A stretch of DNA of 64,000 nt from Kudoa neothunni. Its lineage: Eukaryota; Animalia; Cnidaria. Made by a program: the position numbers and the translations under genes. The DNA lies in contig OZ199838.1 in NCBI GenBank assembly GCA_964304625.1, forward strand, positions 2,517,502 to 2,581,501. Direction: 5' to 3'. The notes beneath the pieces are model-generated. The model did no database searches. It saw only the letters and a list, made by a program, of their open reading frames with translations, and had not been told where the DNA came from. Shown here piece by piece: positions 1 through 64,000 of this stretch; position 1 is the first letter of the stretch; every line of letters begins with the position of its first letter.

Positions 1-1214
1 AGGGAAGGTGCCCGTTTAGGCAATATATGCCATTAAAACCAACCAAATATGGTTTAAAATTCTTTCTGCTGGCGGACCCAAAGGATAAATATGTTCTTAA
101 CGTCCCTCCATGTCTTGGAAAAAACGGAAGTGAAGCTGGTCGAACCTTAAACGTGGGTGAAAACATTGTACTTTCTCTGACAACCCCATTTCATTATTCT
201 GGAAGAACGGTTGTTGCAGATAATTTTTTCACTTCTCTGGGGTTAGCAACAAAATTACTGGCGGAATAGTTAACATATTTGGGGACCATTCGTCACAACA
301 AACGAGATCTGCCATCTTGTGTTCTTCCAAACAGATGCAGAGAATTGTACAGTATCACGTTTGCGTTCTTCAAAAAAAATATGTTGACATCATACGTAAA
401 CGAAAAAGGCAAGGCTGTTATTATATTATCAACTGGCACCAACAATACAGAAACAGACAAGGAAATGGGCAAAAATAAGCCAGTAACTATCTTACACTAC
501 AACAGAACAAAGGGTGGCGTAGATACCATTGATAGAATGTTGTCGTCTGTTTCAGTTAGAAGATTTACTCGACGATGGCCATTGATTGTATTTTTTAATA
601 TGGTAGACTTATCTTTAACCAATGCTTTTGTGCTATTTAAATATATTTTTGTTGAACAAAAAAAATGCGACGTTAATTTATGAAAGAGATGGCCCAAGTC
701 CTTTACCGACCATTCCTTGCTAAAAATACACTTGACAAGAAAATTATCAAAAGGAGTCATTCAGCTCTCTCCGCCAAACCAGTGATTGCAGATTCTAATT
801 TGAAAAAGAGTCGATGCGAATTTTGTCCTCGACAGACTGATAAAAAAACTAACACCCGCTGTGTTAGCTTTTTCTGTCGAGACCATTCATCATAAAAATG
901 TAAGTTTTGTTAAAAATAATACCAGTTTTATAAAAAAATATAATATGTATTGTTTTTATTATTTCGCGTTATTAGACTTGTTTTATTTTACCGCCGAATA
1001 TTTACGAAACGCTATTTAAGCCAACCGAGCCAGATTAGATAAGATTAATGGTTTTATGAAATGTAGTTTCTCTGAGAATTCATTCGATAAAAATTCATTA
1101 TAATTTTTTGATCGCTTAATAATATTTTTTTGGTTATGTTTATGCAATAAAAACTTGGGGCCCCAAAGACCTCAAGTTCGTTGGAGGGTAGTCATTTTTA
1201 CATAACTTAGAGGT
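1..1214 (+). mobile_element. piggyBac (PGBD4-like) transposon, 3' part; transposase pseudogene
   Basis: ORFs 27-269, 279-683 and 680-895 carry piggyBac motifs PLKPTKYGLK, VVADNFFTS, GTIRHNK, YNRTKGGVDTID, RRWP and a C-terminal Cys-rich domain. They are broken by a stop (267-269) and a frameshift (~680). Subterminal GGGGCCCCAAAGACCTC (~1157); degenerate end AGAGGT followed by TTAA (1215-1218). Confidence 0.9.
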
Positions 1215-2160
1215 TTAAAAGATACACCAGAAGATGGCCTATGGTGGTTTTTTATAATATGATCGATATAAGTTTACTCAATTCGTTTTATCTATTTAAA
1301 ACGATATCTAATAATTCTAATATTTGTAGAAGCAATTATTTAGAACAACTTGCAGACTCATTAGTGGAGCCCACCAACAACCCAACTGTACTGATTTCGA
1401 CTGATGGAACCGTGAAGTCTATGGCGAAGTAAAGATGTAGCTTATGCGCTCGTCTGTCCAATACAAAAACAAATAATCAATGTTACAGCTGCTCCCAATT
1501 CTGTTGCAACAAACATTCGAGAACTATTTGTTGCGAGTGTATAACAAAAAATGATTGGTAAACTATAGTTGGTTCTTTATTATATACTTCATCATTTGTT
1601 TTGAGACGTTTTTCACTTAGTTAAGGGTCACTAATTATTTGATAAATAATTACTAATCCGTATTTTATCATCAATGATTGCCTATGTATGCCAGCAACCG
1701 TAGATTTGCCTAACTCATTCATATATAGAAAAATACCAGTTAAGCAATATTTTATATTTATTCGAAAAATTTTATTAAATAACTACTAGAATCGGTAAAA
1801 TGGCAATCATGTTTCCGAAAGAAAATATGTGTAATTTAAATTAGTAATGCAATTTAGTAAGTTCTATTATCTCTTAAATATCTAGAAAACACTGTAAAAA
1901 ATCGTAGGATGTACCTAAAAAGTCTTATATTAATATTTAAATACTTAAAATTAATTAATAAATGGTCGGCGAGCTTCGGCTGTTATCGGCACGCACATAA
2001 ATTATGATTATTTCGTTATCGCGCCGATAAAAAACTTTTTTAAAGAATGAAATTGTATATCACAATATTATGTATCAAAATAATAAATAAAAATCTGTGG
2101 TCTTCCTGGACCCCAAAACTGCTTGGTGTATATTCGTTTTTGACATGCTTCGAAGGTTAA
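1215..2160 (+). mobile_element. second piggyBac 3' remnant, interrupted by the first element
   Basis: KRYTRRWPMVVFYNMIDISLLNSF, then a Cys-rich tail (CSLC...CYSCSQFCCNKH...CCEC); subterminal GGTCTTCCTGGACCCC (~2099); end CTTCGAAGG-TTAA at 2157-2160. Confidence 0.8.
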
Positions 2161-4466
2161 TTCGAAGAACAAATTATTTAGACAGCGTGTTGATAATACT
2201 AATGATTTCTGTCACCAATAAATAAAAAAAAATTCAATTAACACATCCAATTTTATAACACTCGAAATTATTTTTTTATTTTCATCATAATTTTTGAACA
2301 ATTATAAATAAAAACATGCGTAAAACTTTCTTAATGAATGCTTACATCTTGAGAAAGTGTTGCAAAACAAATAAAATGTTTACTGTATTCAAAAGAAGTA
2401 GGAGGAAGGATTAGTAATCAATACAAATTTAATATATTTTGGTATGCATAGATTTCATAAAATTAATTAATCTACTGATTAAATTATGACTAAAAGTTTG
2501 TATCGTACATATTAGTTGGATTTTGTTTTGAAAAAGTCATAAATATTTTATTGGTACAGCTCTTACTTTCTTATATCGTAAATCGCCGTTTCTAGATCAA
2601 TGACCATAGATAACATTTGGTAATTTCGTTTACCAAAAATTTTGTACGTTTTACTCGGATAAATTAGAGCATCATTCATAGAAATAGTAGATATTTTAAA
2701 TGTTTGGCGTTTATTTGTAGTTCTCATTTCACCATGACCCTTCATAATGGATCATTTATTACCCAAAATCTATTTTAAAGAGGACAGAGATTTTATGTTA
2801 AAATAATTGAGGAGATTAGTTTTTCTATTTTTTCATTCGATATGCTTTCATAATATTGCATTATATCCACTTTATCTTCAAAAGAATGAAACTGCTCTGT
2901 TGTCTTCAAATGCCCGCGAGTCGTAAATTTGAGCTAATTCTTATTTACTGCAAATTAAAACAAAAACTAAGGTTTTAATAATTTCGTATAATTTTTATGC
3001 TATTATTTGATTTACTTTAATTAGTAACAGAATTGTGTAAGTCATAACATCATGTAGGGTGCCCATGAGTGGTAGTGCGCACGAGCCGTCGCCTACTGTA
3101 TTTCCTAAATGTAGAATTCTCTGGAAGTTTTATCGAAATTTTTTTGAGACCATTTAAAGTCGGTTTGATAACTTCATTCTCTGAGTCATCAGATCAAACC
3201 ATATATAAATCTTCATAAACGAGCATTTTTTATGGCAAAATTTCATCATTACGCGTTGTCTTAGACTCGAGAATATCAGCGTCAGGATTGACCATCATTT
3301 TCTGGTTAAGAAGTTTTAATATAAACTTCCTATTACTGAAGTCGAGGTCTATTACATTTAAAAAATTGATGCATTTGTGCCAAATGTTCACATGTTTACT
3401 GTAGTGAACACTTCTTTATATGCTTTGTATCCATACATGCTGTGAGTAACCAATTATTAAATAACTAAATGATAAATGACCACTCATAGGGACGTTAAAT
3501 CGTATTTTCTATTACTGCCACACGGAATTTTTGAATATATAAAATATACAACAAAATATCGCAGGATTTTGTATAAAACCAAGGTGTTACGAACGACGGA
3601 TCGATGACACGAATATGTGGCCAAATGATTGAGAATCATAAGATCGAACTTAGGTTCAAGCCAATGCGCTTGCCCTTCGAGTATCTACCCATATTGGAAG
3701 TTGTGGTAGGATAGACAGTCACGATTATACGAAATACACTAGAAGTTATAATTCAGTCTAATAGAGAGGATAGAATTAAACGTTTGTGTCGTCGGATTTG
3801 TATTAGGCTGATGAATTCTTGTAGATCTCACAAATCCGACGTTCTCATAACTTTCACAGCCAAGATATAGGATATTTACCGCCTTGACATAAGGATGTGG
3901 CTTAATAAAAATTCAAAATTATAGAGAAAATGTAAGACGAGGATTAAATTTGACTCTTCGAAGCCTAAAGTTTTCGTATTTTCTGCTTGTGCCATCGAGT
4001 ATGAAAACCATAATAAACTATGCCAAGTGCTACATTTTGTGGTTGATAAACTTGAAATTGTAAAACATACTTTATTGTATGCTAAGTTTTTTCATTAATT
4101 AGTATTTTAATTAAATCCAATATTTTCCGTGATAATTAAAAAAAGGCTAAAATACAACGATACAAATTTAATTTGATAACCCTAGTTAATAAAAATACGC
4201 CATGAGAAAATTTAAAAATACATTAAAAGAAACAAACATTAACATTACTAATAAAATAAATTTTAGGTTAATTTGTGTAGAAATTTTATTTAATCTTAAA
4301 TAAATTATCTGGGTATCAAAACTGTGATTGAATTACCATTAGATATAAATTATTTTACAGGTATATTAGTGCTATAGATGAAAGATCGGTAGATAATTGC
4401 GACGAATAGTATAAAATCGTGTAATATTAAGATAAATACATATTTATTAATAGTTAACTCTTCTTT

Positions 4467-7400
4467 ATGATGATCGTAGAAGTTTTTTTATATGTGACCT
4501 TAATTGTTTTCCAAAGTAATTATTTTGAATGAATTCACTCTATCGCTAAATTCGAAGAGCAATCAACACCAACAAATAATGAAGAACAATGCTTCTCTTG
4601 TATATGGAAGAAAAACAGAAATTGGTGCATAGATGGGGTAAATTACAAAGAAGAACATTATTTATATAGCTGACGATTAAAGCGAATCTCAGTAAGTAAT
4701 AAATGTGTATTGGCGGAAGGTAGTGACTGCAAGTCTTTTGTCGAAAATAAAACATTAGTGGAAAATAGTGTAAAAATTATACAAATATTAATTGATTTAA
4801 TATGTTCCTGATTGTAGTCATTTAGGTACACGACGGACCTGTAACTGATATAGATATCAAAAACAGTCAACCACTCAAATTTTTCCGATTATCTCCAAGT
4901 AGAATGATTCATTTTTTCGTAGATTATAAATTTCATAGAACGCCGCAAAAGAATTAAATCCCGAAATACAGTTTTATTGTTTCATCGAGACAAAGTTCAA
5001 CTTTATTTTATACTGGATATGTCATTAAAAGGGTCAGTTTTTTGGGAACATATAAAAACGATAAGTTACTTTTTCTATTATCCATTAACTCAAATTCATC
5101 TTATAGTTTCGGAACTAAAACCTTATATCTCTATGAAGAAGGGTATCGGAATTTTACACACAAAATTATACTCATCGAATAAGTATGTTTTCTAAACAAA
5201 GCCTCGTCATTACCTAAATGGTCTTTAGAAATATATATGATTTTAAGAATTTGATTGGATTGACCGAAGATGAAAATATAATTGTTACTTTACAAAAAGA
5301 ACAAATTATTTTAATATGTTTTATAGAATACAGCCTTAGATGACCTTGATCGACAACCTCTACATCACACGCATTCCACCAGTTTTCATACGCACAAAAA
5401 TGCCGCAATAGATTCAATTATTCAAACGGTTATATGCGATAAGCAGGTTTATAAAATATTCTGAAGATCACTTAACTATTAGATAATAGATCAATTGGGA
5501 CCCTGACATAACGAGAGCAAAGTTTATTATTCTAGTTACAGACAAATTACCAATCAAATACTCTCCTACGCAAGTAAAATTAATAAAACTCTCATTATTT
5601 AAAAGATTTATGCTCTCATTATATTAAATAGATGCCTATATCATATATAACCAACAAAATCAAATGTGAAATTTCGAGCTCAGGAATATACAGAAATAAA
5701 GTAAAATAAACCCATTAATACGTATATAAATCATATAGAAAAAAATTGCGGACGATAATATATTCCATTCTACTCTTATTAAAAATAAGGTTGAATTATT
5801 TATAGTTACATCCAAACAGAAAGTTCAATCATTCTACAAAGTAGTAAGTAGCTCGAATGTTACTGCAACTGAATTCATAATTCGAAGAAATTTCTTATGT
5901 ATAATAATTATACTCATGGGGAAGTTTTCAAATATAGTCCATCAGCTTCGCTTATTCATTCATTGGTCGAATTCATCAATGTAAGTAAACTTTTATAAAA
6001 GTAATTCTAAGTAACATTTCTTATTCACATAGTCTCGAATGAGAGAATTTAGACTGTTAGCTCCCAAGAATGATAGCTATTTTTCTATCTCTGTTCAACA
6101 GACCTATGTGTACAATTATTATATTTTTACAATATCCTATTTATGATGGATATTGTTAATTAGTCATACTTTAGATCAAAATTACGGTCCCCGCTGTTTT
6201 CTAAAATAACCATATCAATTGAAGTTAATAAATGTCTACCAGAAAATAAAATTAAAATGTATTATTACATGTTATTCTAACTAGCTTGATTCTTTGCTGT
6301 ATGATACAGCTATGAAATCACATTTACTGGCCTGGGAGTTGTAGAAATGTGGTTGAATACATTTGATTGCTCTTGTGCCTGCGAAAATCCTATGCACCCA
6401 ACATATGTAAAATAACTTTTCAGCTATAGAATTATGATATTAGATAAACTAATCGTTATCATAATTATAATCATAGGAAATTAATAGTGTTATGTGCTCA
6501 CTAAATGGTGATTTGGTTTGTGGACGTTGTAGATGTAATGAACACAGGTAATAAATTGTTTATTCAAATGGTGATTTGTTAATTAATTTACAGTTTAGGC
6601 GAGCAGTGTGATACATTAATAACTTACGCGGATAAAAAATCTGAGAAAAATCCGGCTAAGGGATGTCAATTGATTAATAGTTTTAGTGAAACAAGTACAT
6701 TAATATAAAAACTAATAATCATGTAATAAACTCATTATACTCATAAACAGACAATATTTGTGATTATGAAAAGTTCAAATTTTCTCTGTTATCGCAAAAC
6801 TGTCTGGATTCCTCAAGCAATAAAGTTGATAATAACATAAATATATTTTAAATCTCTTTAGATGTGTAATAACAGGGGTGAATGTTTGGTTGGAAGATGC
6901 ATGTGTGTGATAGGCTATAAAGGAAAATATTGTGAAATTCCTGTTAGAATCTCTATCATAATAAAATAGTTTTAATAATAAAAAATAATAATATTTAGGA
7001 AATATATGGAATTTGCATCATTTCAACGGTTTGTCTAACTGAAAAATTTAGATTAAAAAATATGACCCAAATTTTTTGGAGCATGAATTATCATGAAGAA
7101 TTTTGTTCAAAGTTAACGCTAGGAAACAAAGACATATCTTACGACAAAAAGTTCACTTGCTACTTTGATATTCTTCCTTGTGTCTATAAATACAATATAT
7201 TGATCAAAAACAGTCTTATTTTCGTGAAACTTGATGAAAAATATTGGAAACGTACATTCAAACTTAATTATTAATTATAAATTGATTAAAAACTAGTTTG
7301 TCGTACCATTCGGCATAGAGATATGATGATATTAGGATACGTTGGGGCAACAACTGGAGTTATGTTCACATTGATTGTGGTGTATGTATTGGCCAGAAAT

Positions 7401-7520
7401 GGAACACATACGACGTATTTATTTTCTTTATTTTTCTGTATTATTACATATTGATTTTATTTAGTTCGTCATATAGGGATTGGTTTAGACTTTGTCAAAA
7501 TGTCGCACATTACACCGTAA
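4467..7520 (+). CDS. integrin beta subunit, highly divergent, multi-exon (3' end approximate)
   Basis: Hand-spliced through ~40-55 nt GT-AG introns: signal peptide MMIVEVFLYVTLIVFQ; PSI CFSCIWKKNRNWC; beta-I segments VQLYFILDMS, YDFKNLIGLTED, AAIDSIIQTVICD, INW..TRAKFIILVTD; DCSCAC; I-EGF repeats CSLNGDLVCGRCRC and CNNRGECLVGRCMCVIGYKGKYCE; TM MILGYVGATTGVMFTLIVVYVLA (~7326-7395). Confidence 0.85.
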
Positions 7521-10357
7521 ATTTCATGTCAAGTTTTTTATATAAACTTTAATGTAACAACTGAATTAGAAAATACAAAAATGTGAATTTTCTATATTCA
7601 TTAGATTCAAATTTATTATTGCTATACAATGCTCAAATAATTATCAATGCGATTTTTAAATAATTTATTAAAAAATGAAAATTTTACTCATGTAAAAAAT
7701 ATTCAGTTAAATTCGGTTGTAAATTAATTCAAAAAGGTGCAATCGAACTCGAATATATTGTAATTCAATACTCCTTAATATTGCTATTTTTAAGATATAT
7801 ATAAAACTGCGCGTAAATATTTTCCCTTAAAATAATTATTAACCTGATTAAAAAAAGTCGTACTCCATAAAAATTTAAAAAGTATAAAATATTTGAATAA
7901 TCTAAATCTCGATGTCGCTATATGGCCGAATATAATTAAATATAGAAAACTCTAAATAAATTAAAACCCTATACATAAAGTATAATTAGGAGTTATCTGG
8001 ATTAAAAATGGATATTGCGAAAGCGTAGATGTCACATTGAATTAAAAATGCTCATGTCAAAAGCCAATACTTTAAAAAAATATATGTAATTTTATGAAAT
8101 CTCAGAATAATCCGATAAAGAGCAATCAATCATAACCAGTTAATTAAGTCTTCATTCTATCTGACTAGTAAATCGAATTTCTAAAAAACGAGATGCGTGA
8201 TAACGAGAGTGTGAGCGTGTTATGGCAAGACAAGCAAAATTACTAAAATGCTAAACGTGATATTCGTTGCGTCAAAAATGGATTAACTAAGGAAAATTGA
8301 GAGACCTGTGATCTTTATAACTTCAACAAAGAAACCACACTTCGGTATACTCTCAAACCCAATATTTAACATAATTACTCCATAATTGTCTTAAATTCAA
8401 TTTAAGTAAGATTAAGTTTATAGTGCATTTAAAGGTGAAGAAAGCATTTAATTTGTATCATGCTTCATAAAACCGTCTATTTTTATTTGCAATGCGGTCG
8501 CTTATTAGCCGAATTCTAAAACCCTAGCTTTTATAATTTCCGAAAGGGTGAACGAGATGAAAGGCGCGATGTGACACGCGTAGAAACCCTATTTCTTGTA
8601 TTTTTTGCTGATCTCACGCTCCCTGAAAATTTTTGAATAATAGAAAGACTAAGGGGTTATAAAGTGACTGTAATTAGGAAGTATTTGATTAAGAAACGAA
8701 AAATTGAAAAATTAAATTATTTATTCATGAATTATAATGAAATTTATTCGTGATATGTTAATCATTCTTGCATAATTTCCTGTATTCATAATAAAATTTT
8801 AAGATACTTGCAGTTAAATCAGTGATTATATGATCCTTATTAATTACTTTCGAGTTCGATTAGTATTTAAGATGTCCACCAGTTATTTTTGCGACCTTTT
8901 AAATTAATAATTTTATCAACCAATATTTAATAATAATATAAACCTTTACACCAAGTGTGAAAAATGCGCCGTTATATGCTGCATAAGCTGGAAATTAGGT
9001 GAATGAATTTTCATGTAAAACTTAGAAATTTTGTAGTAGAAATGTTCTTGTTACAAACATGTAAACAGAAACATATAATATTTTGTGCGTATGGAGAAAT
9101 GCGTTTTCGTGGCAATAGACAGCCCCGGTATGGGATTATACGTTGACGTGGTAAGAGTCACGGTCTATTTTTTATGGATTCGTGTTTTTATTCTCAATGA
9201 CCGATCAAATTTGGTCAAATAAATATACAATGATTAATATAAAGTTATTAAATAATAAAATAACATATCTTTGTGAGGGGCGAATATTATTACTATATAG
9301 CAATTTAAAATGGTGTCGATTAACATATGTAATGGAATTTTAAAATATAATGAAAAATTATTTAACAAATTTAACTATAAGGAATCTGATTTTTAGATTA
9401 ACGCATTTATAACCAGATTTGATTTTATGAAAATGATTCATGACAATAAAATATTGCGTATATATTAATAAGATATAAAATATCAAAAGAAATTATATAT
9501 CAACATTCAACTAATGTTTGGATTCTTTACATAAAAAAGTATATTATATAAGGGAAATAAATTTTTATGACGAGACTATCTCTAATGATATAATTACCAC
9601 TCTTAATTGGAATGTTGAAAAAACAACGAAAAGAATATTCTACTGATTATATTTATCAAATAAATGGCTTTGTCTTTTAAACCAGAAACCACCTGGCGTA
9701 AAATTTACATTTCCAGTACCTTATGTAATTAGCGGAAAAATTATTTAAAAACAGATAACAACAATATAAATGTTCTAATTTTTAAAAACGTGTTACTATA
9801 TTGAAAAATGATAAAAATATATTTGTTTTCTAAGAATTATTATTTAAAAGTATTGTTTATGGCTTAAATTACACCCAAAGAAAGATACAAACAAATCCAT
9901 ATATGCATGCGCGACCAAAAACTACGTAAAACTGGTTAAATGACTAATTCAACGCTATCGTATCTTTGTATTGAATTGAATTTGCGCTAACACACAATTT
10001 TAAATCTCGACAAATAAATAACGAATGTTTTCGGTTCAATCTTGTTGATTAGCTGTCAACAACAGACGCGCTTTTTTTCTCGCCCCTGAAGGGATCAGGT
10101 AAAAGTGGTTACCTACTGTACATCTAAAATTTGTAATTGATTGAATTTACGTTATTATATACAATTACCACACGGAGACAAGTGAAAAAAATAGAAACCT
10201 ACAACCAAACTTTGTATTCCAACTGTTTATATCGAAAAAATTATGGACTATTTCGAATTCCAAAAATGTCTAATCACTAATAGAAATAGATCGAAATAAA
10301 TAAGACAAACTAATTTAACAGTTTAGTTAAATAACTATAATAGCGAATTAAAAGGAA

Positions 10358-13300
10358 CTAATGTTTAATAAGATTTGAGGTTTGGGTCGTGTTTTTAGAT
10401 TTCGATTGCATCATATAAGATGGTTTTGAGGCCGATCTACTCATCAATCCGACTGATGAAAGAGCGTGAGTTCTCATTGTAGAATTTGACAATACAATAA
10501 TCAAGAAAAAGAATATTCCCTGGGAAGCATTGGTTATAACGAAAACCAATTCTCCTTTCCCACCATCGTCAATGAAGATTAAATATTGGAATATCAATGG
10601 CAGACCCAAAAGAATCGCTAAGAAGAATATCTGTTTGGCCTTGGATAGGGTTGATCCACTTTTACCCCTTTTCTTTTCCGCTCGTCTCAAATTGCAGATT
10701 ACATATATACAAACGAACACACTAAACAAAACAACAACACCGCTAGGTATTGTTGTTGTGTAAAAACTCGTAGCGCCAGTTACTACACAGCTAAGGAAAT
10801 CAATGAATAAATAGAGTTCAATGACAAGACGTTACTTTGAATTCTTTGCGTAATTGTTCCTCATAAACACAACACACAGCGATGTAATCACTCCTGGAAT
10901 AGCTATAAAAAATTCTTAAATGAAAAATCAAGGTATATCTATATTACCCCAAGATAGTGCTAAACATAATTTGAAGACAATTCCAGGAATTTTCTTCATG
11001 GTAAAAATAAGCGTATGGAATAATAAATAGGTGTTGAGCAAGAAGGAATAATAAACCGTTTGCAACATTACATGAAGACTGATCGCCAAAGCGAAACAGA
11101 CCTTTGGTTTATTTTTAAAGATATTAATAGAAACAAAGAATGCTTGTAGGAAAAACAAAGAAATGCATAATCCAATTTGTGCTTTAACACGCATAGTTCT
11201 TCTTGTTCTAAAATCAAAATATGAGTTGAGACTGCTGAACATGATAGGTAATCATGATTACTCTGAGGTGATTAGACAAATCAATGTTAGAAATAAACAG
11301 ACCAACGATATTACTGCTAAACAAAGAGAAACTTCGGTTTGACGATATTTGTTAGCATCAGACGAAGTAGCATCGTCCCTCTCCCTGAAATCAAACACCA
11401 CAGCATAGCTTGTAGTATGATTACATGAGCAAGTGACATTTATTCGATTTTGGGGCAGTTCGGTCCTACTGAGGGGATAACAATGTACTTGTTCCCATTT
11501 GAGTGTACTTCCTAAACAGTGAATTATATTTTGTTAACTAGGAGCGTAATTTCTCGTAAAATAATGTAGTAATTTAAATATACTGTTTAATGTACAACAT
11601 TTGGTGTATAGGACATCGGCAGCATTATTAATAATCTGGCTGAATGTAAAATTAATCTTTTTATTCTCTTGGTTTTTAATTTTCAAAACGATAATATCAC
11701 CAGCTACCATCACATTATCCTTGGACTGAGTTACCACAGGTTGGGCTTTAGTGATAGCCAAGGCAACCTGATTTTCAGCAGTTGGGGTATTGGGAGTGTT
11801 ACTATCCAGTGTGTCTATTTGAATGGACATGGTAGTTTCAGAATCACTTGTTGTGGTACTATTTTCGCTCCTATTTTTAGCAGTTAATGGTGTACACATT
11901 ATTGTATAAATACTTGGTTGAATATTGAATCACATTAGAATCTTCAGCTACATCAAATGCTTTAAACTTAAAATGATCATTAGAAATTTCCTCAGTTTTT
12001 TCCATATTTAATATGATGTCATCGAGAATGTTAACAGCCTGGAAAAATTTCCTAAAATATCATAATTATGGTGTACCAAATAGCAGAAAAATACTCTTCT
12101 TTGTTTTCGACTATCGCAGGAGTAGTAGTTTCTTGGGTATTACCAGTTTCTGGTTCAGGAGTTGTTTCCTCCTTTGCATCACCACTTCTATCTAGATTCA
12201 AATATATATTTTATCGATCACAATATATAAATTATTTACCGTTCAAAATGTCAATCCATGCAGTGCTAATTTCGGTCACAGACTAAAATTATTCATTGGA
12301 AATAATTTTCAATGGGATAATATTACTATTTTTTTATCTTCATCCAATAATTTTAATTTGTTTTTATTGAAAATGCTTACATTATTAAATATTTCGGTCC
12401 ATCTTAATTCTACCATCATATAAATATAAATGTATATATTATTATTGCAAACTTATATCAAAATCCAATTTTTGTCGTTGTTCAAGGTAGGCAGAATCAT
12501 AAAAGAATGTGTAGAATATTTTAGTGTTGCGTTGACCAAATGAAATTTTGCATAGCTTATTTGGGCACAAAACCGTTTTAAACCCGTTGGATTTCTCCTC
12601 AGGTTGTAGATTTCCGTCGGCTAATGTCCAATTCAAACTAATTTGGCTATAATCCTCTACTAATGTGATTTCCAAATATAGTTCGCCATCCAGAAAATAA
12701 TTTTCAAATTTGAACTGTGATCTCACTATAAAGTTAATTTATATCTACCGATTGTTAGCACAAATTCACCTTTATCAATATCTAATGATTTTTCCTCCGA
12801 AAATATTACAGACTTAACTTTTACGACACAATCTTTCTTGATATCGTAAACAAATTTGGCGTCGCATTTACTTTCCACACATGAAACTAATTTATTAACA
12901 CTTTGTTCCCCAGTGATACCTTTAACATTTTTATCATCACTGCACGCAATTGTTAGATTCAATGGAAATTTCTGGTAAGGTTCATCGAGAACAAACTTTA
13001 AATTTAACGATCCCGAATCAAGGTTGTGGTCGACTTTATACGCAACTTTTGCTACAAATAAAAAATAGTTCGATGTTTAATTATTAATCTATTATTTTAC
13101 GTGGGGTATAATCATAGGTGTAGGTCTCAGCAAATTTTTCAGATGTTACGGATATCGTTACTGGATTATAATAATCATTCATTGATAACTCAGTTGTGCA
13201 TACACCCTTATCGCAGATAACGTTCTTATCAGACTCAACGAGGTTAGAATCGTCTTTGGCATTATTTACTAGGTATTTGATATCTAATTTTATTGATGGA

Positions 13301-15039
13301 ACGTACTTTCGTAATTTCCAACTAAGCGTAACAACTAATCCATCGGTTTTTCTAGAAAAAGAGATAACTTCTAATTCATTTGATGCTAAATTAATTTATG
13401 AATTAAAATAATTTTGATGAAACAAATATATATACATCCAGATATTTTGAATGTTTTTGGAATGAGCATATCTGAGTTGAACGTAAGATATGTGTCATCA
13501 TTAGTAATACCATTTTCTATCGTAAAATCGCAAACATTTTTATTGCAGTTAATATCTTGAGTAGATTTATTTGGAGACAAATCGGTTGAATTATTATTAT
13601 TCATCAATTTGTAATGATTTATTTTAATTTTATCAAATTCTCTATCCATTATGAACATAACTTTTAGGTCATTCCTATCTTCACTATATGCAATATCATA
13701 AGGATATATTCCTAAATAGATTAACATATATTATTATTGTTAAATTATTATTAAACGATTTTAATGATTTTAATTTCAAAAAAAATATACCTTTACCAAT
13801 TTCGATAGATTTTTCTTCGGAAAATATTGCTGAGTTCACTCTAACTTTACAATCTTTGGTGTAATCGTAATCAAACGTATGTACGCATCTTTTGTTTGTG
13901 CATGGAATCTTTTCTACTGAAATATTCTCATTGCTAAATTTGTAATAACGTTTATCGTCACTGCAAGATATTTCCACGTTAGCCGAAAACGCATTATAAA
14001 GTTTATCAATCGTAAAAGTGAGAGTTAAATTTTTCCCCTCAATATTATGTTGAATTTCACATTTTGTCTTTGCTAAATGTTTAAATATGAAAACAAAATA
14101 TACACAGTTATTTTGATCTACGTGGGGAAAGAATATGTGAGTAAGATTGAACGAGTTTATTCGATGATAATTCCAATGTACCAGGATAATAATAATCGTT
14201 AAATTCAATTTTTATACTGCACACTCCATTTTTACAAGAAATTTCCTCATTTTTTGTAACTTCGTTAATTCCGCCATCTTTTGATGTATACTTAGTTTCT
14301 ATTGAAATCTCGGGAAGATGTTTTCTCAGTTTCAAACTGTAGCTAACAGCAAAATCTTCAACAGTTTTGGTGAAATTCATAACATTGAGCAAACTAGAAG
14401 CTAACATAATTTAATTTAAATGTAAGAATATTTCTCCAAATAATTCTTACGTCCTTTGAGTAATAAATCTCGTGGCATAAGCATTTCCGATGAAATAGTT
14501 ATATAACCATCTTGTTGAAGGGTGACACCTTCGATTTTCAGTTCACATATATTTTGTAGGCATTGAATATCTTGGGTGATTTCGCTCGACTTTATATTTG
14601 CTTTACTTAAGCCAAATATTTTATAACCATTAATAATAACTGATTCAACGTTTTCTTTCAATTTGATCATTATTTTCATTTCCCCATTTTCATTAGAATA
14701 TTCATAATCGTAGGAGTAAGTTTCTATCGTAGAAAAATAACAAATATTTAGTAATTCGTATATTACTTATCATTATATAATATCCATATTCATATGGTGA
14801 TTCATATTTGCGCCTAATCGCCAACTCCCTTTTGGGATCTATGTTGGTCAATGTGAAGGTACAAACTCCTTCTTCACAATCAACCGGGGTTAATGGTTCT
14901 TGTTGTAGTTCACTTTCACCACCTTGTTTAACAATGAATGTATTTGGTGCATAAGAGGCAGTTATCTTTAATAGTCTAAATTTAATTTTTAAATTTCCAT
15001 CGCTTGGCCAATAATCCACCAATGTTTCCTTTCTTCGCC
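10358..15039 (-). CDS. adhesion GPCR: 8 proximal FN3-like exons, GAIN/GPS and secretin-family 7TM (5' end probably further upstream)
   Basis: Splices cleanly in frame. GPS: KCCTLNRSTLKWEQVHC...VTCSCNHTTSYAVVF (~11390-11600). Seven hydrophobic helices with family-B signatures (CFALAISLH, LSWAIPG, LLGLPLIF, FVITNASQGIFFF). Stop TAG at 10358-10360. Confidence 0.9.
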
Positions 15040-15749
15040 CTAAATATACATAAAAAGGTTTATCTTGTGATTAAAAATAAAAGTACTAATTGTAAAGTTT
15101 TAATTGATAAAAGTATTATTAGTTTCTAATCAAGGGTTATAAAACTAAATTATGTAGCTTTTTGACATAAAGAATACTATTCTTTTTTCCTGATTATATA
15201 ATACAATAATATATTTATTAATCGCAATTAAACATTTAGAATCCCAAAAGACATATTATTAATAATGATTTATTCTGTTTTATTAAATTATTCTAAAAAT
15301 ATTCCACATGATCCAAAATTACGGTAAAGGAATCCGTAACGGTCTTTACCTAAATCAATGTTCCCTAACCTAGGGTCCTCGTACTAATTTCAGAGGATCC
15401 GTGAGAAGACTATCACTCATAAAAATATCACCCATCAAACTTTGTCTTTGGAAAATTCCTTATTATAAGAATAGTAAGTTTTAAACACATAATTTGGGAA
15501 CAGTAAGTTCATAAATATGAATATGTGATACAATATGCTCATGGGTTCGGATTTATTTAGCATTGCTAATCGGAGGCCGTGAACAAATAAGATTGGAAAA
15601 CACGTTTCTAAAATAACTAAACTTGAATTTTCACAATAAACAATATTTCGACTAGAATCATGAATTCAAATCAATCATACAAGTACATTGTTTTAAACAT
15701 TGAATTTAATGTTCGATTTATATTGTCTTTCTCATATTAAACGTCAAAA

Positions 15750-16200
15750 CTGTAAAACTTGGTGTCATTAGATTTAGTAGACAACAAAATGTACGCCATA
15801 ATTAGACCATTATACCAAACTTTGTCAGATGAGTGACCTCCCTTACACGAAATTTATTTATTTCCGATGAACACTTTTCCATGTGGACGAAAACGATGAT
15901 GGAGTATGCCATTTCAATGATTACACAGATTTTGTATAGGATGCGTTGAGATTTTTATTAAACTTTCTCAATCCGTGACGTCTTGTCATGATATTTTTAA
16001 AGGGCGAGTAATCCGTCTAAATATATAACAATTTCTAACTTATGCGAATTCTTTGATTCTGAATAATTGCAAACAACTCGGATATTAGTTCTCAGTCAAC
16101 CTTACAGAGTTCCAACGTATAATTGGTCCATCTAATTATTTTAAACTTAAGGATAGTTAGTTAATAATGAAATTACTCCTAAAATGTTCTGCAAGCTTAA
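15750..16200 (+). mobile_element. possible Tc1/mariner transposase remnant
   Basis: Fragments KFIISDETLFHVD (~15858) and RIIGP (~16117) resemble the IFSDE.xFHL and IIGPYF motifs; heavily degraded, boundaries approximate. Confidence 0.35.
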
Positions 16201-16775
16201 GGATAACCTTATACGTTGTCTGGATGAAAATTAATATAAATGTATTGATCATTCTGCCATAACTGAGAATTTATTAAGTAAATGTGCCAGATTGGCTGTT
16301 TGTAATATTCTGAGAACTCATCTCAGAGGATTCGTGATTATTTAAATTGAAAAACTTTCGTTTTAATTATGCTGGAATTCATCTAATACAATTGTACCTT
16401 CAATTAGACAGAAACAAGGAATATTTGAATAATAGGAATATTTGTTATGGAATATATTAAACGAAAGTTTTTATAAGGCAGAATTGATATGTATCACTAA
16501 CGAATGCATATATTCCATTCATGTATTTTATATGCTTGTTAATAAAAAACCTATTTGATACAATTTAATATTAATATTTATATTAATTTAGTAGAAAAAC
16601 TAGTGCTAGATTTACTTGATTATTATTGGAAGAGGAATTTACAATCAAATTTGTTGTACTTGAAAAATAATATGAGTTTATTTTATTCGTTATGAAATAT
16701 AACGTTTTATAATGATGATAGAAATTATCCAAATAGCTTATAATATTAAAGCCCATATATAGATAAATAATTTAC

Positions 16776-18028
16776 CTGTAGAAATTCGGCGCGGAATTTC
16801 AAAATTATTCACGTATATATTTGCATAGTTAAATTGATCACACTTTTCCGGAATCGGCTCTTTAAATTCGCAAATTCCCTGGTTGCAGTTTAACTCTGTA
16901 ATTGTACTGACAGGACACTCGGTGAAACTGTTTGTGATATAAGATATTTTGATTTTGATTTTTTTTACATCGACGTCAAGAATAAAAGTATAAGATATGG
17001 AATTATCTTCCAAAAATATTCGTACATCGTATTTAAATTCACCTATTTAATTCATATATTTAATGAGAAACAAAATATAATCACAAATTTCGGTTTTTGT
17101 TGTAATTAATTTGTTTTCAAAGGAAACTTGTATTTCATTTTTTTGATACATATCAATGTCGCTGAGTACCCCAACGCAAAAAATGTCGACACATTTTATG
17201 TCGATTACAGCACTTATTTCAATAGGATTGTTTTCACTGTTTGGAGCTGTTATTAAAACCGTCTTAGTGAATTGATCTGGAGTGCTACTTATCCGAGTTC
17301 CAGTTAAATATAACGTATGATCTAAATAAATAGTTCTAGTGTAAAGTAGATTAGATTCGACTGCATTTGTTGTGAAAATCGCTACAAATAATAATTATTG
17401 AATAAATTTGCATATAATATAGTTACAGTCTCTAAATATTGCAGTATTGGTTGGTGTCTCATCGATAGAAACTATATTACCGTCTTGAGAAATATTGACT
17501 GAAATATTATCACAACTAGAATCATTGGAACAACTTGTTCCATTAGTTTCAAAACATTTATTTTTCGTAAAATTTGTAGTTTCATTTTCTAAATTTCTGT
17601 TTAAATAACAATATTTTTTATCATTTTTTAAAACTAACGATTTATCATCATTACTAACAGTGAGGTAATCAATTTTTTTCTTTATAGCTAAAAATAATCA
17701 ATATAAAAAATTTTATAATGAATAAATATTGACTAACCTAATTTTTTACTAAATGGGAGTCTTGATGGACCTATTACCTCTTCTTTGTTATAGATTTCAG
17801 CATAGAAATAATTGTTATCTTGTGAATTGGATATAACCACATTATAAGTGGAACAATTGATATTGACATTTGACTGGTTTTCACAACGACATGCCACATT
17901 TTCGTATATTTTATTTTTGAGTTGGAACATGTAAATGCATTTCAGTGGATCAGACGGACCCATTGATACTTCTATCATTATTTCCTCAATCGTATATGAT
18001 AATAATTTCATTTTGTTGAATTGAAGTT
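16776..18028 (-). CDS. block of ~4 Cys-containing FN3-like domain exons of the surface-receptor array
   Basis: Acceptor at 18029, phase-1 donor at 16775. Domains resemble the GPCR-proximal ones (e.g. LNCNQGICEFK vs INCNKNVCDFT). Confidence 0.7.
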
Positions 18029-18230
18029 CTAAACATAATTAATTTTACTACAATAAATGACTAACTTTATGTGTATATATACAATCACTTTATTTAAAAA
18101 AATCGAGTAACTTGGTTTAAAATGTTTTGCATTTGAACATAAACGAATTATTAATTAATAATGATATGGTTTTTTATTTTTAAATGTAATGCATTATAAT
18201 TGAATATTTATGATAAAAATTTTCGATTAA

Positions 18231-20548
18231 CCCTTTCATGCCCAAATTTTTTTTCGCTTGGAAAAAATATATTCACTTAATTATACGTTATTTATTAATT
18301 TTATAAAATTGCAAAAGTTTACAACACGTTTATTCGTATTCTTTAAGATTAAATAAAAATGTTCACTAGGGTGAACATTGTTCGCATGAACGAACAAAAA
18401 CAATTTATTTTCTCAGAAATAATGCTTTTCGATTCTTTTCAATGATTATGATATAAATAAAAATAATTTCAGTATTTCACTATACAGCATGGAACGTTAC
18501 ATTTTTTACACAAAAATTGTGTATTCCGTTGACATAGTCGACATCTACTTTTCGAAGAATCTATTTCAGTGTAGTGCCCAACATTGTTAAACTTTATAGA
18601 TTTTGACAAAGTAGAATTTTTATTCTTTGGGGTGTAATTTGGATGCAATTTATTCGAGTTGTCAATAGAAGGACGGTTATGCTTCGTTGCTGTAACGGAT
18701 TTTTTAAGATATATCAAATCTTCGGTCAACAATTCAATAAAAGAGAGAAAATCTAATATAGCTCTATCAGGGATGCAACTTTCCGTTGAATTTAAACGAT
18801 AAATGAGCCAATCGTTGACTATAGCTGTATTCAATCCCCAGAAGAATATCCACATATAATATTTACGGCTTTTATGATATAATTAATACAATGCCATCAA
18901 CATATCGGATAGGTCAACTCCACCCATATTTTTGTCGTATTCGGTTACAACATCCGGACAAAGAATTGACAATAATTTCTTCAATTTTCGATCAAATCTC
19001 TTCACTAGTCCGATAGGTTCTGGCGACGAATGCGTCGAAGATAAAGTAACGATGAAGCCATCACACCATTGGGTGATGGCAATACCTTTGTTGACATCGT
19101 GATAACTTTCATAGGATTCACGCTCTTTTTTAATTCCTTTTGCGGAGTAAGAGTTCAATTTTTGATCCTATTTCTCCGAAAGGTCCCAACGGAATATTTG
19201 TTTCCTTTTTCAAATATAGCTCCATAGATGTAAAGAAGTTTTCAAAGTACATTAAGAAAGTTTCACAAGTTGGAAGGGTCTCCGATAATTTGATGACAAA
19301 ATCGCCTGAAACTAAATCACAGCTATTTTTAACGACAGGAGGTTTCCTATCGCAAAAATGGAAATCTTACACTATACCACTAACGTCACATCTGGAAAAC
19401 ACTTTAAATCCCCATTTTTTAGCTTCTTTGGAAGATATTGTTTAGATTTGCATTTTCCCTTAAAGGGATCATCTGTTCGTCAATAGAGTGACATCTTTCT
19501 GGGTTTAACTTCAATCAGGCAGGTCGAATATGTTCTAGGAATGATCTAATTTTGACAAATCTATCATATCCTGGCAAGTTGGCATTGACTACAATGTTTT
19601 GGTTGTTGTAAAATGGAGATATCGTAATAGTTGTTCAAAACGATTCCTTAAAAAACAGTCAGATACTTTTGGATAGTTCGAAGATTTGCTCTAATAAGAG
19701 CGATAACGAGATAGTTTAACAACACCCATCAGAATTATCACTCCAAGAAACGTTTCCATTTCAGTAGAGTCCGTTACAAAATTGTCGCCACATTGGGTTA
19801 CATATAGGTTTGATTCATTACATATTAATTCAATCAGTTGTTGACTAAAGAACAGCTTGAAATAATCATACGGACGATATAATCCAACATTGATTTCAAA
19901 ATCTTGTTTTTATATAACTTTATTCGGTAATTTTAACCAGATTCCTTTTTTAAACCATTTGAAAGTTGAATCCATAACACCAGCTTCAGAATTATCTGAC
20001 GAATCTTCGTCAACAACCGATGTTTATGATATATAGTCATCTTCAAAAGATATATTAGGCTCTGAAACATCAACATCTTGTATTACAACTACTTCAATGA
20101 TGATCTGACCGTTTGGTTGCTTTGAAATATTCAAATCGTGATCCACTCCCACTCAACATGATTTTTGGACATGTGCCCAATGTTCACCCTAATGAACACG
20201 TGTTTTTGTGCTTATAACTGTTTATATTTTTATAATTAGAATGTTTACATATAATATACATTGTCTTTAAGCTTGCACATACAACATATATTTGTTCTGG
20301 TTCTATTGCCTTAAAATTGTGCTGTTTTTTAGGGTAAAAATAATACAATTTTAAAAATGCAAAATAACGAAAAGTTTCACTCTACACAAAATTACATATT
20401 GCATTATCTGTTAAAAAATATATTAAAAAATAATTATATATGTATAAACTTTAAAATATTTTAACTGAATAAAATATAATAATTTTTAAATACATATATA
20501 GTTAAAATAAGTCGTTGTTTATCCTAGTGAACATTGGATACAAAAGGG
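18231..20548 (-). mobile_element. full-length decayed piggyBac (PGBD3-like) with TTAA target-site duplication
   Basis: TTAA at 18227-18230 and 20549-20552. Termini CCCTTTCATGCCC and (reverse complement) CCCTTTTGTATCC. Internal inverted repeats AATGTTCACTAGG / CCTAGTGAACATT. Minus-strand fragments EYDKNMGGVDLSD and CRLC...LCKKCNVPCC, with many stops and frameshifts. Confidence 0.9.
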
Positions 20549-20608
20549 TTAAAATATATCCAATCCAATCCAACACATAAATATTGAATTTTGGAATTCA
20601 TAAAATAC

Positions 20609-23099
20609 CTGATCTGAATATTTTGCAATATAAAGCATTGCCATCGTGAACAAAACAAATTTTCACCACTTCATCTGCCTTTATAATATATTCTACTGCT
20701 TCCCAGGATTCATCACCATTACATTTTTCATGATTACAAGTAGTAGTGATTGGCTCTTCGTCCTTGGGAATAAATGTATAATTCTGATAAGTAGAAATTT
20801 TAAGATTTTCTTTTAATAAATCGCCTTTCTTATAATAAAGTTTGACTTTTGAATTCATACCATCACTAACTTGCATGTGAAAAACATTCTCCTATATTTT
20901 ATTATATTTATTTATTAATTGTATATGTTGTTAATTACATTCTCTTTTTCAGGATAATAGAATTTCATGTAATGTGGATATGTAGCAGAATCTGTGATGA
21001 ACGAAATGTGGACCAAATAATTTTCATTATATAGTATGGTTTGCTCATTGCGCTGATCCTGAGCGTCATATTTCGTTGCGTCAAATTTCCATTCAAGGTT
21101 TCCCTCATTAATCTGGCTGGAATACCATGCATCCATTATTTCGTTGGGACCATATGAATTTTTAAACAGATTTTTTATTCTATCACTAGCATAGGTACCT
21201 TCTACAAATTGAAAATTGTTGGTATCACCACGTCCTATGCAAAATATATCATTAATAAGAATTACGAACAGCTAAATTTTAAAAATTCATAAAAATGTAT
21301 ACTTATTACGTAGGTGTCAGTGTTTTCATTTTCAACAATTTTTACCTTCAGTATTATTTCTTTAATTTCGTTTATATTCAAAATTTTGGAGGTGTCAAAT
21401 GAAATATTATCACAATCTATAGGATCTGTACTTGTTGCAATTTCTTCTTGTTTGTTGTCATAATTGAGTTTAAACAGTTGGTAGGTACACATGATATTTG
21501 ATGAACCATGTTCTCCAAATGAGCTGCGAAAGATCAAATTGTCATCAACCCACGTATAACTCCAAACAGACGCTATTGGAACTAGAAAAAGTTTCAGAGT
21601 ATTTGATTGCATATTAAAATATATTACTAGGGCCGTATTCCACACTATCCATATATTTACCACACGTCAAATCATATTTGTAATATTTGTTTCTTTTGAT
21701 TTCAAATGATAGTCCATTATTCTTTAAAGTTGATGCACAAGTTAAATCGCTTTCATCGCAACTAGTTGAAGGAATAAACTCTTCGCTATCAGAACTTTTG
21801 GATAAAAGAGAATATCTACAATTATTTCCATTAATTGTACTCAAATTGTGTATAATTTTAATCCTTCCTGATTCGTAATGTATTCTTTCGATTAGATTTC
21901 TACCAACATAAAAAGACCCGCTGTATAACGTTTGGCCTTCATGTGTAACAATTATATCGTTGTTTTTGTCCAGATCATGAAACTGAATAATATTAGAACA
22001 ATCGCCGTAATATACTTTTGAATTGGAAGCATTATCAACATTTTTAGTATTAACGCTGAATCTACAAATTTTTCCTGTTATATATTTTCTTTCTGGTATA
22101 ATCGAGACAGTATTTAATTCATATGAAAACTTGTAGGACTGTTTAGGGAAACCTATTTATCAGTATAAAATAATATTATAGTAATAAAATGCAAATTACC
22201 AATATTTATTATTTGGGAAATCACGCTACCATTAGATTTTGTTATTTTTATAAAAAGCTGAGGTTCAAATACATGTGGTATGGAGAGGATATTCGAACCT
22301 GATGTTAAAGTTACTGTGTTATCGGATCTATTTTTGTCATAAACAAAAATGTTATCACCAATTTTTTGTCCTACAATATTCTTTATTTCAATTTTTGATA
22401 TTCCATTTTGTTCGATTGTTTTTGGAATAGTTAACTGTATCATTTCATGATTAGTATCAGCAGTAATGTTTTCATCAGATTGTTCTATAAACATTATTTT
22501 ATTCTAACAAAATTCAATAACGTAGTTACCATGTATTACATTCTTTACCAAATTTATTTCCGAATCTACGATATGAATATTAACTGTCCAACTGTCACTT
22601 TTTTGAGGAATTAGAATTTCTTTTTCCTCACATTTTCCTGATTCAATAGGTCCCTGATCATCAACTTTAAAATTACACATCTTATTAACCAGAAATCCAT
22701 CTTTTGATTTTAAACTAAATTTATCCGATTCAATTTTGACATTGATTTTTGTTTCTTCATACACTATAAAATTTATTATTCATTTTTTAAATATGGATGT
22801 TCTAAAATGATAATTACAATTCCTAATTTGGTCGAGATAGTTCAATTCAGGAATCCAAATGAATAATGTGTGTGGAGCGAAATTTGTTATTGGTATAGAA
22901 TGCTTTGAACATGATTTGAGATTATTTTTGTTTGTTCCATCGTAAGAGTTGTATGTAGCCGCGTTATTATATTCTTCGATGGCCTCATTCATTCTGATTA
23001 TATAATAATCACACAACAGTCCCCATTCATCTTTTATATTTGACCAAATATGTAAAATACCAGAATCAACGTAATGATTGAATTTTATGTCGTGTGGAT
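20609..23099 (-). CDS. block of ~8 FN3-like domain modules (7 exons) of the surface-receptor array
   Basis: Open exons joined by 40-80 nt GT-AG introns, mostly phase 1. Phase-1 acceptor at 23100 and phase-1 donor at 20608. Confidence 0.7.
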
Positions 23100-24098
23100 C
23101 TAAAATTTAGTTATAAATAATATATTTTTAAATTACAACAAATTTAATATCAAAAAGTAAAAAATTTCTTCAAAACAGAGGCAGATCTTATATATGATAC
23201 TAATAAACGGTGCAAAGTAGCAATCATGCTAATCTCTGTCAGTAGAAAGTGTCCAATTTATTTTCATTAAAATTTTTAATATTTTAAAAATTGTGGTCTT
23301 TTAATCATATATATATATATATATTTTAGGTAAAACTTTGTTTAATCTTTCAATAACCAAAATGTATAGAATCCAAATTTAGATTATCATTTAAGGTTTA
23401 AATTAAAAAAATTAACCAACGACAAAACTAATGAAATAATTATAGTATACTTATATTTTGTTATAAAAAGTTTCAATTCAACTATATTTAAATAAATCAA
23501 ACATAATAATTTCAAGATCCCATTTTATCAACTTAATTCGTATAAAATTTCACCCTGTAAGGTGATTTAAGCACTGTCTAAATCCATTTTTAAAGCAATG
23601 CTTTAAATTTTCCTGTACTAACTTCCAAAAAAAAAACGGTTGTGCCTGACTGGGGTACTTCTTGACCCCAGACGAAATGTGCTTTAATCTTATTCATTTT
23701 ATCTCAATTTTATATATTGTAAACAATAGACCCAGCTTAACAATTCCATAGAAAGTATACAGTGGATTGATGTTTCTGGAGTTATATACATGAATTTATT
23801 TATCAGCAACATTATTGGTATAATGTTAAACTAAAAGCACTATGGTATATTATACACTCCTCAAACAATCAATAATGTTTATTTTCATCATCGAATAGGA
23901 TGAAAACCTAGGATGAATGAACATTTACGCAGTAAACTCCAGATATATCCATTATGTGTAGACATTTCCCCGGTAATAGTCAGTGATATAATCAAATTTA
24001 GGATTAGTGTAATTATCAAGTGGATCGAAATTCTATAAAACAAAATAGCGTATAATATTTCATTATGGTATTTATTTTCGGATGGATAATATGAATGG

Positions 24099-24200
24099 TC
24101 GCAGACGGGGTCCAAACTTGGGAGCCATAGCTTAAAAGGCGGTGGCGCCATACCGCTGTGTTGTTGATCGAGCATTAGTCGACTTTGGTTACAACTCTTA
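24099..24200 (-). repeat. tRNA-like (Pol III A/B-box) short repeat, copy 1
   Basis: Aligns by eye with 33200-33300 (shared ttaaaaggcg.tg..gccataccg, gatcg and ttacaac). Confidence 0.6.
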
Positions 24201-24677
24201 TACCAGCAATCAAATAGTTTCTAAATCTTTAAATTGTTGTACGGACTCATATTAAACCAAAAGTAAATAAAGAAATTTTGTTACTCCAAAATGCGAAAGC
24301 GAAAACAAGTAGAATAATTCATTGGATTAATTATCGTTAATCAATGTGGATTATATTAAAAAATAAATATTGCTTTTCATGGTTCGCGTTTTTGTTTGGA
24401 TCAAAAATTTTCATTTTGATGAGAAAATCATATTTACAATAAATATATGAAGTTTAGAAGATAATACAACAAATAATAAATGAAATTTGTAAAACTATGT
24501 CTTATTTTATGCATAAATCTTTAGCTGATAAATTATAAATTTTACTTTCGTATAGAAAAGCACTTAATATAGGAAATTGAGAATTTTCAAATAATTAACA
24601 AAAAATACATCAATGTAGGAACAGAGTTGTAAATTTTGTGTCTTGAAATACCTCAGTCATTACCGGCAAGGTTAAAG

Positions 24678-25493
24678 CAGGGGTTTTTATATTTTTTATT
24701 ATGAGGGTCACATTTGGGTGTCGTTATTACTTCGCAGGCCACATGAAAGCTGAATCTCGTCGCAGTTACATTTTCATGTAAAATTGTATGAAGATTAAAC
24801 ACCAAAACAAGTCTCATTTTAGCTTTTTATATTTCTCATTACGAATAATTCTTGACGATTTTGAATATTCGGATTAATATTTTGTTTTATAATGTTTACA
24901 CCATTTATTTCATTTAGAACTGCGATGGCACTGTTGCATATAACACATTGTTCTGTTGTCACATTAAATAACAAAATAATCTAGGCACCAGCCTTTAATT
25001 AAAGTTAATTCATTAAATATTGATTTTTGGTTTATTCCGTCGTTCGACATGTTTTCTCTGATGTCTCAAAACGTAAAACGCTAACAAACAAATTCGGCTA
25101 CTTGAAAAAAAGAACAGCGAAATTTATCAAAAAAATGTTACGTATGTAGCGATGTAATGATTAATTGGTTTAATAAAATCCAAATATTAATAACTTTTAG
25201 GAAAAAATTAAAATTCTTATACTGCTAGATCTTTAAATATTATCATATATTTATCACATTAAAATTGTAGTATTTTCTTTGAAATTACGAGAATGCGAGT
25301 TGTTCGCGATTTATTGTTAATTATAAATATTATTTTTATTAGGGACGAATTAAAGTTATTCACGTAAAACGCCATTTTTGGCAGAATTTCTAACATGAAA
25401 TCTTAAAATAATCAATTAAAATAGTTTTATATTTTGTTAACAGAAAAGCAGGAGGACCAGATCCGACCCGAGGGCATAGTTTGGAGACCCCTG
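24678..25493. mobile_element. hAT-type MITE
   Basis: Termini CAGGGG... and ...GGAGACCCCTG; the 8-bp TSD is not well preserved. Confidence 0.5.
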
Positions 25494-25498
25494 CGTTG

Positions 25499-28140
25499 AC
25501 CTTCTATAGTCGTTAAAATAGCCATCCTCGGAGGTCTCTTGGGGTCATTTGATCCCAGATTATTACTTGAGAAATTAGTCCCATGGATTTTTTCCAATTC
25601 AATTTTCTTGAATTATCCGTTTCTATCAACATAGTTTTCGGTAAAACAATATGAATATAACAATTAATCTTGTTAAATCTAGTACTCATTTATAAATGTG
25701 GTATTAGCAAATGATCCCAAGTTATAAATCAATAAAAGTAACTAATTTACCGTTTAAATAATAATGTTGGTTCTTTCTCCTCGGCAAATCTTTTTATTTT
25801 AATTTTTTGTTAATACTTCAATACATAACTGAAAGAAATATTAATTATTTATTTATTTCACGGAGACCATGATACTTTTTCGGTTGGTTTTTATGCTTAA
25901 TTTTAACTATCTGTTCTCTGATATTTAAATATATGGTTAACTATCGATGATTGAATATAACGAATTCAGTGATGAACTAAAGTCAATCGGAAACGAGCCT
26001 GACATACGCTTGTCGGAATCATCAGAAGATGCATGCGAATCAATGGAGACGTGATTAATTGGAAATTCGAATGTCAACAGAACTGGAATAGCACGGGATA
26101 TCAAAATACCTCAAACACAACGCGTTTTGACTGCAAACATTTTGAAATCACTACTTTGCCCTAGCACTTATTGCTATAAAGGATTCCATAATATTTTAGA
26201 TTGGATATTCATATTTTTTCAGAAATTAACTGTATAAAAATAACCTATTATACTTATATTTTTTGGGTAAAATAATTTTAATGATGATTGTTAAATATAA
26301 ACATTTAATGAGTAAGATCAGCACGTGGCTCCATCTCTAATATAAAGTTTTAATTTATACAATTTTCGGATGCATATTTGGTTCTAATTTGAAGTATAAC
26401 AATCTTAAATAATTCAATTAACAAAATAAAAAACATAATCATGATGTTAATTGAATTCGAATTATTACATATCTTATGTTTTAGTTAATCCTCTAACGAT
26501 TTTGGGATAAATTTTACTCCGAAACGATTTTGTAATCATTATACCTTTTTATTTCATTTATGAAATCTCACCAAATTTTCACTATTTCCAGAACATATAA
26601 TAATTTACTTCTACTAAACAAATTGGAATAAACTAATGAAAGTACAAAATTTTATTAAAATATTATCCTCTAATGTATTTTGAGGTATAATTTATCCCGA
26701 TTTTTTGTTATTTTAATGTAAAGAGTATTTTGTAACTAATCAAATAATAAATTATTGGGTCAATTAAACGAGTAAATTTGAAGAGAACAGTGAATAAAAT
26801 GACTAGTTAGGTCCATGCGCATGTGCGTCTGATGCATAATTCTAAATGAAAGGCGCGAGTAGTTTCATTGACGAATATACCTCGTTTGGAAGCGAATTTG
26901 ACGATCAAGTTATTGATGAAAGTGATATATCGGACTAAGAAATAGATTCCATAGATATTAATGATAATAATTTGAAAAGTAAAGATGGAATTATTTGGAG
27001 TTTATTAAAGTCACCTACGAGTAAAACCTGTGCCGAAAACATAAAGAGTTCCTTCTTTGGGGCCACCTCATATGCTGTATCAAAGATAAAATCATTCATT
27101 CATTGATTTTTGTTATCGTTTACGTCAGAAATCGGTATTATTATAAAGTTCACAAAAATATGCTTGGAAATCACTATTCCAATAATGTGTGATATGATAC
27201 CAATGAAATTGAATTTAAAGGTTACGTAGACCCTCTAATATTAATAGCTATTAATAAGGATAGACAATTACCACTGATAATACTGTCATCGATGAATCTA
27301 AAAATGTTAAACCTCATACGATAATGCATTACAATGTAAACAAGGGTGGGGTTGATAATGTGGATAGAATGTTGTCATCAATTTCTACCCAGAAGTTTAA
27401 ATGATGATGGCCAATATCGTCTTTTCACATGATTGATATCTCGTTGATTAATGCATTAGCATTATTCATTGACATTTAATTTAGATAAAAAATGAAGGAG
27501 AAACTTTATGAAAGAGATTTCTGAAGAATAGTACAATTCACTGTAAATAGAATCTCCAGAAAAGTTATCAAAAGAAATTAAAAAAGCTTAAAATTTAACT
27601 ATTTTTGTTTCTAAAATATTAAAAACATAAAATATCATTTTATGAACAAGGTCCATTGGATAATGTTAAACAGTGATATAATATTTTTGTACGCATATAC
27701 TGGTTTCAAACAATTCAAGAAAAGTATTATTTTCCATGCTATAATTTAAGAGTAGGATCTGAAATCATTAGTAGGTTATTAAAATGGATGAAAGGTATAT
27801 TAAAACATTATATTATTATAGAATAAGTAAATAGAATTCGAAAAATATAACTAATTTGCTTTTTTAAATATTTTGAAGGTAAATTCGTAAAATAATAACT
27901 TAGATTCAAATCTATCTCAAAAGACCTCCGAAGACAAAAAATATTATCATATCAAAATTGCAATCATTTTATTCTTTAATTCTATTATTATATATTGTCT
28001 ACAGATTCAGGAAAATAGATAAAAAATAGGGAAATTTCAAGGATTGTGCAAAGAGTAATATATGTTTTAATTATATTTGGGATCATTTTGACCCCAAAGT
28101 CGTCTGAATATTTAATCAATAACTGAAAAAAACATTTAGA
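25499..28140 (+). mobile_element. cluster of internally deleted piggyBac remnants
   Basis: Subterminal palindromes GGGGTCATTTGATCCC (25541) and GGGATCATTTTGACCCC (~28080); TTAA-start terminus at ~26485; transposase relic IMHYNVNKGGVDNVDRMLSS (~27321-27380), similar to the element at 1-1214. Confidence 0.65.
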
Positions 28141-28315
28141 TTTAAATTAAATCTAATGAAAATTAACAAATCAGTAATAACAATACAGGTAATGATTTAT
28201 AAACGAGGAAAAAATACGTTAAGTTAGAATAATTTAATTAAAATAAAGGTACAATATTTAAAATTCTGATTCACTTAAAAGTTAACAGTGATTGTTTGTA
28301 ATATTGATATCTTAC

Positions 28316-28894
28316 TCCAACGAATTTGAAAAGATTTTTCTGTTAGTCCAGTTGTCATCATGTGTATTCTATATGATTTTTTGAGATTTTTTTCAAAAAT
28401 ATATGTTCCATCGGATATTTTATATCCATTACAACCGGATCGATCCTTATTATGGCATTTGAATACTTTGATAACCTTTTCATTCTTTTTTTCTTCAACT
28501 GTATAGCTTACTTCCCCAGCATTCGCTTTAACTACTTTAATAGTCGCATGATCTAGAGTTTCAACTTTTGAAAAATCATCCGATTCCACTTCTAAAAAAA
28601 TCCAAATTGATTTGTGTATGAGTTATAAAGGAGATTTACCGACAAAAAGTTGTTGCGGCTCGTATTTGATTCCATTATATTTAATAATAAAAAACATTTC
28701 TGAATTATATGGAACTCTAAAACTCAGAGGTTCAACAATTTCCTCCATAAATAGTCGTATGAAAAGTGGCTGTGAGTAAATATATCTATGGATTAGAAAG
28801 AATGAGGGGTTGAATTGTTTTTCATCTAGGTCTCCATATGATACAAAGAAAATACCTCCACCACTCTCTAAACTGTGTTTCATTGGATGCCCAT
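28316..28894 (-). CDS. two-exon block of the surface-receptor array
   Basis: Exons 28894-28640 and 28591-28316; all three flanking or internal junctions are phase 1. Confidence 0.6.
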
Positions 28895-29641
28895 CTAAAA
28901 AAATAAGAAAACCTAAAGCGTTCCAACATTCAACTTAAAAAACAAACATATTAAAAAAATTCTCTAAAAAATAAAACATATAATTTAATAGCAAGCTATT
29001 TTAGTTAAGAATATAGACATGTCGTGATATAAATAAAGGAAATCCATCAAAAACTTTGTAATAAAACATTTCATAGAATAGTTTAAATTTAGCTTATCCA
29101 GTATTTGTTTATTGTGTAATAAAGGTAGCATATTTTTTTATTTAAGCTAATATTATAATTTATTTATTAAACACAAAGTAATTATACGCCGTCTTAGTAC
29201 AAAATTAAATTGAACATTTGTTGGAAGATCACTATACTGGAACAATTTATGTTTAGAAAATTTGAACTATAAATAATAAATTAAAATTTTCTTTATTTAA
29301 TTTTAAAATACTGGAAAAATATTAACTTATATATGTATTGATAAATAATTTTCAATACAACTGTTAACCAAAGGGAAAATCTTAATGTAGGTTCAATTGT
29401 ATAACTTGAAACCACAATAAAGTTTATTCCGATTTATAATTTAAAGAAAACAAAATAATTGATTTTATCATTGGAAAAGTTGTATTATCTAATAATTTTC
29501 AAATTATATTACGCAACTTTAATGATAACAATTTACATGCATTCATTGTTAGAGATCAGTTCTCAATCCTTCTTCTTTGCGTTATAACGTTACTGTGTTT
29601 AAATTTTAATACAATAGGTTACCATTAGCACTCACAACGAA

Positions 29642-29800
29642 TACAGTAATGGATCGGTCATACATAGCACCGCTCGTACGTACACTTTTTATTTCACATA
29701 TTAAAAGGTTCACTCATATTTAGTATTATTTCAAAAATTATATAATGTTAGAATTACATGCATTAAATAACTTATAGACGTAGTTACTACGAATAAACGA
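29642..29800 (+). repeat. dispersed repeat, probable Tc1/mariner-type MITE end; second copy at ~62643-62805
   Basis: Shared tacatagcaccgc...aaaaggttcactcatattta...aaaaattatataatgttag; both copies begin with (TA/CA)CAGT. Confidence 0.7.
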
Positions 29801-29860
29801 AAAATAACAAGTTACGTGAGGATCATACGTACGTACCTTTTGTTTTAGCCGCGTGATGAA

Positions 29861-30107
29861 CCCTTAAAGGATAACCTTCGGCTTCACGCGCCACCTTTAT
29901 ATTATTTTGTTATAAAAATTGTTGTTATGCGTATTATATTTTGTGTATAATCGCCAGAATTTCGTCCACATTTTTAAAAAAGCATTATCTACCGACCGAA
30001 ATAATAAAATAAGTTAAAGATTGGGCGAAATTAGACAAAATATATCAGGTTTTACAGAAAAATAATATTAAGGTGGATGTGCGAATCCAATGGTTTGCCG
30101 TTAAGGG
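29861..30107. mobile_element. piggyBac-type MITE
   Basis: CCCTTAA...TTAAGGG termini with a ~50-bp imperfect inverted repeat (ccacctttatattatt / aataatattaaggtgg), flanked by TGAA and TTAA. Confidence 0.75.
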
Positions 30108-30538
30108 TTAAAATAAGCGGGTTTTTTTCTACCGGATTTAAACAATTAACAAGTTTTTATAGTTACATAAATGTGGTAGCTAGTTACAAAATGAAGGATA
30201 AACATAGGCACATGCTGTAAATATATAGTAGATGTGGTTTATAAAGGTGTCCTCCATAATCCATGGTGGTAACAATGGTGCAATGACAGCCTCTCCCCAT
30301 AGTTTCAGAAACGGAAGATGATTTTGCTAATAAAAATTGGAAGCTTTCAAAGGCGTTCTTAATTTATTCAGAAGAGTTTGTAAACTATTTTAAATATCAT
30401 GACTCATAGATGTGGGAGTTAATATCTGACCCTATTTCGGATGATTATTCAATTTAAATCGTATTTTTAAACAAAACAACTGATTTTCTCAGTGATATTT
30501 AAGTTATATAATATTATGATTATACTAAATTGAAACTA

Positions 30539-30683
30539 CAGTCCAACCTCGACTATCCGGAAAATTTAGGACCAGCGATTTTCTTTCCGAATAGCGAGGT
30601 TACAGTTAATCAAACATAAATTATGATTAAATAATTGTTCCGGTTTCCGGTTACCGAGATTCTGGATAATCGAGGTTTGGCTG
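30539..30683. mobile_element. pogo/Tigger-like MITE (145 bp)
   Basis: TA-CAGTCCAACCTCGACTATCCGGA ... TCTGGATAATCGAGGTTTGGCTG-TA: ~23-bp TIRs with a TA duplication. Confidence 0.85.
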
Positions 30684-31591
30684 TATAATAAAAAAGAATT
30701 TCCATTATAATGTGTTAATTAAAATTACCATAATTGCAATTAATCGTTTAACTTAAATCAATTAACTGAATAAAATTAATTTTTTCCAGCCCTTGTACAC
30801 ATATGTGTTGGGTGGTTTATTGCGCACCTAATTTGTATAACACACCTAATTATGATCCCCAATAAACTATGCTATAAGCGTGGTTAACCACGTAAGGAAC
30901 GAGTGTAGAATTCGTTAATTAAAAAATTTATATCACGAGAAAAATAATTTTTTTGTATTTACACCGCGTTTATGGTTGACGGTTCTTCATACAATAAAGT
31001 CTTATTAAAAATGAAATATCATTAACTTCTGGTTTAGTAAATTGAAATATAATTTATATCTTTATCTTAAATATTATTTTTAGCATATTTTCTTTGATGG
31101 TCTGATATCTGCAAATTTTTAAATATTTTAAAATTAAATTAAGCCGTGATTTGTTCAATTATGTTAAAATAATAATAAATCCAAATTTTCAATAAATTAA
31201 ACAAAATAATCCTCTTCCGTATTTTTAATTTTAGCTCAGAAGTAGGACAGAAAATAAATACATTATATTTTGTTTTACATTATCAAATGTACTGAAACTG
31301 ATAACTTTTATAATTAAATGATTTCAGTTTTACGAAATATGTAACTAGATACAAATATTTTTTTTTCATTTGTTTATTTTTTTTAGAATTAATTATATAT
31401 AACATAACACGGAATTCTAAATATTACTTGTTTAAAATTTCCTTCTGTTATCAACATTAATGGTATCCATTGAGTAAATACTCATGGCACACACAACTAA
31501 CATGGCAATTAATTAAGGTAACTAACTTTAAAGATATGAATATTTAACATAATTCTATGTTTTTCAATTTTAAATATATAAAGTAACATAC

Positions 31592-32205
31592 CTTTGATGT
31601 TCACTATAACTTTGTTTGATAGATTTTTTATACGAAGGGCATATTTATATAAATGTTCATCTTGAAGTGCTATGTTTAATCGCTCGCATGGTCCTTCCTT
31701 TGTTTCAATGCCCACAAAGTCATCCGATTCACTAAGTTTCTTTGAATCGTATGATGAAGCAATTTCGAAAAATTGACAGTGGAAACTTTTCAAAGCAAAC
31801 AATTCATTATCGAAAATTACGTCTGATGGTGTTACTCGACGATATACTATTTCAATATCCATTGGATCTTTAAATAATTTTAGCGAATAATGTTTTATAA
31901 TAAAAGTGTGATATAATTACCGCTGTCAATTTTTAGGGGTTCCTTTTGTTCACATTCTTTAGTTGTAATCGCGAAAATATAAGGTTGTGTTCTATCCACC
32001 TCAAACATAAGAATTTTGCAATGGTTTAATACACATCCTATTGAACTATTTTTGGAATATTTGACTACTCTTCCAGTAACACTGTGGCTAAGTTTCCAAC
32101 TTGCTTCGATTTTTTCTTTAGTTGTGGGTAATACCAAACTTAATTCAATAACATCCAGACCATATTTGTATTTTCCTGCAATATTACAAGTATTTGATTG
32201 AACAA
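31592..32205 (-). CDS. two-exon block of the surface-receptor array
   Basis: Exons 32205-31921 (contains IGCVLNHCKIL, the same CxxxxC hairpin) and 31867-31592; phase-1 junctions. Confidence 0.65.
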
Positions 32206-33189
32206 CTATCGAAATAGTAAACATTTAGAAAACATAAGGAAGATTCCAGCCATATTATTGATCAATCATTTATTTATTTTTAATTACGTGAAATTATCTT
32301 CACACTGTATATCAATATTGTTAAAAAAATAAAAATCTTATCCATTATTTCTCACTATCAATGAAAACTTCAAATGTATGTCGAATAATTTCACCGATAA
32401 TTTTAGGAGAGCTATAATGTCTATTGATCCAACATTAAGATAATAAACTTATATGGTTATTCATTTTTATTCTATTATATATATATATATATAAATTAAT
32501 CATATTAATAAGAAGGATGAAGCTAATTTTCAATATGTTTTAGTTAGGCTATATTCAATCATATGGGGATCTGAATGGCATTTAAGATTTACTCATACAT
32601 ACGAATAAAAGTACGATAGACGGCATATTTCTCGTAATACTATTGTACTCTCAAGAAAGTTGATAGCCACATGTAAGTAAACGTAAGGACTTTACTCTAT
32701 CACTCATGGACATAACTTTCCTTTCCTTTCCTTTGCAAGCAAGCATTTTATTTATTTTAATTATAATAAATCACTAACATAAACAGACACAATTTATTAT
32801 TATATCGCAAAATCATTTAAAATTTAATATTTGAATGATATATAGAATTAATGTAACTGCGTTTATTTCAATATTTTTATTTTTTGGCGCCAAATTGTTA
32901 TACAGGTTCATTAATAATTATAAATGAGGCAGCTACTTAATTACCTCCATTAAACTACAATTATTTCCGCCGACTTTTTTTACGACAGTCTTTAAATAAT
33001 TATGGTTAAATGAAAGGATCATTTAACTCCTAAAAACTTCGATTATGTGTTTTATGTAGTTTTCCTATTAATCTCCTAGTTGTGAACTTTGTTTTTGTTA
33101 TCCAGTCGAACACCACTAATCCGAAATTATCGGGACATTTGAGTTTACTATAGAATACTATATTTTAGCCAAAAATGGGTTATTGTTAT

Positions 33190-33320
33190 TGTAACACAAT
33201 GTCCGAACTGGGGTTTGAACTCGCGTTATTAGCATTAAAAGGCGATGATGCCATACCGTTTTGCTCTCGATCGGACACCTTCGATTGTTGGATTACAACC
33301 CTTATAATTCACATGTTACA
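33190..33320 (-). repeat. 131-bp element with TGTAAC...GTTACA ends containing a tRNA-like A/B-box core (copy 2)
   Basis: Minus strand has an A-box-like AGCAAAACGGTATGGC and a B-box GAGTTCAAACC; 6-bp terminal inverted repeat. Confidence 0.55.
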
Positions 33321-34323
33321 ATTACTTAATTAATTAATAATTTCTTCCCTATTTAGATATTGTAAATTTTTCTAATAAGGATGAAAATAATTAATGTACC
33401 AATAAGGAGTAGTTTCTTCGAGTTCTCCAAAAAGATCTATAGCATTATCCCCGTAATATGGTGTATTTACCGGCTACCAAAATTCAGCATGATGTCGTGA
33501 ATTTGTTCGGCCGATTTTTTCTTAGATATTGTTCAATCATTATATAAAGTTTCAGTATATACAAATAAATCAATTTTTTTTGTTTCGAATGTTTCCTAAA
33601 TTCGTTCGTTATAATCCTTTATATGTCGCATTAATCTCCTTTACGATACTATTTTAGGCATTGTCTTCCTGTTTTAACCAATTTAAATTAATGTTTTTGT
33701 AGAGTTATCCTATTTAGTTATTCAAAAATGTTTATTAAAATATGTGAAATCTACTTATTTGCCAATCTAATCAATTAAAAATGAATCTTTTTATTTTGGA
33801 AATTTTGACAATAAACAGATTTAAAATTGAAAAAACAATGTTTATAAATAATTTTACAAAAGAATTATGGTTTTTTTAGTTTAAGATTTTTTTGTAGACA
33901 ATTTTCTATCAAGAAGTAGATAATATTTTACGTTTTATGAAATGAGCTAAACATACTATTTGATTTTGATTAATATTTTTTATATCTTCTAGCAAATTCT
34001 TTTTCTATTCATTCAAAATGTTTTTTGTATATGCATAAAGTTAAAAATCATTTTAACGATAATATATCTGTTTCACAAAACGTTCAAAAATATACCTTAG
34101 GCGTAACCAGAACAATTAATATAAAGCTTGTATAATTGCATGTTCTGTTACAATATTTTTAATGTTTATGATTTGAATGTTGTTTATTCTTTTATAATTA
34201 AATTTTAACACTTTCATTATTTCATAGCATATTCATTTATAAAGGGCTTATTTGGCGTTGATGCCACCATAAACACTCATTTTATAAACTACAAAAACAC
34301 GTGACTATGCAAATGGATTAAAG

Positions 34324-36837
34324 CAGCGCTTCCCGATTGGGGGTTGGGGGTCGAGGGTCCATAAATGAGTCAAAGAAAAAAATGTATATCCTAGCATTGT
34401 AAGAAGGTTTTGAATATTGTAACGGTATGATATATTATAAACGCAGTTCCTACTAATTTATTTAAGGAAAATTATATTTATTGTTATTTTATTTAAAAAA
34501 ATGATGCCGAATGTAATAGTTTCGCTAAGAACATCTTTTGTAATGTATGTGAATCCGAATTGGCAACATTCGGATCAAGCTTTAATCATAATTATGTTAT
34601 TACTGATTTTATGTTCTCCCGAAATTAGCTTACGTTTTAGATTTAACTTTAGTTTAATATTATATATACATATATTCCATAAAAATATGACAATTAATTA
34701 TAATTTAATTTGATTTAGACAGATGCTAATAATAGAAATACTAGGATCTCTTGTTGGATATGACAATTTAATTATTAGTTTTAAATAGTCTGTAACTATA
34801 AAATATTTCGATAAATCTTAGATAAGTCACGCGAACCTAATTTCACCCTCTTTTACGTTTGATTTAATCCTAGCCTTTGTTTCAACATGGTAAATCATCA
34901 GAAAATTAGGAAATGGAATGAAGAATACACCCAGTATGGTTTTTCCAAGAGAGTAATTGATGAAATTGACAGGTCCCAATGTATTCTATGCGATATATTA
35001 TTTTCCAATTCAAGTTTGAAACCATCAAAACTACATGAGCATTTAACAATTAAGCATGGTGGAATATCATGAGCAGGGGATGATTCTCAATCTTTGGCCA
35101 CTATCAGGATAAAATTCGATTCAAGAATGATTCTTCCAACGCTAGGTTTTGCTCCATTTTGTAAATCATTTCTTTTGGCGTCATATAAAATTGCGAAGAA
35201 GAAAAAGCCACACACCATTGCCAAAACTCTTATTAAACCTTGTATTTTGGAATCGGCACGAATTATTTTGGGCCCAAATGCCGCTAAAAAGCTTCAAATG
35301 ATTCCATTCTCAAACAATATTATTCGAAATAGAATTGATGATATGAGTGCAGACGTACTCGATCAAGTTCTTTCAGATGTGAAAGCCTCACCTATAAAAA
35401 TCTCCATCCAGCTGGACGAGTCAACCGACGTGGCTAATTGTAGCCAATTAATTGCTTTCGTCCGCTATCATACATCAAAAGTTACCGAGGAAGAGTTTCT
35501 CTTTTGTAAACCCTTAACAAAAACTACCACTGCGAAGGATATTTAAGACATGGTCCATAACTTTTTTGATAGAAACAACATACCTTTCCAGCTTATTGGA
35601 TCTATTTGTACGGACGGTGCTACTCTAATGCGAAACCGAATTCCCGACGTTACTATTACCCATTGTATCCTTCATCGATAAGCTCTCATGTCAAAAAAGA
35701 TGTCAGAAACTTTGATAAACGTTATGAACTCTTGCATAAAAATTGTAAATTTTATCAAAGGCAGAGCTCTAAACCACAGACTCTTCAAGACATTTTGCAG
35801 TGACTTGGGTGAAGAAACATCTGCATTTCTGTACTATACCGAAGTCAGATGGCTTTCACGAGGCAATGCTTTAACTAGGTTTTTCGAACTTAGAAATGAA
35901 ATTCAGAACTTTCTATTCGAACAAAAATCTGATCTTGCGCGTACTTTTGAAATTCCCAATTTCTCATCTATTCTAGCCTACTTGGCAGATATTTTTAGTC
36001 ATATCAATGATCTAAATTGCTCTATTCAAGGAAGAGGGATAAATGCTATAGTTACCCGTGATAGACTGCGCTCTTTTAGGGGAAAATTGATGTTATGGAG
36101 ATCCAGAATCGATTGTCAAAACTTGGAGAATTTTTCTTATCTAGAAGAAATCGTTTTGAATGATACGAGCACTGTTTTTGAGGATTTCAAAAAGTATATA
36201 TGCGAGCATTTGGATCGATTGAGAAATTCATTCGATGATTACTTCACCTCTGGAGAAATACAGGAGTCAGAGAGTTGGATCATTAACCTCTTTGCATTCA
36301 AATTAGACAAAATAAATGATAATGACGAAGAAAAAGAAAATCTGATCAATTTGCAAGAATGCGCCATTCCATGAAATTGTTATTTGATTCTAGTTCGCCC
36401 GAACATTTTTGGTGCGTAACTTTAATTCAATATCCTACCCTTTCCAAAAGAGCTCTCCAAATACTGGTTCAATTCTCAACAACTTGACTTTGTGGAGCTG
36501 GATTTTCCACATTTCTGTATATACAAAATAAATATCAAAATTCACTCAATCTCGAAAATGATATGTGTTTATCATTATCCAATAATGAGCCTCGCTTCGA
36601 TGTTATTGTTTCCAAAAAAAGACAATAAAAGAGTCTTACACCGAATTAATTTATTCTTTTAACTACAGTTATTATATTTTTTTGTTATGAAAAGTATTGG
36701 TTCATTTTTGTTTTCGTATAATTTTTGGAAAACTTATGTTCGAATTCAACTAACTCCATTTCCTACTAAAGGTAGATCTGTTTTCAAATTCCTAATTCAA
36801 TGGGGGTCCGAAGTCTTAAACGAATCGGGAGGCGCCG
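34324..36837 (+). mobile_element. hAT Buster/Charlie (ZBED8/SCAND3-like) transposon, transposase pseudogene
   Basis: 15-bp TIRs CAGCGCTTCCCGATT / AATCGGGAGGCGCCG. BED finger (CILC...LKPSKLHEHLTIKH), KPHTIAKTLIKP, SIQLDESTD, TEVRWLSRG, LAYLADIF. Several stops and frameshifts. Confidence 0.92.
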
Positions 36838-36844
36838 CCCTATA

Positions 36845-36913
36845 AGGAAAAAAAATGTTGCGTACATGCGTACTTGCTGAGGCACACGGACATTTCAGCT
36901 TTATATATATAGA
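36845..36913 (-). mobile_element. non-autonomous Helitron 5' end fragment
   Basis: Minus strand A|TCTATATATATAAAGCTGAAATGTCCGTGTG; shares the ACATGCGTACTT motif with the copy at ~57570-57665. Confidence 0.5.
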
Positions 36914-37354
36914 TATATTTAAACTTTTAAAAACAATATTTTAATAAAAATCTTTAATGGAATTAATTACGATAATGTATGAAAATAAGTCACATTTTTT
37001 AAAATAGATATAAACTATCATATCATGTCAAAATTATTTCGAGGAAAATTTTAAAAATAGAGCGTCATGTAGATGCAAGTTTTACTTTTGTTCGTTTAAA
37101 TTTTCAATGAACATTTGGAATATGGGATTAATAAATAAGAATTAGGAAGTGATGCACAAAATAAATGTTGTTTAAGCGCTTATATAATTTTAGATAAATA
37201 TAAATCATGTTCAATATGAAAAAATATTAGTAATTATCAACTGTAATTATATTAATTCAAAGATAATTTTTAAACGACTAATAACAAATTTGTTAACTAA
37301 GTTTTGAAATAATCTAGGTAATTGATGCAATCAATGATGAATGTATCATAGACT

Positions 37355-40300
37355 TTATAGATCGTAAGAAATGTCCTTAGAATTCTTTCTGTAAACAGCT
37401 ATACCTATCACTACCAAAAGTGAAGCCACGACGGGTATCATTGCATATAATCTAAAAGAGATTATCTTCAACAAATATGTATTTTCTGTTACATATAACT
37501 TCCAACAGATCTATCTAATGTCAAACATGAAAACAAAACTAGATATTACGAGTATCTATTCTTTGCTGCATCAAAATTGTGATTTTCTTTATTATCTACA
37601 ATTTTTCTTATTTTTTAGATCATTAAATTATTTATATTCTACTAAACATAATGCTAAAAATATGACATAAAAATTGTTTTTACCCTTCCTCAACCTTTTT
37701 TATTACTTTCTGAACGATATCATCTATTACAATGTTGGCATACTCGCTCCTAATGTTTTCTCCTTCTATAAATTTTTTATTCCTTAAGTTTTATTTATTT
37801 AATTTACTAAAAGTGGATTATTATAATTATGTAATAGATAATTGGAATCCTATTACCCTTTCATTTTACCAATTCTTGAATCTTCGCCAAATATATTATT
37901 AGAAAATAAGGATTATTTAATAATTTAAACAAAATATATTTACATTGAATACTATATGGTCCATAAAGTGAGTGATCTTTTGCTTTCAATTTCAATATAT
38001 AATCCTTTTCTGTCGACAAATTATTGATGTTAACGGTACATTTATTGGCAGAGCATTCTTCATCATCATTACACCACGTAATAATTTCCCCCTCCTCTTT
38101 GTCTCCAATTTTTTCCTGAACCATAAACGGACATATTGAATTGTCATTTTTCCCATCGAAATCCACTTCAATTGTTAAGTCACTACCTTCACCCAACGAA
38201 TGTTTTATTGAAATAGCACCATTTACTAAAAAATATTATTAAACATAAGCTAATTTATTCGGAATACTTGTTTCAATGGAATACTCCTTTTGTTTTTTGC
38301 CATCAGATGGTTCGACTGTCACGTTGTAAGTCGCTCCTAAGTCTAGGTTGGCAATTTTGAACTTAGCATCACACTTGTTCTCGCATGCTCCCATTCCATC
38401 ACAAGAAGCCATATATTTTGGATCTAAGGTCCCACTTTTTTTAACATAAATTCTACAGACCGGCAAAAGATTTTCAGATCCAAGTGGTGTTATTGTAGCA
38501 GTGGAACCCTTTTTGGTGAGTGGTGAAATATTCTCAGTTAAGTTGCTTCCCCCGGCTAAATACACTGTTCAAATTTGATGTTTAAATAAGTTGTTACTTG
38601 TTCGGAATGTTGTTTTCTTTGTATACCGGTTTATCCCAATGTTGGTTACTGTTACAGAAATTACATAAGATGTGCCGGCGAGAAGCCCCTTAATAGGGTA
38701 TGACTCTTCACAGCTAGTGCCGCATTGATCACTCTTATCACAAATAGCCCCCACTTCAGTCGAAAACGTATTTGCTAGGCGTATTGTAATTGTACACACT
38801 GAAGCAGGGGTACTTGCTTTCATAACTTTATAAACGTTAAGTCCGGTAAGGGTGACTTCAGTATCCTTAATGTCTGTTAAAATTATGCCCTTGTCATTTC
38901 CTATAACACATTATTTTTAAAGTTGAATCTAACATTACTTTTAAAGTATTGTTTGAATCCAACGATATCAAACCTTCGTTTTACAATTATTCCAATATTC
39001 TCATTGTCTTCTGTCAAACTGATATCACCATCTTGACAAAGATGGAAGCACTCTTTTTCCTCCTCAGTACATCCATTCAGAAAATTACCTTCTTGATCTG
39101 CTCCGTTCCCATCTACCTTAAATGCCTTGATATGGCATATCTCCCTGTTGTATGGACCAGGAGAGAATTTTATCCGAAGTTTTCTATTGTTATCTTCAAC
39201 ACCTGAAACAGAATAAATGATCTCAGATTTTAGAGGGGACTCAGAATTCAAATAAGTATTATTAATATAATATAATATATCAGGCCATAACAATGTTGAA
39301 CTGATATTGTAATAACTTATGTATCTATCAATTAAGAGAGCTGCGAATTTTTCTTCTGGAGTCTCAGAATTAGCATCGATTTTTAAGTTGTCCTTTTCTG
39401 TACTGCTGTGTTCATCATCGTTACCGTCATTTTGTATATTCCATGCTGTTATTGAATTCGATTTGTAAGAGAACCTAACTTTTCCGTCAGCATAAGATAT
39501 AGCATAAGTGTTATCTTGTTTATAACCTGTAAAAAATATCGTTGAAAATTATAGTATATAAATATTATCATTTTTAATTACTCATTATTATTGCGAACAC
39601 TTGCGTCTTTTTACACCTTTTGGCTTCCTCTTTGTCTGTACCAAAACAAACTGATATATATCGATCAACTTTGGAATTAAGATATCCGACGTTAAGATCA
39701 CTTTTGGTACATTCCACCAAACAATCACCTTCATCTTCGTCTGTGCAGAGTTGTGGCTTCTTAAATGTAGTTCCTACAAAATTAGCCATTTTTATCACAC
39801 AATTGTTTGCGGTAAAATCTTTCAATGTAACGGAAAACTTCTCAGTTTCTTCACCCGAAGATTGTATAAACTTTTGTTCAAGTTTTCCGCGTCGAGTAAA
39901 AGCTAAAAATGTGTATCAATTGGGGTTTTTTGTGGAAGTTACCTGGTATCGACAATTTGAATGGTGCCGATTTTTCATCTGCATAAATCATTAACCTGTA
40001 GTTACACTTATTATCGTATATATCAGCAAACTGAATATCATCGCATTGTTTAACATCATCATTATTACAACCAATGCAAGACTTTATTATTTTCGTTGGT
40101 GAAACTATTTAAAGATAATGAATGTAAAATGGAACGATTACTTTCGTCTGTTTCATGTTTATATAACTGATAGTGGCATTTTGTGCCGCTAATATCATTC
40201 ATAGATTCTTTAGTTTGTATAATGAGCTTGTTCTTCTCGGAATTAGTTGAAATTTTAAATTGAATTATTTTACCAACTATTTATTATTTATTCACATATT

Positions 40301-43300
40301 AAATATTTGAATAATGAATGTTACTTGTTTCTTTATTTTCAATAATTTGAATATTATAATCTCCATTGGGAACAATTTTGAGAGTATAAGTTGTGTGGGA
40401 GTTAAGTCCAATAATCTCGAACCGTGAGTTGCACGATTTTACACACAACTCATTTACTGAACAAATTGCAGGATAATATAAATCGTTGTTCTCTTTTATG
40501 TAGATTGTACAAGTGTTTGTTGAAGTTGTAGAGCTTTCAGCGATTGTGATTCCATTCGCACTGGTAGAGACTGAAGCATCCAGAATGGACAGTTGTTTTG
40601 TAGCTGAAAATAAATTTTAAATAACATTTAATATTATAAAATACTTATTTTATGGAAGAAATATTTCTTTGGTGAGTAATTAGGTATCTTAGATATGGTT
40701 ACCATAATATCATTGTGTAAATAAGTTGGGTCAGGAGTAATGTTAACCTCCCCAAAGCTACAAGCAGGCGATGGATTATTTACATTTTTCCTTCCATTTT
40801 CAATAACTAATGGAGCATAAGTGTTCCAAAACTTTACCGAACATGCAGCAGCCTCACCAATAAGATTCCCACCATTTTCGTCTTTATCTTTTCCCCTAAT
40901 GTTTATTTGAATTTTTCCTTCTACCGTTTTCACTGGAACATCGTTTCCGTGTTTAACTAAAAATTTTACTTTATTTATTAAATAGATCTAAATATTACGT
41001 ATGTGTATATTATTTTGATAACCGATCGAAGGTTTCATTCCCAGTTTAAGCACTCTTATTTTAACCGCTTTTACATTACTTTGCATATTTCTAAATGTAT
41101 AGCTGTTGCACAGACTGAAGAAACAGTTTTCTTTATTATCACATCGATTCGAAAAAAACCTGTTGGAATTTGCCGCAGTGGCATCTATCCATTCGAATGT
41201 GCACATTTCAGATGGCTCTGAATTAACCATTTGAACTGTGAATGTCTTCCTTGGTTCATCATTTTTTAGTTCGTAATAAAATCTACCGAAAACTGGGGCC
41301 TGATTTTTAACAAATGTATTGTCGTAGAAATAATGCAAGTCAAAATATTCTGGGCAGCTTATATAATAATCTTTTACTAGCTCATCGAATTGAAACGAAT
41401 AACTTCTAAAATCACCTTGGGAGCTGCAAGATTCTGTTCCTCCCACAGATTGCTCTAACAGGGTATCTTTGTATGCTTTGCACCTTGATGAGCATTTATT
41501 TAACCCTAATTTTATTTTGTCGTCTTCTAATTCAGCTATGCGGGTAAGTTCCTCAAAATGATCTTAAGAAAAATAGTAAAATTTATAACGAAATTTTATA
41601 TTACCCATATAGTATGAATAGACCTTTCCTATTTTTATTTGGACTACTGTCGGTTTTATTGGCTCTTGATCTTTTACAGGCGATACAACAGATGATGATA
41701 AAACAGGCTGATGGGAATCAACTTTTTCTCCATTTTGGCCGTCGTTATCTTCTGCCGGTAGATTTCCTATGTCTCCTTGCGATTTTGCAATAATTCCTCT
41801 ATTAATACCCGATTTTTTAGCAATTTTTTCAACGATAGTTTTAGTATCTGAATAAGTGACAGAGATATAATTTAATTTATTCTGACTATCAGGATCAATG
41901 TAGAATTTATCCGAAAGGTCGTCACATTTTCTTGTTATTACCCCATTATTTCCAACATTTCCATAACTTGAAAGGTCATTATTAAATTTTTGGACTGTGC
42001 ATTCTTGTTTGCTTTTATCAGTTAGGTCATTATTTTTGAATTTTACCATGTACTTTTGTGCTGATTGAATGTAATATAGACTCATATCCTGGTCACCTTC
42101 TTCAATACCACCTATAAATATAAAATTAATATTTCTATAAAAAAGCAATTACATTCTATGTCTGTATCTTTTGGTTTAGAGTAATCTACATTTATAACTA
42201 CTAGTTTATATGTAACTTCACAGTTGAGAGAACTCCATGAGAAATCAATAGTGTTAGATCCACTGGTTACAGCGGGTTTGCAACCGCCATTCAAACAATC
42301 CTTGATAATTTTCTTAGATCCTTGTTCCAGTAGAACGTATTCCCAAGAAGTTCCTAAAGTTTGACCTGTAGAAGCAGCAGCCATTGTAGCTGTTGTCTTC
42401 TTAAGCTCTTTACTTTCTGAGATGTCTAATGTAATATCGATTCCACCAGCTAGTTAAATTCATTATTATTAAATTTTATGAGTAAATTACTAGATGCCTC
42501 AGTGCTTTCAATACAATTATATCCTTTCGGACAAACAGTTAGTTTGTAGTTTGTTTTGGGATCAAAATTTATTATACTGAAATCGCTATTACAAGCATCA
42601 GAACAAAATTTTTTTTCTTCACAAGTAGCAGGATACATCGGTGTATTATTTCCAGTGGCTGAATAGTAGAGATCGCATTTTACGTCATTACCTCCTCCAT
42701 CGGAAAATGAATTAGATAGATTTAGAGTTAATTTATTATGTTGGCCCGGAGTAGTGCCTGGTGTAAAAGTACCACTATGTGCTAAGTCATCCCCTATTTA
42801 AATTTATAACTATAGAATTAATGTTTAAAGTTACCTTTAGTTTTGAAATAATAATAACGGTGATAATAATTAACTTCAGGATGATCTAATGTTGTAAGTC
42901 CCCTTATTTTAATTTTTAAAATATATTCAGTTAATGGTATAAGCGAGCTCAAACTTATTTGATGAAAAGAGTTACACTCCCTATCACACGTAGGATCTTT
43001 CCAATTATCTTCAATTCCCAGATTTTTATCAATTATTTTGATTTCTTCGATAGCTGCTTCTTTTTTAGCATCATTCTCGCCCTCATTTTTATTTAGACTA
43101 TCCAAATTTACAGTTGCCACATCTTTACCGATAGAAGTAACCGTAGTTTGACCGGTTGCAACTATAAAATTGATAAGACACATTAGATACATTAAAATTT
43201 ACATGTTATAGTTTGAATAAACTCTTTGGGTGTTATCTTATCTAAGGGTTTTACAAGTACTTGAGCAAAATTGAAAGTTTGATCATGATACAAAGTTGCT

Positions 43301-44241
43301 TTATAACAAGGTTGAAGACAGGGCCCAGCTCTATTCACAGCTGAGCAACTAGAGGAAAAATGAGAGTCATTCATATCTTTTATTCCAAAATAGCAAATTT
43401 GCGAAGGTTTTGGATTTTGGAGTATAATTGTATAATATTTGTTATCTTTTGACCCATTTGCAATAAACCAATCCTCATCGAGGTTTTTTGGATTCAATAA
43501 AATTTCTGGTGTCTCATGACCAACTTCAACCACATACGTAGGTTGATATGATTTAGAAGGTAGTGTAATAGATTTGACTGCAAAAAATTCAATGGACGAT
43601 CCTTGACTGTGTCCTGAAGCAGAACCTTTGACAGTCAACTCGCTGCTTTCTTTGCTTTGAATGGAAAGAGTGAATGCATTATTTGCTTTGATTGCTGTAA
43701 AAAAACTCTTTATAAAAAGATCTATTTAATTATATTAAAATATTATTGAATAAATTAATATACCTTTTATAGCAAAAACCCTCTTGATAGGACAGTTTTT
43801 TACATCCTTCTCATTCATACCTTGACACCATTTTATATACTTAATGGTATTGAATTCTTGACCACTGAGATTAAATTCGACTTTTTTACATTTATAAGTA
43901 CACATCTTTAAATTTTGATCCATTTGTGCACATGTTATGCTATTAGTGCCGACAAAAACGTCAACTTTCACCCCATTTTGGCTATAGTATTGAAGTGCAC
44001 AATGTCTGAAGCTATTCTCAATATTGTATCCAGAAAGTGAAATGATATATTTCTTTGAACTTTGCAAAAAATTCACTTTCATTATATTATTATCAATATT
44101 ATCAGAGAATATATTTTTTACACATAACACTAATAACGAATAATATATATATATATATATATAATCTCAACGAAAATTACATGTTAAAATGACGAGATAT
44201 ATTGTAGAAGTATATCGTTGTCTCAAAGACAATCTCATCAT
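37355..44241 (-). CDS. large type-I membrane / extracellular protein with ~20 Cys-rich FN3-like domains (5' block of the array)
   Basis: Signal peptide MMRLSLRQRYTSTIYLVILTLLCVKNIFS (44241-44181 spliced to 44129). About 17 exons, open down to 37944. FN3-type F-strand motifs (IKGLLAGTSYVISV, IANLDLGATYNVTV, IIGLNSHTTYTLKI, LSSLIPLTEYILKI). TM exon LYAMIPVVASLLVVIGIAVY-RKNSKDISYDL* (37451-37355). The 37943-37600 linker does not splice cleanly. Confidence 0.8.
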
Positions 44242-44888
44242 TATTTAGCTAAGTAGTTGTGAATTAACAAAAAATGGTTCGCACAAATTTGTATCGATAT
44301 GAATAGAGGAATATATCTTGATAATTATTAATGTGTCCAATTCAATTAAAAAATAATCAGCTTCGATCTTACGAAAAGATAATAACTATTAAAATATGAC
44401 AAAATTTTATGTGAACGGACAGTCGCCTTTTCGAGCATTGTTGATTGTTTCTGCTGCCCTAATTATCATTTTCTTCATTCACTCAAATTATTTTTTTATA
44501 ATATACAGGAAATATTTTAATATTATATTATAACACGTATATAATTTTTTGTTAAAATTTCATATCATCGATTTGCGATTATTTAATAAGCATAATTAAA
44601 TAAAATTGTCAATTGTAATATTGATTGAATTTAGGCTGAGATTATTTACATGATAAAATTAAATCCTAACTGGCATGTACGCATGTGCGGTGGAAATTTT
44701 AATTCCAGTAACTATTACTCACAAACTGTATACAGATTTAATTAATATATAGTCAATACTAGTGACATCTGAATATTATTTACCATGTCAATAGCCACTT
44801 TCTTAATTTTAGAACAATCGTTAATAGTATTTTTTAGTTACGTGGCACATCCACATAAGTAGAGTAGCGCGGAACCTCAATAACGCTA

Positions 44889-44965
44889 TGGCCCAAAGCC
44901 TTAGTTAGTGGTAAGGCATCGACATTTTCAGCTCGAGAGTCACAGGTTCGATCCTCATTCGCTAC
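44889..44965 (+). repeat. tRNA-derived SINE-like / tRNA pseudogene
   Basis: A-box TAGTTAGTGGTAAGG and B-box GGTTCGATCC at tRNA spacing; no convincing acceptor stem. Confidence 0.55.
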
Positions 44966-47520
44966 AGAATTATCATGTAAGACGAAGCTTCACAATGTTA
45001 AATTAAAATTTCGTTTGTACTATTCAATAATGCCTAATTTCTAAATAATAAAAAATATTCGTATTTTCTAAGAACATGATTAGAACGCAAAAATTTTTAC
45101 GATATTTTATAAATTGTTATATGAAGTTTTTTGTTAAAATAAAGAAATTACGCTATCATTTTTGTAATAATCCCGAAGGACACTATTATTATGGACCTAC
45201 ATTATCACACCTAAACAGTTGGACATGCCGATTTCCATCATCATTAATTAGTTATCGTTATTCTAAATAATACGATCGGGTTAACTCCTATTCTACTAAT
45301 ACGGTCTCTATCATTTTCATTTTCATTTCCATTTCCATTTCAATTACATTGTTATTTGTTATATTGGGTTTCTATCCTAGCACGATACTAACAATTTTCA
45401 TAAGAATCAGTCGACCATTATAATTGGATGTTATTATTAAAAATTGTTAATTTAAATTGCATACTTAATATAATAAAATTTCTTTATTAAATATTTTTTG
45501 ATGTACATTAAACAATAATATGCATAACTTCTGAATTGGTTAACATCAAAGATTGAATGCCAAAAGTTTAACATTTACGAACACGTCATCTGTTTCATTT
45601 TAAAAAAATATTTTTCGTAAAAAAACAAGTTTACGTGATTTTATAATATTATCGTAATAATTCAAAATAAATTTCGCTTGTTAAACTTATTTTAAGGAAA
45701 TTTAGTAATAATGTATTAAATGCCAAGATGATGATATTTATGAAGTATTAACGTTAATGCCCAGCTTTGCCCGGCATTATGTGATGGAAAATTTTAACTT
45801 TTAATTTTATTTTTTAGTGGAGAAATTTTACGGAAGAGTTAATCTAATTAGCGCTTTAAACCCTGTAACGTTTATTTTTCTACTTTAATTGTTGCATTTT
45901 AAAGCTTGTTATTATTTTTGCAATGGAATGATTAAGAAAAACAAAATTATGCCCGCACTTTCTATTCAAATATAAATAAAGGTATTAGGGGAAATTAATG
46001 AGTATTCTTAAGTTTATTTTATCAATTATTGACCAGAAATATAATGATCATAATTTTATGAGCGATGCAATTAACGACTAAAGTTCATTTATTTATTAAA
46101 CAAAATCATTAAGTAACTTAAATAGAACTTTCAGTTCTTTTCAAAATCTTCCGATATAAATTAATCCTCCTAATTATAAAATTTATTATTAGTCCACAAA
46201 CGAAAAAAAATAATAGAATCGACCTAAGGAGCGTCAGAAATAAAAATATTAATTGTTACCTTTTTAGCAATTTTATAAAGGATATTAATGAGGTTTTAAT
46301 AATCTCTGAGTGGTAACTTACGTATTAACTATTTAAACGTAATTTCCTCATTTTTAAATAAATGAAACCTTTCTTTTTAACAAAAATACTTACTGGTTCA
46401 AAAATATACAAATTAAATTATCAAAATACGATTAAATCTAAAATGTAAAGGTGTTTTTGGTTTGAAAAATTACAGTAATGCTTAAATATCAATTGGTTTT
46501 CTCGAAGGAGTGCATTCTTTCAAAAATTAACGTACCGTTTGATTGCCGTAAAATAAATTTCTTCGTATTGAACTATTCTTAGATTAACGAAAACATTGTG
46601 AAAATATCGGTTAAATCGAATAAACCAATAATTTCTTATTAACTTACATGGCACATATTGAGATTGAGAGGGGACTGTAGTATGTGCAAAAGTAATCGTG
46701 AATATAAATTTTTAAACTACGTATAGAATGCGATATATCATATTTTCATGCAGCTTTTATAAAAATAATGAATTATTTTTAGTGAAAAGAAAATTATATA
46801 TTGAGTTGGATATTAATCTTAAGGTCTAGGGCTAAAGAATAATTAGGTTACTAAGAACATAAACATTATTTAAAAAATTATCTCATCAAATGTAGAAACT
46901 TATCGAATTGTTTATAGCAGCTGAGTTGTAAGTAAGTTTAGGAAAACAAAAAAATGAGTAAAAACTTAACGAAAAGATGAATATAGTTTCAATCTCAATC
47001 GATATATTTGATAAAAAGAAATTTTTATTTAAGAAGTTATCAGAAAAATTTAATTATTTGAAAACTCTACACACCATACTTCGTTTTTAGAATGCGTATA
47101 TAGACCCATATTATTCCAACATGGCAACAACATTAATCTCAAATTATGTGTTTTATTTGAAACTAGCGCTAAAGCCTCGCTTCGCTTGGACTTTCTTGCC
47201 CAGCCCAGGTAGGCTAAAGCCTTGAGTATGCCAAGATCATTTTCAGTTTGAACTAAATTAGGAGTATTTGGATAAATAGTACAACGATTACACAAATAAA
47301 GGTTGATTTATTTAACTAATAGTGTTAAAACCCAGCGTTGCTCAGGTTATAAAAAAATTTATTAAAACGCGTGCAAATAAATTGTCACGTTATTGAATAA
47401 AAAAAATATTTTATTTATACTTTAAGACATTATTCAAAAGGTATCTTGTGTTCTTCTGTTTGGAGATCCACAAATCTAAAAGTTATGTGAAAATATGTTT
47501 TAAAATAAAATTATATTTAT

Positions 47521-50500
47521 GGCTATGTCTATTTTTCCGGACCTGGCAAATTAGCCCACTCGCGTAGGATTGACTATTTTTCTGGACGCGCTTTTTCTCT
47601 TAAAATAATAATTCAATCGCTACAATTTTTTCTACAAAATATCTTTTATTAATGCAGAATGTAAATTTAGTTTCATTTATCTTTTAGTTAACAATTAGGC
47701 ATCAAAATACGTCGAGGATATTTTAAACTCATTCGTAAGTATCATTATAAATGACATTAAATTTTTTATAAATCTATATTATTTTCTTAATTAATCTAAT
47801 TCTATGTGTTACTGCATCATAAACGAGTAAAATGCCCTCTAGCGTGCGGTTGTAACGTTAATAGTCGCGAGTAGAATCACTATGGAAGGAGAGTCTGATC
47901 AAACAGTACTAATTCAGGATATTACATCTGAATCTAAGGTAGGAAGTACATTTGCAAACTTTGAAAAGTCTAAAGAATTCATGGATAAGTACTCAACGCG
48001 GAACAACTTTTGTTACTGGATCCGAGACTCTAGAAAAATCTCAAATGCCCTAAAAAATTTGATAGAGACATGAACTCTGATTTTGTCTATTATGAGGCCA
48101 CTTTTTGTTGTGTTCATGGTGGTAAAAATGTAATTATCTATATAAATATTGGTGTAATTAATTTGAATTCAGATACAATCTAAATGTGCTGGGAGGAGAA
48201 AAATTAACAGCCATAAAAGTGGTTGCAATTTCTTCATTACACTGCGAGTTCCTAAAAACATGAATATGTTAGTTATTAGAAAATTGGATCTTACCCACAG
48301 CTGCAATAGAAATGAGTATTTTAGGGATTTTTTACCAATGAATAGAAAATTAGATGAAGAAAGCAAGAATCTTATAAAAAATGTTCATTTTTATGATGGA
48401 AATTTAAAGGAGTGTTTCGTCGGATATTTCGGAATTGTTTAATTCAATAAAAAATTCTCACCAAAATGCAACTATCGAAATATTGCACAATAACTCCAAT
48501 GAAATGACTGGAATATTTTTCCAAGACCTTTATATGAAAAACGTTATTAAAAAATTTCCCGAACTAGTATTTATGGATGCCACTCATAAATTAATCAATA
48601 ATCGTATGCCATTGTATATATGTCTGTTTATCGATTCCTTTGGGCAAAGTCAAATAGGAGCTATTGCTCTTTTATCTGAGGAGAGTACCGTGACTGTTAC
48701 CTGGTTATGTCAATCTCTACTTAAACATAACGAGGAAATGTCAACCAAAACAGTTTGTTTCATTACGGATAAAGACATGATTGAAAGAAACTCTTTAAGA
48801 TCTATATTTCCTAACGTAAGTACAAACTTATGCCTGTACCATGTCTTAAGAACATTTGGGAGAGAAATCTCTACATTAAGAATGGGAATAAACAAAGCCG
48901 AAAGAAAAACTGCCTTAGATAGAGTTGATTCAAAAGCTTTGCTATACCAATGATCCAAAAATTTATGAAAATTACCATGAATTGTTAAATAAGACATGTA
49001 ACAAAAAAATCATTACTTATTATAATAAATCTTGGGATCCAATCAAACATGAATGGTGCCCGGCATACATGAACGTAAAGGGTACTTTTTTGAATAGAAC
49101 AAATAATCGATTAGAATGCATAAATTCCAAAATTAAACAAATCACAAAAAAATTCTCAACAATTGAAGTCTTTTTCAGTGATCTGCTTATTTATTTATTT
49201 ATCAAGTATGAGGACTGAGCGTGAGAGTAAAGCAGTTAGAGAGTGGACAACCCAAACTGTTGAGAAATTAAATTCAGAAATTAACGAACAATATAAAACA
49301 TTGTTGACTTCATATGCGTATAATATTATGCAGGATGAAATAAATAATCATATCGAATCCTATGCCAATCCTGATCCCAATAGTTGTACATGTTGTTTCT
49401 ACGTAAGTATGGAGTTACCATGTAGGCATATTATTTACGCTAGAAAAATAATGAACATGAATTTAAACGAAGAGAAAATTTGTAATAAGAGGTGGCACAA
49501 AGAATATTCCCTGTCATTTATTCAAATGACCAAAAATTTATATCTTCAAAATCCTTCGTGCTGTGTGCAACCAAGTATTACAGAAATTTCGAGTCAGTGC
49601 CCTGTTCCGAATTCTGCTTTAAAGCGATACAGGGAGCTAGAAATTCTTTGTAAGAAAATAGCTTCGCTAGGGTCTGAAAAAACAGGGAGTCAATATGATT
49701 CATTAAAAAAGATTTTAGGTGAATTAATCTCTCTTATTTCCAATGAGGATTCTCTGGATAAGGTGACTATTTTTTCCACTATTCATATATCAACATAATT
49801 CAGTTCAAGTTGACGTCTGAATTTTTCGTCGAAAACAATCAAGAGATTTTAATCTCAACACGTTATTAATGATAGTGTCTTTAGTAAAATTTTTATTTTG
49901 TGTTTAGATATTGAGGAATCATGAATAGAGAATGAGGATATACTAGAAACAGTTAATGATAATGTTCCACCATCAATAACTGATATGGAGATCCTTAATA
50001 TTGTAGAAGATATCACAACTAAAAATCCATGCTTGAAGGGTGTGTATCTTTTGTCCATTTTGCTAAATTCATAAAACTATAGGAATTAAGCCGCCAACAG
50101 TAATGAAATTGAGAGCTAGACCAAAATGTGTATTAGAAACAGTTATAGGTTTGAGAGAAAAAAGGAAATTCTGATTATGATAAAGATAAAGATGATAGTA
50201 ATAATAATAACACCAGTATCGATATATAGTATTCAAATATAATTTTATGTGTGAGTTAAACAGTGCCAATTATTTGGCGTTGCAATACAAGATAATTTCA
50301 AACATTTATTATTTAAAAGTAGAATACTCAACATTTTATTGAGTTTTAGTGGTGTATCAATCATCTGTTAAAAATATTTACCAATTTATAAAAATTTAAA
50401 ATTCCAATTGGTCAAATAGTTTTACTTTAATGTATTTTCATTTGGATATTATAGATACAAATTAGCCATCTTAAAATTCGTCGCTGAATTAATGAAACTA

Positions 50501-50602
50501 AATTTATATTTTGCATTTATAAAATATATTTTCTAGAAAAAATTTGAGCTATTGAATCATTATATTAAGAGAAATGACGCGTCCGGCAAAATAGACAATG
50601 CC
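47521..50602 (+). mobile_element. Mutator-like element (MULE transposase + SWIM finger), decayed
   Basis: ~110-bp TIRs (GGCTATGTCTATTTTTCCGGAC / reverse complement GGCATTGTCTATTTTGCCGGAC). 9-bp TSD TATATTTAT / TTTATTCAT. Motifs FMDATHK, FITDKD, CLYHVLR, NRTNNRLECIN; SWIM CTCCF....LPCRHI. Frameshifts present. Confidence 0.92.
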
Positions 50603-50829
50603 TTTATTCATTATTTTCTCGATAGAATTCCCCTAAATTTTTAAAAATCATATGTTTCAATGTTTTAAATAATTTTATTTGGAAGATGTTTTTAAATTAA
50701 CTTTTTTGATATTTAAAAAAAAATTTTCAATTCATTTTTCTGAAAGTTTTCGTAAAGATAAATGATTACAAAAAGTGTGGAGGAGTTATGCTCCATTTAT
50801 ACAATATAATATTGTTGACCAAATTCACT

Positions 50830-52216
50830 TGGGGTAGAAATCTACTCCATTTTATTTAGAAATTTAAATGTAAAAATTTGTGTGATGCCATAAATGAAGA
50901 TATTAATCGACCAATATTCAAAAATTTTAAGGAAACTTGCCTCTCTTTGAAATTTTCAAACGGTGAAATATGTTGATCCATACACTCCAATTACTATTGA
51001 CAAATTAAATGGCGGTTATCTTCATTACTTGGTAGAACAGTGTTTCCCAACGTGGAGGCGTGGAAAAATTTTGGTGGGCATGGAAATCTTTGAGCGTTTA
51101 ATGAACAACTCTTGTAGGAGGTGGAAAATCCCGATCATAAATGCGACATGAATAATGGTGAGATAATTGGGCAGTGTATCGCACATGGAAATCAATACAT
51201 CGATTTTTGATCTTGTTTATTTGTAAGCAAATACGATTATTATAAAAAAATACTAAAAGCACTTACTAATTTATATAAAAACAAATGAAAACATTTAACG
51301 TGATTTTTACCCAATAGAATCGGAATGGTTATAATTCCAATGTTGTCTCATTTATAAACGTATGTTCTTCTTTTAAAATCTAATATAACATTGATTGATT
51401 TTGTATTTACCCTATTTATTTTCCGTTCATTCTCCCCGCATACACGAAAGTCTTTCCTAATGAAGGTTGGATTACCACAAGTTTCATTTGATGCTGTTTT
51501 TGACGGAATTAAGAACTAAAGATGTTAATTTTTAAGGCCCATCGATAAATTAAATTAGGTCTGATCGAACATATTTTAATTTTAATTAGAAAAGAAATAT
51601 ATATTAATTTCTTTCAAATTTTAATGTGATAGATAGGGAGGTTTTTTCGATGTTATTAGCGGTTGAATTTAAAAATCAATACACCTGAAACAGGTGAGGC
51701 ACAGAACTTATTTTAAAGAAAAAGTGGGGCGCGACAGATAAAAGGTTGGGAAACACTGTGGTAGGAAGTGAAGAGATGATCGAGGTTAATAACGGATACT
51801 GCATGTTACGTAAAATGATAGAAGATTAAACTCGACCCTCACTCAAACACTGATTCCTGGAATAAAGAATAAAGTGTGGAATACTTGTCCGATTCTTTCG
51901 AGACTTTGTCAAGATATATTGATGGCACCAGTTTCCTACATTGATGTAGAAAGGAGTTGGGCAAAATTGCCACATATATTTGGGAAAGAAAGTATTAATC
52001 ATTGTGATGGCCCCCAAGAATGCTCTAAATTCTCGATTTCAATGGTCCATTATAACCAACATTAAAATTCTACAATTTACTTTTATCGTAGACACCGAAT
52101 TTTTTTCTAAAACAAAGGTCGACCAGATCAAATTTAAATTTTGTTCATTCCGGTCGATAATAACCATGGATTTGAAAAAAAATAAACGTCGAAAATTACC
52201 CACCCTATTCGTACAT
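50830..52216 (+). mobile_element. hAT transposase remnant (C-terminal dimerisation domain), boundaries approximate
   Basis: CPILSRLCQDILMAPVSYIDVERSW (51874-52065) matches the hAT dimerisation consensus; interrupted by a MITE. Confidence 0.6.
51038..51758. mobile_element. hAT-type MITE nested in the hAT remnant
   Basis: Perfect 14-bp TIRs CAGTGTTTCCCAAC / GTTGGGAAACACTG; 8-bp TSD TGGTAGAA / TGGTAGGA. Confidence 0.9.
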
Positions 52217-52471
52217 GATACATGATGTAGAAGACTAACATGACCAAGAAAAAAAGCGAAAATCTCGCCAATAAGAAATTACAGATGTTACACCAATAAT
52301 CAAAAGTGGATAAAATAAAACTGAAAACATGTTATTAGTAGAAACAGAAACAAGTTGGATTTAATTAATAAGGAAAACGCTCAAGAATTACACGGATTAA
52401 ACATGCATTTTTTGTAAAGCTAATTTTAATTATCGGTTCAATTTCTAACAAGAATGACACATGATTCGATC

Positions 52472-53390
52472 TCAGTGTTGAACAGATTGAGAGGTTTGTT
52501 GAAGAGGGACATTGTTGGTGGGAAGTTGTTGAGGTCCAGAAATGAGTTCACCTTTGCCGGTGGTCGAGTAAGGCAAACTGTATGGAAGGGGATCCTCTTC
52601 TTTTGGTTGAAGAACATACACATGATCGGGTAGCATGTTTGGAATGTCGGTTGGGGCAAGGCCGGGGTCTTGTGACTTGTTGATAGTGACGCGAACACCA
52701 AGAATACCTTGTCTCATGTAAACATGACGAACAGCTACTTCGACATGGGTTGAAGCTGCATGTCCCGCATGAACCATAACCCCATCAACAAATTTCATGG
52801 CTTTAGCACGTTGATCTCTAACTTTTCCGGAGATAACCACTTCACATCCTCTAGCACCAGCGGCCATGACAGTTCTTAGAACACTGTAGGCAGCTCTATT
52901 CAACCAATGTTATCACCATTTGTGATAGAATCATCAAAATTACTGTCTGACAGCCAAACCACTGAGTAAACGATGTTTGACGGCTTCACATTGAGAAGCA
53001 GCACTAAGACCACGTTGGGCAACTTTACCAAAGAAGCACTTGAAAAATAATCGTATAGAACACAGAAAAGTAAATAATTGTGAGCTACTTTAAGGGTGGA
53101 TGGGTCGAGATTGAAACGAGCAGAAATCAACGCGGACAATTCACGAACTCTTCGTCCTTCATCTCCAGCAATTTTTTGTGTGCAATATATATAAAGATTT
53201 TTAGTGTCTGCTGATGCGGAGAGGTTAACTTCAACATATCCATCTTGGGCAAGTTCTTTCTGGAGGAAGGCATCAATTTCGGCCAATCTGAGACCGTCAC
53301 TGATAAACTAATGTTCGGACAATTAGAATTGATAAAACTAATAACAATTAGATAGGTTACTTGTTTCTTTAGAGATAACTTTTGCGACAT
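52472..53390 (-). CDS. RPS3: 40S ribosomal protein S3 (uS3), 4 exons
   Basis: Exons 53390-53361, 53307-53089, 53038-52944 and 52895-52472 (introns 53, 50 and 48 nt). Motifs ELAQDGY, GRRVRELS, GARGCEVVISGK, QRAKAMKFVDG, RQGILGVRV, LPDHV. Confidence 0.97.
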
Positions 53391-53451
53391 ACTTACTCAA
53401 TGTAACACACACTAACGGCAGAGGCGATTTGGTAAACTCGTGACACCGAAA

Positions 53452-54602
53452 ATGGCCGAAGTAATAAAACGGTGACAATCGACGCTGTTATGCGAGAACG
53501 ATCAGAGGTTGACACCGCTTGGTGTAAATATCAGTTTATTCGCAGTGGGTTGGAGAATGCGTTAGGTAACGCTAATTCACCTGTCGAAATCAACGAACAC
53601 ATAGACACCTTCAAACTTTTTATGCGCGATCAGGCTTCATGTCTGCCTTCAAATCTCTTGAAGCAGGTTCAACAATACTACAGAGATGTTCTTGAGTTGT
53701 TTCATTCGAAAACTGGGACGGGGAAAAATTTTAAGTTCAATCACAGATCTCGTGTTGAAAAGCCGTTGGATGTGATTTTAAATCATTTTTTCTCGGTTTA
53801 ATATTTATCATGAAGAGAGTAGTTTTATCTGATCAAACAACATCTTTAACAGGCTCCCAAACAGAAAATTTGTCAAGCGAAACTCTTCCACCAAATTTAG
53901 TTTGCGGCCAGTTGTCACCCTATCAAATGGATCAGCTTACGATAGATCTTGATGATAATGCACATCAAATAATCTATCTTAATGTCAGCGGGCGCACCGA
54001 TGCTCACCTTGGTGGGTTTAAGTTGAAATCCCTGTCGAATCGGATAATACTCGTGAAGAGTAGTTTCTCGTTGAATACCGCTACTTTAACTGATTTGAAA
54101 AATGTTCGTGTTGTTATTCCAAATGGTGTAGATCACTCCATTCTTGTGGAGAATGCTATGAATTCTGTGTTTGTGATAGAATGTCAACAGTTGAGACTGA
54201 GGAATTGTCACAATTGCCAATTTTATGTCTCAATCACGGGTGTTAGTCCATCGGGTGGTGGTATTGTCCTCGAATCATCATCATTGTGTTACTTTGGTAA
54301 TAAAGTACCTGTTATTTCGAATGGTAAAGGTAATTCTACCTTTCTGTCGATGGTTAAATGCCACTCAATTATTAGATAGAACAGTTGTTTCTTCCTTGAG
54401 TGAATGTCTAGAAAAGCGTTTACTATTGTGCGATAAAAATGACGAGTTCAATCTATCAATTGTTAATGATTTTGATTGGATTGGTCGTGTAGAAAAATCT
54501 CCAAATGTTTTCCCTGTTGGAAGCCATTCGTCTTGTTTGATTGCGGTGTGTTTTGACGGCGACATTCCTGGTGGCGTAAAATTTCTAGAGTTAACCGCTT
54601 GA
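53452..54602 (+). CDS. TBCC: tubulin-specific chaperone C
   Basis: N-terminal helical part (ASCLPSNLLKQVQ, KNFKF) and C-CAP/cofactor-C domain (CQQLRLRNC with the catalytic Arg, IVLESS, VNDFDWI...SPNV). Introns at ~53461-53507, 53772-53815 and 54330-54375. Confidence 0.88.
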
Positions 54603-56080
54603 ATATGATTTTTTTGTTTTATACATCCCAATATTTATCTTTCATCAAAATTTGAATGATTTGCGTGCATTTTATATTTGGTATTTAAACTATAAAAATT
54701 ATTATCATATGGTGCAATCCGTGCTTATCGATTGACTTAGACTTTTATGATATTTGCGAAAATTAATCCCTACCCTAGAGTGTAATTAATGTAATTTTTC
54801 GGTTATTGCAGTTTAATTTAGTTAGCTCTTTGAACCCCAATATTGCGAATGGCAACATTTTAATTTTGTGATTGTTTTAACGATTTAATTACATTTTTTA
54901 AATATATCCTTATTATAGTAATATAGTTAATGTTTATTTGATTTTATAAAAATGAATTATGAAAACTTGTATATTTTATATCTAGAGCAGTACAGATGAA
55001 TATCCAACTCCACGGCAAGTATAAAAAAGGCTAATAGTACCGTGCGATTGAACTTAGAGTTTGGAGGTTTCAGCAAAATTAAAAAATATACACGTATACC
55101 ATTAAATAAGTTTATTCAACAAATGAATCCAAGAAGAAAATATGTTTTGATGTGTATACTATACAGAAAGATTAATCCATGTTGCCATTTGGCGCCATGT
55201 GTGTATCTTTTTAATTTTTGAAATGAGTGCTTCAATTTTTGTATTTTTTATTTAAAATTAAACATAATGAACAAACAAAATTAGTTCAGCCGCTGAATTA
55301 AATTCGAGGTTCAGTTCAAAGGGTTTGGATACATTTTTATATTATTTAAATTGCACATTGTGAGCAGAGAAAGAATTTTGACTTGTTGTGATTCGTTGTT
55401 ATATGGGAATCTTACCTATGCTTATTCCATACTTATTCCATAAAAAATGGATAAAGAATTTATTTCTTATCGAAATTATTTTTTGAATTTTTAAGCCAAG
55501 TTATGCTAAATATCGAGTGGTATGGATTTTTTAAGGTTTTTAAAGTTGTAAACACATTTTGTGTAAAATGGAGGGAAATAAGTCAAATTTAAGACCATCT
55601 TTACTAGAAATGAAGGAGTTCACTATTACGTGAAATATTTTTGTAATTTATATAACGCTTAGTAAATTCGTTAACACTGATTTAAAGATAATTTTCAAGG
55701 TATTTCTTCAATCCTTGATGATGCATTGGCATTTATCCTTGCAATTATGGACGCTTATATTTATTAAATTTGACAATTTAAATTGACAAATATATTTGAA
55801 TGTCGAACTTAATTCTGCTCTCACAAAAACAGAATTAAAAAAACAAATTTTTTTCGAAGGATATTTGCACGCTCATTGATGATTATTTTAGTTTTTTCAT
55901 AAAACTGACTTTTTTATATTATTTATTATTCAATTTAATCGTTCCGCAAAGTTTGCTTAAATTGAGATTTTGGAAATTGTCTGGTCTATACAGTCCAGTC
56001 TTTACTCGATTTTGCTCACTTTGTGAAAAGTTATTTTATTGTAATTCTATACGTTCCTAATGCTTACACGAGCAATATAT

Positions 56081-56556
56081 TCAAGATGACGTTAGTTTTA
56101 GTGTAAATAATTGACTATAAATGATGCAAAACAAATACTTAAATGCACGTGACACGTCGATTTTACACACTTTTTTAGACACTCTGTTGATTGATGTAGC
56201 ATTATTACCTGGAAAATTTGAAATATTATGATAAACAGAGATGAAATCATAGAATATTTTGAAAATCTTCCATTTAAAAACGTTAAAATAGCTACTAAAA
56301 CATTTCAACATACAAATATAGTAATTTTAAATGGAATTATTAAAGAAATGAATCATATTTCCCATTAAATTAAAAGTTTCAATCGTTTTCGACTATTGTT
56401 AAAATTGGAAAATGATATTTTATGTTGTTGAGGATCGAAATTTGGCGCAATCCAAAATAATTGATTGTTGCAAAAATTGAAACTAATTATCAATTGATTT
56501 TTGCCTACCATAGAATTTTTATTTATTTCTGTCATGGCGATAAAAAGGAGCTCCAA
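56081..56556 (-). mobile_element. possible hAT transposase remnant
   Basis: KIDVSR and APNFDPQ resemble the hAT DVxTRW and ATxLDPR motifs; heavily degraded. Confidence 0.3.
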
Positions 56557-56679
56557 TTTTTCTTCTACGTACTAAACATAAGGCGTTGATTGCGCAACAT
56601 TCAATCAACCGATTTTACACAAAATTTTATATTGGCCTAGAAATGATTATGAAAAATCGGTTATCTACTTTATTATCAA

Positions 56680-57319
56680 CTAGCTGGAACTGCCCAGCGT
56701 TGCTTGGGGAAGATTTCACCTAGAGGCATTTTTTAATAGCATTCAAAAAATATATTGAAATCTCGAATTAACCCATAGAAACAAAATATCTAAAAATTTT
56801 TAATCAACTTACTATAACGATTTGGATTATGTAATTTAAATTATTATAATTTCTGTGAAGGAAAGTATCAATCCCGGCGTCCATTTAAAAATAGAAAAAA
56901 TAAAAGAGATAGAAGAAAACTTATGAAAATTAATCGATATTGTTAAAATTAGCATTGTTTAACTAGGCATAAACATACATGCGCTTTTATCATAAACAAT
57001 TTAAATAATTTGGTGAAATAAAAGTACAACCATCCGCATTGAATTTAATCACATAAAGTAAAACTTAGCGGACAATTTAATGAAACCTATGAACGCAGTA
57101 TTTCCATTATAACGCTTCAATCAACGTAACTTTAACGTTCTCCACGAATTCGTTATTTATGAAACATATATAGATTTTTTACCACATTTAAAACCATTAA
57201 TAGAACTTATAAAATATACTTATCAAGTCATATACGTTAAAACTCCGCAAATAAGGAGTGTGTTTAAACAGACACCCAAATAGAAATGCCAACCTTATAT
57301 ATAAAGATAGATAGATAGA
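56680..57319 (-). mobile_element. non-autonomous Helitron
   Basis: On the minus strand it starts TC(TATC)n-TTTATATATAAGG after a host A and ends with the hairpin CCCAAGCAACGCTGGG plus CTAG before a host T; no TSD. Similar 3' ends at ~47163 and ~47316; another 5' end at 57665. Confidence 0.7.
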
Positions 57320-58948
57320 TAGAAGCAGTTAATGAACATATGATGGAGCATATAAAGAAGATAGTTAACTTCAACCGACCATAATCATGAAATAAGCAAG
57401 TGCTAATCCTACTATAGTTGAACTCATTTAATCCGAAAAACAAACTTTAAACCGACAAAATCACTATTTCATAAATACTTTTTGGAAGCTTTAGTAGTCC
57501 GAAAACAATTAAACGATTTTTTAAATATTACAAATTTATAAAAATTTTATATATGGCTCTCTATAAGGAAAAAATTATCCGCACATGCGTACTTAGGGAC
57601 ATACATACACTGACACATACACAAACAAACATACCGACAGAACTCTTTTATATATATATAAAGGATAATTATCTGGAAATAAATTTTTTCCATTTGAAAT
57701 ATTATTCATATCCCCCCAACAAATAATATTTAAATTACTTTTAGAACTTCAACATCACTAGCCATAATACATAAAGATACGTTTTTATTTAAAAAGCTGT
57801 GAAACACGAGCGTGGAGGCTTCACGGAGTTTACTGAATACGCATGCGCCACCAACAAATAAATCAGCCCTTCTCAACTGAAATTGGACTCGCACCCCCAT
57901 TTGATGACAAAACGAGATTCGCGCACACCTTTGCATACGATAAGGTGTAACTGACTTAAAATTTCTCAAAAATTATTTTCAATTTTGATCGGATCTCGCA
58001 CCTTTGAGACCAAAGTTAACATCCCTAACGTGTGGACACCCCTAGTTGGGAACCCTTAAAATACATAAAAAGGCACTAGAGTAAGAAAACTTATTAATAT
58101 AATTTTTTGATTTCGAGTTATTCCCTCCCTCTCCTAAGAATAGACAACCCACACATGTGGTTTATACCGATCTATAGCAATAGTCGGTGTCTAAAAAGAC
58201 GATCTTCGAAAATTACTTAATAGTTCGACAATGATAATCGACGAATATAGATTATAATCAAAAATTGCTAGGGCATGATGGCATATAATTAATATTTAAA
58301 TGGATTATTCTAAAATATGCATGAATACACCTTTTCCGTTTTATTTTAATAAATCAATATTAAACTATAAAGGGTACAGTTATTTAATTCAATATTAAAA
58401 AATAACAAACTTAATATACTTTGTGATACAATTTCGTGCGATAATTGAAGCTAAAATTTGGGTCAAATTTAGCAATTAAGTTATTATACAGATAATATTT
58501 TCAAATTAAAACAAAAAATAATTTATTATAAAAATTTTCTTTTAAAATATTTCGACTACATTTTCAATTGATTTCCATATCGTAGCCATTTTGTGGACTT
58601 CAAAATCAAATATGTAACTAATCAAGAGTTAATAGTTAATGGTGCGCGTAGTTGTGGGCAACTTTTAGAACAAAAGATATAAATCACATTTTTAGACAAG
58701 CTTACTTACAAATTCTGGAACGTAAAAATCAGGCCTATAATTATGAATTTTTAGTTTTCACCTCAAAATCCAAAATATCATATTAATACGCGAGGTTTAT
58801 GGATCCCCCTCATAAATACCTCATAAACAGCATGTGAGCGACATTGACTTATGTTAAGTTGGGATGCGAAGTTCTAGGATTAAAATTATACACACTAATA
58901 GAAAAAGAACATTTTTAATCTTAAAAATTATAATAATATAAATAGTTA

Positions 58949-59671
58949 TTAATTTAGGTTGTAATCATGTGCCTGTGGATCAAAGAATGGATGTAATTGA
59001 TTAAGATTAGGGCCTCCATTAGTGTTGTTTTTGCAGTAAGAAAATTTCCCAATTTTGCCTTCGAAAGCGAGTGCTAGGATAGTATTGAGATACTCCTAGA
59101 GAAGTGAATCAACGAAACGAATTAATTCTATAAAAATGTTCAATTAATTTTATCTCCTACCTCTAATACCACTTTCCTATATCTGAGAAGAGAATCGTTT
59201 GGTATTTGAGATAGTTTGTGAGGGAAAAAACAATTGTTCACCTAATATTAAATAAAATCAAAACACCTTAATTATTGTTACACTGGGAGATATTGCACAT
59301 AAGTCTGTGTGAAGTTTTCTAAATGAATTGTACCGTCGCCATATTTCATAAAAAGCATGTTTCACCTTGACCTACATTCGTGAAAATTGTAAACTCAATC
59401 TCAATGTGACCGAATAGAATCGGCTACTTTAACACAAAACTGATTAAATGATGAAGTTTCTAAGGAAACAGAACGATATCCAGTGATTTTTGCAGCAACA
59501 GGCACACTTTGGTATGCTTTGATTCTCTCTATAAAATTTTCCACGCACACCGGTACGTCAATGTTCTCGACTTCGTTATAGAAATTCTAGTTAAAAAATA
59601 GAATTAAAAATTTTCCTAAAAAATCACCTTTTCCATCGATTCAATGCTCTCAGTATCATCATCAACCGACT

Positions 59672-59703
<32 letters not shown>

Positions 59704-60577
59704 TGTATCAATTAAAGTAAAAAATCTCTCCAAAAAGTCAAATACTATGTTGTGTTGTTTACGAAGTGAATCATTTGCATTTCTATTCCTAAAATACAGA
59801 TTGAAAAAATCTACAAAAAATAAAATAAACTCAAATATACATCTGCACCGCAGTGTCCAATTTTTCAGACATTTGACGAATTTCCTTGATATTGGTTTGG
59901 ATTTGAGTTTTTAATTTACTATAATGTGAATCTCCCTCACATACTATTAATGAAATATTTCCATCAGGTTTCGAAGAATGTGACTTAATGTCTTTATCTT
60001 CAGTTGAAATAGCCCCTTCAGGGTGAGAGTTAGCTCCACAAATAAGAGCTGTTTCCGCGATAAAAAACAACTAAAATTATTTAATAATTACCATATTTAA
60101 TATTGTAATCACTTCTAAAATCTTTCTATAGATCACAATCATACTAGTATTGTCTTTGAGGCAATGTCGATTGAAAAAGTTGTGTGTAAATTGAATTTTG
60201 GTGTTTTCCAGCATTGTCATCTCATACTCTAGAGACTTTTGATATGTGACAATATCTCTCGACCACAGCTGTACAAATATGAATCTCATTCGATCATTTT
60301 CTTGATGAAATTTGTGAATATAATCTTCAAATTGAACCCATTTTGAGGTGGCCCCACTAATCATTGATTCATCAGTTATATCGTCCAATATCTTTTTCTC
60401 TTCTTCCACATTATTGTTTTGTTGTACTAAAGATGGATTCTCTTTTGTTTCCTCGTCCGATCGTTCCATACACATCCCACATTTTATTAGTAACTTAAGT
60501 AGGTTTTTGTGTTCCTTGGTGACTTTATTATACTGAGTAACTAGATTATCGATGTCATTGTTTGAATTGTGTCCCAT
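58949..60577 (-). CDS. PX-domain protein (C-terminal PX of SNX29/KIF16B type, N-terminal coiled coil)
   Basis: Spliced exons give YEIWRRYNSFRKLH, FPHK, RYRKVVLE/EYLNTIL and LHPFF; stop TAA at 58951-58949. Confidence 0.75.
59672..59698. repeat. (AAT)n microsatellite in an intron of the PX gene
   Basis: Direct tandem repeat visible in the sequence. Confidence 0.9.
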
Positions 60578-60809
60578 TTAATATTCAGTAAAGCGGAAGT
60601 AAAATAAATAAAAAGTAAAAATAATTCTTATTGATTGACGAAATGCGCGTGCGTAAGTGTTAGTAAGTGGAGATTTCTCGTGTTATTTACTCAAACATCT
60701 AAGAGTCGCATTAGTTTTGTAAAAATATTATTAATTTTAATTTTATGAATTTAAAGGATCAAATTTAGCTCATCATAAAGGTGTTTATAGTTTGCGTAAC
60801 TAGAAATGG

Positions 60810-61939
60810 ATGGAGATACAGTAATTTTTATATTAACTGCTTACATGTATTAAAAATTAATTCGCTGATATTGATTATTATATTAGGCTGACCAAAGACG
60901 AAGTAATTCTGAGTTGGGACATATGTGTAATTAAATTGAATATTTGTACGTAGAGCTGTCAAATGTTCCACTGTGTGAGTTGGTAAAGGCTCAAAAAGAA
61001 TTGGGTGTTAAAAAGTTAGTTTTAATATTTAAGTTATGAGTTTATTTTTTCCATTACAATTATAATAGAACCCAACAAATACTATTATTCAATAATGAAG
61101 CGGAGATGGAGGCGGAATCAGGTTTCTCCTCAGTACAATCACTAAAAAGAGATCATCGCTCAGCTCGTAAACCAATGATGCCTGGAAAAATAAAATCTGA
61201 AGCGTAATAACAAATATTTTTTGAGAGGTTTTGTATGAAGGTTATTGGTTGTAGCCCATTGGAAATATCGGCGAAAGTCCGAGCCAAACCACAACCTCTC
61301 AATATTATGAAAGTGAAGAAGACAGTATAGCGATTACTGAGCAAAAATTAGTTGTTAAAAATGCGTTTTGCAGATCAAAATAGATCCTAGATATGGGGAA
61401 AGATTCGGCAAATTTGATGAGGATAAATTCAACAAAGCCTATGGTTTCATTGATGAACTTCGCCAGTCAGAATTAACTGTACTCTAATGAGATAATTCAG
61501 CTAATTCAAAATTTTTTATTTATTAGGCGGTTCAAAAAAAATTAAGAAAAACCAAAAATAACGAAGAAAAGGATAAACTTAAACAATTTCAAAAATCAGC
61601 TGTATTTATTTCTAGAAACTAATTTATAATTTTTTACAATCAGCTAAACCGAATCGCTTCTCAAAAAGATAAAGCCTCCTCGAAACAAGTGGAGAAACTT
61701 ATTAGAAATAAAGAAAAAGAAATATCCTCGAAATCAAATTCTCCCTTCTATTTCAAAAATAGTAGATTTGAGTTGGTGAATCCAATTTAATGGTTTTAGG
61801 TGTGAAAAAACAGTTTTACTTTGCGCATAAATTCTCTCAACTGAAACAACAAGGTAAACTGGACAAATACCTACAAAAGAAACGCGTTAAAGTTGGAAAA
61901 ATCGAATCGAGACGTCCATATGATAATGTGAACCAATAG
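60810..61939 (+). CDS. RRP36: ribosomal RNA processing protein 36, multi-exon
   Basis: Spliced: MEIQLTKDELSNVPLCELVKAQKELG...APLEISAK...IDPRYGERFGKFDEDKFNKAYGFIDELRQSE...PFYFKNS...KFSQLKQQGKLDKYLQKKR. Missed by the ORF track because the exons are short. Confidence 0.88.
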
Positions 61940-64000
61940 TTTAATTTAGAAATGTACATTTTATTTTTTTAATTGTTCGCTACTTCTCTTTATTTGCAAT
62001 ACATTCAATGCATTATGAAATCTCGTTATCGAATTATATATTGATTTATACCGTTTTTATTGTAAGGCGAATTAAGTCCATATTATGCTTAAGAATTACT
62101 CCTATGAATTTATTGGGAAATAGTGGTTTATTTTCTAATTGAGATCGTTAACTTATTAAAATATAAGATAGAAAAATTTATTATTGATATTTCGAGTACA
62201 TTTTTGTAAATTTTATTTAAATTATTTTTTTTATGATTTTTTACAAATTACTTTCTTATCATTTTAAACTAATGTAGTGAGTTTAAGAATGTACAGATCC
62301 AATTTATCGACCTTTTTTATATATGTTAATGATAAATGACAATAAATTCAATAGATCCCTTCTCCAAAGAATCATTTTTATAGTTGTGTTCACAAAAAAC
62401 TTAATCAAAGAAGAATTTCGGTGTCGGTTGTTTATTCTAATGTCTACAGCTTTTTTGGCTCGGCTATAACGAAAAAATCGTCGTCTTAAGATAATTACGT
62501 TGATGAATTGGATGTTTTCCCCCGCTAAATGCTTTGATAGATAAAATAATTAACTTAAACAGTTAGTTACGATTATTTCTACAGTAAATATCTACTATAA
62601 CGTAACGTTTTCCGAGTAAGTATGGGAGGGGTAGGTAAAACTACACAGTGATAGACCTGTCGTACATAGCACCGCCCGCACCTAACACCCACACTAGTTA
62701 TTTTACATATTGAAAAGGTTCACTCATATTTAAAATGATTTTAAAAATTATATAATGTTAGTATTACTCGCTTTAAATAATTTATAAACATAATTACTAT
62801 GAAAATTCTCTCACCATATTTTTGGCCTATACAGCATATAACCGCGTATTTTTCACACTTGTAGCAACAGTTACTTAATTTGTATTAAATACTAAATATT
62901 AGATTATAAAATTATATTATTTGAAATTCTGACAAATTAACTAATGGATGTCTTAAAAACAACATCGAATTCATAACTTAAATAGGGAGCATATATTCAC
63001 TGATTTAACTGCGAGTATCTTCAAACTTTTCGCTAAATAGAAAACATTATTGAAGAATGATTAACACACCACGAATAAACTTTATTATAATTTATGAATT
63101 TATAATTTAATTATGTAATTTATTATTTTTTTTTCTTCCTGAGTTTAGTGCAGTCACACTAAAACCACTTAGTCTTCATACCGCTTTTAGCTTTTTAGGA
63201 TGTGTAAGATTTACGTAAAATGTAGGATGACCCATTGAATCTGAAATCAGAATATTTTATTAGATTTGGTTGAGTTATATTGCCCAATAAATTAATACAC
63301 AGTGATCTAATCGGATCCCAATTCATTTCAAAATATAAATTAAAATCCCCAATGTTTAGCTGTCGAGCTCAGCACACATTCTCTGATAATCATGTTAATT
63401 TTAAGGAAGATGATTTTTTGAAGAGTTTCCAGCATCAAATATTTTAAAATCACGGGTGGTGTTATATTTAGATGGCAATAGTTGCCACAAAAAATTTTTC
63501 CAAACGTGAAATTTACAAATAATTGGCTCAGCGCTAAGGAAAAAATTTCTTTAAGATTTTCCGGAGTTTTAAATCTTTATCAGTGCTTACAGAAAGTATC
63601 TCCTCATTTATTAATGACAAAATAAATATTCATTCATAAATACACCAGTTTTAAACAACTTTTTTCTTTATAAATAATACTGACATTACTTTATGACTCG
63701 TTCTATGGGAAATCATTAACTGTTAGGTATTGGAGAACACTGAAAAATGTTTAATATAATTGAGAGTTCAGAAATGAATAAAGTGTGAATATTGAGTTTT
63801 TTCACGTGAATCCAGTAATTTATTGGATGGATAAACACACAGTAGTTCTAGAAAAAAAGAAAAAATCTTGTTCATCTCATCATCTATAAATACTATTGTA
63901 CAAAGTTGATTCGCATCCCGAGTCAGAATTTAACATCACAGCTGTAATCCATGGCTAAAATTTTATTAATATAGTTCATTTTATTTCGTTGGGAAGAAAT

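What the first reader, a model, noticed from the sequence alone, without database searches (positions are those of the whole stretch)
10358..44241. 34-kb modular surface-receptor locus: ~45 FN3-like cassettes leading into one adhesion-GPCR module
Seen: six co-oriented exon blocks (44241-37944, 32205-31592, 28894-28316, 23099-20609, 18028-16776, 15039-12453) encode related ~90-100 aa beta-rich domains. Every block upstream of the GPCR ends in a phase-1 GT donor (37943, 31591, 28315, 20608, 16775). Every downstream block starts at a phase-1 AG acceptor (32206, 28895, 23100, 18029, 15040). The whole chain can therefore be read in frame from the only clean signal peptide (44241) to the GAIN/7TM. 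Known: characterised adhesion-GPCR ectodomains use EGF, cadherin, Ig, LRR, TSP or Calx-beta repeats; I do not recognise this Cys-decorated FN3 array. Inference: this is either a giant ~4,500-5,000 aa aGPCR or a variable-ectodomain / constant-signalling cassette system, conceptually like clustered protocadherins, Dscam or Hydractinia Alr clusters, possibly for host or self recognition.
Basis: partly seen in the sequence, partly recalled or inferred. Interest (0 to 1): 0.9.

Follow-up and report, generated by a model that had tools for sequence, protein, structure and literature searches.

The report
Two neighbouring Kudoa surface-receptor genes
The 34-kb "giant receptor" is two separate genes of the fish parasite Kudoa neothunni, a membrane protein made of about 20 fibronectin-like modules and a roughly 2,800-residue adhesion GPCR with 23 module exons; both belong to large gene families that I found described nowhere.

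Summary
The exon blocks, their phase-1 edges and the GPS/7TM end are real. The one-gene reading is not supported.

- **Block 1 (44241-37355)** is its own gene. It has a signal peptide, 16 Cys-stapled FN3 exons, a stalk exon and a TM-plus-tail exon ending in a stop. At least 58 intact paralogs lie elsewhere in the genome, and none of the five I fetched sits next to a GPCR.
- **The adhesion GPCR** starts at its own signal-peptide exon (32345-32288), which is conserved in all copies. It runs through blocks 2-6 to the stop at 10358: 33 exons, about 2,800 aa.
- **Three tandem paralogs on another chromosome** match it exon for exon. They keep the splice sites, show dN/dS of about 0.44, and lack block 1.
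- **The "blocks"** are stretches of one gene separated by introns swollen by insertions, one holding a piggyBac remnant.
- **No splicing cassette system.** Among the tandem paralogs, however, the last module, GAIN-like region and 7TM are 98-100% identical, while the distal modules are 49-100% mosaics.
- **No RNA evidence.** Three RNA runs gave zero reads, which is no test.

Both families look undescribed. I rate this a new variant of a known kind.

The parts
44181..44241 (-). Gene A exon 1: ATG plus signal peptide, 61 nt, phase-1 donor GTAATT
   Evidence: Sequence read. The joined frame is open. The upstream and exon-1 region aligns to paralog loci.
37944..44129 (-). Four exons are double length (519, 522, 564, 588 nt).
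   Evidence: Splice model. AF2 model of exon 38599-38898 has pLDDT 77 and matches FN3 domains (Foldseek prob 1.0, TM 0.6-0.7). Each exon has a counterpart at 45-80% aa identity in five other loci.
37684..37765 (-). Gene A stalk exon (GENIRSEYANIVIDDIVQKVIKKVEEG), phase-1 acceptor
   Evidence: Conserved without frame-breaking indels in six paralogs, while the flanking intron carries 1-5 nt indels. In frame with the TM exon.
37355..37451 (-). Gene A terminal exon: TM helix LYAMIPVVASLLVVIGIAV, tail YRKNSKDISYDL, stop TAA
   Evidence: The open frame and the stop position are conserved in six paralogs.
32721..37354 (.). Spacer between gene A and gene B. It holds transposon-like ORFs on the + strand (35073-36371).
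   Evidence: Homology to gene-A paralog loci ends at about 36850-37130. Homology to gene-B paralogs begins at 32720/32905. The ORFs have no Pfam hit at E<=0.01.
32346..32720 (-). Conserved 5' flank of gene B (putative promoter or 5'UTR), about 80% identical in the three C2 paralogs
   Evidence: blastn and MAFFT alignment.
32288..32345 (-). Gene B exon 1: ATG plus signal peptide MDKIFIFLTILIYSVKIIS, 58 nt, phase-1 donor GTAATT, then an 82-nt intron to 32205
   Evidence: ATG, open frame and donor are conserved in all four paralogs. The joined frame is open.
31592..32205 (-). Gene B modules 1-2 (block 2)
   Evidence: Colinear counterparts in three paralogs with splice sites kept; dN/dS 0.64-0.76.
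28316..28894 (-). Gene B modules 3-4 (block 3)
   Evidence: dN/dS 0.20-0.59.
20609..23099 (-). Gene B modules 5-11 (block 4, 7 exons, one of double length)
   Evidence: The frame is open through mixed-phase introns.
18886..19909 (-). Decayed piggyBac-type transposase remnant inside the block 4 to block 5 intron
   Evidence: Pfam DDE_Tnp_1_7, E 4e-13. This intron is 2.6 kb here but about 250 nt in paralog A.
16776..18028 (-). Gene B modules 12-15 (block 5)
12453..15039 (-). Gene B modules 16-23 (block 6). A C-x4-C beta-sandwich type that contains an internal three-exon duplication.
   Evidence: Self-similarity at 31-39% identity. AF2 pLDDT 87.7, seven strands. Ig/FN3-like matches, VIA Z 7-8. 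The last module has dN/dS 0.15.
11584..12409 (-). Gene B stalk and GAIN-like region: five exons, roughly 12409-12327, 12282-12240, 12191-12094, 12038-11914 and 11870-11584
   Evidence: Splice sites were chosen where GT/AG and frame hold in both the window and the paralogs. No Pfam GAIN hit. The fold was not tested.
11262..11511 (-). Gene B GPS motif (CSCNHT|TSYAVVF) plus TM1
   Evidence: Pfam GPS 26.2 bits. Aligns to ADGRL3 TCSCNHLTNFAVLM.
10358..11234 (-). Gene B TM2-TM7 and C-terminal tail, three exons, stop TAG at 10360-10358
   Evidence: Pfam 7tm_2. A profile of 11 paralogs hits only adhesion GPCRs in the PDB, best ADGRF1 at 7.4e-7. Seven hydrophobic helices.

Best explanation
The region holds two independent, co-oriented genes of the myxozoan parasite Kudoa neothunni.

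**Gene A (44241-37355).** It encodes a signal peptide, about 20 disulfide-stapled FN3 modules, a short stalk and a single TM helix with a 12-residue tail. It is one of at least 58 intact paralogs.

**Gene B (32345-10358).** This is an adhesion GPCR of about 2,800 aa. It has its own signal peptide, 23 module exons (Ig/FN3-like beta-sandwiches), a GAIN-like region with a GPS motif (H-T|T followed by the tethered-agonist-like TSYAVVF) and a class-B2 7TM.

**The six blocks.** They exist because the A-B spacer and four introns of gene B are long. At least three of those introns are longer than in paralog A because of inserted DNA, and one holds a piggyBac remnant. The other introns are about 40-55 nt.

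**Inferred mechanism (not shown).** The long module chain binds a host or parasite surface or matrix ligand. Force on, or loss of, the N-terminal fragment at the GPS exposes the tethered agonist and activates G-protein signalling.

**Family pattern.** The tandem paralogs keep the signalling end 98-100% identical while their distal modules are recombined mosaics. This points to gene conversion plus diversification of binding specificity.
For: **Organism.**
- G000 has four contigs. 40,260,978 minus the three large contigs leaves 18,219 bp. That equals the mitochondrial contig of the K. neothunni assembly.
- That assembly is reported as 40.2 Mb, N50 12.0 Mb, 30.4% GC, median intron 49 bp (PMC12239612).

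**Gene B is one unit.**
- tblastn finds exactly one colinear counterpart for each exon of blocks 2-6 plus GAIN/7TM in each of three tandem paralogs on C2, at 52-92% aa identity. Block 1 has none there.
- At least 21 of the 23 module exons are open in all four copies. One further exon has a stop inside its tblastn alignment in two copies, probably an alignment-end artefact.
- Block-edge donors and acceptors are conserved.
- dN/dS is 0.43-0.45 at dS of about 0.44 over about 2,180 codons.
- Inter-block gaps vary in length between copies. Block 4 to 5 is about 250 nt in paralog A against 2.6 kb here. Block 3 to 4 is about 800 nt against 5.2 kb.
- A signal-peptide exon with conserved ATG and phase-1 donor lies 82 nt upstream of block 2 in all four copies.
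- Paralog B's block 2 starts only 3.2 kb after paralog A's stop, so the gene must start there.
- The 33-exon model is open and has 7 TM helices.

**Gene A is separate.**
- Its 16 exons match exon for exon at five other loci on C1, C2 and C3.
- Homology continues about 0.8-1.1 kb past the last FN3 exon, through a conserved stalk exon and a TM-plus-stop exon.
- No 7TM hit lies near those loci.
- At least 58 full-length copies of exon 41000-41560 exist in the genome.

**Folds.**

**Adhesion-GPCR identity.**

**Mosaic identity pattern.**
Against: - There is no transcript evidence at all. Three RNA runs labelled with this species gave zero reads on 14950-20900, which is no test because the organism was not shown to be in those runs. 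The genome paper also reports few parasite RNA reads.
- With canonical sites, the junction from gene A's last FN3 exon to its stalk exon reads TAA. It reads TAA in five copies and TGA in the sixth. How gene A reaches its TM exon is therefore unresolved.
- The same phase-1 donor at 37943 could in principle reach 32206 in frame.
- The GAIN fold was not tested.
- 7tm_2 and GPS pass Pfam thresholds only narrowly on single exons.
- Several short introns of gene B have alternative in-frame sites (25-27 nt against 42-72 nt) that cannot be settled without RNA.
- Only two modules were folded. Blocks 2-4 are called beta-sandwich by analogy.
Confidence: 0.8

Rival explanations
1. One reading: one giant gene. 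The donor at 37943 splices to 32206, so a 4,500-5,000 aa adhesion GPCR runs from the signal peptide at 44241 to the 7TM.
For: The blocks are co-oriented. Both sites are phase 1 and give an in-frame Phe codon. The canonical junction from that donor to gene A's own stalk exon gives a stop codon, so another acceptor is conceivable.
Against: - Three close GPCR paralogs have no block 1 and start within 3.2 kb of the preceding gene.
- Five gene-A paralogs have the same donor but no GPCR downstream.
- A conserved signal-peptide exon sits directly before block 2.
- A conserved TM-plus-stop exon sits after block 1.
Confidence: 0.04
2. One reading: a cassette system in which alternative ectodomain blocks are spliced onto one constant GAIN/7TM unit, like clustered protocadherins or Dscam.
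For: Nearly all module exons are symmetric (phase 1 to phase 1), so skipping any of them keeps the frame. At family level the distal modules vary while the signalling end is constant.
Against: - Every exon has a 1:1 colinear counterpart in each paralog.
- Neighbouring exons are not similar alternatives of one another. Only 9 of 253 within-gene pairs reach hhalign probability 50.
- I found only one signal-peptide exon for blocks 2-6.
- The blocks are separated by insertions that are absent from the paralogs.
Confidence: 0.03
3. The window's GPCR copy is a silent or decaying duplicate. The functional genes are the C2 tandem copies, and this copy is accumulating transposon insertions in its introns.
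For: Three of the four inter-block introns are much longer here than in paralog A, and one holds a piggyBac remnant. RNA runs gave zero reads (no test).
Against: All 33 exons are open and the splice sites are intact. dN/dS against the C2 copies is 0.44 at dS 0.44, so the copy has been under constraint for most of its history.
Confidence: 0.1

Closest known systems
Adhesion GPCRs with Ig/FN3-type ectodomains, for example the sponge Amphimedon adhesion GPCRs (fn3, Ig, I-set plus GPS plus 7TM; PMC4302439), and vertebrate ADGRV1 as a model of a very long repeat ectodomain
   Same: A signal peptide, a long chain of repeated extracellular modules, a GPS motif with a tethered-agonist-like sequence, and a class-B2 7TM. 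The 7TM profile retrieves only ADGRF1, E5, L2-4, G2, G4 and D1 from the PDB.
   Different: - The 23 modules are so diverged that none passes the Pfam fn3 threshold. Most do not recognise each other by profile.
- Position -1 of the GPS is Thr, not Leu.
- No HRM or other known accessory domain was found.
- The host organism is a myxozoan with a drastically reduced gene set.
- The tandem paralogs share an almost identical signalling end but have mosaic ectodomains.
Fibronectin type III domain (PF00041), as in receptor tyrosine phosphatases (PTPRB) and bacterial S-layer FN3 proteins
   Same: The gene-A module model superposes on FN3 domains at TM 0.6-0.7. Its profile's best public hits are multi-FN3 proteins: Vallitalea FN3/S-layer protein at 4.7e-39 and fish PTPRB-like at 7.1e-37.
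   Different: - The module carries 3-4 conserved Cys (C...C-x5-7-C-x3-C) in and before the E-F region.
- It stays below the Pfam gathering score (20.3 against 25 bits).
- Close relatives (45-48% identity) appear only in a few unnamed metagenome or Logan contigs.
Clustered protocadherins, Dscam and Hydractinia Alr
   Same: A repertoire with variable extracellular parts and a constant signalling part, clustered in the genome.
   Different: Here the diversity lies between whole genes and probably arises by duplication and gene conversion. It does not arise by promoter choice or mutually exclusive splicing. There are no tandem alternative exons.

Membership tests
Adhesion GPCR (class B2) | Secretin-family 7TM (Pfam 7tm_2) | tested here: met
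   The last exon scores 21.0 bits against a cut-off of 20.6. A profile of 11 paralogous last exons hits 20 PDB sequences at E<=0.01. All are adhesion GPCRs, best ADGRF1 at 7.4e-7. Hydropathy shows seven helices.
Adhesion GPCR (class B2) | GPS motif immediately before TM1 | tested here: met
   PF01825 scores 26.2 bits against a cut-off of 22.5 on exon 11511-11262. The motif aligns to ADGRL3 TCSCNHLTNFAVLM.
Adhesion GPCR (class B2) | Autoproteolysis consensus H-L|T/S | tested here: inconclusive
   The sequence reads C-S-C-N-H-T|T-S-Y-A-V-V-F. His at -2 and Thr at +1 are present, but -1 is Thr instead of Leu. Cleavage cannot be judged from sequence.
Adhesion GPCR (class B2) | GAIN domain fold enclosing the GPS | not tested
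About 250 aa lie between the last module and TM1, a suitable size. No Pfam GAIN hit was found on exon ORF 11537-11929.
Fibronectin type III (PF00041) | Pfam gathering score | tested here: not met
   The best of 39 exons scores 20.3 bits against a cut-off of 25. Only 2 of 39 match at E<=0.1.
Fibronectin type III (PF00041) | Seven-strand FN3 beta-sandwich fold | tested here: met
   Gene-A module: Foldseek prob 1.0, TM 0.6-0.7 to FN3con, tenascin, monobodies and sDscam FNIII. Gene-B module 21 (exon 13385-13101): seven strands, but its matches are shared among Ig-like, CBM56 and FN3 folds at Z 7-8, so FN3 is not singled out.
Splicing cassette receptor locus (clustered protocadherin or Dscam type) | Tandem alternative variable exons joined to shared constant exons | tested here: not met
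   Exon correspondence among the four paralogs is 1:1. Neighbouring exons are not mutually similar. I found one signal-peptide exon per gene.

The most novel reading that the evidence does not exclude
Kudoa keeps a repertoire of adhesion GPCRs (at least 14 loci) and at least 58 single-pass FN3-array proteins as a recognition system. Ectodomain modules are shuffled between paralogs by gene conversion, while the last module, GAIN-like region and 7TM are held identical. This would give many binding specificities wired to one signalling output, used for host-tissue or self/non-self recognition during the cell-in-cell life of a myxozoan.
Probability: 0.25. Interest if true: 0.75.

Novelty: new variant of a known kind. 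Interest (0 to 1): 0.55.

Why it matters
Myxozoans are economically important fish parasites with very reduced genomes. The published K. neothunni annotation has 5,316 predicted proteins with a median length of 348 aa. Almost nothing is known about the molecules at their host interface.

This window shows that two large lineage-specific surface families have gone unreported. One is single-pass FN3-array proteins of about 1,900 aa. The other is adhesion GPCRs of about 2,800 aa. Neither is mentioned in the genome paper, and my full-text searches found no description of them.

These genes are obvious candidates for host attachment, tissue tropism, immune interaction or parasite cell-cell signalling. 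The mosaic-ectodomain, constant-7TM pattern offers a natural system for asking how adhesion-GPCR ectodomains diversify. The result also warns that phase compatibility between neighbouring repeat genes is not evidence that they form one transcript.

Tried and rejected
- **RNA support.** The single read-laying run (14950-20900, runs X5-X7 plus DNA run X1) gave zero RNA reads. That is no test, because the organism was not shown to be in those runs. The DNA run covers the stretch colinearly.
- **Own-genome search with PF00002.** It gave nothing because the model did not ring on single exons.
- **Nematode hypothesis.** I tested it because the genome has three chromosomes, about 40 Mb and small introns. 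The SL1 RNA search found nothing, and only 50 of 13,035 candidates were scored. I dropped it once the contig arithmetic matched the Kudoa assembly.
- **9p8h as a close RPS3 relative.** It was an artefact of a duplicated human chain.
- **My first two dynamic-programming gene models.** They over-called tiny exons in the gaps. Only exons confirmed by paralog comparison were kept.
- **Gene A ending by read-through of the 37943 donor.** The hydrophobic tail looked like a C-terminal anchor. I rejected this because paralogs have stops and a 4-nt deletion at varying positions there.
- **A 12-nt micro-exon (37882-37871).** It would repair the TAA junction, but only 4 of 6 paralogs have the needed GT (by eye). 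Unresolved.
- **Profile-profile link between gene-A and gene-B modules.** None was found.
- **ESM Atlas look-alikes for a block-4 exon.** Scores of 0.77 to Ig-like and fn3 clusters are a lead only.
- **Pfam on the ORFs at 35073-36371.** No hit; they resemble hAT only by a motif I recalled from memory.
- **Joined proteins.** Joined CDS models were assembled only inside scripts, to check frame, length and hydropathy.

Full report
**What the sequence is.** The window is AT-rich (about 29% GC) and eukaryotic. Its introns are tiny, mostly 33-55 nt, of the GTAA...TAG type. It lies at C1:2517502-2581501 of a 40,260,978-bp assembly in four contigs. The three large contigs are 17,154,348, 12,040,071 and 11,048,340 bp, which leaves 18,219 bp for the fourth. 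The published Kudoa neothunni assembly was recovered from a yellowfin tuna sample. It is 40.2 Mb with N50 12.0 Mb, 30.4% GC and a median intron of 49 bp, and its mitochondrial contig is exactly 18,219 bp (PMC12239612). I take the organism as K. neothunni, a myxozoan (cnidarian) parasite of fish muscle.

**Checking the observation.** All six minus-strand blocks exist. The block-end donors at 37943, 31591, 28315, 20608 and 16775 are GT. The block-start acceptors at 32206, 28895, 23100, 18029 and 15040 are AG. All are in phase 1. Most exons are 255-330 nt and symmetric (phase 1 to phase 1). Block 4 has four internal introns in other phases but keeps the net frame. There are 16 exons in block 1 and 23 in blocks 2-6, and five are double length, so about 44 modules. 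The signal peptide at 44241 is real once a 51-nt intron is removed. Pfam finds GPS (26.2 bits, cut-off 22.5) and 7tm_2 (21.0 bits, cut-off 20.6) on the last exons.

**The modules.** Pfam gives only sub-threshold fn3 matches, in 2 of 39 exons (best 20.3 bits against 25).
- An AF2 model of the gene-A exon 38599-38898 has pLDDT 77 and pTM 0.69. It matches FN3 domains in the PDB with Foldseek probability 1.0 and TM 0.6-0.7.
- A profile of nine block-1 exons was searched against 1.84 billion representative proteins. It found 252 hits at E<=0.001. The best are multi-FN3 proteins: a Vallitalea FN3/S-layer protein and a fish PTPRB-like protein.
- A few exon-sized ORFs from unnamed metagenome or Logan contigs are 45-48% identical. 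So the block-1 module is a diverged, Cys-stapled FN3.
- The membrane-proximal GPCR module (exon 13385-13101, aligned with 32 relatives) folds with pLDDT 87.7 as a seven-strand sandwich. Its matches are shared among Ig-like, CBM56 and FN3 domains (Foldseek TM about 0.5-0.6; VIA Z 7-8). It is Ig/FN3-like, but not specifically FN3.
- The two module types are not demonstrably related by sequence. hhalign gives probability 0.5%, and none of 368 cross-gene exon pairs reaches probability 50.
- Modules of blocks 2-4 were not folded. An Atlas look-up gave only weak Ig/fn3 leads.

**One gene or several: the decisive comparison.**
- The last 7TM exon has three 94%-identical copies in tandem on contig C2, plus about ten distant ones.
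- I fetched 100 kb of C2. Every exon of blocks 2, 3, 4, 5 and 6 and of the GAIN/7TM part has exactly one counterpart, in the same order, in each of the three paralogs (52-92% aa identity). No exon of block 1 has one.
- At least 21 of the 23 module exons are open in all four copies. One further exon has a stop inside its tblastn alignment in two copies, probably an alignment-end artefact. The block-edge splice sites are conserved. For example, GTATGT follows module 2, GTAAGA follows module 4 and GTAAAT follows module 15 in all four.
- dN/dS is 0.43-0.45 at dS of about 0.44.
- The inter-block gaps differ in length between copies. Block 4 to 5 is about 250 nt in paralog A but 2.6 kb here. Block 3 to 4 is about 800 nt against 5.2 kb. 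The 2.6-kb intron holds decayed piggyBac transposase fragments (Pfam DDE_Tnp_1_7, 4e-13).
- The blocks are therefore parts of one gene split by enlarged introns.

**Where the GPCR gene starts.** Nucleotide similarity to the paralogs runs about 500-700 nt upstream of block 2. The four-way alignment shows a conserved 58-nt exon at 32345-32288. It has an ATG, a textbook signal peptide (MDKIFIFLTILIYSVKIIS) and a phase-1 GTAA donor, 82 nt before the block-2 acceptor. Paralog B's block 2 begins only 3.2 kb after paralog A's stop, so these genes must start there. With this exon the model has 33 exons, spans 21,988 bp and encodes about 2,793-2,806 aa. It has an open frame and seven hydrophobic helices.

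**Adhesion-GPCR identity.** A profile of the last exon from 11 paralogs hits only adhesion GPCRs in the PDB, with ADGRF1 best at 7.4e-7. The GPS reads CSCNHT|TSYAVVF against ADGRL3 CSCNHL|TNFAVLM. Several short introns in 12.2-10.8 kb have alternative in-frame sites. I chose those conserved in the paralogs.

**What block 1 is.**
- Its 16 exons match exon for exon (45-80% aa identity) at five loci that I fetched from C1, C2 and C3. No 7TM exon lies near any of them.
- Similarity continues 0.8-1.1 kb beyond the last FN3 exon.
- The read-through tail after the 37943 donor carries stops and a 4-nt deletion at varying positions in the paralogs, so it is intronic.
- Further on lie two conserved exons free of frame-breaking indels. 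One is a stalk exon (37765-37684). The other is a terminal exon (37451-37355) encoding a TM helix, the tail YRKNSKDISYDL and a stop at the same place in all six copies.
- Gene A is thus a separate single-pass FN3-array gene.
- Its exon 41000-41560 has at least 58 full-length intact copies in the genome. The module profile has at least 820 candidate exon hits.

**An unresolved point.** With canonical sites, the last FN3 exon leaves a T that joins AA of the stalk exon to give TAA. One paralog gives TGA instead. Skipping that exon restores the frame, giving an 1,848-aa membrane form. Which forms are actually made needs RNA.

**Family pattern.** Among the three C2 paralogs, the last module, the GAIN-like region and the 7TM are 98-100% identical. 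The 22 distal modules are a patchwork of 49-100% identity. Different pairs are near-identical at different exons. This looks like gene conversion plus divergence. It is the only sense in which a variable ectodomain sits on a constant signalling unit here.

**Expression.** This is no test, because the organism was not shown to be in those runs. The genome paper also notes very few parasite RNA reads.

**Literature.** The Kudoa genome paper does not mention GPCRs, fibronectin or surface proteins. A full-text search for myxozoa together with adhesion GPCR found nothing relevant. A 2026 Sphaerospora preprint describes other surface families. FN3 and Ig domains are known in sponge adhesion GPCRs (PMC4302439). 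I therefore rate this a new variant of a known kind.

Noticed in passing
window 37944 | 37765 (gene A); L011-L015 equivalents: With canonical GT/AG sites, the junction between the last FN3 exon and the stalk exon creates a stop codon. It is TAA in five paralogs and TGA in one. Skipping the last FN3 exon restores the frame into the TM exon. This may be a secreted/membrane isoform switch or an unrecognised micro-exon.
   Followed up: partly
G000:C2:10465000-10535000 (L003-L010): There are three tandem adhesion-GPCR paralogs. Their last module, GAIN-like region and 7TM are 98-100% identical, while their 22 distal modules are 49-100% mosaics. This is a gene-conversion-like pattern.
   Followed up: partly
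window 52475-53307 (-): Exons of 40S ribosomal protein S3 lie here. The best PDB relatives are vertebrate uS3 at about 1e-33.
   Followed up: partly
window 53759-54376 (+): An ORF with a tubulin-binding cofactor C domain (PF07986, 6.5e-11).
   Followed up: no
window 48167-49795 (+): A MULE-type transposase with a ZSWIM RNaseH-like domain and a SWIM finger (PF21056 at 1.6e-29, PF10551 at 1.3e-17). MULE expansion is reported for myxozoans in a 2026 preprint.
   Followed up: no
window 3-1429 (+) and 18886-19909 (-): Two decayed piggyBac-type transposase copies (PF13843). The second lies inside an intron of the GPCR gene.
   Followed up: partly
G000:C2 about 10465020-10465220 (L003): A 200-N assembly gap lies directly upstream of the conserved 5' flank of paralog A.
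   Followed up: no
L016 (Logan SRR33849685), L017 (ENA ERZ28624939), L027 (ENA ERZ4740346): Short contigs from unrelated public assemblies encode 38-48% identical relatives of gene-A modules and of the GPCR last exon. They presumably come from other myxozoans present as contaminants.
   Followed up: partly
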